Shown here piece after piece: positions 1 through 64,000 of a stretch of 64,000 bases of DNA. The position numbers and the translations under genes were made by a program. How positions within the stretch are numbered: the first letter of the stretch is position 1; each line of letters opens with the position of its first letter. Location of the stretch: positions 1-64,000 of the forward strand of contig JBBTCT010000022.1 of assembly GCA_038060895.1 (NCBI GenBank), given 5' to 3'. Source of the DNA: Planctomycetota bacterium. Lineage in GTDB: Bacteria; Planctomycetota; MHYJ01; WSZJ01. Below the pieces are notes generated by a model. It was not told where the DNA came from. It ran no database searches and was given only the letters and a program-made list of their open reading frames with translations.

Positions 1-757
1 GCTTGTCCTTGTCGAGGAAGTTCATGTCGAAGCGTGCGCCGTAGAGGAGTTGGTCGTCGTGCGCCGGCCCGCCCTCAAACGTTGTGAACAGGAACGACGA
101 GATTTCGACGTTTTCGTTCAGCGCGTATCCGAGCTTGAACCCGCCGGCGTCGTACTGCCGGTCCTTGAACAGCCCGTCGGTCGAGAGCAACCCGTCGAAC
201 CCCGCGGCCGCGTTTCCCTGGACCAGTTGCGCTTCCTGGACCGACGTCCAGAAGGGCGATTCGCTCTTCCGAAGGTCCATGAAGAACGGATTCCCCGTCC
301 CCGCCGGGTCCACCTTGAAGTCCTGGATTCCCGCGCGGAAGCTGAGCCCTTCGATGAAAACGTCCCGGATGTTCACGTAGGCCTGCCCGTAGCGCACGTC
401 GAAGTCGAGGTCATCCTCGCCGCCCCACAGGCTCGCGACCGCCTGCGTTCCTTCTCCCATCCGGTTCATTTCGCGGTTCTCGACTTCCAGGACAAGGGAG
501 ACGCGTTTTTCAAGCAGCACCCTCAGCCCGATCCGCGCCGTGAGGTAGCTTCCCGTGTCGCTGTCCGATCGGTTCCCTCCCACAAACTCCCGGTCCATCG
601 CTTCGTTCATCGACGTCGATCTTCCGAACGTCTTGATGAAGAGGTCGCCGTAGACTTCGATCCCCTGCGCCGCCGGCGCCTTGATGTTGGTCGCGCTTTC
701 GGAGGCTGCGGGAAGGGCTGCGGCGAGAAGTGCGGCGGCTACAATCGGGAAGCGCAT
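1..757 (-). CDS. Exported protein, probable outer-membrane beta-barrel (runs off window edge)
   Basis: Hand translation from ATG 757 (AGGAG upstream): MRFPIVAAALLAAALPAA signal peptide, alternating strands (YLTARIGLRVLL, QAYVNIRDVF, LSFRAGIQDF, GFKLGYAL). Open to position 1. Absent from the ORF track. Confidence 0.6.
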   Translation of the reverse strand, partial: MRFPIVAAALLAAALPAASESATNIKAPAAQGIEVYGDLFIKTFGRSTSMNEAMDREFVGGNRSDSDTGSYLTARIGLRVLLEKRVSLVLEVENREMNRMGEGTQAVASLWGGEDDLDFDVRYGQAYVNIRDVFIEGLSFRAGIQDFKVDPAGTGNPFFMDLRKSESPFWTSVQEAQLVQGNAAAGFDGLLSTDGLFKDRQYDAGGFKLGYALNENVEISSFLFTTFEGGPAHDDQLLYGARFDMNFLDKDK

Positions 758-801
758 TCAGGTGCTCCTGAGAGGATAGGTCCCCCGGCGTGGCGCGCAC
801 T

Positions 802-1455
802 TTACCTTTGCGAACGGCCTTTCAGTAGCTTCCAGTCGGCCGCTGTCGTGACCTTCAAATTGCGCGGATCTCCCTCGACCACCGCGACCGGCCGCCCACT
901 CTTCTCCAGCAGCATCGCTTCGTCCGTCACCTCCCAACCCTCGCGCGCCGCCTTCACAAATGCCTCCCGCAGCCAGTCCGCCCGCACACCCTGCGGCGTC
1001 TGCACGCGCCAGAGCCCGCCTCGCGGCACGGTTTCCGTGACCAGCCCGAGCGCGTCCACCCGCTTCAACGTGTCTGCGACGGGCAGCCCCGGGATCGCAG
1101 CCCCCACTTTGACCGTGGCTTCCATCACGCGCTTCACCGTCTCCCGCCCCGGAAATGGCCGGGCCGCGTCGTGCACCAGCACATGTGTCGGATCTTCCGC
1201 CGCGACCAGCGCGCGCTCGACCGAGTCCTGCCGCCGCGCGCCCCCGTCCACGAAAGTCGCGTCAATTCCGAGCAGCTTCTTCCAGCGCGTCGCTTCTCCC
1301 GGCGGCACCGCGATCACAATGTCCGCGATCCCCCGGAAGGCCGCGAGCGCATGGACGATGAGCGGCTTGCCGTCGAGCCTGAGAAGCGGCTTCTTTTTTC
1401 CGCCCATGCGGCTGCCGGAACCGGCGGCGGGGATGAGGAGAGACCAGCGGGGCAT
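802..1455 (-). CDS. ispD: 2-C-methyl-D-erythritol 4-phosphate cytidylyltransferase
   Basis: IPAAGSGSRMG, GGARRQDSV, VLVHDAARP, DTLK, VQTPQ, TDEA and NLKVTT motifs. Confidence 0.95.
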   Translation of the reverse strand: MPRWSLLIPAAGSGSRMGGKKKPLLRLDGKPLIVHALAAFRGIADIVIAVPPGEATRWKKLLGIDATFVDGGARRQDSVERALVAAEDPTHVLVHDAARPFPGRETVKRVMEATVKVGAAIPGLPVADTLKRVDALGLVTETVPRGGLWRVQTPQGVRADWLREAFVKAAREGWEVTDEAMLLEKSGRPVAVVEGDPRNLKVTTAADWKLLKGRSQR

Positions 1456-1610
1456 GAGAGGGAATTAGCAGATTCGGGCCGGAGGCGCGAGATCTATTCC
1501 GCGCCCGACGAAGCCTGGCTTGCGTGGTGCATGCCTCATGGCGTAGCTTGTGAGTCGGAAGGTGATGTCCGCACCGGGTCGAGGGAGGCCGCGACGTCGG
1601 CCATGAAGGA

Positions 1611-1985
1611 GTGAGCTTGCCGCAACCTCGATTCCATTCCATCCACGTCCTGTGTCTGTGCGACTACAACGACGTCGCGGCGGTTCTCAAGGCGCTGGAA
1701 TCGGGCGCCGTCACGGAGCAGGTGATTCCGTTCGTCGCCGCGGTCCCGAAGCCGGGGTTGCCGCCGGTCAAGCTCGAGATCGAGACCACGCTGGGCGAAA
1801 GCCTGCGGCTTGAATCCCACATGGGAAACGTCATGGTCGAGTTCCGCTGGAAGCTCGCCGACGAGCATCTGCTGGTCGCAGCGATTCAGAAGCTCGCCGA
1901 CCTCAAACGCCGCACGGTTTCGGTCAACGGCCGGACCTGGACGACAGCCGCGCAGGCTCTGGCCGCCTGGCCGAGGAAATTCTGA
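1611..1985 (+). CDS. Hypothetical protein
   Basis: 124-aa ORF with GC3-biased codons between ispD and rlmN. No recognisable motif; start uncertain. Confidence 0.55.
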   Translation: MSLPQPRFHSIHVLCLCDYNDVAAVLKALESGAVTEQVIPFVAAVPKPGLPPVKLEIETTLGESLRLESHMGNVMVEFRWKLADEHLLVAAIQKLADLKRRTVSVNGRTWTTAAQALAAWPRKF

Positions 1986-2032
1986 GCCATGACGGAATTG
2001 GGAACGGATCACGTCGGCGCGATGGGCGGGAG

Positions 2033-3124
2033 GTGAATCCCATGTCCACCCCGTCCACGGTCACTTCCCACGACCGCGACAGCCTCCGTGACGCCCTCGT
2101 CACGATGGGGGAGAAGGCGTTTCGCGCGGACCAGATCCTGCGGCATGTGTACAAGCGGTGCGCGACGTCGTACGACGAGATGACGGACGTCGGGGCGGCG
2201 CTGCGGGAGCGGCTCAAGGCCGAGATCCCGATCATGGCGACGGGGGAGCCCGAGGAAGCCAAGTCGAAGGACGGAACGGCGAAGCTGCTGGTGCCTTGCG
2301 CCGACGGGCAGCCGGTGGAATGCGTGCTGATCCCGGAGCCGCCGTGGAAGTCGCCGCCGGAGCGGAGGACGGTTTGTGTCTCGACGCAGGCGGGGTGCCC
2401 GGTGGGGTGCGTTTTCTGCGCGAGCGGACTCGCGGGGCTTGCGCGCAATCTCACCGCGGCTGAAATCGTCGAGCAGGCCTTGCGCATCGGGCGCCTCGTG
2501 CGCAAACGCTACGACGACATGGACCACCCGATCTCGAACGTCGTCTTCATGGGAATGGGCGAGCCGTTCTACAACCTCGACCGCGTCATCGCGGCCATCG
2601 AGCGCCTGAACGCCGACTGGGGGATGGGCATCGGCCTGAACCGGATCACCGTGTCCACGGTCGGCGTCGAGGGCGGCGTCATGAAACTGGCCGCCCACCC
2701 CCTCGCCCCGAACCTGGCCCTCTCCCTCCACGGCCCCAACGACGAAATCCGCGCCCGCGTCGTGCCGTTCGCCAAGGCTCTTCCCGTCGCGGAGCTCCTC
2801 GCCGAGGGTGTGAAGTACCAGCAGAAGACAGGGAAGGAAGTCACCTGCGAGTACGTCATGCTCGGGGACATCAACTCCGCTCCCGAACACGCGAAGGAAC
2901 TGGCGAAGCGGCTGTCGGGGAAGGGACTCAAGGTGAACCTGATCCCGTACAACGCGGTTGAGGGGTTGCCGTATGAGCCTCCCGGAACCAGGGCGGTCGC
3001 GGAGTTTTCCCGGATCCTGGAAGCGGCGGGCATCCCGGCCCCGGTTCGGCGCGCGCGCGGCGACCGGATTGCGGCGGCGTGCGGGCAGTTGAGACTGAGG
3101 AAGATCGGAGCGGTCGAAAGTTAG
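2033..3124 (+). CDS. rlmN: 23S rRNA m2A2503 radical SAM methyltransferase
   Basis: CVSTQAGCPVGCVFC, VFMGMGEP, ITVSTVG, LALSLH, NLIPYN, IAAACGQL. Start GTG 2033 or ATG 2042. Confidence 0.95.
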   Translation: MNPMSTPSTVTSHDRDSLRDALVTMGEKAFRADQILRHVYKRCATSYDEMTDVGAALRERLKAEIPIMATGEPEEAKSKDGTAKLLVPCADGQPVECVLIPEPPWKSPPERRTVCVSTQAGCPVGCVFCASGLAGLARNLTAAEIVEQALRIGRLVRKRYDDMDHPISNVVFMGMGEPFYNLDRVIAAIERLNADWGMGIGLNRITVSTVGVEGGVMKLAAHPLAPNLALSLHGPNDEIRARVVPFAKALPVAELLAEGVKYQQKTGKEVTCEYVMLGDINSAPEHAKELAKRLSGKGLKVNLIPYNAVEGLPYEPPGTRAVAEFSRILEAAGIPAPVRRARGDRIAAACGQLRLRKIGAVES

Positions 3125-3160
3125 TGGAGCGTCACGGTTGTTTCAGGAGTCCATGAAGGC

Positions 3161-3226
3161 GTGCCTGGTGCCTAGTGCCTGGTGCGACTCTTCACGCGAG
3201 GCACCAGGCACGAGACACGGGGCGCT
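3161..3226. repeat. Heptamer tandem repeat with inverted copy between convergent genes
   Basis: GTGCCTG-GTGCCTA-GTGCCTG-GTGC followed by GGCACCA-GGCACGA-GACACGG. Confidence 0.6.
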
Positions 3227-3267
3227 CTCCGGAAAAGCGAACTTCCACAATCCCCCCTGACTCTCCA

Positions 3268-4044
3268 CTAAGTGCGCTCGATGCTCAGCCGCTGGGTTTT
3301 CCGATCCTTCTTCTGTGCCGCGAGCACCTTGTCCGCCGCCGCGATCAATTCCGCGGGCGATTTCCCGTCCTCTCCGCTGAGAGAGACGCCCGCGCTGATC
3401 GTGTGCGACGTCCGTTCTCGGACGCACTGCCTCGCGCGCTCCGCGACGGCGATCGCCCCTTCTCGCGTCCCCGGCGCAACGAGCAGGAATTCGTCGCCAC
3501 CGTAGCGGCCGAGCGTGTCCCCGCGGCGAAGCGAATCGTTGAGCGCCGCCGCGACGTCCTTAAGCAGCTTGTCGCCCGCCAGGTGCCCCTGCGTGTCGTT
3601 GACGGCCTTGAAGTTGTCCATGTCGAACATGACGACGGCAACCGGCTCGGCGGAGCGCTGGGCCCGGGCGGCGGCCTTGTCAAGTTCCTCGAGGACGAAG
3701 CGGCGGTTGTGAACGCCGGTCAAGGGGTCGGTCGTGGCTTCGAGTTCGAGGCGCGCGATGAGTTCACGGTTGTGAGACTCCAGGTCACGGCGGATGGTCC
3801 CCATGGCGCCGAACACGATGGCGAACAGCGGCGGGTGGAGGAGGAAAACCAGCTGCCAGGGATGCTGGGAGATGATGGAACTGAAAGAGCGGTTCTCCCA
3901 GCCGACCAGGACCCCATCCAGGGCGAAGGAAAAAATGGGGATCGGAAGACCCCAAAGCAGACCGAAGCAAGCCTCCGGATTTCCGAGGAGGTTGTAGGTG
4001 TGGGACTTGGTCAGGGCGCGGAAAAAGCTGGAGACGACCCGCAT
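3268..4044 (-). CDS. Membrane-anchored diguanylate cyclase (GGDEF)
   Basis: Two N-terminal hydrophobic segments, DPLTGVHNRR, DMDNFKAVND, RxxD I-site (RRGD) and RYGGDEF. Start approximate. Confidence 0.92.
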   Translation of the reverse strand: MRVVSSFFRALTKSHTYNLLGNPEACFGLLWGLPIPIFSFALDGVLVGWENRSFSSIISQHPWQLVFLLHPPLFAIVFGAMGTIRRDLESHNRELIARLELEATTDPLTGVHNRRFVLEELDKAAARAQRSAEPVAVVMFDMDNFKAVNDTQGHLAGDKLLKDVAAALNDSLRRGDTLGRYGGDEFLLVAPGTREGAIAVAERARQCVRERTSHTISAGVSLSGEDGKSPAELIAAADKVLAAQKKDRKTQRLSIERT

Positions 4045-4184
4045 GTTGATTTGATTGTGCAAACGTGGGACCGGGAAGCGGCAGTCGGCTGACGAGGGTA
4101 GGTGAGTCTGCGCGGAACTGTGTTATTTTACGCCTATGTGCGCCTTTTTACGCACCCTGTAGGTCTCTTCCCCCGGGGATTGTG

Positions 4185-4200
4185 CGGCATTCCCCTTGCA
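4185..4200 (+). promoter_or_regulatory. Sigma54 -24/-12 promoter
   Basis: CGGCATTCCCCTTGCA = GG-N10-GC with TTGCA, about 50 nt before ATG 4253. Confidence 0.7.
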
Positions 4201-4252
4201 ATTGACCCCTCGGAATCGGCGGTCCCCCGTACCCCCCTCTTCGGTGCACCTC

Positions 4253-5644
4253 ATGAACATCCTGGTCGTCGATGACGAAAAACTCATCCGCTGGTCCCTG
4301 AAAGAACGCCTCACCCGCGAGGGTCATGTCATCACCGAAGCGGAAGACGGCAAGGCCGCCATCGAGGCATTTCATCGCGAAACGCCGGATCTCGTTCTGC
4401 TGGACATGAAACTCCCCGATACCGACGGTCTCAGCATCCTCCGGGCCATCCAGAAGGAGTCGCAGGGAGGCCCCGAAATCCCCGTCATCGTCATCACCGC
4501 ATACTCCACCGTCGATACCGCCGTCGAAGCCATGAAGCTCGGCGCCTTCGACTACGTCGCCAAGCCGTTCAACATGGACGAACTGGCGATCACCGTGAAG
4601 CGCGCGCTGGAGACAAGCTCCCTCAAGCGCGACGTCCGTGCTCACGTCAGCGAGCGCCGGTCCTCGTTCGGCGTGCACAACCTCGTCGGCAAGTCGAAGG
4701 CCATGCGCGAAGTGATCGAACTCGTCCGCCGCGTCTCCCAGAGCGGCGCATCGACCGTCCTCGTCCGGGGCGAAAGCGGTACCGGCAAAGACGTCATCGC
4801 CAAGGCCATCCACTACGAGTCCAGCCGCAGCGAAAAACCCTTCATGAACATCACTTGCACCGCACTTCAGGACACCCTTCTCGAGAGCGAACTCTTCGGA
4901 CACGAACGCGGGAGTTTTACAGACGCCAAGATGCAGAAAAAGGGCCTCTTCGAGCTGGCCAACGGGGGCACCCTGTTCCTCGACGAAATCGGCGACATGT
5001 CGCCGACGCTTCAGTCCAAGGTCCTGCGCGCGCTCGAGGAAAAGGCGTTCCGTCGCATCGGCGGAACCGTGGACATCAAGGTCGACGTCCGCGTCATCGC
5101 CGCGACGAACAAGGACCTCGAGAAAGGAATCGCGGAGGGCCGCTTCCGCGAGGACCTCTACTACCGCCTGAACATCATCACGATCCTCGTCCCGCCGTTG
5201 CGGGCGAAGAAAGAGGATGTTCCGCTGCTGGTGGGGCACTTCCTGAAGCGGTTCTCCGAGGAATTCCGCAAGGACACGCGGGAACTGACGAAGGAAGCGA
5301 TGGACAAGTTGATGTCTTACGACTGGCCGGGCAACGTGCGCGAGCTGAAGAATTCGATCGAGCGGGCGGTGTTGCTGGGGCAAGGAACGACGATCGGAGC
5401 GGACGACCTGGTGCTCGGCAGGCCGGGCCCGGCGGCCGCGGGGGACGAGGGTGCGCGGTTGCTGAAGCTGCCGTCGAAGGGGATCGTGCTGGAAGACCTG
5501 GAGAAGGACCTCGTGATGCAGGCGCTGGATCGGACGGCGGGAAACCAGACGCGGGCCGCGGATCTGCTGGGGATCACGCGGGACCAGATCCGGTACAGGA
5601 TGGAGAAGTTCGGGCTGATGAAAGGGGAAGAGGCGCAGCGGTAA
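4253..5644 (+). CDS. Sigma54-dependent response regulator (NtrC family: REC-AAA-Fis HTH)
   Basis: [37 protein letters not shown] (GAFTGA variant), [36 protein letters not shown]. Confidence 0.95.
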
Positions 5645-5653
5645 GCCTCGAGA

Positions 5654-6502
5654 GTGATGGAGCCCACCCCGGGGATCGACGCCTACGCGCCCGCCGAAAT
5701 GGCGCGTCGCGTCGAGGAGACGGGCGTGCAGAAGGCGGCGATGGGGCTCGGTCCGCTGGTGGCGCTGGCCGTGCTGGCCGGGGCTTTCATCGCGCTCGGG
5801 GCCGCGTTCTCGACCGTCGCGACCACGGACACGAAACTGGGATACGGGCCGTCCCGGATGCTGTCCGGGCTGGCGTTCTCCCTCGGCCTGATCCTCGTCG
5901 TGGTCGCCGGCGCGGAGCTTTTCACGGGGAACAACCTGGTCGTGATGGCCTGGGCGAGTCGCCGGGTTTCGACGGGGAGGCTTGTGCGCAACTGGTTCTG
6001 GGTCTACCTGGGAAACTTCGCAGGGGCAGCGGCGACGGCCGTTGCCTTCTATTACTCGCGCCGCTGGGAAGATGCAGGCGGCCAGCTCGGCGCGACCGCG
6101 CTCAGGATTGCGACCGTGAAATGCTCGCTTCCGTTCGCAACCGCCTTCGTGCTGGGCGTCCTGTGCAACGCGCTGGTCTGCCTCGCGGTGTGGCTGTGTT
6201 TCAGCGCCCGATCGACGACCGACAAGGTGCTCGCGATCATCTTCCCGATCACGGCGTTTGTTGCCCTGGGTTTCGAGCACAGCGTCGCGAACATGTATTT
6301 CATTCCGCTCGGGATGCTCCTCCGCGCGGAGCCCGAGGTGCTCGCCGCGGGCGGATGGAGCCCGGAAGCGGTCGCGTGCGTGGGCTGGAAGGGGCTCTTC
6401 GGAAACCTCGTACCCGTGACGCTGGGAAATGTGGTGGGGGGAGGCCTCATGGTGGCGGCGGTCTACTGGGGGGTCTATCTGCGTCCGCGAATGAAGGAAT
6501 GA
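5654..6502 (+). CDS. Formate/nitrite transporter (FNT; FocA/NirC family)
   Basis: LAGAFIALG, GAELFTGN, GNFAG, CNALVCLAVW, GFEHSVANM, VTLGNVVGG. Confidence 0.93.
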   Translation: MMEPTPGIDAYAPAEMARRVEETGVQKAAMGLGPLVALAVLAGAFIALGAAFSTVATTDTKLGYGPSRMLSGLAFSLGLILVVVAGAELFTGNNLVVMAWASRRVSTGRLVRNWFWVYLGNFAGAAATAVAFYYSRRWEDAGGQLGATALRIATVKCSLPFATAFVLGVLCNALVCLAVWLCFSARSTTDKVLAIIFPITAFVALGFEHSVANMYFIPLGMLLRAEPEVLAAGGWSPEAVACVGWKGLFGNLVPVTLGNVVGGGLMVAAVYWGVYLRPRMKE

Positions 6503-6590
6503 GGGGCACTTCCCGTCTGTTGGACCAAGGCCCGTCGTGCCAGTCGAATTCGCGATTGAGCACAAGGTTCCGGTCCTGTAAGGTGATGCG

Positions 6591-6965
6591 ATGAAGAGAC
6601 GCTTGACGACGATCCTGGCCCTCGCGGCGTTCTTCGCCGGGCACACCGTCGTCACCGCGTGCCAGGCGTCGATGTCGGTCATGGCGACTCGCAAGGCGAG
6701 ACCGGCCGGATTCTGTTGCTCAAAAAAGACACCGCCCGTTCCCAAGGCGCCTGAATCGAAGTCCTGTTGCTGCTCGGACGGGGCAAATCTGGCAGTCGTG
6801 GACGAGTCCGATCCAGTCGTCGCCGCCGCAAACGGTGTCGCAACCGACGACGGAGTCCCGATCCTCTTGGCCCTCGCCGCGCCCGCCATCGACGCGGGCC
6901 GCGCTCCGCCGGGCCGCGTGCCCACCGTGCCGCTGTACACGCTTTATGCGACGCTCCTGATCTAG
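6591..6965 (+). CDS. Small Cys/Pro-rich exported ORF, candidate RAPP-type leader peptide
   Basis: Signal-like N-terminus, CC and CCC clusters, C-terminal GRAPPGRVPTVPLYTLYATLLI. Paralog at 17616. Confidence 0.65.
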   Translation: MKRRLTTILALAAFFAGHTVVTACQASMSVMATRKARPAGFCCSKKTPPVPKAPESKSCCCSDGANLAVVDESDPVVAAANGVATDDGVPILLALAAPAIDAGRAPPGRVPTVPLYTLYATLLI

Positions 6966-7096
6966 ACGGCGCGCCCTCCTTCTCGCGCCCGGACTCCGTT
7001 CCGTGGGTGCGACGTGGATTGAGCCGATTCGTCCACGGGGAAGGACGACTCTCAGCGCGAACGGCAAGGGGCGACTCACCTTTCGAGGACCGATTC

Positions 7097-8437
7097 ATGA
7101 ACTCCCGACTGACCATGCCGATGCTGGTTCTGGCGCTCGCCGGGTGCGCGGACGTGGAGGAACGCCCGACTCCGATTCCAGACTGGCGTGCCGGACATGG
7201 AGACTTCACGGTCCCTCCGGCCTCGCCGGTCAACTGGAGCGATGGCCTGTCCCTCGATGAACTGCTGTCGGCCGTCGGGCGCCACGGCCGCGCGGTCGCA
7301 GCGCTGGAGGAATGGCAGGCAGCGCGGGCCAGACGCGTCACGGCGGGGACGTATCCGCTCTATCCGGAAGTGGAGTTCGAAGGGGCGCAGTCGTTTGGCG
7401 GGGATCGCACGATGGCCGGGATTTCGATCCGGCAGATGATCGAACTGGGCGGCCGGGTTTCGAAGCGCGAGGCGGTCGCCGACGCGGGGATAGCGAGGGC
7501 AGGGGCGGATGCGAGGGACATGCTTCGCGAGTTGCGCGGGAGGGCGAGGCGGGCCTACTGGGCCGCGGTCGTCGCCGGCCGGAAGCTGGACGTGGCGCGG
7601 AGGAGCGCGGAGGTCGCAGCGAAAGACCTGGAGGTCGCAGTCGCCCGCTACGAGGCCCGGCAGGCTTCCGCAATCGACATGAATCTGGCGCGAGTCAGGT
7701 CCGCGCAGGCGCGCGCCGCGGTCACGACAGCCGAAGGGGAAGCGAACGCCGCCAGGGCGGAGGTCGAGGCGATCGTCTGGGAGCCTGCTCCGGCCGGCTG
7801 GACACCGGCCGACAGTGTTCCTGCGAATCGCCCGGAGCCCGACCTCGCCAAGGCGCTCCAGGCGGCTCGCGCCGGACGGCCGGACCTCGCGGCGCTTCTG
7901 GCCGCAGCTGACGAGGCTGGCGCGCGGGCGGTTCTCGCCTCCGCGGAGGCCGCTCCGGAACTGGGCATCGGCGTCGGCTACGAATTCGGACGGGACCGGA
8001 TCGAAGGTGACGGCGTTGACATCCGCATGAGCGAGCACAGCGCGACGATCGGGCTCTCCCTGTCCCTGCCGCTCTGGAACCGGAAACGGGGGGACATTCT
8101 CGAAGCGGAAGCCGATCGGCGTCGCTTCGCCGCTCTCCACGCCGCCCTGGACTCGGAAGTCGGCCGCGAAATCGCTTCGGCCACCGCGCAGTTGCGCGCA
8201 GCCTCCGGCGCCCTGGATCTATACGAGAAGGAGATTCTCCCGACGGTGACCAAGAATCTCGATGACGTCCGCGCGGCCTACGCGGCGGGCGCAGTGGGAA
8301 TCTCCGACCTGCTCCGCGCCCAGCAGGACTATCTCGACGCGCAGGCAGAGTCCGTCGAACTGGAAGGGGCGTACACGCAGGCGAGGGCAGATTTGGAGAC
8401 CGCGGTCGATCGGCCATTCGCGGAGTTTGCGAAATGA
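7097..8437 (+). CDS. TolC/CzcC-family outer membrane efflux lipoprotein
   Basis: Lipobox LAGC, OEP repeats (IRQMIELGGR, GRPDL, LSLSLPLWNRKRG, YAAGAVGISDLL). Start reset to ATG 7097. Confidence 0.88.
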   Translation: MNSRLTMPMLVLALAGCADVEERPTPIPDWRAGHGDFTVPPASPVNWSDGLSLDELLSAVGRHGRAVAALEEWQAARARRVTAGTYPLYPEVEFEGAQSFGGDRTMAGISIRQMIELGGRVSKREAVADAGIARAGADARDMLRELRGRARRAYWAAVVAGRKLDVARRSAEVAAKDLEVAVARYEARQASAIDMNLARVRSAQARAAVTTAEGEANAARAEVEAIVWEPAPAGWTPADSVPANRPEPDLAKALQAARAGRPDLAALLAAADEAGARAVLASAEAAPELGIGVGYEFGRDRIEGDGVDIRMSEHSATIGLSLSLPLWNRKRGDILEAEADRRRFAALHAALDSEVGREIASATAQLRAASGALDLYEKEILPTVTKNLDDVRAAYAAGAVGISDLLRAQQDYLDAQAESVELEGAYTQARADLETAVDRPFAEFAK

Positions 8438-8448
8438 CCCTGCGCGCC

Positions 8449-9120
8449 TCAGGATTTCGGGCCGAGCTCCGGAACACGGTGCTCCCGGCAGCATTCGGGC
8501 ACTTCCTCCCGGATCGCCGTGACGGAGCGATGAAGCTTCTCGAGGAAGTCCCGGGTCGAGGCGATCTCCGTCAGTCGCGGGTGCCCTTTCCAGGCCGCGG
8601 CGATGCGCTGGTCGATCTCGGCAGCCTGGTGAGCGGTCTCGGTGCGCAGGGGATTGGAGTGGCCGTAGCCTTCGCCGTCTCCGGGAACGCGCAGGTGAAT
8701 CACCGCCGCGTATCGGCGAAGCTGGGCCTCCCGCGTCGTTCCGAGGTCGCGCCAGAGATCCGCTTCATCGCCGGGCCAGTACGCCAGGGCGTCGAGAACG
8801 CCGCGGTCGCAGAGCGCGACCGCCGCCTTTCCCTCCTCCAGATGCAGGCGCTCCAGCTCCATCTGGACGCGCGCGATCGCGCGCTGCGCGGCTCTCCTCG
8901 CCGCTACTCCTTCCTGGCGGGGAAACCCGCCGCCGAAAAGGATGGAGGCCGCTTCGGGGAGCACGGCGACATGTTGGCAGAAGTGCTTTCGGATGACCTC
9001 GAGCACGGCAGTTTTTCCGGCGCCCGGGCCGCCGGTGAGGACAACGAGGTGGGTGCCGTGAGTCGGGCTGCAGCAGCCGCACGGGGAGCCGGCGGAAGCT
9101 GTGGGGGGAACGGGGTTCAT
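8449..9120 (-). CDS. AAA_28 (NadR/Ttd14-like) P-loop nucleotide kinase-like protein
   Basis: VVLTGGPGAGKT, LPEAAS, LCDRGVLD, NPLRTE. Cys clusters at both ends. Confidence 0.8.
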   Translation of the reverse strand: MNPVPPTASAGSPCGCCSPTHGTHLVVLTGGPGAGKTAVLEVIRKHFCQHVAVLPEAASILFGGGFPRQEGVAARRAAQRAIARVQMELERLHLEEGKAAVALCDRGVLDALAYWPGDEADLWRDLGTTREAQLRRYAAVIHLRVPGDGEGYGHSNPLRTETAHQAAEIDQRIAAAWKGHPRLTEIASTRDFLEKLHRSVTAIREEVPECCREHRVPELGPKS

Positions 9121-9293
9121 GCAGGGGAACGGTCGCAAACGAAGGGCCACAGACGGCCAGGGAACAGGAATTGCGGGATTTCGCGATTCACCGGGATCGA
9201 AGGAGAGAAGCCCTGGAAAGGTCCGCGGAAAACGTGCGCGTATTTGCGCGGTTTTCCGGGAATTGACGCAGCACTCCTGAAAGCGAGGGATCG

Positions 9294-10751
9294 ATGAAGA
9301 GGAAAATGCTGATCGCCGCTTCCACCCTCCTGGGCGCTGTTTTCGTTTTCTTCGCCGGGCGCAGCTGTGCCCCCGAAGCCGCCGGGTCGGGCGAGACTCC
9401 ACTCGTCCAGAGCACCGGGCAGATCTGGACCTGTTCCATGCACCCGCAGATCAGGCTGCCAAATCCCGGCAAGTGCCCGATCTGCTCCATGCCTCTCATC
9501 CCGATCGAGGACGACAAGGGCTCGAAGGGCGGCGCGCCCTCCATGCAGCTTTCCGAAGCCGCCATTGCGATGGCGGGGATCGAAACCGCGAAAGCTGCTC
9601 GACGCGCGGTCTTCCATGAGATACGCGCCATCGGCCGCATCGAGCCGAACGAAACCGCGCTGACCACGATCACGTCGCGCGTGGAGGGTTGGGTCGAGCG
9701 GCTCTTCGTCGACGCCACCGGAGTCCCGGTTGCAAAAGGCGATCACATGCTGGAGCTGTACAGCCCCGAACTCATCTCCGACCAGCGCGAGCTCCTGATC
9801 GCGCTGAGGACCAACGCCTCCCCCGAAGTCCTCAAGGCGGCGCGGTCCCGCCTGGAACGGTGGGGGATGGCGACCGAGGAAATCGAAGAAGTCCTGAAGA
9901 CGCAGGAAGTCCGCGAATTCGTCACCATCCACTCGCCGGCCGCGGGGACCGTCCTGGAAAAATCCGTGGTGAAGGGAACACACGTCGACCGCGGGGACAC
10001 CCTGTACCGACTGGCAGACCTTGGCTCCGTCTGGGTCCACCTCGACATCTACGAGTACGAGATCGACTGGGTGCGCCCCGGACAAGAGGTCAGGACGGTC
10101 GCCGAGTCCCAACCCGGGAGAGAATTCGACGGGACCGTGACGTTCGTCAGCCCGGTCCTCAACGAGGAAACGCGGACGATCCGCGTCCGCGTCGCCCTCC
10201 CCAATCCGGGCGGCGTGCTCAAGCCCGGCATGTTCGTGAGCGCCTCGCTGCAGGTCGGCCTGCTGAAGTCCGGGCAGCCGGCGCCGACGGCGCGGGCGGG
10301 GAAATGGACCTGTCCGATGCACCCGGAGGTCGTTGCGGAGGCGGCGGGGAAGTGCCCCAAGTGCAGCATGCCCCTGGAGCAGTTTGCGGGAAGAGGCGTA
10401 CGGCCATCCGAAGACGATCTCCGTGTGCTCGCCGTGCCGGCGACGGCGGTGCTCGATTCCGGGACGAGGAAGCTTGCCTACGTGCTGCGCTCTCCGGGGC
10501 GTTTCGAACAGCGCGAAGTCGTTGTCGGATTGCGCTCCGGGGACTGGCTTCCCGTGATCTCGGGGATCGCCGAGGGTGAACAGGTCGCGGTGCGCGGGGG
10601 ATTCCTGATCGACTCGCAATTCCAGATCCGCGGACTGCCGAGCCTGCTCAATCCGGGAGGAGGCGCTTCTCCGGCGCCCCACAAACACGGAACGGAATCC
10701 GCGCCCAAAGAAGAAGGACCGAGCCACGAAGGTTCGGAGCACGGGAAATAG
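9294..10751 (+). CDS. cusB: CusB-like membrane fusion protein with two heavy-metal-binding domains
   Basis: WTCSMHP...CPICSM and WTCPMHP...CPKCSM, GWVERL, LYSPEL, ETRTIRVR, LKPGMF, FLIDSQ, His-rich tail. Confidence 0.9.
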   Translation: MKRKMLIAASTLLGAVFVFFAGRSCAPEAAGSGETPLVQSTGQIWTCSMHPQIRLPNPGKCPICSMPLIPIEDDKGSKGGAPSMQLSEAAIAMAGIETAKAARRAVFHEIRAIGRIEPNETALTTITSRVEGWVERLFVDATGVPVAKGDHMLELYSPELISDQRELLIALRTNASPEVLKAARSRLERWGMATEEIEEVLKTQEVREFVTIHSPAAGTVLEKSVVKGTHVDRGDTLYRLADLGSVWVHLDIYEYEIDWVRPGQEVRTVAESQPGREFDGTVTFVSPVLNEETRTIRVRVALPNPGGVLKPGMFVSASLQVGLLKSGQPAPTARAGKWTCPMHPEVVAEAAGKCPKCSMPLEQFAGRGVRPSEDDLRVLAVPATAVLDSGTRKLAYVLRSPGRFEQREVVVGLRSGDWLPVISGIAEGEQVAVRGGFLIDSQFQIRGLPSLLNPGGGASPAPHKHGTESAPKEEGPSHEGSEHGK

Positions 10752-13700
10752 CCCATGATCGACGCCCTCATCCGATGGTGCCTGACGCACCGCTTCCTGG
10801 TCCTCATCGGGATGGCCGCGCTCGCCTGGGGAGGCTACGAGGCGCTTCGGCGCACGCCCGTGGATGCCATCCCGGACATCGGCGAGAAACAGGTCATCGT
10901 CTTCGCGGACTGGCCCGGCCGCTCGCCGCAGGATGTGGACGACCAGGTGACGTTTCCCCTCACGACGAGCCTGACCGGAACGCCGGGCGTGAAAACGATC
11001 CGCTCGATGTCAGGATTCGGGTTCTCCATGGTCTTCGTGATCTTTGAGGACTCGGCCGACTACTACTGGGCGCGCTCGAGAGTGCTCGAGCGCATGAACG
11101 TCGCGCAGCAGCGCCTCCCTGAAGGGGTCTCGCCGGTGCTCGGCCCGGACGCGACCGCGCTCGGACAGGTGTTCTGGTACACGCTCGAAGGCGAAGGATT
11201 CGACCTCGCCGAACTGCGGTCGGTCCAGGACTGGTACGTCCGCTACCAGCTCAACGCCGTCGAAGGCGTCTCCGAGGTCGCCTCCGTCGGCGGCTTCGTG
11301 AAGCAGTACCAGATCGACGTCCACCCCGACAAAATGAGGGCGCACGGCGTCAGCCTCCCCGAGATCTACGAGGCCGTCCGGCGCTCCAACATCGACGTGG
11401 GGGCGAAAGTCCTCGAGAAGAACGGCATCGAGTTCTTCATCCGCGGCGTCGGGTTCGTCAAGTCCGTCTCCGATCTCGAGAACATCGTCATCCGACAGCA
11501 GGGCGGCACGCCGGTCTGCGTCAAGAACGTCGCCACCGTCGCGCTCGGCGCGGATTTCCGCCGCGGCGCCCTCGACAAGGGAGGCGTCGAGGCCGTTGGC
11601 GGCGTCGTTCTCATGCGCTACGGCGAAAACCCGCTCGCGGTCGTGGAGCGCGTGAAGGAGAAGCTGAAAACGCTGGAGGCCGGCCTTCCCTCGAAGCCCC
11701 TCGCGGACGGGCGCGTCTCGAAAGTCCGCCTGGTGCCATTTTACGATCGCACGGACATCGTCAACGAGACCATCGCGACGCTGAAGGAGACCCTCGTCGA
11801 GGAAATGGCAGTCGCGAGTCTCATCATCATCCTCTTCCTCCTTCACCTCCGAAGCGCCGCCGCCACGCTCGTCACGTTTCCGCTGGCGCTCGCCTTCTCG
11901 TTCGTCCTCATGTGGGCGGCCGGCGTGGACTCCAACATCATGTCGCTCGCCGGGCTGGCGATCGCCATCGGCGACGTCGGCGATATGGGGATCATCATGA
12001 CGGAGAACATCTACCGGCGCATCGCGACAGCGCCCCCCGGCAAGAGCCATTTCGAGAACGTTTACGACGGCGCGCGTGAAGTCGGCGGCGCGATCGTCAC
12101 CGCCGTCTCCAACACGCTCGTGTCGTTCGTGCCGGTGTTCCTCCTCGAGGGACAGGAAGGCAAACTCTTCAAGCCCCTCGCGTACACCAAGACGTTCGCG
12201 ATCGGCGGCTCGGTCGTGCTCGCGCTCACCGTCGTCCCCCTGATGTGCTATTTCCTCTTCCAGCCCGTCGCGTGGACCCGCCGGCGCGTCCTGGAAGTCG
12301 CCGGGGGGATCGGCCTGCTGGTCGCGATCGGCGCACGGTGGGCGCTCGAGTGGGGCGGATTCGGCGGCGGCCTCGTCGGCTGGCCGACCTCGATCGCGGC
12401 CGGCGTCATCGCCGGGCTCGCCGTCGTCCGCATGACGCGCGAACGCTTTCTCCCCCTCGAGGAAAACGTCGTCTCCCGCGGCATCGCCCGCCTGTACGTC
12501 CCCGCGCTTCGCTGGGTGCTGGCGCACAAGCTCGCCTTCCTCGCGCTTCCCACCGTCATCCTCTTCGCCGGCCTCACCGTCTGGCTCGGAGCGGGCGTCA
12601 CGTTCGCGCCGCTCGGCTGGGTCGCCAACGCCGGCGCTTCAAGTCCGCGCCTCGAACTCGGCCAGCTGCGCTGGCAGAAAGTGAAAGGCGCGGGCGGCGG
12701 CGTGCGGACGCGCGTGCTCTGGCGGCGGCAGACGGACGAGGAGAAGGCGGTGGAGTCCGGGAAGGGGCTGCAGGTCTTGCGCGAGGGGCGGGTGCTGCCG
12801 GGGATCGGCCGCGAGTTCATGCCGCCGCTGGACGAGGGATCGATCCTGTACATGCCGTCGATGCTGCCGCAGGGGTCGCTGTCGCAGGCGGTGGAAGTCA
12901 ACAGCCGTCAGGATCTGGCGATCGCGACGGTGCCGGAGGTGGAGTCGGTGGTCGGCAAGCTGGGGCGCGCGGAGTCCGCGCTCGACCCGGCGCCGATCGG
13001 GATGTTCGAGAGCATCGTGATCCTGAAGCCGGAGGACGAGTGGCGGCGGGTCCCCGTGAAGCGGTGGTTCTCGTCGTGGCCCGGCTGGCTGAAGGCGCCG
13101 CTCGCCCTTTTGGCGCCGGAGGACCGGGCGATCACGAAGGACGAGATCCTCGAGGAGATCCAGCGGAAATCGGCCATCCCCGGCGTGCTGCCGACGTTTC
13201 TCCAGCCGATCCAGACGCGGCTCGTCATGCTGCAGACCGGCTTCCGGGCGATGATGGGCGTGAAGATCTACGGGTCCGACCTGCGCGAGATTGAGCGGAT
13301 CGGTCTGCAGATGGAGGAGATCCTGCGCCACGTTCCGGGCGCGACCGACGTCGTCGCGGATCGCATCGTGGGCAAGCCGTACATCGAGATCGAGATCGAC
13401 CGGGAAAAGATCGGCCGCTACGGCGTGAGTATTCGCGACGTGCAGGATGTGATCGAAGTCGCCATCGGCGGGGAGAACTTGACCCAGACCGTGGAGGGGC
13501 GCGAGCGCTACCCCATCCGCGTCCGCTACCTGCGGGACTTCCGGGAGGACCTGCCCGAACTCGAGAGGATCCTCGTTCCCAGCTCAGCCGGCGCCCAGGT
13601 GCCGCTCGCGCAGCTCGCCACCCTCCGCACCGTCGTCGGCCCCCAGGAAATCAAGGGCGAGCGCGGCCTCCTCACCGGCTACGTCACCATGAACACCCGT

Positions 13701-14332
13701 GAGCGCGACGAAGTATCGGTCGTCGAGGACGCCGAAGCCGCCCTCCAGGCCGCGCGGCGCGAGGGCCGCCTGACCCTGCCCACCGGCTACTACTGGGAGT
13801 GGTCCGGGCAGTTCGAGAACCAGAAGCGCGCCACCGCCCGCATGAAGGTCGTCGTCCCTGCCTGCCTGGCCGTCATGTTCGTCATGCTCTCCGTCGGGTT
13901 CTCCCGCCCGTGGATCGGCCCCGTCATCTATTTCTCCATCTTCGTCTCCACCTCCGGCGGCTTCCTCCTGCTCGGCTGGTGGGGCGCCAACCTCTCAGTC
14001 GCCGTCTGGGTCGGATTCCTCGTGCTGTTCGGCGTCGTCGACGACGACGGCGTGGTCATGGCGACCTACCTCGAGGGGGTCTTCAAGGAGAAGACCTTTG
14101 CCTCCCGCGAGCAGGTACGGGACGCCGTCGTGGAGGCGGGGCTGAAACGCATCCGGCCGAGCCTCATGACGATGGCGACCACCGTCCTCGGCCTCGCGCC
14201 GATCTTCTGGGTGGACGGCCGAGGCTCGGACGTCATGCGCCCGATGGCCATCCCCTCCGTCGGCGGCATGGCGATCCAGATCGTCACGATGTTCATCGTT
14301 CCCTGCGTCTTCTGCTGGGTGGAGGAAATGAG

Positions 14333-17035
<2,703 letters not shown>

Positions 17036-17085
17036 CTCGACCGCCGACGCCGCGTACGTCACAAACCCCTTTCGGGAGGATCGAC

Positions 17086-17379
17086 ATGTTCAGAAACAGG
17101 CTGGTCGTGATGGGAACGTTCATGCTCAGTGCAGCTGTGCTGACGTCCTGCCAATCATCGGGTGAGACCACGACGCGGGAGAGTGTCAACTGCCCCTCGT
17201 GCAAGACGGCGGTCACGACGACACCCCTCAAGGGCTTGAGTTTCTCAAAACACATGTGTCCGAGTTGCAAAAGCACGACCGGAGTGGTCGGCGAGAGTTT
17301 CGACCCGGTTCACGTCTGCAACAAGTGCGAGCTGATCGTCGAGTTGTGCGATCTCTGCCGGAAAGAAGAGGGCAAGTAG
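17086..17379 (+). CDS. Small lipoprotein with four CxxC motifs
   Basis: GGAGG RBS, lipobox LTSC, CPSC, CPSC, CNKC, CDLC. Confidence 0.75.
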   Translation: MFRNRLVVMGTFMLSAAVLTSCQSSGETTTRESVNCPSCKTAVTTTPLKGLSFSKHMCPSCKSTTGVVGESFDPVHVCNKCELIVELCDLCRKEEGK

Positions 17380-17615
17380 AAGCAACAACAATGGCGGGGC
17401 CTGCCCTCGAGAGGACGGGCTCCTTCGCTTCAGACCCCCACGCGCTGTGCCGGACGGCATGGATGTACCCAGGGTTTGGCATGGACCCCGCCCTCTGGAC
17501 CAGGGAATCGGAGAGCGGGAATTCCCGGCTCGCGCCTGTTGTTGAAGGAGACGCTCGCGGTGCCACGCAAAAACCCGCTTGTTCGAAGTACCTCGATTGA
17601 CGTAAGGTAGGCCTC

Positions 17616-18002
17616 GTGAAACTCCGACGTTGCTCTCCATTCGTCGCCGTGGCCTTTCTCGCCGCGCACCTCGCGGCCTGCGCCTGCCTCCGCACATCCG
17701 CAGGGTCGCGGCCGGCTTCGACATCGAAACCCCCGGAACACTCCTGCTGCTCGAAGTCGTCGCACGATGCGCCGCGACCCGTCGAGCCCGTGAAGTCCCC
17801 GTGCTGCTGCGACGATCCGTCTCACTTCGCCGTCACGGACGAGCCGACCGTCGCCGTCAAGTCACTCCTGGTCGATTCCCCGGCAGTCGTTCTTCCCGTC
17901 CTCCTCGGCGCCGAGATCCGCCGCTGCGCCTTCGACGGCTCTCCCCCCGGGAGGGCCCCCGACGTTCCACTCTACACGCTGCACAACTCGCTGCTGATCT
18001 AG
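17616..18002 (+). CDS. Small Cys/Pro-rich exported ORF, candidate leader peptide (paralog of 6591)
   Basis: CAC, CC, CCC and C-terminal GSPPGRAPDVPLYTLHNSLLI. Confidence 0.65.
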   Translation: MKLRRCSPFVAVAFLAAHLAACACLRTSAGSRPASTSKPPEHSCCSKSSHDAPRPVEPVKSPCCCDDPSHFAVTDEPTVAVKSLLVDSPAVVLPVLLGAEIRRCAFDGSPPGRAPDVPLYTLHNSLLI

Positions 18003-18060
18003 CGCGCGCCGGACGGGACCGACATTCCCCCTCCCGCTTCCCGTGTTTTCAGGTGCGCCC

Positions 18061-19026
18061 ATGCGGACATTCCCGCTTTTCGTCGCTTTTCTCCTCACGT
18101 CCTCAATCGCGTTCGCCCACGACCCCGTGCGCGACCCGATCTGCGGCATGATGATCGAACCCGAGCACGCCGCGGCGACCGCGGAATACCTCGGGAAAAC
18201 GTACTACTTCTGCCAGGTCGAAGAGCGCGCGCAGTTCCTCGCCAATCCCTCGAAGTTCGTCTCGGCGAAGCGGCTCCAGCGCTGGGCGGCCGGCGGGCAG
18301 CTGATCGCCACGATCGACCCGGGCGAGCCGGCCGCCGGCTCCGATGTCCGGCTGCGCGTCCTCCTCGCCCCGGCGAAAGGCGACGGCGCCGACGAATCGT
18401 CCCCCGTCGCGCTGCGCGACCCCGTCGTCCATTTCTTCGACGTCGACCGCGATCGCCCCGCCGAGAAGACGATCGTCCGTCTCCAGCCCCTCGGAGGCAA
18501 CGCTTACGGCGCCCTCCGCCTCGCCGCCCGCCCCGGAGATACGCGATTCGTCATCGAAGCCACAACCGCGGCGGGCGAACCTGTGCGCCTCTCCGGTTCC
18601 TTCACGGCGGTCGAGAGCGCCGGTCCCGCCGTCCCCGACGAGCCCTTCACGATGGCCCGCCAGCACGAGGTCATGCGGCGCTTCGGGCGCCACTGGGAGG
18701 AGATCCGCGTCGAACTCCTCAGGGAAAAACCCGACGCAGCCGCCATCCGTGCTTCCGCCAGCAGGATCGAAGACGAGCGGAAGCGGCTGCCGCTCTTTGA
18801 GCTGCATGTGAACAACCAGGAGAAGCCGGAGTTCGTGAAGTACGGAGAAGATCTGAAGGGGCCGCTCGCGGAGTTGGCGAAGCTGGCGGAACGAAGAGAT
18901 TTCGGGGCTGTGCGCGCCTTGCAGCGTGCGCAAGAGACGGAGAGCTGCGTGAAGTGCCACCTGAAGTTCCGGTGGGACGTGGTGAGGGATCTGTCGAGGT
19001 TCCCCAGGGTGGAGGGGCGGAAATGA
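18061..19026 (+). CDS. Exported YHS-domain / cytochrome c'-like fusion
   Basis: Signal peptide, DPICGM...YYFC (YHS), helical C-terminal domain ending in CVKCH. Confidence 0.75.
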   Translation: MRTFPLFVAFLLTSSIAFAHDPVRDPICGMMIEPEHAAATAEYLGKTYYFCQVEERAQFLANPSKFVSAKRLQRWAAGGQLIATIDPGEPAAGSDVRLRVLLAPAKGDGADESSPVALRDPVVHFFDVDRDRPAEKTIVRLQPLGGNAYGALRLAARPGDTRFVIEATTAAGEPVRLSGSFTAVESAGPAVPDEPFTMARQHEVMRRFGRHWEEIRVELLREKPDAAAIRASASRIEDERKRLPLFELHVNNQEKPEFVKYGEDLKGPLAELAKLAERRDFGAVRALQRAQETESCVKCHLKFRWDVVRDLSRFPRVEGRK

Positions 19027-20303
19027 AGCGGCGGGTCGGCGGGATCGTGCTGGGCGCCGCGGTTCTTCTCGCCGTCGGGATCGCCATGTCGACGTGGGCG
19101 TGGCGCCGTCCGGTCGGGGTGCCGTCGCCGAAAGTCCCGGCGCGCGTGTGGCTGGAGGACCGGCCTCGCACGGGCGTCCTCCCCGGCGACCCCGAAGCCG
19201 GGAAAGCGCTGTACACGGTTCAGTGCGCTTCCTGCCACGGCGAGGGCGGCGCTGGAGATGGCCCCGCCGCGGCTGCGCTTTGGCCGCGCCCGCGCGACCA
19301 CACGGATGCGTCCTACATGAACGCACGTACCGACGACGACCTCTTCCAGGCGATCCGCGGCGGCGGCCCGGAAGTCGGGCGCTCCAAACTCATGCCCCGG
19401 TGGGACGACCGCTTCGACGCGCTTCAGATGTGGGCGCTCGTCGCGTACGTGCGCACGCTCGCGCCGGCGCCTCCGAAGGCGGCGGGTAGCCGTGTGCGGG
19501 ATCGCGAGGCGATTCTCTCCGACGACCGGCTCACCCGGGCGGGCGGCGGCCCGCGGCGTGCGCCGGTGCACGCGTTCCTGGACGAGCAGGGGCGCGTGAC
19601 GGGATACGCGACTTACCCCGTAGCGGAGATCGAGGGCGTTCGCGCGGGGCTTACCCTGACGTTCGACGCCGAAGCGCGGCTGGAGGCGATCGAGTCGCAC
19701 CGTCGAATCCGCGTCCGCGGAATCCCGGCAGGTGCTGTCGATGCGTGGCTGGCCGCCAGGGCGGCGGGCGGCCTGGTCGGCGCCCCGGATGTCGAACACA
19801 CCTTGCGAACGACGATCGAGGCGGCCATGCCCCGATTGCACGAAGCCGTGGGACAACTCGCCGACGACGAGGCGGCCGCTGAGGCGCTGCTCCAAAACCC
19901 GCCGGCCGATCGCGGCACCACTCTGTTCCTCGCGTCTTGCGCAAGCTGCCACGGCGCAACCGGCCGGGTCGTCGGCCCTCGCGTCGTCCAGGGCGCGTTC
20001 CGTCCCCGGAACTTCGCGGATGGCGAGCGCATGAACGCACTGTCGGACGAATACCTGAGGGAAGTCATAGCGAACGGAGGGCTGCACTGGAACTTGTCCA
20101 GCTCCATGCCGGCCTTCCGGGACATCTCGGCGGAAGACGTGGACGTCCTGGTCGAGCACGTGCGGTCCCTGGCCGTCCCGCGGCCGGACCGCGCCTGCCC
20201 GTGTAGCGCGCGCGAAGGGAAGTGTTCCATGGTTGACATCGCGGGGCACTGCAGGTGCCGCGGGGTGCACAGGACAGGGGAGAAGTGTCCGCATGAAAAT
20301 TAG
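19023..20303 (+). CDS. Membrane-anchored diheme cytochrome c with Cys/His-rich tail
   Basis: Two CASCHG motifs each followed by PRD/PRN and a distal MP. C-terminal CPC...C...HCRC...H...CPH. Confidence 0.82.
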   Translation: MKRRVGGIVLGAAVLLAVGIAMSTWAWRRPVGVPSPKVPARVWLEDRPRTGVLPGDPEAGKALYTVQCASCHGEGGAGDGPAAAALWPRPRDHTDASYMNARTDDDLFQAIRGGGPEVGRSKLMPRWDDRFDALQMWALVAYVRTLAPAPPKAAGSRVRDREAILSDDRLTRAGGGPRRAPVHAFLDEQGRVTGYATYPVAEIEGVRAGLTLTFDAEARLEAIESHRRIRVRGIPAGAVDAWLAARAAGGLVGAPDVEHTLRTTIEAAMPRLHEAVGQLADDEAAAEALLQNPPADRGTTLFLASCASCHGATGRVVGPRVVQGAFRPRNFADGERMNALSDEYLREVIANGGLHWNLSSSMPAFRDISAEDVDVLVEHVRSLAVPRPDRACPCSAREGKCSMVDIAGHCRCRGVHRTGEKCPHEN

Positions 20304-22476
20304 TCGCAAACTGGCCTGCACCGGCGTCCTCGGACTCGGCGCAACCGCGCTTCTGCTCGCGCACGAGGGGCACGCGGGGCTCGAGGCAAAGGGCGTCAAG
20401 GTGACGGGAGCGCTCCTTATCCTGGACGGGCGGACGGAGCGCGCACTCGGGATTTCCACAGTTCCGGCGCGGGAAGGCCCCGTCGAGGATTCCCTTCCCG
20501 TCAGCGCACGGGTTGTGCCCGCACCCGGGGCGAGATCGTTCGCGAGCGCGCGCCTGGCGGGGGTGGTGACCGACGTCAAGTGCGCGATCGGCGACCGCGT
20601 GAAGGCCGGCGACGTGCTGGCGCTTGTCGATTCGATCGACCTGGAATCGCTCGCCCTGCAATGGAGGCAGGCGGAGGACGACCTGTCCGTCGCCGGCGCG
20701 GACCTCGAACGGGCGGAGTCGGCCTCGCCGGCGATCCTGCCCGAACAGGAGATCGAGACGCTGCGCGGAATCGTGGACGACCGGAGGATTTCGCTGGAGG
20801 CCGCACTGCAGCGGTTGCGGATAGCGGGGGTCGAGGAAGAGTCGATCGCGGCGATGAAGGCGGGCGGCGCCGCGGTCCGCCGGTTGAAGATTCTTGCCGC
20901 AGGCGACGGCGTCTGCGTGCACGTCGACGTCACCCGGGGGCAGATCGTGGTCCCGGAACTCCACCTGTTCGAGATCGTCGACGACGCGGAACTCTGGGTC
21001 GAGGCCTGGGTCCCCGAACACTTCGCCGCCGACGCGACAGGGGGCCGCGCCGCCAGGGTCTCCTTCGAGGCGCTCCCCGGCCGCGACTTTTCCGTTTCTC
21101 TCTCTCGCGTAGCTGCCCGCGTCGACCCCGCCACGCGCACCCTGCTGGTCGCGGCGAAAATCGGCAAAACCGACGGACTCCGCCCTGGGACCCCGGGCAG
21201 GCTGGACCTCATCCGCCGTTCGGCCACCGGCGTTCTCGTGCCGCGCGGCGCGATCGCGCGCCAGGGGATCGAACGATTCGCGTTCATTGCGCTCGGAAGC
21301 GGCCGTTACCGGCGGCAGCCCGTCGCGCCCGGCGCCCGCGCGGGAAACGACGTGGAGATCCCCTCCGGAATCAAGCCCGGCGAAGCGGTCGTCGTGAACG
21401 GCGCGCGGGAGCTCGGCTCGCTCTTCGTCCAGGGCGTCTTCGAAATCCACGCCGACGCTCTTCGGGAACACGGCGTCCGGATCGCCGAAGCGGACTTGCG
21501 CACCGTCGAGCCCGTCATCCGCCTGTCCGCGACGCTTCGCGCCCCTCCCGGCTCTTCCGCATTCGTAACGAGCCTGGCGCACGGGAAGATCCGGCGTGTC
21601 CTGGCGTTCGAAGGCGACCGCGTCGAAGCCGGAGCGCCGCTCGCAGAAGTGGAGTCCGTCGAGGTCCGGGGAGACGAAGTGGAGCTGATCCGGTCGGCGA
21701 CGCGGATCAAGCTTCTTGAGAAGCGCGCGGGGTTTCTGCGCGAGCTCGAGAAGAAGGGGATCTCCGCGAGGAAGGAGCTGCTGCGACTGGAGGCGGACCT
21801 GCGCGCCGAGCGGCTTGCGGCGTTGACCCTGAAGGCGAAGTTGACGGCCGTGGGGGTTCCCGCGGACGAGGTGGAGGCCGTCCAGCGCGATGGAAAGCCG
21901 GGGGCCGCGGTGACGCTTCGCGCCGCCATTGCCGGCGTCATCGTCGCTTCATCCGCTTCCCCGGGCCAGGTCGTTGAGGCCCGCGAGCGGCTGTTCGAAA
22001 TCGCGAACACGGCCGTCCTGCGCGCGGAGGGCGTGCTTCCGGAGTCGCGTCTTGTCGAAGGTGTCCCCGGGCGGGGAGCGAAGGCGGTTCTGCGCCCCGC
22101 GGCCTGGCCCGGTCTCGGCTGGTCGACGGAAGTCACCGGGATTGCCCCCGGTCTTGGCGCGGGGAACGCGCTTTTCGTCTGGGCCGACGTCCTGAACCCG
22201 GGCGGGCAGTTGCGCGAAGGCATGGTGGCGGAGCTGGTCGTGGAGACCGGAGGCGGCGGTGGGCAGGTGATCGCCGTATCGGCGGACGCGCTCTGGCCCT
22301 CGGGAGGGAGCTGGTACGTCTTCCTGCAGGAAGGGGAGACGTTCCGGAGGCAGCGCGTCGTGCCGGGGCGGCGGGGCGCGCGCGACGTGGAGGTCCTGCA
22401 GGGGCTGTTTCCCGGCGACCGCGTGGCGGTCTCCGCGCTGGACGAACTGAATCTCGGCCTGAGCGCTGTCAAGTAA
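20293..22476 (+). CDS. CzcB-like membrane fusion protein with two tandem MFP units
   Basis: Two lipoyl/hairpin/barrel sets (GDRVKAGDVLA...VDPATRT; GDRVEAGAPLA...LREGM). AHEGH at the mature N-terminus. Confidence 0.82.
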   Translation: MKISRKLACTGVLGLGATALLLAHEGHAGLEAKGVKVTGALLILDGRTERALGISTVPAREGPVEDSLPVSARVVPAPGARSFASARLAGVVTDVKCAIGDRVKAGDVLALVDSIDLESLALQWRQAEDDLSVAGADLERAESASPAILPEQEIETLRGIVDDRRISLEAALQRLRIAGVEEESIAAMKAGGAAVRRLKILAAGDGVCVHVDVTRGQIVVPELHLFEIVDDAELWVEAWVPEHFAADATGGRAARVSFEALPGRDFSVSLSRVAARVDPATRTLLVAAKIGKTDGLRPGTPGRLDLIRRSATGVLVPRGAIARQGIERFAFIALGSGRYRRQPVAPGARAGNDVEIPSGIKPGEAVVVNGARELGSLFVQGVFEIHADALREHGVRIAEADLRTVEPVIRLSATLRAPPGSSAFVTSLAHGKIRRVLAFEGDRVEAGAPLAEVESVEVRGDEVELIRSATRIKLLEKRAGFLRELEKKGISARKELLRLEADLRAERLAALTLKAKLTAVGVPADEVEAVQRDGKPGAAVTLRAAIAGVIVASSASPGQVVEARERLFEIANTAVLRAEGVLPESRLVEGVPGRGAKAVLRPAAWPGLGWSTEVTGIAPGLGAGNALFVWADVLNPGGQLREGMVAELVVETGGGGGQVIAVSADALWPSGGSWYVFLQEGETFRRQRVVPGRRGARDVEVLQGLFPGDRVAVSALDELNLGLSAVK

Positions 22477-22489
22477 GAGGGGAATCCAG

Positions 22490-25400
22490 GTGCTGAACCG
22501 GCTGATCGCCTTTTCGCTGACGCATCGCGGGCTCGTGCTCGCCCTTGCGCTGGCGGCGTCGATCTACGGCGCCTGGACGGCCGCTGGGATGAAAGTTGAC
22601 GTGCTTCCCGACCTCGACCGGCCGACAGTGACGATCATGACGGAAGCGCCCGGGCTGGCGCCCGAGGAAGTGGAACGGCTGGTCACGTTTCCGATCGAGA
22701 CTTCGGTGAACGGAGCCGCCGGAGTGCGCCGCGTGCGGTCGGCAAGCGGCGTCGGGCTGTCGATCGTCTGGGTCGAGTTCGACTGGGGAACCGACATCTA
22801 CCGCGACCGCCAGATTGTTGGCGAGAAACTGACGCAGATCGGCGACCGGCTTCCGGAGGGGGCGCACCCGGAGATGGCCCCGATTTCCTCCATCATGGGG
22901 GAGATCCTGATCGTCGGGATGTTCTCCGAGGACGGCACGACCCGCCCGATCGACATCCGCTCGATCGCCGAGTGGAGAGTCCGCCCGCGCCTGCTGTCCG
23001 TGCCCGGCATTTCCCAGGTGACGGTCATGGGGGGCGGTCTGAGGCAGATCCAGGTCACCACAACCCCCGAACGCCTCCTCCGGCACGACGTCACCCTCGA
23101 GGATCTCTCTGACGCCGTCGCCGACTCCAACGCCAGCGTCGCCGGCGGCTTCCTCGTCGAACCCGGGACCGAATCGCTCATCCGCATCACCGGCCGCGCC
23201 GATTCGCTCGACGACGTCCGTGAAGCAGTCGTCGCGGACCGCCAGCCCGTCGCGGTCCTGGTCCGCGATGTCGCCGAAGTCGCCTGGGGCCCGGCGACCG
23301 CGCGCGGCGACGGGGCCATCGACGCGAAACCCGCCGTCATCCTCTCGATCCAGAAACAGCCTGAGGCCGACACCGTCCGGCTCAGCCGGGACATCGACGC
23401 CGCGATCGAAGGCCTCAAAGGATCGCTGCCGGCCGACGTCCGCGTGAACAACCGCCTCTTCCGCCAGGAGTCGTTCATCGACGCCGCGATCCGCAACGTC
23501 CTCGAGGCGCTCAGGGACGGCACAATTCTGGTCGTCGTGATTCTCATTCTGTTCCTCTGGAACCTGCGCACGTCCGTCGTCAACCTGACGGCGATTCCGT
23601 TGTCCCTCGTTCTCACCGCCCTGGTCTTTCACGCCTTCGGCCTGTCCATCAACACCATGACGCTCGGCGGCATCGCCGTCGCCGTCGGCGAGCTCGTCGA
23701 CGACTCGATCGTGGACGTCGAGAACATCTTCCGCAGGCTGCGCGAGAACCGCGAAAAGAACAGCCCGCACCATCCCCTTCTCGTCGTCTTCCGCGCCTCC
23801 GCCGAAGTTCGCAACTCGATCGTCTACGCGACGCTCGTCATCGCCGCGGCGCTCGTCCCGCTGATGTCGCTCTCCGGGATCGAGGGCCGCCTTTTCGCCC
23901 CCGTGGGCTACGCCTACCTGACCGCCCTGCTCGCGTCGCTCCTCGTGAGCCTGACGGTCACCCCGGCGCTGTCGTACATGCTCCTCGGCAAGGCCCGCGT
24001 CACCGAACGCCACGGCGATCCGGCGCTCCTCCGCTTCCTGAAGGCCGCCGATCGCCGCGTCCTCGGCCTGTCTCTGCGATTCCCGCTTCTCGTCCTCATC
24101 CCCCCCGCTCTCGGCGTCGTCGTCGCCATCTGGGCCTTCCTCCGGATGGGCGGCGAGTTCCTCCCGCCTTTCAACGAGGGGACCTTCACCGTCAACGTTG
24201 TCGCCGAGCCCGGCACCTCGCTGGAGGAGTCGAACCGGCTCGGAGCGGTGGCAGAAGGGCTTCTCCACGAGGTTCCGGAGGTGGTTTCGACGGCGCGCCG
24301 GACGGGGCGCGCCGAGATGGACGAGCACGCGGAGGGCGTGAATTCCTCCGAGATCGAGGTCGTGCTCAAGCCCGGGCGCGAGCGCGACGAGGTGATGGCG
24401 GACATCCGCGAGCGGCTGTCGTACATGACGGGCGCCGTCGTAAACCTCGGACAGCCGATTTCGCACCGGATCGACCACCTGATGAGCGGCGTGAAGGCGC
24501 AACTCGCCGTGAAGATCTTCGGTCCCGACCTCGACGTCCTGCGCGACCGCGCCGCCCGTCTGTCCGACCGGATGGCGAAAGTCCCCGGCGTCGTTGACCT
24601 GCAGGTCGAGCCGCAGGTCAACATCCCCGAACTTCGCGTCCGAATCCGGCGGGACATGCTCAAGCTCTACGGGCTGGGCGCAAGGCACGTCGCCGAGGCG
24701 CTCGAGACCGCACTCAAGGGGCGCACGGTTTCCCAGGTCCTGCAGGGGGACAGCTCGATCGACATGGTCGTCTGGTTCGAAGAGAGCGCGCGCAACGACC
24801 CTCGCGTCATCGAGCGCGCGCTCCTGACGACGCCCTCCGGCGCCCGGATTCCGCTGGCCGCCGTCGCCGACGTCGCGCGTTCCAGCGGCCCGAACACGAT
24901 CAACCGGGAGGGAAGCCAGCGGCGCATCGCCGTGCAGTGCAACGTCGCCGGGCGGGACATCACGTCGGTCGTCGCGGACATCCGGGCGCTCGAGAAGGCG
25001 CTCGACCTCCCGGCCGGATACCGCGTCGAGTATGGCGGCCAGTTCGAAGCGCGCCGCGCGGCGGCCACCCGCATCGCCGTCCTTTCGATCTTCGCTCTGG
25101 TCGCCATCTTCGTCCTTCTGACGCGCGCTCTCGGGTCCTGGCGGGCCGCCCTGCAGTGCCTCGTCAACCTTCCGCTTGCGTTCGTCGGCGGCGTCCTCGC
25201 GGTCTGGTGGTTCGGCGACCGCACGTTGTCCGTCGCTTCGCTCATCGGCTTCATCACCCTCACCGGCATCGTCATGCGCAACGGAATCATGATGATCTCG
25301 CACTACATCCATCTCATGCGCCACGAAGGCGAGACCTTCGGCAAGGACATGATCGTCCGGGGGTCGCTCGAGCGCCTGGCCCCGGTCCTGATGACCGCCC

Positions 25401-25654
25401 TCACTGCCGGCATCGGGCTCGTGCCTCTCGCACTCGGGAAAGGGGAAACCGGCAAGGAGATCCTCCACCCTCTCGCCATCGTCGTCATCGGTGGGCTGGT
25501 TTCCTCCACCCTTCTCGACCAGTTCGTCACTCCCGCGCTGTTCTACCTGCTCGGCCGTAAGGTCTACGAGAAACGCTTCGCAACCCACGACGCGCCCGAA
25601 GAGGTTCCGCCGGAGCTTCTTCGGGCCGTGTCAAACTCAGGAGAATCGCAATGA
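22490..25654 (+). CDS. CzcA/NrsA-type heavy-metal RND permease
   Basis: VDVLPDL, NTMTLGG, GELVDDSIVDVEN, GRAEMDEHAEG, PISHRIDH, ERLAPVLMT. Confidence 0.92.
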   Translation: MLNRLIAFSLTHRGLVLALALAASIYGAWTAAGMKVDVLPDLDRPTVTIMTEAPGLAPEEVERLVTFPIETSVNGAAGVRRVRSASGVGLSIVWVEFDWGTDIYRDRQIVGEKLTQIGDRLPEGAHPEMAPISSIMGEILIVGMFSEDGTTRPIDIRSIAEWRVRPRLLSVPGISQVTVMGGGLRQIQVTTTPERLLRHDVTLEDLSDAVADSNASVAGGFLVEPGTESLIRITGRADSLDDVREAVVADRQPVAVLVRDVAEVAWGPATARGDGAIDAKPAVILSIQKQPEADTVRLSRDIDAAIEGLKGSLPADVRVNNRLFRQESFIDAAIRNVLEALRDGTILVVVILILFLWNLRTSVVNLTAIPLSLVLTALVFHAFGLSINTMTLGGIAVAVGELVDDSIVDVENIFRRLRENREKNSPHHPLLVVFRASAEVRNSIVYATLVIAAALVPLMSLSGIEGRLFAPVGYAYLTALLASLLVSLTVTPALSYMLLGKARVTERHGDPALLRFLKAADRRVLGLSLRFPLLVLIPPALGVVVAIWAFLRMGGEFLPPFNEGTFTVNVVAEPGTSLEESNRLGAVAEGLLHEVPEVVSTARRTGRAEMDEHAEGVNSSEIEVVLKPGRERDEVMADIRERLSYMTGAVVNLGQPISHRIDHLMSGVKAQLAVKIFGPDLDVLRDRAARLSDRMAKVPGVVDLQVEPQVNIPELRVRIRRDMLKLYGLGARHVAEALETALKGRTVSQVLQGDSSIDMVVWFEESARNDPRVIERALLTTPSGARIPLAAVADVARSSGPNTINREGSQRRIAVQCNVAGRDITSVVADIRALEKALDLPAGYRVEYGGQFEARRAAATRIAVLSIFALVAIFVLLTRALGSWRAALQCLVNLPLAFVGGVLAVWWFGDRTLSVASLIGFITLTGIVMRNGIMMISHYIHLMRHEGETFGKDMIVRGSLERLAPVLMTALTAGIGLVPLALGKGETGKEILHPLAIVVIGGLVSSTLLDQFVTPALFYLLGRKVYEKRFATHDAPEEVPPELLRAVSNSGESQ

Positions 25655-26253
25655 AGACGCTGTTGACCGCCTCCCTCGTCGCAGCCGGTCTGCTTCTCGG
25701 CGGTTGCGGAAAATCCGAGGACGACCACTCGGGACACAAGCATGGGCCGGGCGAGGAACATTCATGGACTTGCCCGATGCATCCGGAGGTGAAGAGCGAC
25801 AAGCCGGGGAAATGTCCGAAGTGCGGGATGGACCTGACGGTCGCGAAGGAAGAGAAGGGGCATGAGGGCCACGGGCACGGCGGAGAGCCGGTCAAGGTCT
25901 CGTCGAAGGGCTTCGACGATTCCGTCGCGCAGATGGAAACGCGCCTCAAGACGATTGACGCCTTGATCGCTTCCGGCAAACTCGACGAAGTGCACAAGGA
26001 GGCCGAGGTTATCTGCAATCTCGCGAAGGGGATGCCCGAGCAAACGAAAGGCTGGCCCGCGGACAAGGCGGCGTCCGCGGCCGAGAACGCCGCGAAGCTG
26101 GCGGGGATGTTCCGGGAGATCGACTCGGCCTCCGACGGCGGCAAGCCGGACGAGACCAGGACCGCGACAGCGAAGATGCGAGAGCTTGTCGGGAAGCTGA
26201 AGACCCTGTCGCCGGGGACGAAGCACGATCACGAAGAAGGCAGCCACAAGTAA
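25651..26253 (+). CDS. His-rich lipoprotein with heavy-metal-binding domain
   Basis: Lipobox LGGC, WTCPMHP...CPKCGMDL, several His clusters. ATGA overlap with the RND gene. Confidence 0.82.
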   Translation: MKTLLTASLVAAGLLLGGCGKSEDDHSGHKHGPGEEHSWTCPMHPEVKSDKPGKCPKCGMDLTVAKEEKGHEGHGHGGEPVKVSSKGFDDSVAQMETRLKTIDALIASGKLDEVHKEAEVICNLAKGMPEQTKGWPADKAASAAENAAKLAGMFREIDSASDGGKPDETRTATAKMRELVGKLKTLSPGTKHDHEEGSHK

Positions 26254-26281
26254 CTCTCCCCAAACACGAAGGGAATCGACC

Positions 26282-26657
26282 ATGCGGACGACATACATGA
26301 GTTGTGCGATGGCGTTGTTCGCCGCCGCAATCTCCGGCTGCAGCGGCACGACGGACACCGTCGTCGAAGGCCAGGCCCGCGACCCCATGTGCGGCATGAC
26401 CACGACCGTTGCCGGAAAGCCGCTGCCCTTGGACATTGCGGGGCCTTGACTCCATGACGACCGTGATCGACCCCCTCTGCGGAATGCCCGTGTCCGGGTT
26501 GCTCGCGCCTCAGGAGGCCGATAGCTTCACGCGCGGTAACGACCGGGGCTTGCCCGCGCGGTCCCGCTCCGGCAGGATGGGGCCGTCCCCCGACTTCCCG
26601 GCTTCACACCTCGGACGGCATCTGCACCGGAGCGGCCTGCCCATTTGCCTCAACTGA
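26282..26657 (+). pseudogene. Degenerate tandem YHS-like lipoprotein remnant
   Basis: 26282-26449 encodes lipobox ISGC and RDPMCGM. A second IDPLCGM follows in another frame (ATG 26454). Neither has the YYFC half. Confidence 0.45.
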
Positions 26658-27856
26658 CTCCCGAAGACATCGCCCGTCGAAAAGCCTACCTCGACATCAC
26701 CGCCGAGGACGAGCGGCTGCTTCGTGAAGTCCACCCGCTTCTCGCGGGCCATGCCGAAGCGGTCATCGAGCGCTTCTACAGCTACCTGCTTTCAAACGAA
26801 AACACCCGCAGGATGCTCGAGGCTCCGGGCCTGGTCGAGCGCCTGAAAGGGCTCCAGAGGGCGTATTTTGAGAAGCTCACCGCCGGCGACTACGGGATGG
26901 CGTACTTCCAGGATCGCGTCCGGGTCGGGCACACGCACGAGCGTGTCGGGTTGGCGCCCGAGTGGTACATGGGAGCGTACAACGCGTACCTCCAGATCGT
27001 CTCCGACGTCCTCCGCCGCGCCTTCCCGCCGGACGACGAGCGCTGCGTTCGCACCATCACCGCGCTTTCCAAAGTCGTCATGCTCGACATGGGCCTCGCC
27101 ATCGACGCCTACATCGAGCGGGCACGCGGGCGGCTCGAGCAGCGCAATGCCGAGCTCATACGCCTCCAGTCCGCAAAGCAGACCCTCACGGACATGATCG
27201 TCCACGACCTCCAGAATCCACTGGCCGGCATCCGCGCGTTCCTCGAGCACTTTTCATCGAGGAAGGAGGCCGTGACCGGGACTGAGCGCGAAGCGCTCGA
27301 AGAGGCCCTCCGTCGCTGCGACGACCTGGGAGAGATGGTCATGAACGTGCTGCAGGTGAGCCGCGCCGAAACCGGGAATCTCCAGGTCTACCTGGAAGAC
27401 CTGGATCTCGCGGACCTGGCGAAGCGGAGCGTCGCGGCGTTCGAGCTTCACGCGAGGCACGAGGGGAGGCCGATCCTCCTGGAAGCGGCGTTGCCCGTGA
27501 AGGTGCGCTCCGACCAGTCGCTGCTCAAGCGCATCTTCTACAACCTGATCCGCAACGCGCTCCGGCACACGCCGCGCGGCACGAACATCACCATCCGGGT
27601 CTCTCCCGCGGGCGAGGGGCGCGGCGAGTTCGTCGTCACCGACGACGGGCCCGGCATCCCCCCGCACGTCCAGCCGCTGCTCTTCGAGCGATTCGGCGCC
27701 GCCACGCTTCGCGACGCGGGGTTGCGCGTCGACACGGGACTGGGGCTCGCCTTCTGCCGTTCGGCGATCGACGCGCTGGGCGGGCGCATCGCAGTCGAGA
27801 GCGACGGGCACAAGGGCACGACATTCCGGATTGCGATCGGCCAGCCGGCACCGTAG
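26645..27856 (+). CDS. Globin-coupled sensor histidine kinase
   Basis: Protoglobin-type domain (ERFYSYL, LKGLQRAY, RVGHTHERVGLAPEWYMGAY), HDLQNPL, NLIRNALRH, DDGPGI, GLGLAF. Confidence 0.9.
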   Translation: MPQLTPEDIARRKAYLDITAEDERLLREVHPLLAGHAEAVIERFYSYLLSNENTRRMLEAPGLVERLKGLQRAYFEKLTAGDYGMAYFQDRVRVGHTHERVGLAPEWYMGAYNAYLQIVSDVLRRAFPPDDERCVRTITALSKVVMLDMGLAIDAYIERARGRLEQRNAELIRLQSAKQTLTDMIVHDLQNPLAGIRAFLEHFSSRKEAVTGTEREALEEALRRCDDLGEMVMNVLQVSRAETGNLQVYLEDLDLADLAKRSVAAFELHARHEGRPILLEAALPVKVRSDQSLLKRIFYNLIRNALRHTPRGTNITIRVSPAGEGRGEFVVTDDGPGIPPHVQPLLFERFGAATLRDAGLRVDTGLGLAFCRSAIDALGGRIAVESDGHKGTTFRIAIGQPAP

Positions 27857-27859
27857 TTT

Positions 27860-28714
27860 TTATTTCGACCGCACGACCAGGATCGGCACCGTCGCCGCGC
27901 GAAGCACCTTTTCCGTCACGCTTCCCATCACCCAGCGCGAAGGGCCGCTCCGCCCGTGCGTGCTCATCACCAGGAGATCGACCCCGTGGCGCTTGGTGGC
28001 GTCGAGGATTTCGGAAGCAGGGTCGCCGAGGCGGATGATCGGGTCCACCGGGATCCCCGCGGCCGCGATGTCCTTCACCGCAATACGCACCAGCGGGTCG
28101 CCCTCGCCGGCCTTCCCTTCAAAGGTCGGTTCGACGACGCCGAGCACCAGCACGCTCGCCTGCGTCGCCCGGGCCAGTTCCTTGACGTGCGGGAGCACCG
28201 CAAGCGACTTCTCGCTCCCGTCCACCGGCATCAGGATTTTCTTGAAGGGAATCTCCTGGACCGGCGTGCGGTCGGCGCCGACTTCCGGATCCTTGAACGA
28301 GCGGACCAGCAGGACCGGCGTTTCGCTCGCCCTCGAAACCTTCTCAGCGACGCTTCCCAGCACGAACCTCGACAGCCCCGTGCGCCCGTGCGTGGACATC
28401 GCGATGAGCGTCGCCTTGTGGTCCTTCGCCGCTTCCAGGATCGTCGTCGCCTCCGAGCCGACTTTCACGACGCCATGAGCTTTGACACCTTCGCGCTCCA
28501 GCTGCTTCTTCAGCGCCGCGATGTACTTCTCCGCTTCGGCCTTCAGGTCCATCAACATCGGCGCGTACTCCACGCCTGGCTGCACCGGGACCGGGACGGC
28601 CTCCACCAGCGTCACTTCCGAGTCCTTCAGCCGCAGGATGCGACAGACCTGGCCCAGGATGGCTTCGGAGACTTCGGAGCCGTCGAGCGGAACTAGGATG
28701 CGGTCCAGAAGCAT
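27860..28714 (-). CDS. Tandem-domain universal stress protein
   Basis: ILVPLDGS, MSTHGRTG...GSVAEKV repeated twice. Confidence 0.92.
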   Translation of the reverse strand: MLLDRILVPLDGSEVSEAILGQVCRILRLKDSEVTLVEAVPVPVQPGVEYAPMLMDLKAEAEKYIAALKKQLEREGVKAHGVVKVGSEATTILEAAKDHKATLIAMSTHGRTGLSRFVLGSVAEKVSRASETPVLLVRSFKDPEVGADRTPVQEIPFKKILMPVDGSEKSLAVLPHVKELARATQASVLVLGVVEPTFEGKAGEGDPLVRIAVKDIAAAGIPVDPIIRLGDPASEILDATKRHGVDLLVMSTHGRSGPSRWVMGSVTEKVLRAATVPILVVRSK

Positions 28715-28753
28715 GGGTCACCTCGTGTTTTGGGTTGAAAGGTCCTCTCCTGT

Positions 28754-28769
28754 CGCACGCCGCGTGCCG
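28754..28769 (-). promoter_or_regulatory. Sigma54 -24/-12 promoter
   Basis: Minus strand CGGCACGCGGCGTGCG (GG-N10-GC), 40 nt before the USP start. Confidence 0.6.
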
Positions 28770-28783
28770 CGCTTCCCGGGAAC

Positions 28784-29122
28784 TCAGTGCCTCGCAAACG
28801 CCTCGAACACAGGGGGAAACGTGCCGACGAAGCCACAGAGGATGAGGACGGCCGAAGCGACCGTTGCCTTTGCCGAGCATATCTCGCGCCGACGCCACCA
28901 AAGGTGCAGCCCTGCCCAGGAGGCCAGCCAGGCGATGGTGGCGACAGTCGACTTGCCAGAAAGCGGCCCTGCCGGCGGCCACCAGTCCATGGCCTTTTTA
29001 AACGCCGGAAACGCTTCGCAGCCGATGGCGGCGCTTCCCAGCACGGCGCACCCGATTCCCGTGGCCAGCAGGCACGCCATCGCGGCGCCGGAAGGACGGT
29101 CAGAGCCTGGAACAACGGCCAT
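28784..29122 (-). CDS. Small hypothetical membrane protein
   Basis: Three hydrophobic segments, GPLSGK and TFPPVF motifs, GAGGTG RBS. Confidence 0.7.
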   Translation of the reverse strand: MAVVPGSDRPSGAAMACLLATGIGCAVLGSAAIGCEAFPAFKKAMDWWPPAGPLSGKSTVATIAWLASWAGLHLWWRRREICSAKATVASAVLILCGFVGTFPPVFEAFARH

Positions 29123-29130
29123 GCTTCACC

Positions 29131-29643
29131 TCACGCGATGGGGGCGACCTTGTTGATGAAGGCCCCGAAGAGCCCGCCGACGGCGGCTGAGAAGAACGCC
29201 AATCCGTAGAGCATCAACACAGTCCTGCGGAGTGCGTCCTGGCGGGCCAGTTCGCGGCCGTAGGCGGTAACGAGGAAAGCGGCCGCCGTGATGAGGAAGG
29301 GCGACAGCCAGCTCACGTGCTCCTTCCATTCCATTCCGAACGTGTGCCAGGTTGCCTTTCCCGCGTCCGCGAGGAGCCGCGACCGCGGGCTGTCGGGCGT
29401 CTTCGCCCGATACCAGGGGTAGACGATCCAGGTGCCGCTGATCACGGTTGCCCAGCACATGAACGCCATGACCCAGGTACCCAGACGGAGATGGCGGACG
29501 CGCCGGTCGAGCTCCGGGCCCGTCAGCGATGCCGCGCGCAGACCCCAGAGAGTCGCCAGCCCCCCCGCAAACGCGAGGAGGAAGACCGCGCCCACGAGCA
29601 TCCCGTGGAACACCGTCCAAAACTCCCTTGAGCTCAGGCTCAT
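29131..29643 (-). CDS. Four-TM membrane protein with His residues
   Basis: FHGM, ISGTWIVYPWYR, WHTFGMEWKEH, GAFINKVAP. Start reset to ATG 29643. Confidence 0.75.
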   Translation of the reverse strand: MSLSSREFWTVFHGMLVGAVFLLAFAGGLATLWGLRAASLTGPELDRRVRHLRLGTWVMAFMCWATVISGTWIVYPWYRAKTPDSPRSRLLADAGKATWHTFGMEWKEHVSWLSPFLITAAAFLVTAYGRELARQDALRRTVLMLYGLAFFSAAVGGLFGAFINKVAPIA

Positions 29644-29656
29644 GCCATGGCCCGTT

Positions 29657-29672
29657 CGCATGCGGCGTGCCG
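29657..29672 (-). promoter_or_regulatory. Sigma54 -24/-12 promoter
   Basis: Minus strand CGGCACGCCGCATGCG. Predicted +1 falls close to ATG 29643 (near-leaderless). Confidence 0.55.
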
Positions 29673-29792
29673 CCGCGGAGGCTGCGGGCAGCGCCGGCAG
29701 ATCGCAGGCATGACCGCGTAAAAAGACCCGAATCATCGGTAGTTTCAACACGACTGCAACTCCCCCCCACCGGTTTCCCCTCCCGGACGACC

Positions 29793-29808
29793 CGGCCCCG
29801 GTTTTGCG
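29793..29808 (+). promoter_or_regulatory. Sigma54 -24/-12 promoter
   Basis: CGGCCCCGGTTTTGCG upstream of the GGAGGA RBS and ATG 29852. Confidence 0.6.
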
Positions 29809-29851
29809 AAATACCTCACACGACCCTCTCTACTCCCATCCGGAGGAATCC

Positions 29852-30754
29852 ATGTACCGCACCATCCTCGTCCCTGTCGACGGCTCCAGCGCCTCCGAGT
29901 ACGCCATCCCGTTTGCCCTCGAAATCGCCCGCCGCGCCAAAGGGCGAGTGCGACTTCTGCGGGCCATGCCCGAGTCCCTCATCGTGTCCGACATCCCGGT
30001 GTCCGTGCAGGCCTCGGTCCGCAAGCTCGCCGAGAGGGAAGTTGATCGCCTGATCAAGGTGTACGAAACACCCGAAGTGCCTCTCGACGCCGAGGTTCGC
30101 ATCGGCTTCCCGCTCGAGGAGATCAAGCGCGCCGCAACCAAGGCCGACCTGATCGTCATGACGACTCACGGTCGAGGCGGAGTTCAGCGCTGGGTCATGG
30201 GAAGCGTTGCGGACAAGGTCATCCGGCTCGCTGCCAAGCCTGTGCTCGCGATTCACCCTCCCCAGAAACGGACTCGTGCCACGGCCGAAGCCGCCGCGCT
30301 TCGGATGTTCCGCGACGCCATGGTCTCCCTCGACGGCTCTCGCGTCGCAGGCCAGGCCCTTCGCGAGCTCAAGCAGTTTGCCGAAGGAGGGACTCGCATC
30401 CACCTCGTCCGCGTCGTCGCAAAGGGTGCGACCCCGGCGATGCGCGACCTCGCCGATAACGACCTCAAGGACGCCGCTTCCGGCCTCGTGGCCCGCGGCG
30501 TGAATGTCGTGCAGTCCGTCGAGAAGAACGACAGCCCTGCGGAAGCGATCGTGGACTATGCGCTCAAGAAGGGGTGCGGCGTGATCGTCATGACGACGCG
30601 CGGCGCCGGCGGCGTCGAGCGCTGGATCCTGGGCGGCGTGACCGACAAGGTCGTGCGCCACGGACCGACGCCCGTTCTGGTCATCCGCGCTTCACGGGCG
30701 TTGTGGAAGGACGGGAAGCGGCCGCTCGGGATGCGAAACGTGGTGGTCATTTAG
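29852..30754 (+). CDS. Tandem-domain universal stress protein
   Basis: ILVPVDGS, MTTHGRGG...GSVADKV, second USP domain MTTRGAGG...GGVTDKV. Confidence 0.92.
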   Translation: MYRTILVPVDGSSASEYAIPFALEIARRAKGRVRLLRAMPESLIVSDIPVSVQASVRKLAEREVDRLIKVYETPEVPLDAEVRIGFPLEEIKRAATKADLIVMTTHGRGGVQRWVMGSVADKVIRLAAKPVLAIHPPQKRTRATAEAAALRMFRDAMVSLDGSRVAGQALRELKQFAEGGTRIHLVRVVAKGATPAMRDLADNDLKDAASGLVARGVNVVQSVEKNDSPAEAIVDYALKKGCGVIVMTTRGAGGVERWILGGVTDKVVRHGPTPVLVIRASRALWKDGKRPLGMRNVVVI

Positions 30755-30757
30755 GCC

Positions 30758-31597
30758 ATGCTGAAACACGTCCTCATCCCGCTCGACGCATCTCCGGCCG
30801 CAGAGTCGGTCCTTTCCCGCTTCATGCCGCTCCTCGTCAGGCCCGACACTGAAGTCGTGGTGCTGCACGTCTCGACTCCGCCGCTCGCAGCGTCGATGGA
30901 CCCGCGCCGGGGAGACGACGTGCGTGAGGAGGCGCAGGACTACGTCCGGGCCATCGCCGGACGATTGTCGGGACAGGGAGTGCGCTGCAGGGGAGTGGTC
31001 AAGGCCGGGCCGGCCGCCGAAGCGATCGTGGCGACTGCGGCCGAGAAGACGAATGGGATGATCGCCATGGCGACGCACGGGCGGACCGGCCTTGCGCGGC
31101 TCGCGTTCGGAAGCGTCGCCGAGCGTGTTCTGAGGCACAGCCCCGTGCCGGTCCTGCTGGTGCGTTCGGCTGGGGAGCAGGCTGCGGGGACCGCGCTCGC
31201 CGTGAAACGGATGATGGTGCCCGTGGACGGAAGTGCGCTCGCGCTGGCCGTCGCGCCGTACGTGGCGGAACTGGCGAAAGCCTTCAAGGCGGAGGTCACG
31301 CTCGTGCACGTCCTCCCTCCGAAGCCGGCGCAGGGCGAGACAATCGCGCACGCCGAGCGCGTCGTCGCGGCGGCGAAGGAACGCTTCCAGGAGGAAGGCG
31401 TAGCCTGCGAAGCCCTGATCCGGACGGGAGACGCGGCGGAGGAGATCCTCGATGCCGTGAGGCAGAACAGGGCGGACCTGGTCGCCTGCTCAACGCACGG
31501 TCGAACGGGGATCGCGCGCGCGGTGCTGGGAAGCGTCGCGGAAAAAATGATGCGCATGGCGACGGTGCCCCTGCTTGTCTGCCGGGCAGCGACCTAA
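30758..31597 (+). CDS. Tandem-domain universal stress protein
   Basis: VLIPLDAS, MATHGRTG...GSVAERV, STHGRTG...GSVAEKM. Confidence 0.92.
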   Translation: MLKHVLIPLDASPAAESVLSRFMPLLVRPDTEVVVLHVSTPPLAASMDPRRGDDVREEAQDYVRAIAGRLSGQGVRCRGVVKAGPAAEAIVATAAEKTNGMIAMATHGRTGLARLAFGSVAERVLRHSPVPVLLVRSAGEQAAGTALAVKRMMVPVDGSALALAVAPYVAELAKAFKAEVTLVHVLPPKPAQGETIAHAERVVAAAKERFQEEGVACEALIRTGDAAEEILDAVRQNRADLVACSTHGRTGIARAVLGSVAEKMMRMATVPLLVCRAAT

Positions 31598-31671
31598 GCG
31601 GGAATTCCCGCGGGCTCGAGGTATTCCACGCCCGTCCAGGCGCCGATTTTGCCGGATTCACGCGTTCGCTT

Positions 31672-31687
31672 CGGCATCCGATTCGCA
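31672..31687 (+). promoter_or_regulatory. Sigma54 -24/-12 promoter
   Basis: CGGCATCCGATTCGCA before the AGGAG RBS of mobB. Confidence 0.55.
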
Positions 31688-31712
31688 TTCTCCATGCACA
31701 GGAGAAAGCACC

Positions 31713-32282
31713 ATGAAACTGATCGCGTTCAACGGACCTAGCGATTCGGGCAAGACCTGGATGATCGAGCGCCTCGTGAGGCTCTGGACGTCGCGCGGGC
31801 TGCGCGTCGGGGTCGTCAAGCACTGTTCCAAGGGATACCAGCTGGACCGCGAGGGCAAGGATTCCTCCCGGTTCTGGGAGGGCGGCGCCGCCGCCGTCGC
31901 CGTCGTGGGCCCGGGGGAGTGGGCCGTGAGGCGCCGGGAGCCCGAAGCCGATCCTGCGCGTGTCGCCCAGGAAGCGTTTCCGACCGGCATCGACGTGGCG
32001 ATCGTGGAAGGATTCCGCGAGGCGTCCATTCCCCGGGTGCGGGTCTTCGGCAGCTCGGAGCTGCCTTCCGTCAAGGCCGGTGACACGGACGTCATCGCAT
32101 TCGTTTCCCGCACCCCGGCTGCTGCCCTCGCCGCGCCCGTCTTCGCGCTGACCGACGAGCAGGGCCTGTCTGATTTCCTCGTGCGCCACCTCGGGCTCGA
32201 GCTTCGGGCGCCGGCCCCGCACGAGACGACCCTGCTGCGCCACGAGAGAGTCGGCACCCGCTCTTCGAGGCTTTCCGGATAG
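31713..32282 (+). CDS. mobB: Molybdopterin-guanine dinucleotide biosynthesis protein B
   Basis: GPSDSGKT, VGVVKH, DREGKDS, IVEGFR. Start ATG 31713. Confidence 0.85.
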   Translation: MKLIAFNGPSDSGKTWMIERLVRLWTSRGLRVGVVKHCSKGYQLDREGKDSSRFWEGGAAAVAVVGPGEWAVRRREPEADPARVAQEAFPTGIDVAIVEGFREASIPRVRVFGSSELPSVKAGDTDVIAFVSRTPAAALAAPVFALTDEQGLSDFLVRHLGLELRAPAPHETTLLRHERVGTRSSRLSG

Positions 32283-32311
32283 GACGGGCGGAGGGAACAC
32301 GCGTCGAACCA

Positions 32312-33910
32312 CTAGGTGAGCGCGCCGGCGCGGCGACCGTTCGTCGGCTCCGTGGGGAGTTCCGTCGGAAGCGTGATTTTGACTTCCGTCCCTTTCCCCA
32401 TCTCGCTTTCGATCTCCAGTCTCCCGCCATGCGCTTCGATCATGCGCTTGGAGATCGCAAGACCCAGGCCTGTGCCGCGCGTCTTGGTCGTGAAAAAGGG
32501 CGAGAAGAGCCGTGCCTGGTGCTCGGGTGCGATTCCGGTCCCGGTATCCCGGACGCGCACGATTGCCGAATCGGCGGGGCTTTCGACTTCCACGCTCAGG
32601 TTCCCTCCCCGCGGCATGGCGTCTACGGCGTTCTGGAAGATATTGAAGAGGACCTCCTGGAGGAGGCGCGGGTCGGCGGACAGAACGAGCGACGGCGGTC
32701 CTTCGCAGCGCAATGAGATGGACGCCATGCGGTCCTGTTGCTTCACGATCGTCGTCACGCGCCCGATGAGCTCGACCAGGTCGACCACCTGGGGTTCCGG
32801 CGTCCACGGGCGCGCGAAGACCAGGAGGTCCCGGACCGTCTCGTCGAGCCGTCGCACCTGCGCCAGGATCTCCGCGACGATTTCGCGACGCGGGTCCCGC
32901 GCGGGGATCGCATCGGCAATCACCTGGATCGCCCCGCTGATCCCGGCGAGCGGGTTCTTGATCTCGTGCGCCACCGTCGCCGCCAGCTCGCCTACCACCG
33001 CCAGGCTTTGCGTCCTCACCAGGTCCGACTGCAGCCGCTTCACTTTCGTCATGTCCCGCACGATCGAACACCGGCCCGTGATTTTGCCCGCCTTGTCCCT
33101 CATCACCGAACTCGTGATGTTCACGGCCAGGCGGCGGCCGTCACTCGAGAAGCGCATCGTCTCCAGCCCCTGCAGAAAGCCGTCGCGCTCCACGACCTCG
33201 CGGATCTTCTTCAATTCGCCGGCGGCGCGCAGCTCCTCCGGGACGAGGATGTCGACCGATTGGCCAATGATCTCTGAAGCAGGCCAGCCGAACATCCGTT
33301 CGGCGCCGCGGTTCCAGCTTCGGATCAGGTCGCCCTGGTCCACGGTCAGGATCGCATCCACCGAGTTCTCGAGGATGCTCTCGAGGCGCTCCTTGCTGGC
33401 CCGCAGCTCCTCCAGCAGAAGAGACCGTTCCAGCGCGACGGACAGGTGGCCGGCCAGAGTGCGCGTGAAGATCGCATGCTCCCGGGTGTAGGCATTCCGC
33501 TCCCGGGAAGAGAAAAACAGGACGCCGAAGGGGTTGCCGCGGGCGATCAGCGGCAGCGAAAGTGACGAAAGCATCCCCTCCCGCACGATGAGCCGCGTCG
33601 CTTCCGACCCCGGGTTCTGCACCAGGTATTCTTCGAGGTCGGCGATAATGCGGGGCTCGCCGGTGCGAAGAAGCGGCTCGAGGCTGGAACCACCCAGGCG
33701 GGCGCTGTACCCGACATTGAGGACGGTCGCGCCATCGCTGCGGCAGGCGTGCAGCGTGAGCAGGTCGCGCGCGGGATCGTAGATCGAAACGGCCATCCGG
33801 TTGGACGGCACGACGCCGTGCATCCGCGCGTAGATCGAGTCGAAGATGTCCTGGAAGCCGCGGCCGGCGTTCAGGTCCTGGACGATCTCGTTGAAGATGT
33901 CGCTGCTCAA
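32312..33910 (-). CDS. Cytoplasmic GAF-PAS sensor histidine kinase (NtrB-like)
   Basis: GAF, PAS (WNRGAERMFG), AHEIKNPL, DTGTGI, PFFTTK, GTGLGL. TTG 33910 chosen as start because it follows a sigma54 motif. Confidence 0.88.
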   Translation of the reverse strand: MSSDIFNEIVQDLNAGRGFQDIFDSIYARMHGVVPSNRMAVSIYDPARDLLTLHACRSDGATVLNVGYSARLGGSSLEPLLRTGEPRIIADLEEYLVQNPGSEATRLIVREGMLSSLSLPLIARGNPFGVLFFSSRERNAYTREHAIFTRTLAGHLSVALERSLLLEELRASKERLESILENSVDAILTVDQGDLIRSWNRGAERMFGWPASEIIGQSVDILVPEELRAAGELKKIREVVERDGFLQGLETMRFSSDGRRLAVNITSSVMRDKAGKITGRCSIVRDMTKVKRLQSDLVRTQSLAVVGELAATVAHEIKNPLAGISGAIQVIADAIPARDPRREIVAEILAQVRRLDETVRDLLVFARPWTPEPQVVDLVELIGRVTTIVKQQDRMASISLRCEGPPSLVLSADPRLLQEVLFNIFQNAVDAMPRGGNLSVEVESPADSAIVRVRDTGTGIAPEHQARLFSPFFTTKTRGTGLGLAISKRMIEAHGGRLEIESEMGKGTEVKITLPTELPTEPTNGRRAGALT

Positions 33911-33944
33911 GGAACCGCTTTCACGAGAGAGGTTTGAAGACAGA

Positions 33945-33960
33945 AGCAAGGCGCGGGCCG
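33945..33960 (-). promoter_or_regulatory. Sigma54 -24/-12 promoter
   Basis: Minus strand CGGCCCGCGCCTTGCT (GG-N10-GC, TTGC). Confidence 0.62.
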
Positions 33961-34051
33961 GATCATTGACGCGCGGAAGCGCTTTGGAAGGGCTCCCGTT
34001 GTGTCGTTTCGCGCGAATTCCCGTCTTTTTCCGGGCCGGGTCATGTCCTTC

Positions 34052-34218
34052 CTCCGCTTTCGCTTTGGAGAGGGTCGGGAGCGAAGGAGGCGGGCGGGGC
34101 GAAGCGACACGACGGCGCTCTGCAGGCTCCACATGGAATCAACGCCTCGGTGCGCCGTCGTGTCGCGAAGCTCCGCCCGCCTCCGCAGCTCCCGACCCTC
34201 TCCAAAGCGAAAGCGGAG
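34052..34218. repeat. 167-bp palindromic REP/MITE-like element
   Basis: Perfect 31-bp outer arms (34052-34082 and 34188-34218), near-perfect to about 67 bp per arm. Confidence 0.85.
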
Positions 34219-34260
34219 CCGGCACCCGCCACAGATGCCGGCTCCTGAAGCGACAGCGGT

Positions 34261-35028
34261 TTACGCTCCGCAGCCGCTGCTTTCGATTTCTTCGGGATCG
34301 TCCTCATCGACCGCCTGAGGTTCCGGCGGAATCGGGACCGGCTCCGCGCTGACCTGCCCTGGCGTCACGCCGAGGCGCTTCACGTCCGCTCTCAGGAGGG
34401 CTGCCAGAAGCGCTCCATACGCCTGATGCAGCGGGGAAGGCGCCTTCTTGGCGAGGATCTCGCCGAAGACGGGTCCCCACCGCCCGATGTGGTCCTTCAG
34501 GAACCCACGCGCGGCCTCAAGCGTCCGCTCGGCCCCTTCCGTCTCGCCGCGTTCCAGCGCCAGAAGCTGCTTCACCGCGAGGAAATGCACGAACTCGAGT
34601 TCCAGCCAGGCGTGATCGACGCGTTCCCCGGTGCCGGGCCGCACGCGCAGGCCGAAGGCGCCGTAGAAGGCCGAGACATCCGCGAGGTCCTGCGTCTCCT
34701 GGAACGGATGCGAACTGCCGTATCTCGTTTCGTGAGGCGGGAAGGTTTCAGAAATTGTGTGCCCGTACGTCATGACATGGAGGGACTCCAGCTGTTCGTC
34801 GGTCATATCGCGAAGCTCGCGGCCCACCGCCTCAACGGCGGCTTGCACATCCGCCGCCGCGGCGTCCTCCCACAGTTGCGACAGCGCCGCGCTCGGCAAC
34901 TCTTCTCGAAGGATCTCCGCCAGGCCGGGGCGCGGGTACGCGAAAACACGTGAGAGGAACCGGTAATACGCAGCACGGGCAAAAGCGAGGTCGGACTCCA
35001 GGGCGAGATGGGCGAGCGTGGCGGTCAT
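34261..35028 (-). CDS. TorD/DmsD-family molybdoenzyme chaperone (NxrD-like)
   Basis: PPHETRY, FYGAFGL, ERVDHAWLELEF, FLKDHIGRW. Last gene of the nxr-like operon. Confidence 0.88.
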   Translation of the reverse strand: MTATLAHLALESDLAFARAAYYRFLSRVFAYPRPGLAEILREELPSAALSQLWEDAAAADVQAAVEAVGRELRDMTDEQLESLHVMTYGHTISETFPPHETRYGSSHPFQETQDLADVSAFYGAFGLRVRPGTGERVDHAWLELEFVHFLAVKQLLALERGETEGAERTLEAARGFLKDHIGRWGPVFGEILAKKAPSPLHQAYGALLAALLRADVKRLGVTPGQVSAEPVPIPPEPQAVDEDDPEEIESSGCGA

Positions 35029-35078
35029 GGATGTCTCCCTCAGGGGTCAACCCCGGCCAGGAAAAGTCCCGGCCTGGT

Positions 35079-36353
<1,275 letters not shown>

Positions 36354-36366
36354 GGGTGGAGCCTCC

Positions 36367-36639
36367 TTAGTTGCCCGCCTGCGGAGACGGGCTCCATTCG
36401 CGGAGCACGCCGTCGATCACCCGTTCCACGAACTCCTGCCCTCGCTCGGCCCACACCCTGTGGGTGCCGGCGTAGAACGGGTCCTGAAAGAGCCGGACCA
36501 GCCGCTCGCGGTCGAACCCGGTCAGCAGGAATTCTTCGACCACGGCCTTCGTCATTTCCTCGTCGGCCTTGGGGCCGGCGGGGATGGACATCCCGACGAA
36601 CTCCAGCGGGTCGTCCTCTTCGAATTCCTTTTCCGGCAT
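36367..36639 (-). CDS. Small acidic hypothetical protein between nxrA and nxrB
   Basis: GAGG RBS, DDPLEFVG, EEFLLTGF, LFQDPFYAGTH. Confidence 0.75.
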   Translation of the reverse strand: MPEKEFEEDDPLEFVGMSIPAGPKADEEMTKAVVEEFLLTGFDRERLVRLFQDPFYAGTHRVWAERGQEFVERVIDGVLREWSPSPQAGN

Positions 36640-36723
36640 GGTCGTTTCCCTCAGGAAAGGGCCTTTTTCCGACGTGCGCCCCGGTTCCAGGGCGCCCGGC
36701 GCTTCCTACTTCAAAACCGGTGC

Positions 36724-39700
36724 CTATCCCTTCGTCACCTTGCCCAGCACGTACTTCTTCATGAAGTCGCTCTCGCCGCCCGGCGCGAACCCGCTGGCCG
36801 CCGGCGCCCAGACTCCCTGGCCGTTCATGCCGCCGTTCTCCGCCTTCGTCACCTTGACCAGCGTCTCTTTCGGGACTGTGTTGACGGCATGGTTGTCCGC
36901 CTCGCCGCCGAAGATGAAGCCCATCCTGGCCTTGGCCTTGTGGAAGAGCGAGTCCAGCTGGTGCATCGGCATGAGCCAGCCGCGCGTGACGGACTGCTGC
37001 GAGCCGTACCGGAAGCTCGACTGGTAGCCGGTCCCGTCGGACTGCGCGCGGCCGTCTTCGCGCGTCTCGTGCGCCTTCACGGACTTCTCAGTCGCGATGA
37101 AGGGGGCGTGCTTCATCATCACGGCGCTGTACGGATAGGCCGCGTTGTACTTGGCGCGCAGCATCAGGCGACCGACCTTGTATTGCGGGTCGTCAGGCTT
37201 CCACCCGATGAACGGCCGATCCGCCGGATTCGCGTCCACGTAAACGTAGTCGCCGTCGGCAATCCCCAGGTCCTTCGCTGCCGCCGGGTTGATGTGCATC
37301 TGGTGCTCGCCCACCCCCGGTTGACGCTTGTCGCGCCGGTACGGGTCGCCGAACTGGTTGTTCCAGATGAAGTGCCAGTCCGTGACCTGCCACTGCGAGT
37401 GCGTCGAGTGGCGGGACTTCGGCGTGATGCAGTAGAACTTGAACCCCGCTTCCCACAGCGGATTCTTCGAGTTTTTCACCTCGCTCCACGGCTTCTTGAT
37501 GTTGCGAACCTGCCGTTCGTCCGCGCCCATCGCGGACTCCGGGATCCCGTACGATTCCGGCCGCACCCACGGGTTCGAACTCACGATCACGTTCGGCAGG
37601 TACGGCGTCGCTTCCGGCCCCTCGCGGTGCACGATGAAGTTCTCGCCGTACTCGATGACCTCGTCCTCGTCGTTGTAGGACTGAAGCCGGCCCGTGGGCG
37701 TGTAGAAGGGGAGGCTGTCCGCGATCTGTTCGTAGAACGGGATGCGCGGGTAGGTGCGGAAGAGGAAGAGCGCCGCGCCCGGCTCGCCGTACTTGCCGGC
37801 CATGATGTCCGAGCACTTGTAGCCGCGCGTCGTCGAGCACCCGTCGAGCAGGCGCTGGATGTAGACCTCGTTCCGGCCTTCCCGGGCGAACTTCCAGAGG
37901 TCCCCGACCCGCTGGTCCCCGATCTCGTCGCCAACGGCCTTCGCCGCGAGCGCCATGATCATCGTGTCGTCTTTGGTGTCGTAAACAGGCTTCGTCCCGC
38001 CCTTCCAGATCTGGATGAACGGATTCGAGCAGCATCCGGTGATCTCGAGGTCCTCGAACTCCAGCCAGGTGTTCGCCGCAAAGATGAGATCCGAGTACTC
38101 GACCGTCGAGTTCATCTCGATGTCCGTCCCCACGATCATCTCGATCTTCGTGTTCGTCCGCATGAGCATCTGGTACGCCCACTTTGCGTTGTTGAAGATG
38201 TTCACGTTCGTGTACCAGAGGAACTTCGTCGGCGTCGGCATGTGCGTCGCGCCCGTGAAGGACTTGCGTCCCTTGCCGGGCGTCTCAACAACGAGCGGCT
38301 TGTCGTCGTAGTTCCAGTACGCGGGTTCCTCGTCCTGCGAGTAACCGTGCGCGTGGACGTCCTTCCCGTCGATCTTGTCGTCCATCTCCGGGTGGAAGGG
38401 GTCCTCGGCGATCCAGCCCTTGAACCCGGGCCCGGACCAGGACGAGCCCTGGAAGAGCGCTGCCTTGTAGTTGCCGGCCCACGTATGCGACCCGGCGCCG
38501 GGCAGGCCGATGTTCCCGGTCAGCATGAGCGGCAAGTAGCTGGCCCGGTTCACCTCGGTCGCATGGAACCAGTGATTGATCCCTTCTCCCGTGTGGATCG
38601 CGACCGGCTTGATGGTCGCGATGTCGTCGGTCAGGCGACGGATCAACTCCTTCGGCGCACGGGTGATTTCGTGCACGCTGTCGAGGTCGTAGTCCTTCAG
38701 GTGGACGTTCTTGTAGAGGTCGAAGAGCGGCCGGACCTCGACTTCCTTCCCGTCCACCGTCTTCACCTTGAATGTTCCCTCGAGCGCCGGCTCCACGCCG
38801 AGCTTGTCCCAGAGAGCTCCGACGTCGTCGCGCGTCACGACCTTCGGCCCGTTCGACTTCGTGTCCCAGACCACGAAATCCCCGAGTTTCACGTACTGCT
38901 CCTGCGTCAGCCCGTGCTTCGTGAAACTCGCGCCCTTGCTGATGTCCGGCGAGGCGTAGTCCTTCAAGATGTCCTTCGCCTGCAGCCGCTTCAGCGTGTC
39001 CTGCCGGACGAGCAGCGGGAAATCGGTGAAGCGCTTCACGAACGCCTCGTCGTACTTCTTCTCGTCCATCATGAGCTTGGTGATCCCGAGGAGCAGCGCG
39101 GTGTCGCTGTTCGGGCGGATCGGGAGCCAGTAGTCGGCCTTGGTCGACGGCGGCCCGTATTCGGGCGCGATGACGACAATCTTCGCGCCGCGCTCCATGC
39201 ACTCGACGAAGAAGTGGTTGTCGGCGCGCTTGTTCTCGATGAGGTTTTTGCCGAGCTGGATATGGAGCTTGGTGAAGCGGAAGTCGTTCATGTCGGTGTC
39301 CGAGGTCTGGAGGCCGTGCACGAACGGCTGGCCCGGGGCCTGGTCGCCGTGCCAGGTGTAGTTCGACCAGCTGCGGGCGCCCTTGGCTTCCTTCGCGTCC
39401 ACGCCACGGATCTTCGCGTCCACGAGGGCGAGCGAATTGCCGAAACGGTACATGCCGTACTTGCCGATGACGCCGAGGAGGCCCATGCCGCCGCGGACCT
39501 TGCAGACGCGCGTGCCGGCGCCGCCGTGGTGCAGCAGCATTTCCTCGGCGTACCCCTGCGCGCGGAGCTTGTTCTTCCCTTCTTCGCCGCTGTACCGCTT
39601 GCTGATGTTCACGAGTCCCCTGGCGAAGTACTTGAAAGCGTCGTCCCAGCCGATCTTCACGAGCTCGTCAGTCCCGCGCGAATCGAACTTGTACTTCTTG

Positions 39701-40164
39701 TGGTTGTCGGGAGTGAGCTCGGGGAAGCCGTCGTCCGCCCATTGCTTCCACATCTTGCGGATGAGCGGGTACCGCATCCGGTACGGGCCGTACATCCGGC
39801 GTTGCATGGTGAATCCGTTTGAGCAGCCGCGCGGGTTCCAGTTCACCGTCGCCTTGTTGCCGTAGACATCGCCGATCCGCCCGCTGTCGTAGTTCTGCTC
39901 GCTGCGCAGCACGACCCCGTTGCGGACAAAGGCCTTCATGCGGCACGCGTGCGTGCAGTTGGGCGAGCACACCCAGGTGAAGCTCGAGTCGTACCGGAAC
40001 TGCTCGCGGTAGACCTTCTCCCAGTCGCGCGCTGGATACCCCGCCAGCGGGTCGATGTCCGGGAACGGTTCAAAGGCCCCGAGGTTGAGGCCGCCGGAAG
40101 CGAGGAATGCGGCACTTCCCGCAAGACCTGCGGACTTCAGGAAGTCGCGACGGTTAATGGACAT
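36724..40164 (-). CDS. nxrA: Tat-exported DMSO reductase type II alpha subunit, NxrA-like
   Basis: NRRDFLK, CSPNCTHAC...NPRGC, GGMGLLG, WSNYTWHGDQAPG (Mo-Asp), GEGINHWFH, WAGNYK, TPKSRH, FRYGSQQS, KETLVK. 1146 aa. Reaction direction unknown. Confidence 0.9.
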   Translation of the reverse strand: MSINRRDFLKSAGLAGSAAFLASGGLNLGAFEPFPDIDPLAGYPARDWEKVYREQFRYDSSFTWVCSPNCTHACRMKAFVRNGVVLRSEQNYDSGRIGDVYGNKATVNWNPRGCSNGFTMQRRMYGPYRMRYPLIRKMWKQWADDGFPELTPDNHKKYKFDSRGTDELVKIGWDDAFKYFARGLVNISKRYSGEEGKNKLRAQGYAEEMLLHHGGAGTRVCKVRGGMGLLGVIGKYGMYRFGNSLALVDAKIRGVDAKEAKGARSWSNYTWHGDQAPGQPFVHGLQTSDTDMNDFRFTKLHIQLGKNLIENKRADNHFFVECMERGAKIVVIAPEYGPPSTKADYWLPIRPNSDTALLLGITKLMMDEKKYDEAFVKRFTDFPLLVRQDTLKRLQAKDILKDYASPDISKGASFTKHGLTQEQYVKLGDFVVWDTKSNGPKVVTRDDVGALWDKLGVEPALEGTFKVKTVDGKEVEVRPLFDLYKNVHLKDYDLDSVHEITRAPKELIRRLTDDIATIKPVAIHTGEGINHWFHATEVNRASYLPLMLTGNIGLPGAGSHTWAGNYKAALFQGSSWSGPGFKGWIAEDPFHPEMDDKIDGKDVHAHGYSQDEEPAYWNYDDKPLVVETPGKGRKSFTGATHMPTPTKFLWYTNVNIFNNAKWAYQMLMRTNTKIEMIVGTDIEMNSTVEYSDLIFAANTWLEFEDLEITGCCSNPFIQIWKGGTKPVYDTKDDTMIMALAAKAVGDEIGDQRVGDLWKFAREGRNEVYIQRLLDGCSTTRGYKCSDIMAGKYGEPGAALFLFRTYPRIPFYEQIADSLPFYTPTGRLQSYNDEDEVIEYGENFIVHREGPEATPYLPNVIVSSNPWVRPESYGIPESAMGADERQVRNIKKPWSEVKNSKNPLWEAGFKFYCITPKSRHSTHSQWQVTDWHFIWNNQFGDPYRRDKRQPGVGEHQMHINPAAAKDLGIADGDYVYVDANPADRPFIGWKPDDPQYKVGRLMLRAKYNAAYPYSAVMMKHAPFIATEKSVKAHETREDGRAQSDGTGYQSSFRYGSQQSVTRGWLMPMHQLDSLFHKAKARMGFIFGGEADNHAVNTVPKETLVKVTKAENGGMNGQGVWAPAASGFAPGGESDFMKKYVLGKVTKG

Positions 40165-41137
40165 TGGAACCCTCCTGAACCTGGGTGTTGGCGCAGCTTG
40201 CCCGGCTTGGAGCAAACCGCGTGCGAAAGACATAGGAGTCAAGGCACTGCCGGCACGCCCCGTCCGCGGGATCCCATCGCGGGAAGTCGGCGCGGACCAT
40301 GCCCAGCGTGATTTCGGGAAGAGCGGCGGCGTTGTCGTGCCACTCGAAGGTAGGGAAGCTGCAGAGCGGGCAGAGCGAGCCCGGGCCGCACGGCGATTCG
40401 GCTGCATCGATGCCGCAGAACCGGAGGAGTTTCTTCGGATGAAGCGAAAGTTCGATAAGGAGAGGCCAGGTGGCTTCCGGCGAGTTCCAGAGAGTTGCGA
40501 GGATTCGCTCGCGCGCCTCGGCGGGGAAGCCGGGATAGTTCCTCGTCACCATCGTCGCCCACTCTTCTTTCTTCGCCGCGCCGCGCTTCCCGGATCGTTC
40601 GATCGCGCCGGCAGCGACGAGATTCCAGAGAACACGAAGCCGGGCGCGGACGAGGTTTTCCTCGGCCGGGCGCGCCGCAATCCGGCCCAGCGCGCGGTAT
40701 TCGAATGCAGGCCGGAGCATGTCCTCGACGTGCTGCAGCTCGTGCCGGAAAAAACCCTCCAGCGCCGATGGGTCGTCCAGGCGGTGCACCCGGAAGAGAA
40801 TGCGAACGTGGGGTTTGCTGCCCGCCGTGACGCACAGATCGGCTCCCTCGTCAGACGCCGTCGCGCAGCGGTCGAGGACCAGCTCTTCTACCGCCGGGCC
40901 CAGCGTCGGATATCCGGCAACGGCCGCTTCCAGCGACCGGGCGAGGCCCAGCTGGCGATAGAAAACCGCGTTGGCGTCGCGGAAACCCGCGTTTCGCTCC
41001 GTCTCCTGCATGGCGTAGAACGGGTCCGTCACGACGTGGAAATCGCGGCTCCATGCGGCGTCCCCGGCGGTTTCGCGCCGGAGGATCTCCCGCGCAACCG
41101 CTTCTTCCAGCAACTCGGGGGCGTATCGCAGTTCCAC
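40154..41137 (-). CDS. Hypothetical protein with HExxH and C-terminal CxxC...CxxC
   Basis: RHELQHVEDM, CPLCSFPT, CRQC. GTG 41137 after a GAGGAG RBS. Overlaps the nxrA start. Confidence 0.75.
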   Translation of the reverse strand: MELRYAPELLEEAVAREILRRETAGDAAWSRDFHVVTDPFYAMQETERNAGFRDANAVFYRQLGLARSLEAAVAGYPTLGPAVEELVLDRCATASDEGADLCVTAGSKPHVRILFRVHRLDDPSALEGFFRHELQHVEDMLRPAFEYRALGRIAARPAEENLVRARLRVLWNLVAAGAIERSGKRGAAKKEEWATMVTRNYPGFPAEARERILATLWNSPEATWPLLIELSLHPKKLLRFCGIDAAESPCGPGSLCPLCSFPTFEWHDNAAALPEITLGMVRADFPRWDPADGACRQCLDSYVFRTRFAPSRASCANTQVQEGSNVH

Positions 41138-41148
41138 GGTTCTCTCCT

Positions 41149-42810
41149 CTACTTCAGGACCAGGCGGTACCACGTCGTGACGGACTTCTGTCCGGCGCGA
41201 TCGCCCGCGGCGCCGTCCCAGACGGCGAAGGCGAGCGGAACTTCCGTTCCCGCCTTGAGGGCGATGCAGCATTCGTCCGGCGAAGCGAGCGAGCGGCTCA
41301 TCTGGATCGCCCAGCGACCGTCTTTCCACACTCCCTTGCCCGCGACCGACTGCTTGTCGCTCTTGAGGCTCGTCAGCGTCCCGAATCCTGCGGCGACCGC
41401 ATCCTCAACCGGCGACTTGCGCCCGGGTTCCGAGAACGGGTTTCCCGCGGCACGCCCCGACTGGTACGCGGGATCGTGATCGGGCATCCCGGAAGGCCTG
41501 TTGCCCTTGTTCTCCGTCGTCTTGTCACCCTTCTCGAACGGATACATCTCCACCGCCATCCCCGGGTGGATCGTCTCCACGTCCTTCCACTTCTCGAGGT
41601 CGATCTGCCAGTCCGCCTTCCAGCTCCACACGTTCACCGGCTGGTCCTTCGAGCCCATCGTCACAGGCGTGTCCATGCCCTTCAGCGCGAACATCAGCGC
41701 CGCCGCATCCCGGAAATCCTCGGCGCGAAGCGGCACGTTGTTGTCGGCGCTGTCCTGCCACGAAAGCTGGAAGGCCACCGCCTTTCCGTCGTGTGCGGCG
41801 CGGACCCGGAGCAGGCGCGGGGCCGTGATGCGGCTGAAGAGCAGCATGAGGGGCACGTCGACCGCCGGGATCGAGTCCCAGGCCGCGTCCGCAGGGTCCT
41901 TCGGGAGAGCGGATACCTTGGCGGCGACGAGTTCGCTTCCGGCCGGAAGCGCCGCCGCGAGGGCTTTCGGCGCTTCGCCCGCCAGCGACTGCACGTAGTG
42001 CACGAGGGCCCAGCGCTGTTCGTCGTTCATCTGGTCGGCGCCGTAGGCGGGCATGGGTGTGCCGGACATGCCGGTGGCGAAGCGGAGGTAGATGTCTTTC
42101 GCTGTCGATCCGCCGCGATAAATGCCCTGGGTGAAGTCGTTCGGGCGGATTGGCTGGTCCCAGTCGTCCTTGAGGCCGGCGGCGGAGGGTCCGTCAGAGC
42201 GCCCGGTTTCGCCGTGGCACTTGACGCACCCCGCCTTCACGTACATCTCCTTGCCGAGCGTGCGGGATTTTTCATTGTCTGCGGGCTCGGCGGGGACGGC
42301 GACGGGGGTGCCGGCGCCGCGTTCCTTGAAGAAGTTGTACGGGGCGTCCATCTCGCTGTCCTGGTACTGCGCGAGCTCCTTGACGCGTTCCACGAGCGCC
42401 TTTCGGTCCGCTTCCGGGAGGTGCCGCCACGAGGGCATCGAAGTCCCGGGCATGCCGTTGGTGACGCTGGCGAGGAGGTCTTCGTCGGTCGGGAGCGACC
42501 CGCTGGGCGTCGAGCGGATCTTGAATTTCCCCTTCGAGAAGTCGCGGGGGCGCGGCCAGAGAAGGTAGGCCGCCGTACCGTCGCCCCTGCCGAGGGTGCC
42601 GTGGCAGACGGCACAGTTCGATTCGAAGAGTGCCTTGCCGTCGGCGGCCGCGTTGCCGCCGGCGCCGCCGCCCGCGCCATCACCGCCGAGCGAAACGGGA
42701 GAGGGACCCGACGGAGGTGCGGGGCGCTGCTGGCAGGCCGCGATCCAGAAGACGGACGAAGCGAAGACGGCTAGGGCCGTTTTGTTCAAGAGACTGGTTC
42801 TGCTCGTCAT
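41149..42810 (-). CDS. Lipoprotein: diheme cytochrome c fused to EB_dh/DOMON heme-b domain (gamma-subunit candidate)
   Basis: Lipobox IAAC, CAVCHG, CVKCHG, DAAALMF, MGS...VNVWSWKA, GFGTLT, AFAVWDG...GQKS. Confidence 0.85.
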   Translation of the reverse strand: MTSRTSLLNKTALAVFASSVFWIAACQQRPAPPSGPSPVSLGGDGAGGGAGGNAAADGKALFESNCAVCHGTLGRGDGTAAYLLWPRPRDFSKGKFKIRSTPSGSLPTDEDLLASVTNGMPGTSMPSWRHLPEADRKALVERVKELAQYQDSEMDAPYNFFKERGAGTPVAVPAEPADNEKSRTLGKEMYVKAGCVKCHGETGRSDGPSAAGLKDDWDQPIRPNDFTQGIYRGGSTAKDIYLRFATGMSGTPMPAYGADQMNDEQRWALVHYVQSLAGEAPKALAAALPAGSELVAAKVSALPKDPADAAWDSIPAVDVPLMLLFSRITAPRLLRVRAAHDGKAVAFQLSWQDSADNNVPLRAEDFRDAAALMFALKGMDTPVTMGSKDQPVNVWSWKADWQIDLEKWKDVETIHPGMAVEMYPFEKGDKTTENKGNRPSGMPDHDPAYQSGRAAGNPFSEPGRKSPVEDAVAAGFGTLTSLKSDKQSVAGKGVWKDGRWAIQMSRSLASPDECCIALKAGTEVPLAFAVWDGAAGDRAGQKSVTTWYRLVLK

Positions 42811-42848
42811 GCTGCGCCTCCTCCGGATGGTGAATCGCGATTTCTGCG

Positions 42849-42902
42849 CGCGGAATGCCCGGTGAGGGGCGGACGCAAATGGTGCGCCGCGGGCATTCCG
42901 CG
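42849..42902. repeat. Perfect 13-bp inverted repeat bracketing a sigma54 motif
   Basis: CGCGGAATGCCCG (42849-42861) and CGGGCATTCCGCG (42890-42902). Confidence 0.75.
42874..42889 (-). promoter_or_regulatory. Sigma54 promoter of the nxr-like operon
   Basis: Minus strand CGGCGCACCATTTGCG, about 65 nt before ATG 42810 with GGAGG RBS. Confidence 0.65.
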
Positions 42903-42964
42903 AGTGGGGAGGGAGGTGGCGCCGGGAAGTGTGAGCGCGGGACTCCGCGAAAGGCGTGGAAAAA

Positions 42965-42983
42965 TACTTAATGCCATTAACTA
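42965..42983. promoter_or_regulatory. Palindromic operator, copy 1
   Basis: TACTTAA-TGCCA-TTAACTA in the nxr/cox divergent spacer. Confidence 0.75.
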
Positions 42984-43015
42984 TTACTCCGGCCGCTGCC
43001 GCGAGGAGCGAGGCC

Positions 43016-43063
43016 AACAAAAAGGCCCGGCGCCCCGACCGGCGGGATCGGAGACGCAGGGCC
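43016..43063 (-). terminator. Intrinsic terminator
   Basis: GC-rich hairpin 43063-43024 followed by TTTTTGTT on the minus strand. Confidence 0.6.
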
Positions 43064-43127
43064 GGGCGGGAGGTCCCGCCCCACTGCTATCCCGGCTGCG
43101 AAACCGGGAGGGGATTTGATTCAGTGA
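43016..43127 (-). ncRNA. Candidate sigma54-dependent small RNA
   Basis: Upstream promoter motif, three consecutive hairpins, the last followed by UUUUUGUU. No ATG inside. Confidence 0.45.
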
Positions 43128-43137
43128 GGGCTCGCTC

Positions 43138-43153
43138 CGCAAATGCCGGGCCC
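43138..43153 (-). promoter_or_regulatory. Sigma54 promoter of the candidate sRNA
   Basis: Minus strand GGGCCCGGCATTTGCG (GG-N10-GC). Confidence 0.5.
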
Positions 43154-43270
43154 TCTTCCGCCGGGAAGCGACCCGCGGGGCGCCGTGTGATTCCGCGGAA
43201 TCTTCCCCGCACGCGGCGGACTATTTCCCATCCGGCGCCGATTCCCCCTGCGCAGGTCCACAAGCCGCCC

Positions 43271-43286
43271 CGGTCCCGGATTTGCG
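43271..43286 (+). promoter_or_regulatory. Sigma54 promoter of the oxidase operon
   Basis: CGGTCCCGGATTTGCG (GG-N10-GC, TTGC), 80 nt before 43367. Confidence 0.55.
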
Positions 43287-43366
43287 ATGCCGCTCTCTGA
43301 CAATTCCACAGCTGCGCAGGACAGTCCCCGCGCGAGCACCATCAACTCCTGGAGGGCTCTTCCATC

Positions 43367-44167
43367 ATGATCCGCATGTCCCAGCTTGCCCCTGCCGTCC
43401 TTTCCCTGGCGATCGCAATTCTGGCCTCCGGCTGCGGCGATTCGAGCAGCGAACCCGGCGCGGGCGAAGGCAAGCCGGCCGACGGCGCCGGGCAACCGAC
43501 CGGTCCGGAAGTGAAAGTAGACACCGCCACCGCAGGCACGATCTCAGGCGCCGTGAAATTCGAAGGAGCGGCCCCGACCGAGCGCGTCAACTCCGCCGAG
43601 GCAGACGCCTTCTGCCACTCGAAACACCCGGAAGGGATCAAGAGCGAATCGGCCGTCATCGGCGCCGGCGGAGAACTCGCCAACGTCTTCGTCTGGATCA
43701 AAAAGGGAATCACCGGCAAATTCCCGCTTCCGTCAGAACCCGCCGTGCTCACGCAGAGCGGCTGCCGCTACGAGCCGCATGTGCTGGGGCTCCGGAACGG
43801 ACAGGATCTCGTCGTCAAGAACGACGACGACACCATGCATAACGTCCACTCCCTGCCGAAGGCCAACGAGGAATTCAACTTCGCGCAGACGAAGAAGGGG
43901 GACGAAGCGCGGAAGAAGTTCTCTTCGCAGGAAGTGATGGTCAAGTTCAAGTGCGACGCGCACGGGTGGATGAGCTGCTACGTCGGCGTCGTCAATCACC
44001 CCTACTTCGCGGTCACCGCCGCTGACGGAAAATTCGAGCTCAAGAACGTGCCGCCCGGCGAGTACGAAGTCGAGGCGTGGCACGAGAAGTTCGGGAAGCA
44101 GTCCCTGAGCGCAAAGGTTGAGTCGAAGGGGACCGCCACTCTCACCTTCACCCTGAAGGAGAAATAG
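43367..44167 (+). CDS. Lipoprotein with cupredoxin-like type-1 copper site and carboxypeptidase-regulatory-like domain
   Basis: Lipobox ASGC, HNVH...CDAHGWM, HPYFAVT, VPPGEYEVEAWHE. Confidence 0.8.
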   Translation: MIRMSQLAPAVLSLAIAILASGCGDSSSEPGAGEGKPADGAGQPTGPEVKVDTATAGTISGAVKFEGAAPTERVNSAEADAFCHSKHPEGIKSESAVIGAGGELANVFVWIKKGITGKFPLPSEPAVLTQSGCRYEPHVLGLRNGQDLVVKNDDDTMHNVHSLPKANEEFNFAQTKKGDEARKKFSSQEVMVKFKCDAHGWMSCYVGVVNHPYFAVTAADGKFELKNVPPGEYEVEAWHEKFGKQSLSAKVESKGTATLTFTLKEK

Positions 44168-44171
44168 CCGG

Positions 44172-44993
44172 ATGCCCAACAAGCGCGGAGCGGTCTCGGC
44201 CTGGCTGCTGGCCTCGCTTCTGATCCTGTTCACGATCCTCACGGTGGGCGCGTTCTTCGTCCTGAAGTGGCGCCCGGACGTGGCGAGCGAGCACGGGAAA
44301 GGCGTGGACAAGATGATCCTGTACATCATCTTTGCCGCGGGGTTCATCTTCGTCGTCGGGCACCTCGTCCTCTCCGCTTTCCTTGTGAAATTCGGCGGCA
44401 AGAACGGGGCGACCTACAAACCGATGACGCACAGGGCCGAGATGCTCTTCACGATCGGCCCGGTCGTCTTCATGGTCGCGGTGTCGGAGCTGGGAGTCCT
44501 CGCGATCGGCGGACCGGTGTGGAACCAGGTGTACACCCACCAGTCCGGCGACCTCGTCGTCGAGATCACGGCCAAGCAGTACGAGTGGATCTCGCGGTAT
44601 CCGGGGAAGGACGGGAAGTTCGGCCGAAAGCGCCCGGACCTTTTCGACGACCAGGAGAATCCGCTCGGTCTCGACCCGAAGGACCCGGATGCGAAGGACG
44701 ACATCGTGATCCGCGGCGCCGTGTACCTGCCCGTGGGGAAGGGCGCCTGGTTCAACATCCAGTCGTGGGACGTCCTGCACAGCTTCAACGTCCCGGTGCT
44801 CCGCTCGAAGCAGGACGCCGTTCCCGGATTGACGACCCACACGAGGATTCTTCCGACCGTGATCGGGCGTTACGAGATCTCCTGCGCGGAAATCTGCGGG
44901 CCCGGCCACTACAAGATGCGCGGGTTCGTGAACGTGAAGTCGGAAGCGGATTTTTATAAGTGGCTGAAATCGCAGGTGGGCTGGTTCGAGTAA
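44172..44993 (+). CDS. coxB: Heme-copper oxidase subunit II (CuA)
   Basis: Two TMs, QYEWISRYPG, DVLHSF, KQDAVPG, CAEICGPGHYKM. Confidence 0.93.
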   Translation: MPNKRGAVSAWLLASLLILFTILTVGAFFVLKWRPDVASEHGKGVDKMILYIIFAAGFIFVVGHLVLSAFLVKFGGKNGATYKPMTHRAEMLFTIGPVVFMVAVSELGVLAIGGPVWNQVYTHQSGDLVVEITAKQYEWISRYPGKDGKFGRKRPDLFDDQENPLGLDPKDPDAKDDIVIRGAVYLPVGKGAWFNIQSWDVLHSFNVPVLRSKQDAVPGLTTHTRILPTVIGRYEISCAEICGPGHYKMRGFVNVKSEADFYKWLKSQVGWFE

Positions 44994-45115
44994 CACTTCG
45001 ACTCGCCATGCGGGCTCTCTCGGGGCAGGGCCATTCCGTCGGGAAGGGCAATTCCTGAGTTCGTCGCGCCGTTCGAAGTTTTCAGCGGGATGCAGGACAG
45101 ATAGGGAGAAGCAAC

Positions 45116-46861
45116 TTGGCGATCGCGCAAGCGGCAAGGCCGGGGACTCACGAGTCTCACGTGCACGACGGTGGGCACTCGATCGGATTCGTCCGCAAAT
45201 ACATCTTCAGCACGGATCACAAGGTGATCGCCGTCCAGTACATCCTCATGGCGATGCTCATGAGCGTCGTCGGGCTGGGGCTGTCGCTCCTGTTCCGGAT
45301 CCAGCTGGCCTGGCCCGGGAAGGCAGGAATGACGCCGGAGCAGTACGTGAGCTACGTGACGATGCACGGCACGATCATGATCTTCTTCGTCGTGTCGCTG
45401 GCGCTGTCCAGCGGCCTGGGGAACTTCAGCATCCCGCTGCAGGTCGGCGCGCGCGACATGGCTTACCCGCTGCTGAACATGCTGTCCTTCTGGGTCATCG
45501 TCCCCGCGGCCGCCATCATGATCCTCTCGTTTTTCGTCGAGGGCGGAGCCGCCGCCGGCGGGTGGACCGCTTACCCGCCTCTCAGCGCGCTCTCAGGATT
45601 CGGGAAAGTCCCGAGGGGCTCGCCCGGCTCGGGGATGGGCCAGACGCTGTGGCTCCTCGCTATGGCGCTCTTCATCGTCTCCTTCACGATGGGAGGCCTG
45701 AATTACGTCGCCACGATCCTGAACCTGCGCGCCCGCGGGATGAGCCTCATGCGCATGCCGCTCACGGTGTGGACCTGGTTCATCGCGGCCCTCCTCGGGC
45801 TCCTCAGCTTCCCTGCACTTACGGCGGCCGCGATCATGCTGCTTCTCGATCGCCACCTGGGCACGAGCTTCTTCCTGCCGTCAGGGCTCGTCGTCTCCGG
45901 CCAGCAGGCCGTCAACGCAGGGGGCACGCCTCTCCTCTTCCAGCACCTCTTCTGGTTCCTCGGACACCCGGAGGTCTACGTCCTCGTCCTCCCGGCCATC
46001 GGCATCGCCTTTGACGTCCTCGCCGCCTTCTCGCGGCGCCCGCCGCATGGCTATAAATACAGCGTCGGAGCCCTGCTGATCATCGCCTTCCTCGGCATGA
46101 TCGTCTGGGGCCATCACATGTTCACCAGCGGCATGAACCCGTTCCTCGGGAAGTACTTCTCGATCTCCACGCTCCTGATCACCGCGCCTTTCGCGATACT
46201 CGGCGTCAATCTTCTCGCCTCCCTCTGGCGCGCCCGCATCCGCTTCACGACCGCCATGCTCTTCGCCCTCGGGCTCATCTCCGCCGTAGGCACGGGCGGC
46301 ATCGGCGGCCTCTTCCTCGCCACCGCGACCGCCGACCTCCACTTCCACGACACCTACTTCGTTGTCGGCCACTTCCACCTCATGATCGGCGTCGTCACCA
46401 TGACCGGCACGTTCGCCGGGATCTACTACTGGTTCCCCAAGATGTTCGGGCGCTACATGAACGAAACCCTCGGCAAGCTCCACTTCTGGGGCACGTTCAT
46501 CGGCGCCTTCGCCGTCTTCGTCATCCAGCACTTCCAGGGCTTCGGCGGCATGACCCGCCGCTACTTCGAATACTCCGCCGACTACGTCAAGCCCGCCGTG
46601 GCCCTCAATCCGGCCGTCACCGTCTTCGCGTTCCTCGCCATCGCCGCGCAGCTCCCGTTCTTCTTCAACTTCTTCTGGAGCATGTTCAAGGGGAAGAAGG
46701 CCGAAGCGAATCCGTGGGAAGCGACGACGCTGGAGTGGACGACGGCGACGCCGGTGCCGCACGGGAACTGGGACCGCTTGCCGGTCGTGTCGGGCGATCC
46801 GTACGGGTACGCGGCGGGGCCGGACGGCAACGCGCACCGCATGCAGAATGCGGAGGGGTAA
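45116..46861 (+). CDS. coxA: Heme-copper oxidase subunit I, A1-like, K-channel degenerate
   Basis: TMHGT, GARDMAYPLLN, GWTAYPPL, GHPEVY, WGHHMF, HDTYFVVGHFH, GMTRRY. Helix VIII reads PFAIL instead of PTGIK. Confidence 0.93.
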   Translation: MAIAQAARPGTHESHVHDGGHSIGFVRKYIFSTDHKVIAVQYILMAMLMSVVGLGLSLLFRIQLAWPGKAGMTPEQYVSYVTMHGTIMIFFVVSLALSSGLGNFSIPLQVGARDMAYPLLNMLSFWVIVPAAAIMILSFFVEGGAAAGGWTAYPPLSALSGFGKVPRGSPGSGMGQTLWLLAMALFIVSFTMGGLNYVATILNLRARGMSLMRMPLTVWTWFIAALLGLLSFPALTAAAIMLLLDRHLGTSFFLPSGLVVSGQQAVNAGGTPLLFQHLFWFLGHPEVYVLVLPAIGIAFDVLAAFSRRPPHGYKYSVGALLIIAFLGMIVWGHHMFTSGMNPFLGKYFSISTLLITAPFAILGVNLLASLWRARIRFTTAMLFALGLISAVGTGGIGGLFLATATADLHFHDTYFVVGHFHLMIGVVTMTGTFAGIYYWFPKMFGRYMNETLGKLHFWGTFIGAFAVFVIQHFQGFGGMTRRYFEYSADYVKPAVALNPAVTVFAFLAIAAQLPFFFNFFWSMFKGKKAEANPWEATTLEWTTATPVPHGNWDRLPVVSGDPYGYAAGPDGNAHRMQNAEG

Positions 46862-46863
46862 GC

Positions 46864-47424
46864 ATGCTGATGAAAATCGAAGCGTGGGGAAGGGAAGAGA
46901 GGGACTCGGCGGAGCTGCCGGAGTCGGTGCGGGCTGAGACGTGGCAGACGCTCACGTACCTGATGATTGCCGGCGGGATCATGCTGTTCACGACGTTCAC
47001 GGCCTCGTACCTGGTGCGGCGGCAGAGTCCCGACTGGGCTCCGGTGCGGTTGCCCGCGCTCGTCTGGGCGAATCTCGCGGTGGTCGGCCTGGCGAGCGTC
47101 ACGATGGAACTGGCCCGTCGCGGCCGCGCCTCGGCTCGCCCGTGGCTGGGTGCGACGATCGGGCTAGGCCTGCTCTTTGTCGCCGGACAGGCCCTGGCCT
47201 GGCGCCAGCTCGCGGCCCAGGGAGTGTTCTTGACGACTTCGCCGCAGGCCTCTTTCTTCTACATGCTCACCGCCGTGCACGCGGCGCACGTCGCGGCAGG
47301 GCTCGCCGTGCTCCTGGCCGCGTTGCGGCGCGCCGGCACGAAGCCGCTCGGCCTGTGCGCCGCCTGGTGGCACTTCGTCGGCGCCGCCTGGGCCTGGGTC
47401 GTGATGCTGCTGAACTTCTTCTAG
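46864..47424 (+). CDS. coxC: Heme-copper oxidase subunit III-like (first copy)
   Basis: FFYMLTAVHAAHV, WWHFVG, multi-TM. Confidence 0.85.
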   Translation: MLMKIEAWGREERDSAELPESVRAETWQTLTYLMIAGGIMLFTTFTASYLVRRQSPDWAPVRLPALVWANLAVVGLASVTMELARRGRASARPWLGATIGLGLLFVAGQALAWRQLAAQGVFLTTSPQASFFYMLTAVHAAHVAAGLAVLLAALRRAGTKPLGLCAAWWHFVGAAWAWVVMLLNFF

Positions 47425-47427
47425 GGG

Positions 47428-48048
47428 ATGGCGATGAACCCGACCGCTGTGACGGGGCATGAAGCGGCGTCCGAGGAATCGGAACCCGGTTTCTACGGGA
47501 CGTCGTGGCAGAAGCTGATGATGTGGTGGTTCATCATCGGGGATGCCATCCTCTTCGGCAGTTTCCTCGCCGCCTACGGCTTCGCCCGCATCTCCGCCGG
47601 GAGCTGGCCCGACCGGACGCAGATGTTCAGCATGAACTTCATCACGGTGATGACGTTCACCCTCATCACCTCCAGCGCGACCATGGCCACCGCCGTCGCC
47701 GCTTCCCGCCGCGGCGACCGCAAGGCAGCCTTCAACTTCACGATGGCCACGGCCATCGGAGGCATCGCCTTTCTCGGGATGCAGGCGTACGAGTGGTACC
47801 ACCTGATCCACAACGGCGCGCGCATGGGCACCAACCCCTGGGGCGCCCCCGCGTTCGGCGCGTACTTCTTCACGATCACCGGCTTCCACGGCTCCCATGT
47901 CGCCTCCGGCGTGCTGATCCTGCTCATCACCGCGTGGAATGCGAAGCGCGGGAAGAGCGGACCCGAGGGCGTCGAGCTCACAGGGTTGTACTGGCACTTC
48001 GTCGACCTCGTCTGGGTATTCGTCTTCGGCTGCTTCTACCTCATCTAG
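47428..48048 (+). CDS. coxC: Heme-copper oxidase subunit III-like (second copy)
   Basis: KLMMWWFI, FFTITGFHGSHV, GLYWHFVDLVWVFVF. Confidence 0.9.
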   Translation: MAMNPTAVTGHEAASEESEPGFYGTSWQKLMMWWFIIGDAILFGSFLAAYGFARISAGSWPDRTQMFSMNFITVMTFTLITSSATMATAVAASRRGDRKAAFNFTMATAIGGIAFLGMQAYEWYHLIHNGARMGTNPWGAPAFGAYFFTITGFHGSHVASGVLILLITAWNAKRGKSGPEGVELTGLYWHFVDLVWVFVFGCFYLI

Positions 48049-48056
48049 GACGCGAC

Positions 48057-48323
48057 ATGAGCGACACCCACCCGGAAGCGAGCTACAGGTCGTACTGGAT
48101 TGCCTGGGGAATCCTGCTGGTCCTGACCCTGGTGATGATCTCGATTTCGAGCAAGGCGCTCCTGCTCGGCGGGATCCTGGTGAAGTCCGTCATCATCGGG
48201 GCGTGGTTCATGCACCTGAAGCACGAGCGCGCGATCCTGATCTGGAGCGTGATCGCGGGAGTCCTGTTCGCAGGGTTCCTGTTCTTCCTGATCTCGTTCG
48301 ACGCGGGGGTGTCGGTCCTGTGA
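48057..48323 (+). CDS. Oxidase subunit IV (CoxD/CtaF-like)
   Basis: WGILLVLT, KSVIIGAWFMHLKHE. Confidence 0.85.
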   Translation: MSDTHPEASYRSYWIAWGILLVLTLVMISISSKALLLGGILVKSVIIGAWFMHLKHERAILIWSVIAGVLFAGFLFFLISFDAGVSVL

Positions 48324-48574
48324 AGCGGCTCCTTCCCATTGCGCTGTGGCTGTTGCTGGCTCCGGCGGCGTGGGCGGGGAGCTGATGAAAAGGGGACGAC
48401 CCGGGTCCGGCGGACCTGGAACCGGCGCAGCGCTCGCGACTCGGGACGCTGATGCTGATGACGGTTCCCTACCCGCTCATGGCCGGGTTCATGGCGCTGG
48501 CGTGGTGGCAGCAGCGGAAGCGGCGCGCTGCCTCCGCAGAGACAATTTGCGTGGACGGTTCCGGGGACAAGTAG
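48320..48574 (+). CDS. Small membrane protein with tandem in-frame UGA-UGA (candidate selenoprotein or pseudogene)
   Basis: GTGA overlap with subunit IV. Reads VKRLLPIALWLLLAPAAWAGS**KGDDPG...GTLMLMTVPYPLMAGFMALAWWQQRKRR...DK-TAG. Hairpin at 48401-48419. Confidence 0.55.
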
Positions 48575-48590
48575 TAAAGTGCATTAACTA
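48572..48590. promoter_or_regulatory. Palindromic operator, copy 2
   Basis: TAGTAAA-GTGCA-TTAACTA immediately before the AGGAG RBS of 48606. Confidence 0.75.
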
Positions 48591-48605
48591 ATCAGGAGCC
48601 ACCTC

Positions 48606-49004
48606 TTGCGCGTCGCCATTCCGGTCACGACAGGCCAGATTCCCAATCACCTGGGCCACTGCACCTCGTTTCTCTTCGCCGACGTGGAAGAGGGCCGCGT
48701 GCTGCGCGAAGAGCTCCTTCCCAATCCCGGCCACGGCCCCGGGGGCCCTCCGCCCGCCTTCCTGGCCCGCAGCGGCGTGACGCACCTGCTGGCTTGGGGA
48801 TGCCCGCCTCCCGCCCTTGAGATGTTCGACGAGGTCGGGATCAAAGTCGCGCTCGGCGCGACGGGGGACGCGAAGGCTGCCCTGCGCGCCTGGCTCGAAG
48901 GGACCCTGAAGCCCGTTTCCGATGGCCTGGACGCCGGAGGCGGGTGCGGCCCGAGCTCTTTGGATGAGGGAAAGGTGCGCGGAGGATGCGCCGGCGGCCA
49001 TTGA
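48606..49004 (+). CDS. NifB/NifX-like (FeMo-co biosynthesis domain) protein
   Basis: RVAIP...HLGHCTSF, NPGH, C-terminal GGC...CAGGH. TTG start with AGGAG. Confidence 0.82.
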   Translation: MRVAIPVTTGQIPNHLGHCTSFLFADVEEGRVLREELLPNPGHGPGGPPPAFLARSGVTHLLAWGCPPPALEMFDEVGIKVALGATGDAKAALRAWLEGTLKPVSDGLDAGGGCGPSSLDEGKVRGGCAGGH

Positions 49005-50724
49005 GTTTCTCAGCCGCGCCGGCTTCCTGCGCGTTGTCCCCACACCCGAGGAGATCGAAGCCCTGTCACCGAAGCGCCGGAAAAAAGTCCTCCTGACCAG
49101 CGTGTGCCGCCCCCTTGGGGAAAGCGCCGGGGACTCCCCGAGCGTAGGCTACGAACTCCTCCACTGCCAGGTCACCCGCGCCCAGGGCATCTTCAGCCCC
49201 CGGTCTCACCACATTCACTTCTCCCTCGAGTACATCGCGCAGAATCTCGAAGCGCCGACGGTGGTGCTTCAGTACCCGTCGAAGCGCGAACTGATCCGTG
49301 AGCTCAGGAAGGGCTATGACGTCGTCGGGGTGTCCTTCGTCATGCCGACTTTTCACCGGATGAAGGAGGTCGTCGCCCTCATTCGGGCGCACTCGCCCGA
49401 CGCGCAGATCGTTCTCGGCGGCTACGGAACTGTCCTCGGGGAGCAGGTCCTGCGGCCGTGGTGCGACCACATTTGCCGCGAGGAGGGCGTCGGGTTCATG
49501 CGCCGTCTCCTTGGCGAGACGGAGATTCCGCTTCCGTACGACCACCCGATGATCGTCAACCCGCTCCGGGTTTTCGGAAAGCAGGTCGGGCGGACGGGAA
49601 TCGTGTTCGGCGGGCTGGGTTGCCCGCACGGTTGCGATTTCTGCTGCACTTCTCATTTCTTCGCCCGCAAACACATTCGCCTTCTTCCCACCGGTGCGGA
49701 CATCTACGGCGTGATCCGGCGGTACCTCGACGTGGATCCGAACATGTCGATCCTCGTGATCGACGAGGATTTCCTCCTGAACCGCAAGAGGGCCATGGAA
49801 CTGCGCGAGTGCGTGCAGGCGGGCGGCGTTCCGCTGAGCATCTTCGTGTTCGCGAGCATCAAGGCGCTCACCCAGTACTCGGTGACGGAAATCATGGAAA
49901 TGGGAATCGACGGGATGTGGATCGGCTATGAAGGGACGCGCTCGGGGTACTCCAAGCAGCAGGGACGGCCCGTGGGGGATATCTTCCGCGAGTTTCGCGC
50001 GCATGGGATCAGCATCCTGGCGTCGATGATCGTCGGATTCCCCTACCAGACGCCGGAGATCATTGAGGAAGAGCTGACGGGGCTTCTCGATCTGCACCCT
50101 GACCTGGGGCAATTCCTGATCTACGGCCCGTCCCCCGGGACGCCGTTCTACGAATCCGTCAAAAAGCAGGGGCTGTTCCACCAGGAGTACGTCGATGACC
50201 CCGAGCTGTACTACAAAAAAGCCAGCGGCTTCTTCTCCATGGTCCGGCATCCGACGATGTCCGCCGGCCAGATCGAGGCCGAACAGAGACGTTGCTTCGA
50301 CGAGGACTTCCGCCGTCTCGGCCCTTCGATCTTTCGCGCGCTTGAAACCTGGCTTCTGGGCCATCTGAAGCTGAAAGACTCTCCCAGCGCCTACCTGCGC
50401 GCGAAGGCGGCCAGTTTCGCCGCGGACTTGCGCAGGTCCTACCCCGTCTTTCTCGCCGGCCGCCTGCTCGGCCCGAACCGGAAGGTCCGCCGCTGGATCG
50501 GCGAGCTGGAAGCGCGAATCCACGCCGCGCTGGGAAAGCCGACACTTCTGGAGCGCGTGCAATCCGTGGCGGCGATCGGTGCGGCGGCGTGGACGGGAAT
50601 CAAACTCAAGCTGGGGCTGTTCCAGCACGTGCCGCTGAAGCGCGGCGAGTGGCGGATGGAAGAGACCCGTCGGTCCCTGTCGGCGCCCTCACCCGAAGTC
50701 CGCGTCGCCGCAGGGACGCCCTAG
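48964..50724 (+). CDS. Cobalamin-binding radical SAM protein
   Basis: B12-type N-domain (DVVGVSF, IVLGGYG, GCPHGCDFC as the CxxxCxxC motif, IDEDF, IGYEG, PGTPFY). Start uncertain (48922 to about 49000). Confidence 0.85.
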   Translation: MRERCAEDAPAAIEFLSRAGFLRVVPTPEEIEALSPKRRKKVLLTSVCRPLGESAGDSPSVGYELLHCQVTRAQGIFSPRSHHIHFSLEYIAQNLEAPTVVLQYPSKRELIRELRKGYDVVGVSFVMPTFHRMKEVVALIRAHSPDAQIVLGGYGTVLGEQVLRPWCDHICREEGVGFMRRLLGETEIPLPYDHPMIVNPLRVFGKQVGRTGIVFGGLGCPHGCDFCCTSHFFARKHIRLLPTGADIYGVIRRYLDVDPNMSILVIDEDFLLNRKRAMELRECVQAGGVPLSIFVFASIKALTQYSVTEIMEMGIDGMWIGYEGTRSGYSKQQGRPVGDIFREFRAHGISILASMIVGFPYQTPEIIEEELTGLLDLHPDLGQFLIYGPSPGTPFYESVKKQGLFHQEYVDDPELYYKKASGFFSMVRHPTMSAGQIEAEQRRCFDEDFRRLGPSIFRALETWLLGHLKLKDSPSAYLRAKAASFAADLRRSYPVFLAGRLLGPNRKVRRWIGELEARIHAALGKPTLLERVQSVAAIGAAAWTGIKLKLGLFQHVPLKRGEWRMEETRRSLSAPSPEVRVAAGTP

Positions 50725-50737
50725 TGGTGAGTCAGCA

Positions 50738-50782
50738 TTGATTTCGGGGGTCGCGTCCGAAGGGCGCGACCCCCGGAATCAA
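50738..50782. terminator. 21-bp hairpin after the radical SAM gene
   Basis: TTGATTTCGGGGGTCGCGTCC-GAA-GGGCGCGACCCCCGGAATCAA. No clear U tract. Confidence 0.55.
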
Positions 50783-50870
50783 GCGCGTCGAACTATTAGC
50801 CGCACCCGCAATTTTCCGCATCCCCGTGTGGAATTCCCCGCTTCAGGAACCCTTCGCTCCTGAATTCAAC

Positions 50871-50886
50871 CGGGCACGCATTTGCA
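50871..50886 (+). promoter_or_regulatory. Possible sigma54 promoter of the oah operon
   Basis: CGGGCACGCATTTGCA (GG-N10-GC, atypical GGG). Predicted +1 near GTG 50897. Confidence 0.4.
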
Positions 50887-50896
50887 GGGTCTACGC

Positions 50897-51967
50897 GTGC
50901 CTCTTGAGGAGAATGACGTGAGAGACTTCGCGCCGCTGCCAGACGACACCCGCTTCCAGGACATCCTCTACGTGAAGTCGGACGGCGTGGCCACGGTCAC
51001 AATCAACCGTGCCGCCGCGCACAACTCCTACTCGACGCACTGCCTCGTCGAACTCGAGAGGGCGTTTACCGACGCTTCTCGGGACGACCGCGTCGCCGTC
51101 GTGGTCTTCACGGGCGCCGGAACCCGGGCGTTCTGTACGGGTGGAGACGTGAAGGAGTACGCGACGGAATACGTGAAGCGGCCGCGCGACTACTGGAAGT
51201 ACATGGGGTTGTTCCGGGCGTACATCGAATCGATCATGCACTGCGGCAAGCCGGTGATCGCCCGCATCAACGGCATGGCGGCCGGCGGCGGCAACGAATC
51301 GCAGCTCGCCTGCGACCTCGGAGTGATCGCAGAGCACGCCTGGGTCGGCCAGGTCGGCACCTCCGTCGGCTCCGTCGCCTGCGGCGGCGCCACGCAATGG
51401 CTGCCGCTGGTCGTGGGAGACCGTCGCGCCCGCGAGATGCTCCTGCTCAATCCGCGAATCCCCGCCCGCAAGGCGCTGGACTGGGGACTCGTCAACGCCG
51501 TCGTGCCCAGCGTCACGCACGAAGGGAAGTTCGTCGAGGGCGCTTCGGAAGAACAGATCCGTCTCGCCCAGGACGGGAAGGAAGGCTGGAGGATCGACCT
51601 GTCGCGGCTCGACCAGAAGGTGGCGGAGTACGTGAAGAGCCTGAAGGAGAAGTTTCCGGAGTGCCTGCGTTATACGAAGGCGCAGACGAACCAGAACAAG
51701 GAAGCGATCTGGCACGCGACGGTGTCTCATGCGCAGGAGTGGCTGGCGCTGCATTTCACCAGCCCGGAGCCGCAGGAGGGGATGAAGGCCTTCGCGGAGA
51801 AGCGGCCGGTGGACTGGGTTGGGGTCCGGTCCAAGTGGGCCGACGACCGGTCGCCCGAGTATGCGTGGGGAGCGCCGGGGGCGAAGTGCGGCCAGTGCGG
51901 GTCGAATTCCATGCCCGAGGGATTCTCCTTCTGCGGGAAGTGCGGCCATGAGCTCAAAGCCCGCTGA
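50897..51967 (+). CDS. oah: 6-oxocyclohex-1-ene-1-carbonyl-CoA hydrolase (Oah/BamA-like) with C-terminal zinc ribbon
   Basis: Crotonase fold: HNSY, AFCTGGDVKEY, GGGNESQLACDL, GSVACGGAT, FPECLRYTK, CGQC...CGKC. Context with dch and had. Confidence 0.8.
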   Translation: MPLEENDVRDFAPLPDDTRFQDILYVKSDGVATVTINRAAAHNSYSTHCLVELERAFTDASRDDRVAVVVFTGAGTRAFCTGGDVKEYATEYVKRPRDYWKYMGLFRAYIESIMHCGKPVIARINGMAAGGGNESQLACDLGVIAEHAWVGQVGTSVGSVACGGATQWLPLVVGDRRAREMLLLNPRIPARKALDWGLVNAVVPSVTHEGKFVEGASEEQIRLAQDGKEGWRIDLSRLDQKVAEYVKSLKEKFPECLRYTKAQTNQNKEAIWHATVSHAQEWLALHFTSPEPQEGMKAFAEKRPVDWVGVRSKWADDRSPEYAWGAPGAKCGQCGSNSMPEGFSFCGKCGHELKAR

Positions 51968-52646
51968 CCGCGGCGCGATCGTCACCGGCGGCGCTTCGGG
52001 AATCGGCGCCTGCGCCTCGAAAGCGCTCGAGAGCGAGGGCTACGTCGTCTGCCGCGTCGATCTCGCGGAGCCCGGGGACGTGCTGGGGGACGTGCGCGCC
52101 GAAGGGACGGCGCGGCGGGCGCTCGACTGGCTCCGGGAGAAGGGGACCGGACCGGACGTGCTGGTGAACTGCGCCGGGATCACGCGCGGCGCGGCGATGC
52201 CGAAGCTGACGCAGGAGGACTGGGATCTCGTCATCGGGGTGGACCTGACCGGGGCGTTCGTGTTCACGAAGGCGGTCTCGCCCGTGATGGCGGAGCGCGG
52301 CGGCGGCCGGATCGTGAACGTCGCTTCGACGCTTGCGCTGCGCGCGCGACGAGGGACGGCGGCGTACGCGGCGGCGAAGGCGGGGTTGCTCGGGTTCACG
52401 CGAGCCTGCGCGCGCGACCTCGGGCCGAAGAACATCAACGTCAACGCGGTTGCGCCGGGGCTCGTGCTGACGCGGTTGGCGGACGAGATCCCGGCGGAGA
52501 CGCGAGAGAAGCTGCTCGCGGAGACCGCGCTGGGCCGCTTTGCCACCCCGGAGGACGTCGCGGGAGTGATCGTCTTTCTCTGCTCGCCTGCTGCGCGCCA
52601 TGTCACGGGCGAAACCATCCGCGTCGATGGAGGACAACTCGCATGA
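51948..52646 (+). CDS. Short-chain dehydrogenase (FabG/BzdZ-like)
   Basis: TGGASGIG, VNCAG, YAAAK, VNAVAPG, VDGG. Confidence 0.9.
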   Translation: MSSKPADRGAIVTGGASGIGACASKALESEGYVVCRVDLAEPGDVLGDVRAEGTARRALDWLREKGTGPDVLVNCAGITRGAAMPKLTQEDWDLVIGVDLTGAFVFTKAVSPVMAERGGGRIVNVASTLALRARRGTAAYAAAKAGLLGFTRACARDLGPKNINVNAVAPGLVLTRLADEIPAETREKLLAETALGRFATPEDVAGVIVFLCSPAARHVTGETIRVDGGQLA

Positions 52647-53401
52647 GCCTGGTGACCGTCGTCCGGCAGGATCACATCGTGACCTGCTCGATTGGCAACC
52701 CGCCGCTCAACATCCTCACCTGCGCGGTCATGAACGAACTCTGCGCCGCCCTCCGGGAGACGCGGCCGGACGACCGCGTCATCGTCATCCGGGGAGCGGG
52801 AAAGCACTTTTGCGCTGGCGCCGACATTGCCGAGCACCTGCCGGAGAAGGGGCCCGCGATGCTCGAGACGCTCGGGAGGCTGTTCACCACGCTGAACGAC
52901 GTCCCCGTCCCCACGGTGGCCGTCGTGCGCGGAGCATGCATGGGCGCGGGGCTGGAGCTCGCCGCCGCCTGCGATTTCATCATCGCCGCGGAGGACGCAA
53001 AACTCGGCGTCCCGGAAATCTCGCTGGGCGTCGTCGCCCCGGTCGCCTCGGTCGACCTGCCGCGGAAAATCGGCGAAACGCGGGCCGCGGAACTTCTCTT
53101 CCTCGGCAAACCCATCTCCGGCCGGCAGGCGGGGGAGTGGGGCCTGGCCGTCGAGGTCGCGGTGGAAGCGGATCTCGACGCCCGCGCCGACATCCTGGCC
53201 GCGAAACTCGCGGCCCACTCCGGAGCAGCGCTTCGATCCACGAAGCGTTGCCTGCGCGCGGCGGGGGCAAGGCCTGTTCATGCGGACGCGCTTTCCGCGG
53301 CGCTTGGCATCTACAAGGCGGACGTCCTGCCGAGCGCGGACGGCCTGGAGGGGTTGAAGGCGTTCCTGGAGAAGCGGCAGGCCAAGTGGAGGGACCAGTG
53401 A
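52643..53401 (+). CDS. dch: Cyclohexa-1,5-diene-1-carbonyl-CoA hydratase (Dch-like)
   Basis: PPLNIL, HFCAGADIAEHLP, GLELAAACD, PEISLGVVAP, EGLKAFLEKR. Operon context. Confidence 0.8.
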   Translation: MSLVTVVRQDHIVTCSIGNPPLNILTCAVMNELCAALRETRPDDRVIVIRGAGKHFCAGADIAEHLPEKGPAMLETLGRLFTTLNDVPVPTVAVVRGACMGAGLELAAACDFIIAAEDAKLGVPEISLGVVAPVASVDLPRKIGETRAAELLFLGKPISGRQAGEWGLAVEVAVEADLDARADILAAKLAAHSGAALRSTKRCLRAAGARPVHADALSAALGIYKADVLPSADGLEGLKAFLEKRQAKWRDQ

Positions 53402-54423
53402 TGAAAGCGGCTGTCTACTATGCGGGCGCGAAAGGTCTCGAGATCAAGGACGTCCCGGTTCCCGAGCCGGCGCCCGGGGAAGCGCGGGTGAAGGTGGCCG
53501 CGTGCGGGCTCTGCCATACGGACCTGCACTATCTCGACCATGGCGTCCCGACGTTCAAGAAGCCGCCGATCATCCTGGGGCACGAGCCCGCGGGTCATGT
53601 GGACGCGCTGGGCGCCGGGGTGACGAACGTGAAGCCGGGCCAGGCCGTGCTCGTCCCGGCGGTTCTCACCTGCGGCGAGTGCACCCTCTGCCGGACGGGC
53701 CGGTCGAACATCTGCGAGCGGATGCAGATGCTCGGGAACCACATTGACGGAGCGTTCGCGGAGTTCGTGTGCGTCCGCGCGCGCGACCTGGTTCCGCTTC
53801 CCGCCGGGCTCGATCCCGTGGAAGCCTCGATCGTGGCCGACGCGGTGACGACGGCGTTTCACGCGGTCGTGCACAGGGCGCAGGTCCGGCCCGGCGAGAC
53901 GGTGGCGATTTTCGGGTGCGGCGGAGTGGGTCTGTCGGCGGTGCAGTTCGCGGCGCTGGCCGGCGCCTACGTCATCGCCGTGGATCTTGACCCGGCGAAA
54001 CTCCTGCTGGCGCGCCAGCTGGGCGCCGCCGACACGGTCGATGCGAAGGCGGATCCCGAGCCCGCGAAGACGATCAAGAAGAAGACTGGCGGCGGCGTGG
54101 ACAAGGCGATGGAGTGCATCGGCAGCCCGAAAGTCATCCCCGTGGCGCACAACTCCGTCCGCGCCGGGGGCCGGCTGGTCATCGTCGGGTTCGCCGACAA
54201 GCCGGTCGAACTCAATGCGGGGAAGATCATGTTCATGGAGCAGGAGGTCATCGGGTCCCTCGGTTGCCGGCCCGTGGATTTCCCGCGGGTCCTCGAAATG
54301 TGCGCCTCCGGCCGCTACAAGCTTGCTCCGCTCGTGACCTCGAGGCGCCCGCTCGAGCGCGTGAACGAAGCGCTGGACGAATTGAGAGCGGGAAAGAGCG
54401 TGAGAAGCGTCGTCATCCCCTGA
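53401..54423 (+). CDS. had: 6-hydroxycyclohex-1-ene-1-carbonyl-CoA dehydrogenase (Had-like, Zn-ADH)
   Basis: CGLCHTDL, GHE, VPAVLTCGECTLC, GNHIDG, VADAVTT, GCGGVG, GSLGC. Operon context. Confidence 0.8.
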   Translation: MKAAVYYAGAKGLEIKDVPVPEPAPGEARVKVAACGLCHTDLHYLDHGVPTFKKPPIILGHEPAGHVDALGAGVTNVKPGQAVLVPAVLTCGECTLCRTGRSNICERMQMLGNHIDGAFAEFVCVRARDLVPLPAGLDPVEASIVADAVTTAFHAVVHRAQVRPGETVAIFGCGGVGLSAVQFAALAGAYVIAVDLDPAKLLLARQLGAADTVDAKADPEPAKTIKKKTGGGVDKAMECIGSPKVIPVAHNSVRAGGRLVIVGFADKPVELNAGKIMFMEQEVIGSLGCRPVDFPRVLEMCASGRYKLAPLVTSRRPLERVNEALDELRAGKSVRSVVIP

Positions 54424-55132
54424 GAGCCCGCGCCCGGCCCGCGGATCCGCCCGACCTCCTGATTTCCCTCGTTGCGGGCCTGGAACGGCCGTACGTCTTG
54501 AATTTTGCGAGCAGTTCCGCGACGTCCGGCTCCGCCAGGATCACCGGCGAACCCGCCGACAGCGCGGCAAGGAACATCGCCGCCAGCACTTCCAGTTGCT
54601 GCGCCCACCTCAACGCCTCTTCCACGGTTTCACCGATGGCCACGATCCCGTGATTCGACATCAGGCAGGCTCTCCGGTCCTCCAGAGCCTGCACCGAAGC
54701 CCGGGCGAGCGCCTCCGTGCCGTACGGGGCGTACGGAGCGCAACGGATGTCGGCGCCGCCGAACATGGGCACGGAGTAATGGAACGCGGGAATGGCAAGG
54801 CGAAGGCACGCGACGGCCGAGGCATGAAGCGGGTGGGCATGAACGATTCCTTCCACGTCCGGCCGGGCCTCATAGATGGCCCGGTGGAGCCGCCACTCGG
54901 TTGAAGGCTCAGCTCCGTCATGCCAGGCGCCGGCGAGGGAAACCCGGGAAAGGCTCCCGGGGGCGACTTCGTCGTACGGCACCGCCGTCGGCGTGATCAC
55001 GAACATCCCCGGATCCTCGAGGCGCGCGGAGACGTTCCCGGAGGTTCCGTGGTTGATGCCGGAACGGTTCATCTCCAGGGCCGCTTCGACGACGCGGGTG
55101 CGGATGGTTCGGCCGGCTGACGGCGGGATCAC
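54413..55132 (-). CDS. Class II aldolase/adducin family protein (FucA-like)
   Basis: GTSGNVS, ITPT, PSTEWRLH, IVHAH, IPAFHY, NHG. Start uncertain (GTG 55132). Confidence 0.88.
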   Translation of the reverse strand: MIPPSAGRTIRTRVVEAALEMNRSGINHGTSGNVSARLEDPGMFVITPTAVPYDEVAPGSLSRVSLAGAWHDGAEPSTEWRLHRAIYEARPDVEGIVHAHPLHASAVACLRLAIPAFHYSVPMFGGADIRCAPYAPYGTEALARASVQALEDRRACLMSNHGIVAIGETVEEALRWAQQLEVLAAMFLAALSAGSPVILAEPDVAELLAKFKTYGRSRPATREIRRSGGSAGRARALRG

Positions 55133-55146
55133 GGATGCACGATATA

Positions 55147-55165
55147 TAGTAAATGCCATTAAATA
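55147..55165. promoter_or_regulatory. Palindromic operator, copy 3
   Basis: TAGTAAA-TGCCA-TTAAATA between the divergent aldolase and DUF1800 genes. Confidence 0.72.
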
Positions 55166-55224
55166 AATGGAAACCTTCGGGGCCCAGCCGGGTTTCCATC
55201 CCGGACGCCCTTCGGAGAACCCCG

Positions 55225-56712
55225 ATGCCCAATCCCCTCGCCCCGGTCACTACCTCTTCGTGGGACCGCTCCCGCGCCCGTCACCTCCTCAACCGCGCCG
55301 GTTTCGGGATCCCGCTTCATGAGGTAGATCGCCTCGCCGCCATGTCCCCTGAGGCCGCGGTCGCCCGCTTCGTCGAATTTGAGGCGCGCCCCGACTGGTT
55401 CCAGCCCCCCGACTTCCTCCCGGCACCGTTTGATTTCGCCGCAAAGCGCCGCGAAGTCGCCGGCCTCACCGAAGAAGAACGCAAGGATCTCTTCAAGGAA
55501 CGCATGCGCGAGGAACACCAGGCAATGGCGCAACTCCAGGACTGGTGGCTCGACCAGATGCTCACCACGCTTCAGCCCCTCCAGGCCAAGCTCACCCTGT
55601 TCTGGCACGGCCACTTCGCCACGTCCGCCCAGAAAGTAAAGTCCTGCCGCAACAACTGGCAGCTCTTCCAGGTGTTCCGCGAAAAGGCTGCAGGGAGTTT
55701 CCGGGAACTGGTCCGCAGCGTCGGGAAGTCGCCCGCCATGCTCGAGTACCTCGACAACGAGAAGAACAAGAAGGGGCACCCGAACGAGAACTGGGCCCGC
55801 GAGCTGATGGAGCTGTTCACGATGGGGCGCGGGAACTACACGGAGGACGACATCAAGGAAGCGGCGCGCGCATTCACGGGGTGGATGCGCGTCGGCGAGA
55901 AGTTCTGGTTCAACGCGCACGCGCACGACGACGGCGTGAAGACGGTCCTGGGCCGGAAGGGCGACTTCGACGGCGACCAGGTTGTGGACATCGTCGTGGA
56001 GAACCCCGCCACGGCGAAGTTCGTGGCGAAGAAGATGTGGGAGTTCTTCGCGTACGAGGAGCCCGAGACTGAGGTCGTCGAAGGGCTCGCGCGTGTTTTC
56101 ACGGAGGCGAAATTCGAGCTCAAGCCGCTTCTCCGGGCGATGTTTCTCTCGGAGGCGTTCTACTCGCCGCGCTCCGTTGGGAACCAGGTCAAGAGCCCGG
56201 TGCAGCTGGTGCTCGGGCTTCTGGACGGCCTGGACGTCCCGCTGGCGCTGGAGTCGGGGCGGTTCGCGCGGCTCATCCTGACCGGGCTGGGGCAGGATCT
56301 GTTCCACCCGCCGAACGTGAAGGGGTGGCCGGGGAACCGCGCGTGGATCGACACGAACACGCTGCTGCTGCGCTGCAACGCGGCGGGAATTCTCGTCAAC
56401 GGGCTCGACCCGGAAGACATGGCGGGAGGCGAGGGGGAGGGGGCGCGCCGGCGCGGGTTGCCGCGGCGGATCCGGTCGCCGTTCGAGGCGATGAAGTGGG
56501 CGGGGCGGCGGATGGCAGGGGCGAAGACGGCGGAGGAGGCGGCGGACCGTGTGACGGAGATCCTGCTGGGCCGCAGGCCGACGGCAGAGCAGCGCACCGT
56601 GCTGGCGCGCGCGCTGGGCGCCGGGACGGGGCAGGCCTGGAAAGCGAACGAGGATGGGGTGCGCGCGGTCGTGCACCTCGTGACGTCGATGGCGGAATAC
56701 CAACTCTGTTAG
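55225..56712 (+). CDS. DUF1800 family protein
   Basis: HLLNRAGFG, LFWHGHFATS, AMLEYLD, PNENWARELMELFTMG, AARAFTGW, PPNVKGW, EYQL. Confidence 0.92.
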   Translation: MPNPLAPVTTSSWDRSRARHLLNRAGFGIPLHEVDRLAAMSPEAAVARFVEFEARPDWFQPPDFLPAPFDFAAKRREVAGLTEEERKDLFKERMREEHQAMAQLQDWWLDQMLTTLQPLQAKLTLFWHGHFATSAQKVKSCRNNWQLFQVFREKAAGSFRELVRSVGKSPAMLEYLDNEKNKKGHPNENWARELMELFTMGRGNYTEDDIKEAARAFTGWMRVGEKFWFNAHAHDDGVKTVLGRKGDFDGDQVVDIVVENPATAKFVAKKMWEFFAYEEPETEVVEGLARVFTEAKFELKPLLRAMFLSEAFYSPRSVGNQVKSPVQLVLGLLDGLDVPLALESGRFARLILTGLGQDLFHPPNVKGWPGNRAWIDTNTLLLRCNAAGILVNGLDPEDMAGGEGEGARRRGLPRRIRSPFEAMKWAGRRMAGAKTAEEAADRVTEILLGRRPTAEQRTVLARALGAGTGQAWKANEDGVRAVVHLVTSMAEYQLC

Positions 56713-56713
56713 C

Positions 56714-56772
56714 GCCCTTCGACTCGCCCTTCGGGCTCGACCACTCTGAGCGAGCGGAGCGAGTCGAAGGGC
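56714..56772. repeat. REP-like palindrome
   Basis: Perfect 14-bp arms GCCCTTCGACTCGC / GCGAGTCGAAGGGC. Confidence 0.7.
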
Positions 56773-56785
56773 TCAGGAGGTTTTG

Positions 56786-58015
56786 ATGTCCACGAACAAC
56801 GTCGTCTTCACCCGTCGCGAGTTCATGCGGACGTCGGCTGTCGTCAGCGCGGGGCTGACGCTTCCCGCATTCCTCACCGGATGGCGTGGCCTCGCGCAGG
56901 CTGAGGAACCCGGCGCGGGCGGGCGCATCCTCGTCGTCCTGCAGTTGGGAGGCGGCAATGACGGGCTGAACACGCTCGTCCCGTACACGGACGACGCCTA
57001 CCGCCGCGCGCGGCCGACGCTCGGTCTGGCGAAGGAGCGCGTGCTCGACATCGACGGCCGCTTCGGCTTCAACGATTCGCTCGCGGCTATTAAAGGCCTC
57101 TTCGACGACGGGAAAGTCGCCGTCGTCCACGGCGTCGGCTACCCCAACCCCGACCGGTCACACTTCCGCTCCATGGACATCTGGCACACCGCCTCTGACT
57201 CGGACCGCTACGAGACGACGGGCTGGCTCGGGAGGTACTTCCACAACTGCTGCGGCGGGAAGCCGGACCCCGTGACCGGGGTGAATGTGGGGGCGAAGAT
57301 GCCGATGGCGTTTGCGGGAAGCGACGTGGGGGTCTCCTTCACGAACCCGGCGTGGTTCCGGTGGCTGCCGGGGGACGGGGCGGACACGGAGAAGGCGTAC
57401 CGGGAGCTGAACGCGGGGAAGGGTGAGGGGACGCTCGACTACCTGCGGTCGGTTTCGGCGAGCGTGGTGGCGACTTCGGACAAGGTGCAGGCGGTGGCGC
57501 GGAAGCGGCGCGCGGCGGGGGAGTATCCGCAGAGCCGGTTCGCGGACGACCTGAAGACGGTCGCGAACATGATCCTGGGTGGGCTGCCGGCGCGGGTTTA
57601 CTACGTGTCGATGACGGGGTTCGACACGCACGCGGGGCAGGCGGGGACGCAGGATCGGCTGCTGAAGGAGTTCGCGGAGGGGGTGAAGGCGTTCCACGGC
57701 GACCTGGCGAAGGCCGGGGCTGCGGAGCGCGTGCTGATGATGAGCTTCAGCGAATTCGGCCGCCGGGTGGAGCAGAACGCCAGCGGCGGAACCGATCACG
57801 GGACGGCGGGGCCGATGTTCGTGATCGGGGAAGGGGCGTTGCCGGGGCTCAAGGGGACGCCGCCGAAGCTGACGGACCTGGAGCAGGGGGACCTGAAGCA
57901 CACGGCGGACTTCCGCGCGGTGTACGGCGAGGTCGTGTCGCGGTGGCTCGGGGGGGACGCGAAGCAGGTGCTCGGGCGCGACCTGCAGCCCCTGGGGGTC
58001 GTGCGGGCGGTGTAA
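56786..58015 (+). CDS. DUF1501 family protein, Tat signal
   Basis: TRREFM, QLGGGNDGLN, RSHFRS, GWLGR, FDTH, SEFGRR, GTDHG, DFR. Confidence 0.92.
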   Translation: MSTNNVVFTRREFMRTSAVVSAGLTLPAFLTGWRGLAQAEEPGAGGRILVVLQLGGGNDGLNTLVPYTDDAYRRARPTLGLAKERVLDIDGRFGFNDSLAAIKGLFDDGKVAVVHGVGYPNPDRSHFRSMDIWHTASDSDRYETTGWLGRYFHNCCGGKPDPVTGVNVGAKMPMAFAGSDVGVSFTNPAWFRWLPGDGADTEKAYRELNAGKGEGTLDYLRSVSASVVATSDKVQAVARKRRAAGEYPQSRFADDLKTVANMILGGLPARVYYVSMTGFDTHAGQAGTQDRLLKEFAEGVKAFHGDLAKAGAAERVLMMSFSEFGRRVEQNASGGTDHGTAGPMFVIGEGALPGLKGTPPKLTDLEQGDLKHTADFRAVYGEVVSRWLGGDAKQVLGRDLQPLGVVRAV

Positions 58016-58056
58016 ATCCCCCGGAATTCCGAAACGCGGGGGCACCCGCAGCTATA

Positions 58057-58075
58057 TAGTTAATCACCTTAACTA
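58057..58075. promoter_or_regulatory. Palindromic operator, copy 4 (perfect arms)
   Basis: TAGTTAA-TCACC-TTAACTA, about 50 nt before the Nod-like gene. Confidence 0.8.
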
Positions 58076-58123
58076 ACGGGGCGCCTTCCGGCGCTCCGTC
58101 CGCCCTCCAGACAGGAGCCTTCC

Positions 58124-60535
58124 ATGAACATCGCCCGATGGCTTGACCGCCGCGAATCCTGGTGGAAGGTCTTCGTCGTCATCTTCGCAGTCAGCGTCAC
58201 CGTCGTCGGCTACATCGGGTACAAGACCTACCAGTACGCCCCGCCGGTCTGCGACTTCGTGGACGAGTCCGGCAAGACCGTCTTCTCCGGCGCCGACATC
58301 ACCGCGGGCCAGAAGGTCTTCCTCCGCTACGGCCTCATGGAATACGGCTCCTTCCTCGGCGACGGCGCCATGCGCGGGCCCGACTTCACCGCGGAGGCGC
58401 TTCACCAGACCGCCCTCTCCATGAACGCGCAGTACGACGCCGAGTGGAGCGTCCGTATCCCCGACCTGGTGCAGCGCAAGGCGATCGTCGAAGCGCTCGT
58501 GCAGAAGGACATCAAGGAGAACCGCTTCAAGGACGGCAAAGTCACGGTGAACGCGGCGCAGGCGGCGGCGTTTGAGCGCCTGCGGCTGTATTACTCGCAG
58601 AAATTCGGGGCCGGCGGCGAACTGGCGGGGAAGGAAGTCTTCAAACCGGAGAACTACATCACCGACCAGGAGAAAATCCGGCACCTCACGGCGTTTTTCT
58701 ACTGGGGAGGCTGGCTCTGCTCTGCCAAACGCCCCGGCTACGAGTACAGCTACACGCACAACTGGCCGTACGACCCGCTGGCGGGGAACGTCCCGCACGG
58801 CGGTCTCGTGATGTGGAGCGTGATCGGAACGCTGGTCGTGATCCTGACGATCGGCGTGATCTTCTACTACTACGGGCGAATGGACCGGGAAGCGGTGCTC
58901 GAGCAGCAGAAGGCGCACCTGCCGCCGCTCGCGACGTCGGATGTGGTGGACCGGTTCAAGCCGACGCCGACGCAGCGCGCGACCTACAAGTTCTTCGCGG
59001 TGGCCGCGCTCCTGTTCCTTTTCCAGGTCACTGCGGGCCTGCTCGCGATCTCGGATTTCGTGAATCTCGTGAGCTGGTTCGGGTTCGACCTGCGGGCGGC
59101 GATCCCCGTCACGATTTCGCGCATGTGGCACTCGCAGTTCTCGGTCCTGTGGATCGCGGTCTGCTGGTTCGCGGCGACGATCTGGGTGATGCCGCTCATC
59201 TGCCGCCCCGAACCTCGCGGCCAGCTCGGCTCGATCAACCTGCTTTTCGCCATGCTGGCGACCGTCGCGGCCGGCGCCATCTTCGGCATTCCCCTCGGCA
59301 TCCACGGCAAGCTCGACTACGGCGACGCGTGGCGCTGGTTCGGCCTGCAGGGCTGGGAGTTCATGCAGATCGGACGAGCGTTCCAGGCCGTGCTCTACTC
59401 GTCCTTCGTCCTCTGGCTCGTGATCATCACCCGCGGCGTCTGGCCCGCGCTCAAGCAGAAGCAGACCTGGTCGCTCCCCAACTGGATGGTCTACTCGATC
59501 GCCGGCATCATTTTCATGTTCAGCGCGTCGTGGGTCGCCAGCCCGGACACCAACTTCGTCATCGCCGACTTCTGGCGCTGGTGCACGATCCACATGTGGG
59601 TCGAAGCGTTCTTCGAGTTGTTTACGACGATCATCGTCGCCTACTTCCTCTACCTCATGGGGTTCGTGTCGCACCTCGTCGCGGCGCGCGTCGTGTACCT
59701 GTCGGCCGTGCTGTTCCTCGGAAGCGGCATGATCGGGATTTCGCACAACTTCTACTGGAACGCGAAGTCGATTGAGACGATCGCGCTCGGCGGCGTCCTC
59801 TCGTCGCTCCAGGTCGCGCCGCTCGTCCTGCTCACGATCGAGGCGTGGCGCTTCCGCCACCTTCCGCAGCACTCGCTCCGCGGCTCCACCCAGACGTTCG
59901 GCCTCGGGGAAGCCTTCCTCTTCCTCGTCGGCGTCAACTTCTGGAACTTCCTCGGCGCCGGCGTGATGGGATTCATGATCAACCTGCCGATCGTGAACTA
60001 CTACCAGCACGGGACGTACCTCACCGTCAACCACGGCCACGCCGCCCTCATGGGCGTCTACGGCAACCTAGCCGTCGCCGCCATGCTCTTCTGCTCCCGC
60101 TGGAACGTCGGCCCGTCTCGCTGGAACGCGAAGCTCCTGCGCACGTCGTTCTGGTCGCTCAACGCCGGCCTCATGTTCATGGTCGTCTTCGATCTCTTCC
60201 CGGTCGGCATCCACCAGCTCGCCGCGGCCATGAACCATGGCTACGCCTACGCGCGCTCGCAGGAGTACCTGTCCGGCACCGTCTTCCAGACCCTGACCTG
60301 GCTCCGTGGCATCGGCGTCGCGGTCTTCGTCACCGGCGGGGTCCTCCCGCTCACGTGGTTCATGGTCACTCGCTGGTTCAACCTCAAGCCGCCCCAGACG
60401 CGCGAAGAGCAGTTCATCGTGCCGCCCTCCGTCCTCGCCGTCTCCAGCCCGAGCGTCCTTACCGCCCGCGGCGTGCCGGACCGGGAGCCCGAAGGCGCCG
60501 GCTTGCTGCGCGACCCGGGGAAGGATCCGCTGTGA
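58124..60535 (+). CDS. nod: qNOR paralog with NO dismutase (Nod)-type substitutions
   Basis: qNOR scaffold (GSFLGDGAMRGPDFTAEALH, SYTHNWPYDP, QGWEF, HMWVE, NHGHAA) with ISHNFYW (HH to HN), SSLQV (E to Q) and no quinol-site His/Asp. Confidence 0.82.
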   Translation: MNIARWLDRRESWWKVFVVIFAVSVTVVGYIGYKTYQYAPPVCDFVDESGKTVFSGADITAGQKVFLRYGLMEYGSFLGDGAMRGPDFTAEALHQTALSMNAQYDAEWSVRIPDLVQRKAIVEALVQKDIKENRFKDGKVTVNAAQAAAFERLRLYYSQKFGAGGELAGKEVFKPENYITDQEKIRHLTAFFYWGGWLCSAKRPGYEYSYTHNWPYDPLAGNVPHGGLVMWSVIGTLVVILTIGVIFYYYGRMDREAVLEQQKAHLPPLATSDVVDRFKPTPTQRATYKFFAVAALLFLFQVTAGLLAISDFVNLVSWFGFDLRAAIPVTISRMWHSQFSVLWIAVCWFAATIWVMPLICRPEPRGQLGSINLLFAMLATVAAGAIFGIPLGIHGKLDYGDAWRWFGLQGWEFMQIGRAFQAVLYSSFVLWLVIITRGVWPALKQKQTWSLPNWMVYSIAGIIFMFSASWVASPDTNFVIADFWRWCTIHMWVEAFFELFTTIIVAYFLYLMGFVSHLVAARVVYLSAVLFLGSGMIGISHNFYWNAKSIETIALGGVLSSLQVAPLVLLTIEAWRFRHLPQHSLRGSTQTFGLGEAFLFLVGVNFWNFLGAGVMGFMINLPIVNYYQHGTYLTVNHGHAALMGVYGNLAVAAMLFCSRWNVGPSRWNAKLLRTSFWSLNAGLMFMVVFDLFPVGIHQLAAAMNHGYAYARSQEYLSGTVFQTLTWLRGIGVAVFVTGGVLPLTWFMVTRWFNLKPPQTREEQFIVPPSVLAVSSPSVLTARGVPDREPEGAGLLRDPGKDPL

Positions 60536-60810
60536 AATGGTTTCCCTTCGGGCCCGCGGCGCAAGAGCCGGCGAAGAAACTCCCGGTCATCGACCGCGGT
60601 CTGTGCACGGGCTGCGGCCTGTGCCTCGCCGCCTGCACGAACGGCTGCCTCGCATTTTCGTGGAGCCTCGCCGACCTGAAGCGGCCCGAGTGCTGCACGA
60701 GCGAAGGGCATTGCGCGGCCGCCTGTCCCGATGGGTTCATCGAGATGAAGTGGGTCGCCGCAAAAGGGGAGCGCGGTATTGGTGAGTGGAGCGAAGGGGG
60801 AGTCGCATGA
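60532..60810 (+). CDS. Small dicluster ferredoxin
   Basis: CTGCGLCLAAC and CCTSEGHCAAACP. GTGA overlap with the Nod-like gene. Confidence 0.82.
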   Translation: MKWFPFGPAAQEPAKKLPVIDRGLCTGCGLCLAACTNGCLAFSWSLADLKRPECCTSEGHCAAACPDGFIEMKWVAAKGERGIGEWSEGGVA

Positions 60811-61187
60811 CCCCCGCGCGCGTTCTCCTGGAAGAAGCGCTCGCGCTTCTCCGACTCACGGAGGACGCGCCGCTCTCGGAGCGCATCGACGCCGGGGGGA
60901 TGGCCGTCGTCGCGCAGCATCGGGCCGAGGTTCGCCTTGGCGCAAGGCTGCCCGGATGGCCGGACGTCCGGAGCGAGCTTGCCGAACTTTTCGGCGCTCC
61001 TCCTTCCGCCGCCCCTGACTTCGCTTCGTGGCTCGCCGCCCTCCACGCCCGCCTCCGCCCTTCGCACCCGCAGGCCTTCGCCATCGCCCTCCTGCGCCTC
61101 AACGGCCTCGACGATGCGGGCATCGCCGCGCGCCTCGGCCTCGGCGCCCGCCTCGTCCGCCGGATCCGTCAGGACGTCCCATGCTAG
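60807..61187 (+). CDS. Short degenerate ECF sigma region-4/HTH protein
   Basis: IALLRLNGLDDAGIAARLGLGARLVRR resembles ECF region 4. Directly precedes a kinase. Confidence 0.5.
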   Translation: MTPARVLLEEALALLRLTEDAPLSERIDAGGMAVVAQHRAEVRLGARLPGWPDVRSELAELFGAPPSAAPDFASWLAALHARLRPSHPQAFAIALLRLNGLDDAGIAARLGLGARLVRRIRQDVPC

Positions 61188-62356
61188 TCACGCTCGCCAC
61201 CGCCGCCTGCGCCCGCGCCCCGAGAGCCGCCGGGAGATATCAGGCGTGGGCCGAAGCGCTTGGCTCCATCCGGGCGGATCCGTCGCCGGCCCGCGTGTCC
61301 GAGTTGCTTGCGACCATCCCCGAAGACCAGCGCGCCGACGCCCTGGTGGACCTCCTGTCCGAAGCGCTTCAGATCGCCTGGCGCCGCGCCCCCGCTCCGC
61401 CGCTCGCCGCGTGGCTCGACGCCATTGCGCCCGGTTTCGAACCGCCCGCCGATCTCGTGGAAGCGGAGTTCGTCGCCCGCCACCAGCCGCCGCACGGCGA
61501 TGCGCCGGCTCCCGCAGATTCCTCGCGCCTGCTCGCCGAGGGCCGCTTCATCCTGCTCCGCCGTCTGGGCCGAGGCGCGATGGGAGAGGTGTGGGAAGCG
61601 CGGGACACGGCCGCGGGCAGACTTGTCGCCATCAAGCGCTCGATCGACATGGGGATGGGGGATCGCCTGGAGTGCGAGCGGGAAGTCACTGCCGCGCTCG
61701 ATCACCCCGCCGTCCTCTCCATTCGAGAGATCGGGCGCGACCCGCAGGGCCGCCCCTTCGCGGTCATGCCTCTCGCCTCCGGCCCCAATTTTGACGAGAG
61801 CATCGCCGGCCTTCACCGGATCGCCGGCGACCCGCGGACCCTCCTCGCTCCGTTCCTCGCCGCCTGCGACGCGGTCGCCCATGCGCACTCCCGCGGCGTC
61901 CTGCACCGGGACCTTAAGCCCGCCCACATCGTCCCCGGCGCCGGCGTCCTCGACTGGGGCGTCGCGCGCCGAGCGTCCGCCCCCGACGGTCTCGTCGCGG
62001 GCACCCCCGAGTACATGGCTCCCGAGCAGGCCGACGGCCGCGCCGACGAACGAAGCGACGTCTTCGCGCTCGGCGGAGTTCTCTTTCACATTCTCACCGG
62101 CCGTCCTCCGCGCGCCTGGCCGGACGCGGTGCGACCCGCCTCGTGGGCCGAATTCGTACGCTCGGTACCACTGACCGTGCCAGGCGGATCGCATGCAGCC
62201 CTGCGGCGCGTCTGCCGGCAGGCGATGAACCCCGATCCGCGGGAACGGTTCCTTTCCGCAGGCGCATTCGCCGACCGGCTCCGTCGTTCGAGCGACGCCG
62301 CGCCGTCGTTCTGGCGGCACGTACTGGCCTGGGTGCAGGCCCCTGCCTGTTCATAG
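61181..62356 (+). CDS. Hanks-type Ser/Thr protein kinase
   Basis: LGRGAMGEV, VAIK, HRDLKPAH, DWG, GTPEYMAPEQ, SDVFALG. Confidence 0.9.
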   Translation: MLVTLATAACARAPRAAGRYQAWAEALGSIRADPSPARVSELLATIPEDQRADALVDLLSEALQIAWRRAPAPPLAAWLDAIAPGFEPPADLVEAEFVARHQPPHGDAPAPADSSRLLAEGRFILLRRLGRGAMGEVWEARDTAAGRLVAIKRSIDMGMGDRLECEREVTAALDHPAVLSIREIGRDPQGRPFAVMPLASGPNFDESIAGLHRIAGDPRTLLAPFLAACDAVAHAHSRGVLHRDLKPAHIVPGAGVLDWGVARRASAPDGLVAGTPEYMAPEQADGRADERSDVFALGGVLFHILTGRPPRAWPDAVRPASWAEFVRSVPLTVPGGSHAALRRVCRQAMNPDPRERFLSAGAFADRLRRSSDAAPSFWRHVLAWVQAPACS

Positions 62357-62391
62357 CCTCCGCCGGCCGCGCCATTCGTTAGGATCTCCCC

Positions 62392-63774
62392 ATGGACCGC
62401 TTCCGAATCCCGCCGGATTCATCCTGCCCGTGCGGCAGCGGACTCGCTTTCAGAATCTGCTGCCTTCGCCGCTGGGGGTCCAGCAGGCCCCGCCGGCCTG
62501 GACCCAAACGCGTCCACAGGCCGCAGCCAGGAAGGCGCGGCGGCGCGCCAACGCCGTCGCAGGTCGCGTCCGGCGGATGGTTCACGCTCTGCCTGGTGAG
62601 CGACCTGGAAGTCGAAGTCGCGCGCCTTGGGAGCGATTCGACGCCGGATTCCATGAAGAGGCTCCAGTCCATCTTTCGGGACGAGAGCCAGCCCGAGACG
62701 ATCCGGCTGATCGCCGCCCATTCCCTCGAGATGAGAAATGCCCTTCAGGACGAGCCGTCGCCGCGCGTCCGCACCGACAGGCCGCTGCCGTTCGCCGAAG
62801 TTCCGTGTCACTGGCTGCGGTTCAGCCCGGTGATTCCCGAGAAATTGGAAGCGAGCTACCAGGAAGCGGCGGGGCTCTTCCGCGAGCAACGATTCGAAGA
62901 GGCGATCCGGTCCTGGGAAGCGCTCGTGCGGGACCATCCGGAAGTCTGCCAACTCCGGGTGCGCCTTGCGCAAGCGCTGGGGTTCGGGGGCAGGAATGCG
63001 GAGGGCATCGAGGTTCTGCGGCAATCGCTTCTTGATCTGCCGGGAGAGCTGACCCCCGCCGCGCTTTTGCTCGAGGGACTCGTCAAGGCCGGGGACCTGG
63101 TCGAATCGACCCGATTCGTGCGCAGCCTGCGGGCGCCGGCGGAGCTTCACGCGAACGGTTACCTCAAGCTGCAGTACGCCCTGGGCAACTGGGAAACCTC
63201 CCTGCAGTACACCCGTCGAGCCCGGGAGCGGCTCTTTTTCGTCCTCAAGGTCACAGAAAAGTCTGACTTTCAGCAGACCGTCATGAAAGCGCTGTCGGAA
63301 GCAAGCCTGACAGCAGGAATCATGGGCGCCCGGCATGAGCGGTGCCTGGAGCTGGCACGGCATCGAGTCCTGCGCGAGTGGCCCCTGCGCCGGTACCTGG
63401 CCCTGTGGAAGCGGGACGAGCTGGAGCTGGTCGGCGCGCAGCGCAATTCGGGGACGCCGGCACCGCAAGACCTCGGCGACCTGGTCGAGGCCGTCGCGGT
63501 CAAGCTCATCTCCCCCGAATTGGCGATGGAGACCTTCCTCGATCCTCTCGACGTCACGGCGCTGCGACACCTGCTCCGCGAGGACGGCCTGCTCCCCCTC
63601 GACGAGTTCCTCAGGCTCTACGCTCCCTTGGAGAATCTGCAGGACACGACGCCTCTCGTCAGCCTCCACCTCGCCGGCTTCCTCTGCACAGGCCGCGTTG
63701 ACGGCCGACGCAGCGTCCTTATCCCGCCCGACATGAAGCCGGTGGCGGAAGCGGTGTGCGCAGGGAACCCATGA
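62392..63774 (+). CDS. SEC-C motif / TPR-like protein
   Basis: CPCGSGLAFRICC and a TPR-like helical segment (FEEAIRSWE...RLAQAL...EGIEVL). Confidence 0.7.
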   Translation: MDRFRIPPDSSCPCGSGLAFRICCLRRWGSSRPRRPGPKRVHRPQPGRRGGAPTPSQVASGGWFTLCLVSDLEVEVARLGSDSTPDSMKRLQSIFRDESQPETIRLIAAHSLEMRNALQDEPSPRVRTDRPLPFAEVPCHWLRFSPVIPEKLEASYQEAAGLFREQRFEEAIRSWEALVRDHPEVCQLRVRLAQALGFGGRNAEGIEVLRQSLLDLPGELTPAALLLEGLVKAGDLVESTRFVRSLRAPAELHANGYLKLQYALGNWETSLQYTRRARERLFFVLKVTEKSDFQQTVMKALSEASLTAGIMGARHERCLELARHRVLREWPLRRYLALWKRDELELVGAQRNSGTPAPQDLGDLVEAVAVKLISPELAMETFLDPLDVTALRHLLREDGLLPLDEFLRLYAPLENLQDTTPLVSLHLAGFLCTGRVDGRRSVLIPPDMKPVAEAVCAGNP

Positions 63775-64000
63775 AGAGCCCCATTCAAATCCTGACGGTC
63801 GGGCACTCGAACCACCCCACCGAGAAGCTCATCGAGCTTCTCAGGACGCACGGAGTGACTGCAATTGCCGACGTCCGGTCCGCGCCTTTCAGCCGCCACT
63901 CGCCGCAATTCAACCGCGAGACGCTGGAAGCGATCCTGAAACGCGAGGAGCTCGAGTACGTCTTCCTCGGACGAGAGCTCGGCGCACGGTCCGACGATCG
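63771..64000 (+). CDS. DUF488 family protein (partial)
   Basis: Hand translation: ILTVGHSNH, IADVRSAPFSR, PQFN, YVFLGRELGAR. Runs off the window. Confidence 0.85.
   Translation, partial: MKSPIQILTVGHSNHPTEKLIELLRTHGVTAIADVRSAPFSRHSPQFNRETLEAILKREELEYVFLGRELGARSDD

Follow-up and report, generated by a model that had tools for sequence, protein, structure and literature searches.

In 'Candidatus Methylomirabilis oxyfera' and strain HdN1, nitric oxide dismutase (Nod) is accompanied by a nitrite reductase and by O2-dependent monooxygenases that use the oxygen. According to the available text of Ettwig et al. 2012 (PMC3413370), their Nod is a qNor-like protein in which one FeB histidine is replaced by Asn and a nearby Glu by Gln, and which has no quinol site. 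A 'Planctomycetia-type Nod', corresponding to OTU I of Fuchsman et al. 2017, is named in the accessible part of a preprint (bioRxiv 10.1101/2023.11.21.568154), and Nod genes are described in Planctomycetota UBA1135 and Scalinduaceae MAGs in that of a further report (PMC11828985). Putative nitrite oxidoreductases (NXR) of non-anammox Planctomycetota are accompanied by cox, hao-like and hzs-like genes but not by nirK/nirS, as far as the available text of PMC10732223 covers them. Neither planctomycete Nod genes nor a Kuenenia-type NXR in non-anammox members of the phylum is new to the literature. What looks new in the locus described here is a common operator, a four-cysteine MarR protein, a K-pathway-less oxidase paired with nxr, and the presence of that operator also before a hydrazine-synthase-like cassette.

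Results

We analysed a stretch of 64,000 nucleotides (the window) from the 5.4 Mb genome of a groundwater planctomycete, together with genome sets for its genus (n = 8, 81-94% complete) and its order (n = 12). The nod gene (58124..60535, + strand) encodes a putative nitric oxide dismutase of the Planctomycetia type, an 803-aa member of the qNor family. Compared with Geobacillus stearothermophilus qNOR (3AYF) it carries His328 to Ser, Glu332 to Asn, Phe336 to Trp, His560 to Asn, Glu581 to Gln and Asp746 to Val, while His508, Glu512 and His559 are kept. These substitutions match the published marks, so that the preliminary description of a Nod-signature enzyme holds: judged by its sequence, the protein is a qNor relative bearing all three Nod marks. 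It shares them with the proteins of M. oxyfera and HdN1, organisms that likewise have terminal oxidases, and its architecture and substitutions equal those of the Planctomycetia-type Nod as the accessible sources describe them. In a tree that left out the M. oxyfera and HdN1 Nod, the window protein fell in a 40-sequence clade (SH-aLRT 100; 64-96% identity) that also holds sequences from Scalindua, further Planctomycetota and Verrucomicrobiota; a long branch (0.79) separates this clade from the remaining groups with the signature. Nod marks are likewise present in the gene called 'norB' in at least two MAGs from PMC10732223 (OFTM77 and OFTM248, our loci L044 and L039). A genome-wide check for canonical nor found nod to be the sole qNor/cNor-type gene and one of three haem-copper oxidase genes; no other NO-handling enzyme was found, and Hcp was present in 0/8 genus genomes. 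Downstream lies a Ser/Thr protein kinase gene (61028..62356, +; PF00069), a recurrent neighbour with homologues in the flanks of 18 of the 80 nod loci.

The periplasmic NXR/NAR-like operon reported earlier proved to be of the Kuenenia type. NxrA (36724..40164, -), a periplasmic molybdopterin subunit of the Kuenenia/Nitrospira type, scores 1773 bits against Kuenenia stuttgartiensis NXR-A (PDB 7B04_B) in an alignment of 1145 residues, from 82 to 1226 in the listed ORF; its true start is M82, with an RRDFLK Tat motif. The operon further encodes an NxrB-like iron-sulfur subunit (35079..36353, -; Fer4_11 and related domains; TIGR03478 259.6 bits, cut-off 480.7), a NarJ/TorD-type chaperone (34261..35028, -; PF02613 58.3 bits; TIGR03482 66.7 bits, below cut-off) and a dihaem cytochrome c fused to an NxrC-like haem-b subunit (41149..42810, -; Pfam EB_dh and two cytochrome c domains). 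Within the fusion, which has a lipoprotein-like signal and a predicted start at 42810, residues 126-347 resemble the kustc0457 dihaem cytochrome c (6H5L_B, 184.8 bits) and residues 405-621 the NxrC haem-b domain (7B04_C, 107.5 bits). Between the nxrC-like gene and nxrA is a conserved gene (40154..41148, -; 75-86% DNA identity to G005, G010 and G011) whose product has an HExxH motif, a Cys-rich C-terminus and no Pfam match. A GAF-PAS histidine kinase gene (32312..34132, -; GAF_2, PAS, HisKA, HATPase_c) adjoins the operon, followed by mobB for molybdopterin-guanine dinucleotide synthesis (31575..32282, +; PF03205 97.7 bits, cut-off 26.6; P-loop). Judged by sequence, the operon and Kuenenia NXR are close orthologues that share the Tat signal and an NxrC-like subunit. 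As with the NXRs of PMC10732223, its genome also has cox, hao-like and hzs-like genes, while no nirK/nirS was found. In contrast to that enzyme and to the NXRs in the available text of PMC10732223, the window NxrC is fused to the cytochrome, and the operon lies divergently next to that of a K-pathway-less oxidase and has the operator described below.

The oxidase operon begins with a gene for a CarboxypepD_reg-like beta-sandwich protein (43367..44167, +; PF13620 36.7 bits) and continues with CoxII (44172..44993, +; PF00116), whose CuA motif C-x-E-x-C-x3-H-x2-M aligns to 1QLE_B, an A-family CoxI (45116..46861, +; PF00115 442 bits) and CoxIII (47428..48048, +; PF00510 59.4 bits). Like other A-family (aa3-type) oxidases, it has CuA, subunit III and, in CoxI, the CuB and haem histidines (HH), the cross-link tyrosine of GHPEVY and the D-pathway Asp/Glu. 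Unlike them, CoxI has Phe and Leu where the K pathway has Thr and Lys: the motif 'P(T/S)G(I/V)K' has become 'PFAILG', with 'APFAILGVN' in place of 'VPTGIKFFN'. The same replacement was seen in all five genus sequences examined (four orthologues and the window), whereas the genome's second oxidase (contig C27, A2 type) keeps 'PSGVK' and 76/80 metagenome relatives (44-59% identity) keep the lysine. CoxI has a CtaD score of 562, under the NCBIfam cut-off of 670.75. The earlier description of a divergent A-family oxidase holds.

One alternative is a nitrite-oxidising respiratory branch, in which periplasmic NXR would oxidise nitrite, its electrons would reach the divergently encoded cytochrome c oxidase by way of the dihaem cytochrome c fusion, and Nod would serve as an NO safety valve or anoxic O2 supplier. 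NxrA's closest solved relative is the nitrite-oxidising Kuenenia enzyme, nxrA and cox1 share a contig, at a distance of 5-6.6 kb, in four genomes (G000, G005, G010 and G011), and in G010 the operator is present in the nxr/cox spacer while nod was not found. The CuA of CoxII shows that the oxidase draws its electrons from cytochrome c, and nitrite oxidation is proposed, in the accessible part of PMC10732223, for planctomycete MAGs with such an NXR and oxygen reductases. However, without its K-pathway lysine the oxidase is doubtful as a normal aa3-type turnover enzyme, NXR direction is not readable from sequence, and autotrophy markers were not found (the sole RuBisCO-family gene is of the RLP type and under all cut-offs; CODH/ACS was not found). 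We give this reading a small chance.

Among the remaining genes, the nitrite/formate channel (FNT; 5654..6502, +; PF01226 259.5 bits), with a sigma-54 response regulator beside it (4196-5644), the globin-coupled histidine kinase (26645..27856, +; PF11563 134.4 bits), followed by three tandem-Usp genes (27860-31597; Usp domains), and mobB are all as previously described. Between cox and nod lie genes for a NifX/NifB-like (Nitro_FeMo-Co) small protein (48606..49004, +; PF02579 51.3 bits), a B12-binding radical SAM enzyme (48922..50724, +; PF02310, PF04055) and a module of two crotonases (361 and 252 aa) on either side of an SDR (50882..53401, +). The module had been taken for anaerobic aromatic ring-opening genes, which is the weak point of that description: the crotonases are identified by fold, and the module's best NCBIfam scores are far under the family cut-offs (Oah 201.9 bits against 464.45, BadI 160.3 against 467.6, Dch 163 against 292.5). 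A class II aldolase gene (54413..55159, -; PF00596 176 bits) is divergent from a DUF1800 and DUF1501 (Tat-type) pair upstream of nod (55153..58015, +; PF08811 388 bits; PF07394 79.7 bits); a second such pair, with a weak operator, is at contig positions 109718-112731.

A 19-bp palindrome had been claimed for the nxr/cox spacer and for the region before nod. It is real and more widespread than that. With up to three mismatches, TASTTAANNNNNTTAACTA has four sites in the window, counted as eight strand matches where shuffled sequence would give 0.09: TACTTAATGCCATTAACTA in the spacer between the divergent nxr and cox operons (42965..42983; PWM 33.1 bits), TAGTAAAGTGCATTAACTA 16 nt before the NifX-like gene (48572..48590; 30.3 bits), TAGTAAATGCCATTAAATA between the aldolase and DUF1800 genes (55147..55165; 33.0 bits) and TAGTTAATCACCTTAACTA 49 nt upstream of the start codon of nod (58057..58075). 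With up to two mismatches the whole 5.4 Mb genome holds just five, all on this contig from 42965 to 96669, the fifth copy, at 96669, being outside the window; eight of the best ten PWM matches fall between contig positions 42 and 113 kb. Orthologous sites exist for copy 1 in G010 and G006 (weaker in G005), for copy 2 in L001 (G005), and for copy 3 in L001 and L003, while copy 4 is kept 33-77 nt before nod in L001, L003, L041 and L024. Of 42 loci examined in relatives, four have a strong site (26-34 bits) before nod. They belong to precisely those members of the genus that carry nod, and hence, with the window included, the operator stands before nod in 5/5. Another site lies 70 nt before an HZS-like gene in the window's genome and in G005; none (up to three mismatches) was found there in G008, G010 or G011.

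Could the palindromes instead be AT-rich promoter cores or relics of small mobile repeats, with no co-regulation of the genes? Within GC-rich spacers the sites have the highest AT content, and they may include -10-like hexamers. Against this, the dyad is strictly 9-1-9, its position ahead of start codons is kept among species whose Nod is 72-96% identical, the palindrome is absent elsewhere in the genome, a search of the eight genus genomes gave 25 sites against one for the reversed control pattern, and no mobile-element-type flanking repeats were noticed in the printed site contexts. We regard this explanation as very improbable. The palindrome common to nod, nxr and cox implies co-regulation, and the earlier proposal of one operator for the three is supported to that extent; it is likely that they are switched on together.

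A candidate regulator of the MarR family (PF01047) is encoded at contig positions 72546-73103. Its gene adjoins nod in G000, G005, G008 and G011, and its promoter contains a conserved 9-1-9 variant of the palindrome overlapping TTGACT in 4/4 genomes compared. The family comprises only 26 clusters, with a planctomycete in every source name listed. Cys155, Cys158, Cys166 and Cys175 are invariant in 18/18 aligned members, forming a C-x2-C-x7-C-x8-C tail that has no Pfam or NCBIfam match; an AlphaFold model places this tail at pLDDT 32-68 only and therefore lends no structural support to a cluster site. The gene is present in all eight genus genomes, of which just five were found to have nod; G013 and G014 have nod with neither a strong MarR homologue nor the operator. 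The genome's two Rrf2 genes lie elsewhere, with no palindrome site nearby. The nearby MarR protein is the likely binder of the palindrome, a link suggested by neighbourhood, self-site and co-occurrence within one genus, where it is confounded with phylogeny. Around two of the sites no sigma-70-like promoter was recognised.

NsrR (Rrf2 family) and FNR are iron-sulfur regulators that sense NO and O2, and BadR is a MarR-type regulator of anaerobic aromatic catabolism. By analogy, the MarR protein would be a dimeric winged-helix regulator with a palindromic operator before NO-handling or anaerobic respiratory genes and with cysteines that may ligate a cluster. Its fold is that of MarR, however, not of Rrf2 or CRP/FNR, and the dyad is 9-1-9 in contrast to the 5-4-5 FNR box.

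Where MarR regulators accompany benzoyl-CoA-reductase-like genes, their ligands are often aromatic acyl-CoAs, and this would speak against NO as the signal. Alternatively, the island may be an anaerobic aromatic-acid regulon, in which a BadR-like MarR senses aryl-CoA and induces a benzoyl-CoA-reductase-like enzyme, beta-oxidation-like ring-processing genes and NXR, Nod and the oxidase as respiratory partners. The MarR gene indeed heads an operon with one activase gene and products best matched by Thauera-type BcrC (293.5 bits, cut-off 421.15) and BcrB (319.5 bits, cut-off 486.55); genes for 4-hydroxybenzoyl-CoA-reductase-like, indolepyruvate:ferredoxin oxidoreductase-like and ADP-forming acyl-CoA synthetase proteins are in the same island, and the crotonase-SDR-crotonase module behind operator copy 2 shows synteny with nod in L001, L003 and L041. 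Yet these scores, like those for Oah and Dch, are under curated cut-offs, the single ATPase gene contrasts with the two of class I benzoyl-CoA reductases, and nod is the most conserved operator target whereas the site of the reductase-like operon reaches a weak 17.4 bits, compared with 30-35 bits at the main sites. We see only a slim chance for it.

The gene order MarR - nod - cox - nxrA is identical on contig C235 of G005, an independent assembly of a sister species, which rules out a chimeric contig. Synteny across related MAGs held in part: in G011, another sister genome, nod and nxr/cox are on separate contigs and the nxr/cox region has no operator at 12 bits or more, so that the nod-nxr link is no fixed module. 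A check for hzs and hdh supports a non-anammox host, with only distant HZS-like genes and one HAO-family gene; the latter, on contig C24, encodes an octahaem protein that among solved structures is best matched by the 4QO5 multihaem protein, not by hydrazine dehydrogenase. A search for nirS and nirK found neither in any of the eight genus genomes (weak propeller matches only), leaving the nitrite-to-NO step without a known enzyme. In the order's 12 genomes, nirK was over cut-off in none and nirS occurred in one of another family (G001).

Discussion

The preliminary description read the locus as full oxygenic denitrification in one cell, NXR acting as nitrate reductase, nitrite yielding NO, Nod converting 2 NO to N2 + O2 and the co-regulated oxidase respiring the O2. 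Its gene identities and common operator stood up, and this pathway is partly supported. All three Nod marks are present, one operator joins nod, nxr and cox in the window genome and G005, an FNT channel and mobB are within the window, and NXR was the only nitrate/nitrite molybdoenzyme found with NxrA as query. In the available text of PMC10732223, Thermogutta, of the same NXR clade, is cited as a nitrate reducer. The C24 octahaem protein could act as an NO-forming nitrite reductase. Against it stand the lack of nirS/nirK across the genus, the unlinked nod of G011, an HAO-family gene on another contig with no operator nearby in the PWM list, a clade of merely putative Nods that sits on a long branch, and a regulon including oxygen-sensitive enzyme types (radical SAM, benzoyl-CoA-reductase-like, indolepyruvate:ferredoxin oxidoreductase-like). 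In contrast to M. oxyfera and HdN1, no nirS/nirK was found in the window genome and the candidate O2 consumer is an oxidase. We think the complete pathway unlikely to operate here and do not read it as proven.

We tentatively favour, at somewhat less than even confidence, a model in which nod, an anammox-type nxr and an unusual cox each stand behind a copy of one palindrome, on which a MarR protein with four invariant cysteines likely acts. In this model MarR would bind the palindrome and its cysteines may hold a metal or iron-sulfur sensor, the signal being probably nitric oxide or loss of oxygen. The Nod-type enzyme would remove NO, NXR would exchange electrons with the c-type cytochrome pool via its fused dihaem cytochrome c, and the co-induced oxidase, fed by cytochrome c through CuA, would consume O2, either traces or what Nod possibly releases. 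The NO itself may come from a non-canonical source, such as the C24 octahaem protein, or from neighbouring cells. Compared with the Planctomycetia-type Nod genes described so far, the window's nod differs in an operator common to nxr, cox and an HZS-like cassette and in a dedicated regulator nearby. If the palindrome is the MarR operator, as seems likely, nod, nxr and cox would be switched together, and we tentatively read the island as a regulon that responds to nitrogen oxides and low oxygen and whose core target is nod.

Gene order and conservation

The 462-kb contig C22, of which the window is the first 64 kb, belongs to a 5.4-Mb metagenome-assembled genome (66% GC, 86.5% complete) whose closest relatives are labelled Planctomycetota or Planctomycetia and come from groundwater-type samples. 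Open reading frames were chosen by third-position GC and named using Pfam, NCBIfam and PDB. The nxr operon occupies the minus strand and comprises a gene (41149-42810) that joins a dihaem cytochrome c to an NxrC-like haem-b subunit, a conserved, unannotated gene of about 330 aa (about 40154-41148), NxrA (36724-40164), a 90-aa ORF, NxrB (35079-36353) and, as the last listed gene, a chaperone (34261-35028). The product of the second gene carries an HExxH motif and is Cys-rich at its C-terminus; it gave no Pfam match, and the gene is 75-86% identical at the DNA level to its counterparts in three related species (G005, G010 and G011). Divergent from nxr, the oxidase operon (43367-48385) encodes a beta-sandwich protein, CoxII with CuA, CoxI and CoxIII. 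NifX-like and B12 radical SAM genes come next, with a crotonase-SDR-crotonase module (48606-53401). After these are a class II aldolase gene on the strand opposite to its neighbours, a DUF1800/DUF1501 pair (55153-58015), nod (58124-60535, plus strand) and a Ser/Thr kinase gene. Rfam gave zero family matches over 30000-64000.

Among the 12 species genomes of the GTDB order, high-identity NxrA is present in 11, CoxI lacking the K-pathway lysine (K-less, at least 65% identity) in nine and Nod (at least 75% identity) in six, a seventh giving only fragments of 33-38% identity. In the sister species G005 a single 43-kb contig carries MarR, nod, cox and nxrA in the same order as here. The synteny across related genomes for which the preliminary description had called is seen in G005, and this shared order argues against a chimeric contig, which would have undermined its proposal. 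The spacing between nxrA and cox1 is 5-6.6 kb in G000 (the genome of the window), G005, G010 and G011, and nod and the MarR gene share a contig in G000, G005, G008 and G011; in G011 nod and nxr/cox are on separate contigs.

Just upstream of nxr (26645-34132) are genes for a globin-coupled histidine kinase, three tandem-Usp proteins, MobB and a GAF-PAS histidine kinase, a run that looks like a hypoxia/NO-type sensory neighbourhood; no operator was found at any of its sensor or stress genes. The preceding region (6767-26253) encodes two sets of heavy-metal efflux proteins (outer-membrane factor, two RND pumps and HlyD/CusB-like proteins bearing HMBD domains), as well as a P-type ATPase, a protein with a YHS domain and, at 18954-20303, a dihaem cytochrome c. 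Elsewhere in the island, at C22 84442-85146 (L082 442-1146), a DUF2249-cupin fusion is flanked by hydantoinase-like and acyl-CoA synthetase genes.

A probable palindromic operator

The 19-bp palindrome is a 9-1-9 dyad with the consensus TAGTTAATG-N-CATTAACTA. It had been described from the nxr/cox spacer and from the region before nod; both copies are present, and the distribution is wider, with four copies in the window (42965, 48572, 55147 and 58057, against 0.09 expected) and a fifth at contig position 96669. These five are the only sites in the genome with two or fewer mismatches, and eight of the ten best matches to a weight matrix lie within 42-113 kb of the contig. Every strong copy is found in a spacer, 16-155 nt upstream of a start codon, preceding the nxrC-like gene (with cox divergent), the NifX-like gene, aldolase/DUF1800, nod and a 976-aa protein at 96757. 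Weaker copies lie ahead of a MarR-family gene (73177), an indolepyruvate:ferredoxin-oxidoreductase-like gene (94795) and a second DUF1800/DUF1501 pair (112786).

A strong operator is also found 33-77 nt ahead of nod in four homologue loci (L001, L003, L041 and L024) and in none of the 38 other loci examined, a comparison that omitted L012 and L037, where matches were cut or distant. Since the four loci represent the other nod genomes of the genus, the operator precedes nod in all five nod-bearing genomes of the genus, the window included. On the nxr side it recurs in G010 (33 bits; no nod was found in this genome), in G006 and, more weakly, in G005, and is absent in the search of G011; the copy before the hydrazine synthase (HZS)-like cassette at 96757 recurs in G005. 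Possible variants in more distant nod genomes were limited to weak, unconvincing dyads (L029, 13.0 bits; L004, 10.1 bits), and a search of these genomes for generic AT-rich 9-1-9 dyads found none.

Across eight genus genomes the pattern was counted 25 times, compared to once for a reversed control; a sigma-70 consensus scan around the nod and nxr/cox operators found no promoter. That the island genes are not co-regulated is in our judgement extremely improbable. Two metatranscriptome runs of an aquifer study (X13 and X14) contain short contigs that match portions of nod, cox and nxr exactly, at a depth of 2-4; these are Logan contigs, which give no expression levels and may include DNA carry-over. 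Contigs of the same runs equally match Usp and efflux-pump genes, a pattern that resembles the DNA runs of the aquifer study.

A four-cysteine MarR protein as candidate regulator

The MarR gene (C22 72546-73103; PF01047 35.1 bits, cut-off 24.6) heads an operon with two BcrC/BcrB-like proteins and one activase. Homologues form 26 clusters in a collection of 5.8 billion proteins, and the source names among the matches listed are all planctomycete. A C-terminal C-x2-C-x7-C-x8-C motif is present in 18 of 18 aligned members; in an AlphaFold model the core has a pLDDT of 85-94 and the cysteine tail is of low confidence. A conserved dyad variant overlapping a TTGACT hexamer lies in the promoter of the gene, both in the genome of the window and in those of three relatives, as autoregulation would predict. 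Two nod genomes without a good MarR homologue (G013 and G014) have no operator, and two with diverged homologues (G015 and G001) have weak dyads only. As judged from neighbourhood and co-occurrence, essentially within one genus, the four-cysteine MarR is likely to be the regulator acting at the palindrome. The two Rrf2 (NsrR-type) regulators of the genome, on contigs C1 and C32, have no operator-like site nearby in the weight-matrix list.

The Bcr-like neighbours of the MarR gene, together with the genes in the window previously read as anaerobic aromatic ring-opening genes, would fit an aromatic-catabolism regulon under a BadR-like sensor. The best matches of both sets are indeed benzoyl-CoA-pathway enzymes, but all fall under the curated cut-offs, at 35-70% of their values. 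For the ring-opening candidates the scores (with cut-offs) are Oah 201.9 (464.45), BadI 160.3 (467.6) and Dch 163 (292.5), so that the earlier naming does not hold at these thresholds; for the reductase-like operon they are BcrB 319.5 (486.55), BcrC 293.5 (421.15) and BcrA 212.1 (578). We therefore regard an aromatic regulon as decidedly unlikely.

The Nod-type protein

The 803-aa product of nod has the qNor architecture, with an N-terminal haem-free cytochrome-c-like domain and a haem-copper-oxidase core (PF22085 158.9 bits; PF00115 139.7 bits). It was aligned over residues 16-761 with the qNOR of G. stearothermophilus (3AYF; 472 bits). His508, Glu512 and His559 are kept. The FeB histidine His560 is replaced by Asn ('SHNFYW' compared to 'GHHYYY' in 3AYF), a glutamate near the catalytic centre (581 in 3AYF by our own count) by Gln, and the quinol-site residues His328, Glu332 and Phe336 by Ser, Asn and Trp. 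A further change to Val affects an aspartate which we take to be Asp746. Passages of Ettwig et al. (PMC3413370) and Schmitz et al. (PMC10286720) use such marks to separate putative Nod from qNor: both name the replacement of one FeB histidine by Asn, the former gives Glu to Gln without a residue number and the latter names the quinol-binding residues His328, Glu332 and Phe336. All the marks tested were found, in agreement with the Nod signature of the preliminary description.

In a phylogeny of 74 full-length species-genome homologues, built without M. oxyfera or HdN1 Nod and without true qNor, the protein falls inside a clade of 40 members (SH-aLRT 100, stem length 0.79) whose sequences come from Planctomycetota, Verrucomicrobiota and Scalindua (64-96% identity). 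The signature is present in 74 of 74 full-length rows, a figure that is biased because the 80 loci were retrieved by a pattern containing HNFYW. The clade corresponds to the 'Planctomycetia-type Nod' described in bioRxiv 10.1101/2023.11.21.568154. As the sole qNor/cNor-type gene of the genome, nod is accompanied by no canonical nor.

Many Planctomycetia-type nod loci (L001, L003, L041, L015, L004, L005, L033 and others) have a gene for a Ser/Thr kinase some 0.5-1 kb downstream of nod. In the flanks of the 80 nod loci, homologues of this kinase occur in 18, DUF1800 in 26 and DUF1501 in 25; since all three families are expanded in planctomycetes, this recurrence may be due to chance. Beyond the window, at C22 109718-115716 (L096), a second DUF1800/DUF1501 pair with a Ser/Thr kinase-TPR gene behind it mirrors the DUF1800-DUF1501-nod-kinase order, with a weak operator-like site at 112786.

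NXR and the K-less oxidase

NxrA matches Kuenenia NXR-A (7B04_B) over its whole length with 1773 bits and has an RRDFLK twin-arginine motif at its inferred start (Pfam TAT_signal 19.9, under the cut-off of 22.7). With the NxrB iron-sulfur subunit and an NxrC haem-b subunit fused to the dihaem cytochrome c, the operon bears out its earlier description as periplasmic and NXR-like, and by sequence criteria the enzyme is of the periplasmic anammox/Nitrospira type. It is the only nitrate/nitrite-type molybdoenzyme found in the genome with NxrA as query. A second NxrA paralogue, 40-41% identical to that of the window, occurs in five genus genomes (G006, G007, G008, G010 and G011), and none was found in the window's genome.

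The divergent A-family oxidase proved atypical, as had been proposed. CoxI retains the CuB histidines, the cross-link tyrosine (GHPEVY), the haem ligands and the D-pathway residues, and scores 562.1 bits against the CtaD model, under the cut-off of 670.75. At the K-pathway site in helix VIII both the lysine and the Thr/Ser are missing ('APFAILGVN' compared to 'VPTGIKFFN'), the A-family 'P(T/S)G(I/V)K' having become 'PFAILG'. The replacement is identical in all four genus orthologues extracted (G005, G008, G010 and G011). The nearest 50%-identity cluster representative (52% identical) keeps the lysine, as do 76 of 80 metagenome relatives at 44-59% identity; one of the 80, L110, a 2.2-kb contig, shares the K-less motif, and NxrA was found in the flanks of none of these 80 loci. 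The genome has a second oxidase, of A2 type with 'PSGVK' intact (contig C27), and searches found neither a cbb3-type nor a bd oxidase.

The cytochrome c fused to NxrC and the adjoining oxidase could be read as a nitrite-oxidising NXR-cytochrome c-oxidase branch. We consider such a branch unlikely. NXR direction is not assignable from sequence here, nor was it in PMC10732223.

Candidate sources of NO and the anammox test

The preliminary description envisaged full oxygenic denitrification, in which nitrate would be reduced through nitrite to NO, and NO converted by Nod to N2 and to O2 consumed by the oxidase. The Nod signature, the NXR and the oxidase of this pathway are present, but neither nirS nor nirK, the expected source of NO, was found in the window's genome; we consider the pathway rather unlikely. 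Cytochrom_D1 (NirS) gave no match in this 86.5% complete genome. The only match to the NirK model (48.8 bits, contig C9) is a Met-rich, copper-resistance-type multicopper oxidase beside a TolC-like gene and was rejected. Within the order, NirK is above cut-off in none of the 12 genomes and a true NirS is found in G001 only, a member of another family. The NosZ model PF18764 had no match in the genome and was silent in every control genome too. The best NrfA match in the genome was 19.9 bits, and Hcp was found in none of eight genus genomes. No signs of CBB or Wood-Ljungdahl autotrophy were seen in the genome; a RuBisCO match is an RLP-like protein under all cut-offs.

The 976-aa protein behind the 96669 operator shows weak likeness to hydrazine synthase beta/gamma (5C2V_B, E 1.1e-9; 5C2V_C, E 3.3e-4). 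Next comes a 1348-aa protein whose middle domain is of the HZS-alpha type, and then Rnf-type genes; HZS_alpha domain scores are 22.8-28.7 bits. Hydrazine synthase and hydrazine dehydrogenase proper were not found in the genome, only these distant HZS-like proteins, and its single HAO-family gene gives 54.5 bits to HDH (6HIF) compared to 151 bits to the multihaem protein 4QO5, results that agree with the non-anammox host proposed before. On contig C24 (36534-37100, L092) the gene for an eight-haem HAO-family protein (530 aa) immediately follows one for a cytochrome b (subunit IV-like). A Rieske/cytochrome b-HAO arrangement is known from anammox bacteria, and the C24 pair resembles it. The C24 octahaem protein is at most a candidate NO source.

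Discussion

We tentatively favour a model where the island forms a single regulon in which nod is the constant member. The four-cysteine MarR would most likely govern it, with NO or the loss of oxygen as the most likely signal. The Nod-type enzyme would remove NO, and the NXR and a dedicated cytochrome c oxidase would be induced alongside nod.

A more speculative model joins the whole chain in one cell as nitrite disproportionation, 5 NO2- + 2 H+ -> N2 + 3 NO3- + H2O, a long-sought reaction. Nitrite would be oxidised by the periplasmic NXR, with part of the electrons reducing more nitrite to NO through a non-canonical NO former, for which the candidates are the HAO-family octahaem protein and the co-regulated HZS-like cassette. 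Nod would dismutate NO to N2 and O2, the K-less oxidase, fed by the NXR-fused cytochrome c, would burn the O2, and a single NO-sensing four-cysteine MarR would control all of these steps. We consider the complete scheme very improbable.

Nod has, to our knowledge, been inferred from physiology and sequence only, and we know of no one who has established the role of the abundant planctomycete version. Planctomycete Nod genes are already in print (bioRxiv 10.1101/2023.11.21.568154 and PMC11828985), and PMC10732223 reports non-anammox Planctomycetota that combine a Kuenenia-type NXR with cox and with hao-like and hzs-like genes and have no nirK/nirS. Our literature search, not aimed at regulators or K-less oxidases specifically, found no paper on the operator, the four-cysteine MarR or an nxr-paired K-less oxidase, and these may be undescribed in the literature found.

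The conserved operator links nod with a candidate sensor-regulator and, in the window's genome, also with NXR, a special oxidase and an HZS-like cassette, giving a defined gene set that can be tracked in groundwater metatranscriptomes. If the oxidase and NXR truly work with Nod, the island would offer a genetic handle on anoxic nitrite oxidation and 'dark oxygen' in aquifers; if not, it still defines a new regulator family and a K-less A-family oxidase that travels with nxr within this order.

What the first reader, a model, noticed from the sequence alone, without database searches (positions are those of the whole stretch)
58124..60535. qNOR paralog with the full NO-dismutase signature
Seen: the FeB ligand pair HH reads HN (ISHNFYW, 59744-59749), the catalytic-site Glu of SALEV reads Gln (SSLQV, 59810), the quinol-site AHY reads AIS, and the W.R..GD Asp reads WLRGIGV. 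Heme ligands are intact. Known: these substitutions define the putative Nod of Methylomirabilis oxyfera and HdN1. The HMWVEAFFE and HNFYWNAK wording, from recall, resembles the Nod-related group seen in Bacteroidota. Automated annotation would call it norB. Dismutase activity of the family is itself inferred rather than shown with pure enzyme.
Basis: partly seen in the sequence, partly recalled or inferred. Interest (0 to 1): 0.85.

Follow-up and report, generated by a model that had tools for sequence, protein, structure and literature searches.

The report
Nod-family NO enzyme in a planctomycete
This gene encodes an intact relative of quinol nitric-oxide reductase that carries the substitutions used to define putative nitric oxide dismutases, but it is one more member of an already described, biochemically untested family and not a new kind of enzyme.

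Summary
ORF 58124-60535 (+) encodes an 803-aa qNOR-type protein. Against the solved Geobacillus qNOR (3AYF, E 3e-140) it has H560->N, E581->Q, and the quinol residues H328/E332/D746 replaced by S/N/V. The heme ligands and H508/E512/H559 are kept. All 124 of 124 closest relatives share N and Q.

Two trees place it outside qNOR, inside the N/Q clade (100/100). It is not in the canonical Nod clade (HdN1, Methylomirabilota). It lies in the sister group, in a Planctomycetota/Verrucomicrobiota subclade (100/100) separate from the Bacteroidota group.

It is the only qNOR-family gene in this 86.5%-complete groundwater MAG. No NirS, NirK, NosZ, NarG or NrfA was found in the MAG, but two A-type oxidases were. 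The gene is under purifying selection.

Such Planctomycetota nod genes are already in print (Fuchsman 2017, Elbon 2024, Ruff 2024, Jiang 2025). Activity is still unproven for the whole family.

One extra finding: a conserved palindromic operator-like site upstream, shared with respiratory operons.

Verdict: new member of a known kind, moderate interest.

The parts
58124..60535 (+). CDS of the Nod-family (qNOR-derived) protein, 803 aa
   Evidence: PDB 3AYF E 3.3e-140 over residues 16-761; dN/dS 0.06-0.36 against 6 orthologs
58256..58771 (+). N-terminal periplasmic cytochrome c-like domain without heme c (aa 45-216)
   Evidence: PF22085 E 2.2e-46; no CXXCH in the protein
58979..60322 (+). Heme-copper-oxidase core (COX1 domain, aa 286-733)
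   Evidence: PF00115 E 1.7e-40; same span found by the genome search
59051..59065 (+). Former quinol site: S310 (Gs H328) to N314 (Gs E332)
   Evidence: alignment; the column is variable in 124 relatives (S 54, A 32, G 25, others 13)
59129..59131 (+). H336, conserved His (Gs H355; low-spin heme ligand by homology)
   Evidence: 124 of 124 conserved; assignment recalled and by Ruff 2024 section 6
59591..59605 (+). H490 and E494 (Gs H508, E512), retained non-heme-metal ligands in HMWVEAFFE
   Evidence: 124 of 124 each
59744..59749 (+). H541-N542: Gs H559 kept, Gs H560 replaced by Asn
   Evidence: N in 124 of 124; qNOR H 100%, N/Q clade N 100%
59810..59812 (+). Q563 in place of Gs E581
   Evidence: (Q in 124 of 124)
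60032..60040 (+). H637 and H639 (Gs H651, H653), heme b3 / heme b ligands by homology
   Evidence: 124 of 124 each
60317..60319 (+). V732 in place of Gs D746 (quinol site)
   Evidence: V 92, I 16, A 9, T 7 of 124
58056..58076 (.). Palindromic operator-like site ATAGTTAATCACCTTAACTAA, core TTAAT-N3-NTTAA at 58060-58072, 52-64 nt upstream of the ATG
   Evidence: the core is present upstream of 5 of 7 orthologs, and the variant ATAAC-N3-GTTA(A/T) upstream of the other 2. It is rare genome-wide. Reversed-pattern control.
58113..58117 (+). Shine-Dalgarno-like AGGAG
   Evidence: read directly
55150..55162 (.). Second, one-mismatch copy of the site (TAAATGCCATTAA) ahead of the DUF1800-DUF1501 pair that precedes the gene
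   Evidence: exact sites stand ahead of the orthologous DUF1800 in G002 and G003
55153..58015 (+). DUF1800 (55153-56712, true start possibly 55226) and TAT-signal DUF1501 (56783-58015), upstream neighbours on the same strand
   Evidence: Pfam E 6e-116 and 3e-22; same gene order in G002 and G003

Best explanation
This is an intact, selected, single-copy gene for a membrane heme b/b3 enzyme of the NOD family, the qNOR-derived 'putative nitric oxide dismutases'.

Shown here:
- It has qNOR architecture.
- It keeps both heme sites and three of the four ligands of the non-heme metal (2 His + Glu). The fourth ligand is Asn.
- The catalytic-site Glu is Gln.
- The three quinol-site residues are gone, and those columns drift freely within its subclade.
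- It belongs to a Planctomycetota/Verrucomicrobiota subclade of the sister group of canonical Nod.

Inferred: with no quinol entry and a weakened proton path, it cannot run the 2e-/2H+ reduction of NO the way qNOR does. It most likely turns over NO without external electrons, as proposed for the family (2 NO -> N2 + O2).

In this host, an aerobic groundwater planctomycete in which no nitrite reductase or N2O reductase was found, NO would come from neighbouring cells. The enzyme would then serve NO removal, with any O2 released going to the host's own A-type oxidases.

Transcription probably starts at its own promoter, under a repressor or activator that binds a palindrome 52-64 nt upstream. 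That site is also found at respiratory-chain operons.
For: - Architecture and residues.
- Invariance of N542 and Q563, and of the heme and metal ligands, in 124 of 124 relatives. The quinol columns are variable.
- Only 2 of 20 full-length 50% representatives carry N+Q; 18 carry HH+E.
- Trees. Quick LG+C20 tree of 70 rows: N/Q clade SH-aLRT 100, canonical Nod 100, sister group 97, query subclade 100. Careful LG+G4 tree of 65 rows: 100/100, 100/100, 95/92, 100/100.
- Shared derived positions of the whole N/Q clade: H560N, E581Q, L509M, G565A, L472W, N230H.
- Purifying selection: dN/dS 0.06-0.36. Native composition: gene 64.8% GC against genome 65.8%.
- Host genome. One qNOR-family gene. Two other COX1 genes, one in a COX2-COX1-COX3-COX4 operon 11 kb upstream. 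Nothing over the cut-off for NirK, NirS, NarG, NosZ clade II, cytochrome bd or NrfA.
- Five of 7 carriers among 41 relatives likewise show no NirS, NirK or NosZ.
- Operator-like site.
- Literature for the family hypothesis: PMC3413370, PMC11549561 (passages and section 6).
Against: - No NOD of any clade has been purified or assayed (PMC13386854 and PMC11549561, passages), so dismutation is a hypothesis for the entire family.
- The low-spin heme b ligands, E494 and E498 stay invariant. That is what one expects if electrons still reach the active site.
- The query's group lacks 17 residues that are fixed in canonical Nod, and at 10 of them it keeps the state commonest among the 16 qNOR representatives (at least 50% of them at 8). 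It is the less derived branch and could have kept reductase chemistry.
- Fuchsman 2017 (PMC5723336, passages) argued from N2O profiles that such genes still make N2O.
- Two carriers have NosZ (G008, G019).
- The genome is 86.5% complete, so the missing nir and nos genes are 'not found', not absent.
- Transcription was not shown.
Confidence: 0.55

Rival explanations
1. It is still a nitric oxide reductase that makes N2O. Electrons would enter by a route other than the canonical quinol pocket: a different quinol site, or a periplasmic donor at the cytochrome c-like domain. The Asn/Gln changes would tune NO affinity or pH dependence and leave the chemistry unchanged.
For: - The low-spin heme ligands and E494/E498 are invariant in 124 of 124 relatives.
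- At 10 of the 17 positions that separate the query's group from canonical Nod, the group keeps the state commonest among the 16 qNOR representatives.
- Fuchsman 2017 (PMC5723336, passages) found qnorB-like genes to be the only NOR candidates at an N2O maximum.
- NosZ is present in 2 of 7 carriers against 2 of 34 non-carriers among relatives. The numbers are small and the genomes are kin, not independent.
Against: - All three quinol-site residues are lost, and the columns are unconstrained.
- E581, implicated in catalysis and proton delivery, is Gln in every member.
- Five of 7 carriers, this genome included, show neither a NO source nor NosZ.
- In G008, the one carrier with NirS, another heme-copper oxidase with a CuA-type subunit lies right beside nirS and is the likelier NOR.
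Confidence: 0.3
2. It carries out some other NO-linked chemistry or role: dismutation to N2O + O2, as reported for an archaeon that lacks nod; NO binding or sequestration; or signalling to the respiratory chain.
For: - The altered metal site is unique to this family.
- The upstream site is shared with the cytochrome c/Mo-oxidoreductase and cox operons and with PFOR.
- Ruff 2024 (PMC11549561, passages) lists NO -> N2O + O2 as a known alternative stoichiometry.
Against: A full catalytic scaffold is kept under purifying selection across phyla, which fits an enzyme better than a sensor. There is no data for any alternative reaction in this family.
Confidence: 0.12
3. It is a decaying qNOR that has lost function.
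For: Three classes of functional residues are replaced.
Against: - The frame is intact.
- dN/dS is 0.06-0.36.
- The same replacements are invariant in 124 of 124 relatives spread over several phyla.
- A conserved upstream site is present.
Confidence: 0.02

Closest known systems
Canonical putative NO dismutase (Nod) of Methylomirabilis oxyfera / gammaproteobacterium HdN1 (Ettwig et al. 2012)
   Same: - Same architecture.
- The same H->N and E->Q changes and the same loss of the quinol His, Glu and Asp.
- Additional shared derived residues L509M, G565A, L472W, N230H.
- Together they form one clade apart from qNOR (100/100).
   Different: - Only 42-48% identical (HdN1 44%, a Methylomirabilota MAG 42%).
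- It sits in the sister clade.
- It lacks 17 residues fixed in canonical Nod, e.g. HMWVEVTFE / HNFYWI in Nod against HMWVEAFFE / HNFYWN here.
- The host is not a methane or alkane oxidiser as far as seen, and no nirS was found.
'Planctomycetia-type Nod' / qnorB-like OTU I (Fuchsman 2017; Elbon 2024) and the Bacteroidota 'unknown Nor-related' / NOD subclades (Ruff 2024)
   Same: - The same non-canonical sister group (95/92).
- The HNFYWN wording is shared: subclade A 18 of 18, B 10 of 10, C 7 of 7.
- No consistent functional neighbourhood, as Elbon reports for the Planctomycetia type (section 5 read).
   Different: - The named Scalindua japonica sequence (P0436) and the Bacteroidota sequences fall in other subclades (B, C), 48-50% identical to the query.
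- They keep a His at the Gs H328 column (T[IV]HDF); the query's subclade does not.
- I could not see the published trees or supplementary tables, so I cannot say which published label covers the query's subclade.
Quinol-dependent NO reductase (qNOR/NorZ), e.g. PDB 3AYF
   Same: The fold, the fused cytochrome c-like domain without heme c, the heme ligands, and H508/E512/H559/E516.
   Different: H560N, E581Q, and the quinol residues H328/E332/D746 replaced. It is 34-41% identical to the qNOR representatives and phylogenetically outside them.

Membership tests
NOD family (putative nitric oxide dismutase, sensu Ettwig 2012 / Ruff 2024) | qNOR-type architecture: N-terminal cytochrome c-like domain without heme c, fused to the heme-copper-oxidase core | tested here: met
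   PF22085 + PF00115; 3AYF E 3.3e-140; no CXXCH
NOD family (putative nitric oxide dismutase, sensu Ettwig 2012 / Ruff 2024) | Heme ligands and two of the three His ligands of the non-heme metal retained | tested here: met
   H336, H637, H639, H490 and H541 present and invariant in 124 of 124 relatives
NOD family (putative nitric oxide dismutase, sensu Ettwig 2012 / Ruff 2024) | Third metal-ligand His replaced by Asn (Gs H560; M. oxyfera N564) | tested here: met
   N542
NOD family (putative nitric oxide dismutase, sensu Ettwig 2012 / Ruff 2024) | Catalytic-site Glu replaced by Gln (Gs E581) | tested here: met
   Q563
NOD family (putative nitric oxide dismutase, sensu Ettwig 2012 / Ruff 2024) | No proper quinol-binding site (Gs H328, E332, D746) | tested here: met
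   S310, N314, V732; the columns are variable in the subclade
NOD family (putative nitric oxide dismutase, sensu Ettwig 2012 / Ruff 2024) | Branches with NOD sequences and outside qNOR in a tree | tested here: met
   N/Q clade SH-aLRT 100 and 100/100, anchored by HdN1 (L087) and a Methylomirabilota MAG (L085)
NOD family (putative nitric oxide dismutase, sensu Ettwig 2012 / Ruff 2024) | Match to the curated NOD HMM of Murali et al. | not testable with these tools
   That HMM is not in any library offered here; NCBIfam gave no hit at all
NOD family (putative nitric oxide dismutase, sensu Ettwig 2012 / Ruff 2024) | Catalyses 2 NO -> N2 + O2 | not testable with these tools
   Not shown for any member (PMC13386854, PMC11549561, passages)
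Canonical Nod subclade (M. oxyfera DAMO_2434/2437, HdN1) | Falls inside the clade that holds HdN1 and the Methylomirabilota sequences | tested here: not met
   The canonical clade (19 rows) is 100/100 and excludes the query, which lies in the sister group at 95/92. Canonical words HMWVEVTFE (19 of 19) and HNFYWI (18 of 19) are not present.
qNOR (quinol-dependent NO reductase) | FeB site of three His plus Glu, with the nearby catalytic Glu | tested here: not met
   H560N and E581Q; all 18 HH-type representatives have HH and E
qNOR (quinol-dependent NO reductase) | Quinol-binding His/Glu/Asp | tested here: not met
   S310, N314, V732

The most novel reading that the evidence does not exclude
In this aerobic, apparently non-denitrifying groundwater planctomycete, the Nod-family gene may belong to a small regulon defined by one palindrome (TTAATGsCATTAA). 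That palindrome also sits at three other kinds of place: between the cytochrome c/Mo-oxidoreductase operon and the aa3-type oxidase operon, ahead of a pyruvate:ferredoxin oxidoreductase, and ahead of DUF1800-DUF1501 pairs. On this reading the enzyme is wired into the switch between oxic and hypoxic respiration. It would turn NO made by neighbouring cells into O2 for the host's own oxidases, a scavenger form of 'dark oxygen' production outside denitrifiers and methanotrophs.
Probability: 0.15. Interest if true: 0.7.

Novelty: new member of a known kind. Interest (0 to 1): 0.35.

Why it matters
Whether NOD-family enzymes really make O2 and N2 from NO is a long-standing open question. It bears on N2O emissions and on 'dark oxygen' in groundwater and oxygen-deficient waters.

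This gene does not settle the question, and it is not the first of its kind in Planctomycetota. It does give a clean example of a subclade that has the full active-site signature and no trace of the quinol His, unlike the Bacteroidota and Scalindua japonica groups. It is also found mostly in genomes where no nir or nos gene was found. That makes the subclade a useful contrast case when homologs of each NOD subclade are expressed and assayed, as Ruff et al. 2024 call for.

The conserved upstream palindrome offers a handle for finding the regulator and its signal.

Tried and rejected
- NCBIfam gave no family for the protein.
- The Pfam nosZ propeller model PF18764 found nothing, but it also rang in none of the 14 control genomes. 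I did not use that answer and searched TIGR04246 instead.
- Transcription. Two RNA-library runs of one aquifer sample hold 100%-identical contig fragments of the gene. They hold the flanking genes at the same low depth, and a DNA run of the same study looks alike. Transcription is therefore not shown.
- The sigma-70 and terminator scan of 57800-61300 gave 0 promoter-like sites and 2 terminator-like sites against 1.8 expected.
- I considered that G008 (NirS + NosZ + the nod-like gene) shows the gene to be the NO-to-N2O step. I set this aside because another heme-copper oxidase with a CuA-type subunit lies directly beside nirS there.
- I considered recent horizontal transfer. Gene GC equals genome GC, and 4 of 7 other genomes of the genus carry orthologs, so there is no sign of it. 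The distribution is nevertheless patchy: 12 of 401 phylum genomes at 64% identity or more.
- I could not name the regulator of the palindrome. The adjacent ORFs I scanned gave no DNA-binding family.
- Paper search was swamped by unrelated 'nod' terms.
- No paper in the held library reports a purified or structurally solved NOD. Subscription journals are not covered.
Ruff 2024 Supplementary Table 1 (GTDB NOD accessions), Fuchsman 2017 Fig. S10 and Jiang 2025 Supplementary Data 16 may already list this protein or its subclade.
- No structure was predicted, because the sequence match to solved qNORs already fixes the fold and the tool returns no coordinates.
Full report
**The gene.** The window holds an ATG-started ORF at 58124-60535 on the + strand, 803 aa. 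AGGAG lies 7-11 nt upstream of the start. Pfam finds the NorB cytochrome c-like domain (aa 45-216, E 2.2e-46) and the COX1 core (aa 286-733, E 1.7e-40). NCBIfam finds nothing. Against solved structures the best match is 3AYF, named 'Nitric oxide reductase' (E 3.3e-140, residues 16-761 on 27-774). Other qNOR entries follow at about 1e-114 and cNOR NorB at about 1e-21 to 1e-22. That 3AYF is the Geobacillus stearothermophilus enzyme is stated in Ettwig 2012 (passages).

**The residues.** In the 3AYF alignment:
- GIGHHYYYN reads GISHNFYWN (H560 -> N542).
- SALEV reads SSLQV (E581 -> Q563).
- D746 reads V732, H328 reads S310, and E332 reads N314.

H508, E512, E516 and H559 are kept, as are H355, H651 and H653. 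Its 'AHY reads AIS' is one residue out of register (AHY aligns to ISD), which does not change the meaning. There is no CXXCH.

**Is it more than chance?** In a MAFFT alignment of the query with its 123 closest database relatives (65-87% identical), N542, Q563 and all retained His/Glu are invariant, 124 of 124. The former quinol columns vary: S 54, A 32, G 25 and others 13 at one column; V 92, I 16, A 9, T 7 at another.

In the library of 50%-identity representatives, 3635 proteins matched at E up to 0.001. Of the 20 full-length ones among the best 150, only 2 (P0125 at 51% identity, P0126 at 42%) have N+Q. The other 18 have HH and E.

dN/dS against six orthologs is 0.06-0.36. Gene GC is 64.8% against 65.8% for the genome.

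**Naming the groups.**
- A search with P0126 returned relatives that JGI calls 'nitric oxide dismutase' (2 of the 120 listed), plus MAGs of Magnetovibrio, Pseudomonadales, Myxococcota and Acidobacteriota.
- A scan of species genomes with an alignment of these (A1) gave 504 confirmed relatives, of which the best 80 were kept. They include gammaproteobacterium HdN1 (FP929140, L087), a Methylomirabilota MAG (L085) and Gammaproteobacteria NP964 (L012). All 14 of 14 loci I translated carry HNFYW.
- A search with P0125 returned Planctomycetes MAGs, the Scalindua japonica 'qNor', and Bacteroidota including Flavihumibacter fluvii and Ferruginibacter.

**Trees.** I built a tree of 70 rows:
- 18 of the query's near relatives (A), chosen from 124 for named or spread sequences;
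- 10 of group B and 7 of group C, from the 120 listed;
- 19 canonical (D: 14 loci plus 5 proteins);
- 16 of the 18 HH/E full-length representatives (P0139, a 1089-aa fused form, and P0149 were left out).

With LG+C20 PMSF and a quick search, the N/Q clade (54 rows) has SH-aLRT 100, canonical Nod (19 rows, with HdN1 and Methylomirabilota) 100, its sister A+B+C (35 rows) 97, and the query's subclade A (18 rows) 100.

I then dropped the five longest qNOR rows (P0144, P0145, P0146, P0151, P0153) and ran a careful LG+G4 search on the remaining 65 rows. This gave ultrafast bootstrap/SH-aLRT of 100/100, 100/100, 95/92 and 100/100, with B+C at 98/90. The root is on qNOR rows and was not inferred.

Identities fit the tree: 42-48% to canonical Nod loci (HdN1 44%), 48-50% to B and C representatives, and 34-41% to qNOR representatives.

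**What separates the groups.**
- Six positions are shared and derived in the whole N/Q clade against qNOR: H560N and E581Q (both 100%), L509M, G565A, L472W and N230H.
- Seventeen positions separate A+B+C from canonical Nod. At 10 of them A+B+C keeps the state commonest among the 16 qNOR representatives, and at 8 of those that state is held by at least 50% of them. So the query's group is the less derived branch.
- The word HMWVEAFFE is found in A only (18 of 18). Bacteroidota have HMWAEAFFE (6 of 7) and B has HMWAECFFE (9 of 10). Canonical Nod has HMWVEVTFE (19 of 19).
- HNFYWN is common to A, B and C. Canonical Nod has HNFYWI (18 of 19).
- B and C keep a His at the Gs H328 column; A and D do not.

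**The host.** The window is contig C22 of a 5.42-Mb, 47-contig assembly, 86.5% complete and 1.5% contaminated. The nearest named relative of the protein (87% identity) is from a 'Planctomycetia bacterium' MAG. The DNA is held by groundwater metagenomes.

The genome has one qNOR-family gene and two other COX1 genes. One of these sits in a COX2-COX1-COX3-COX4 operon at 44172-48323 of the window. That operon is divergent from a cytochrome c/EB_dh gene and a 1227-aa molybdopterin oxidoreductase on the minus strand.

Nothing reached the curated cut-offs for NirK, NirS, NarG, NosZ clade II, cytochrome bd or NrfA. In an incomplete genome this is 'not found'.

Neighbours of the gene are an ADH, a class II aldolase, DUF1800 and DUF1501 upstream, and a Ser/Thr kinase and a TPR protein downstream. 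None has a known NO link. This agrees with Elbon 2024 (section 5), which found no consistent neighbourhood for the Planctomycetia type.

**Distribution.** Among 40 relatives, orthologs at 73% identity or more are in 6: 4 of 7 in the same genus, 1 in the same order and 1 in the same class. Three others have 32-38% matches.

Across the 41 genomes (G000 included), NirK over the cut-off is in 0. A full NirS is only in G008. NosZ clade II is in G008, G010, G019 and G022. So 5 of the 7 carriers show none of these.

G008 has 7 COX1-family matches. One of them, with a CuA-like subunit, lies next to nirS.

In an even sample of 401 genomes of the phylum, 80 have a match at E up to 1e-100:
- 12 (G000 included) at 64% identity or more;
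- 14 at 46-54% as their best match;
- the remaining 54 at 40% or less as their best match.

These are identity bands only; I did not check the residues in those genomes.

**Upstream site.** The 108-bp spacer before the gene holds ATAGTTAATCACCTTAACTAA (58056-76) in otherwise GC-rich DNA. Five of 7 orthologous loci have TTAAT-N3-NTTAA at a similar distance, and the other 2 have ATAAC-N3-GTTA(A/T). Four of these loci have different upstream genes.

In the whole genome TTAA-N5-TTAA occurs 12 times, against 2, 5, 3 and 4 times for spacers of 3, 4, 6 and 7. Seven of the 12 read TTAAT...[AC]TTAA.

The other sites lie at:
- 42968, between the two respiratory operons;
- ahead of a cation-efflux gene;
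- ahead of a pyruvate:ferredoxin oxidoreductase;
- ahead of another DUF1800;
- ahead of two ORFs without a family.

A one-mismatch copy stands at 55150-62, ahead of the DUF1800-DUF1501 pair.

In four genomes of the same genus the exact pattern occurs 2, 11, 9 and 6 times counting both strands. The reversed control gives 0 each. One genome of the order has 0 against 1. In the relatives the sites stand before orthologs of the nod-like gene (4 loci), both DUF1800 types (4 loci) and the cytochrome c/EB_dh gene (1 locus).

The consensus is TTAATGsCATTAA. This looks like the operator of one regulator. Its identity and signal are unknown.

**Comparison with print.**
- Ettwig 2012 (PMC3413370, passages) defined putative NODs by the His-to-Asn and Glu-to-Gln changes and the lost quinol site.
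- Schmitz 2023 (PMC10286720, passages) notes 'unknown qNor-related' clusters between nod and qNor.
- Fuchsman 2017 (PMC5723336, passages) found such qnorB-like genes abundant in an oxygen-deficient zone and argued that they may still make N2O.
- Elbon 2024 (bioRxiv 10.1101/2023.11.21.568154, abstract and section 5) names a 'Planctomycetia-type Nod' about 40% identical to the alphaproteobacterial type.
- Jiang 2025 (PMC11828985, passages) reports nod genes in Planctomycetota and Bacteroidota MAGs.
[quoted passage not shown] It says homologs of each subclade need characterising.
- Murali's preprint (10.1101/2021.10.15.464467, passages) places the family next to qNOR.

**Verdict.** The gene is a bona fide member of the NOD family, in a Planctomycetota/Verrucomicrobiota subclade of the non-canonical sister group. 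It is not a member of the canonical M. oxyfera/HdN1 clade, and it is not a qNOR by the defining residues.

Its most likely role here is donor-independent turnover of exogenous NO in an aerobe. Dismutation is the leading hypothesis but remains unproven, and a donor-fed reductase is a serious rival.

It is a new member of a known kind. The conserved operator-like site, shared with respiratory operons, is the only element I did not find in the papers I read.

Noticed in passing
window 36724-48323: Aerobic respiratory cluster. On the minus strand: a 623-aa multi-heme cytochrome c with an EB_dh domain (41149-43020) and a 1227-aa TAT-signal molybdopterin oxidoreductase (36724-40407). This may be an alternative-complex-III-like unit. 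It is divergent from a COX2-COX1-COX3-COX4 operon (44172-48323, +), which is preceded by a CarboxypepD_reg-domain protein (43367-44167).
   Followed up: partly
window 42968-42980, 55150-55162, 58060-58072; G000 C1:268259, C15:41610, C19:29371, C22:94798, C22:112789: A rare palindrome, TTAATGsCATTAA. It occurs 12 times as TTAA-N5-TTAA in 5.4 Mb, against 2-5 times for other spacings. It lies ahead of the nod-like gene, respiratory operons, PFOR, a CDF transporter and DUF1800 genes. It is conserved in the genus, and a reversed-pattern control gave 0 hits in the four genomes of that genus. The regulator is unknown.
   Followed up: partly
window 55153-58015; L123-L126 (G002, G003): The DUF1800-DUF1501 pair directly upstream of the nod-like gene keeps its order in two congeners and has its own copy of the palindrome. 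In G007 the nod-like gene is instead divergent from another DUF1800, with the site between them (L112).
   Followed up: partly
alignment (P0125, P0394-P0509): NOD subclades B (Scalindua japonica type) and C (Chitinophagales and other Bacteroidota) keep a His at the column of the qNOR quinol ligand H328 (T[IV]HDF). The query's subclade and canonical Nod do not. The subclades may therefore differ in how electrons enter.
   Followed up: partly
G008:C49:31546-37109: In a genome of the same order, a full nirS is followed by a CuA-like subunit and a heme-copper oxidase (230 bits to COX1). This could be one of the B-family-related NORs. The same genome also has NosZ clade II and the nod-like gene.
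   Followed up: no
G019:C14:77304-79127 and 102439-104826: NosZ clade II and the nod-like ortholog lie about 23 kb apart on one contig, in a genome of the same class where no nirS or nirK was found.
   Followed up: no
L024 (contig titled uncultured Candidatus Scalindua sp.): A contig binned as Scalindua carries a canonical-type Nod, 74% identical to the gammaproteobacterial query and inside clade D. It is not the Scalindua-type sequence of subclade B. This suggests either transfer or a binning error.
   Followed up: no
window 52600-54423: A 607-aa ORF whose zinc-ADH domains occupy only residues 292-601. The first ~290 codons are probably an over-long reading in GC-rich DNA, or an unrecognised N-terminal part.
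   Followed up: no
window 48922-50724: A B12-binding radical SAM protein (600 aa), between the cox operon and an enoyl-CoA hydratase.
   Followed up: no
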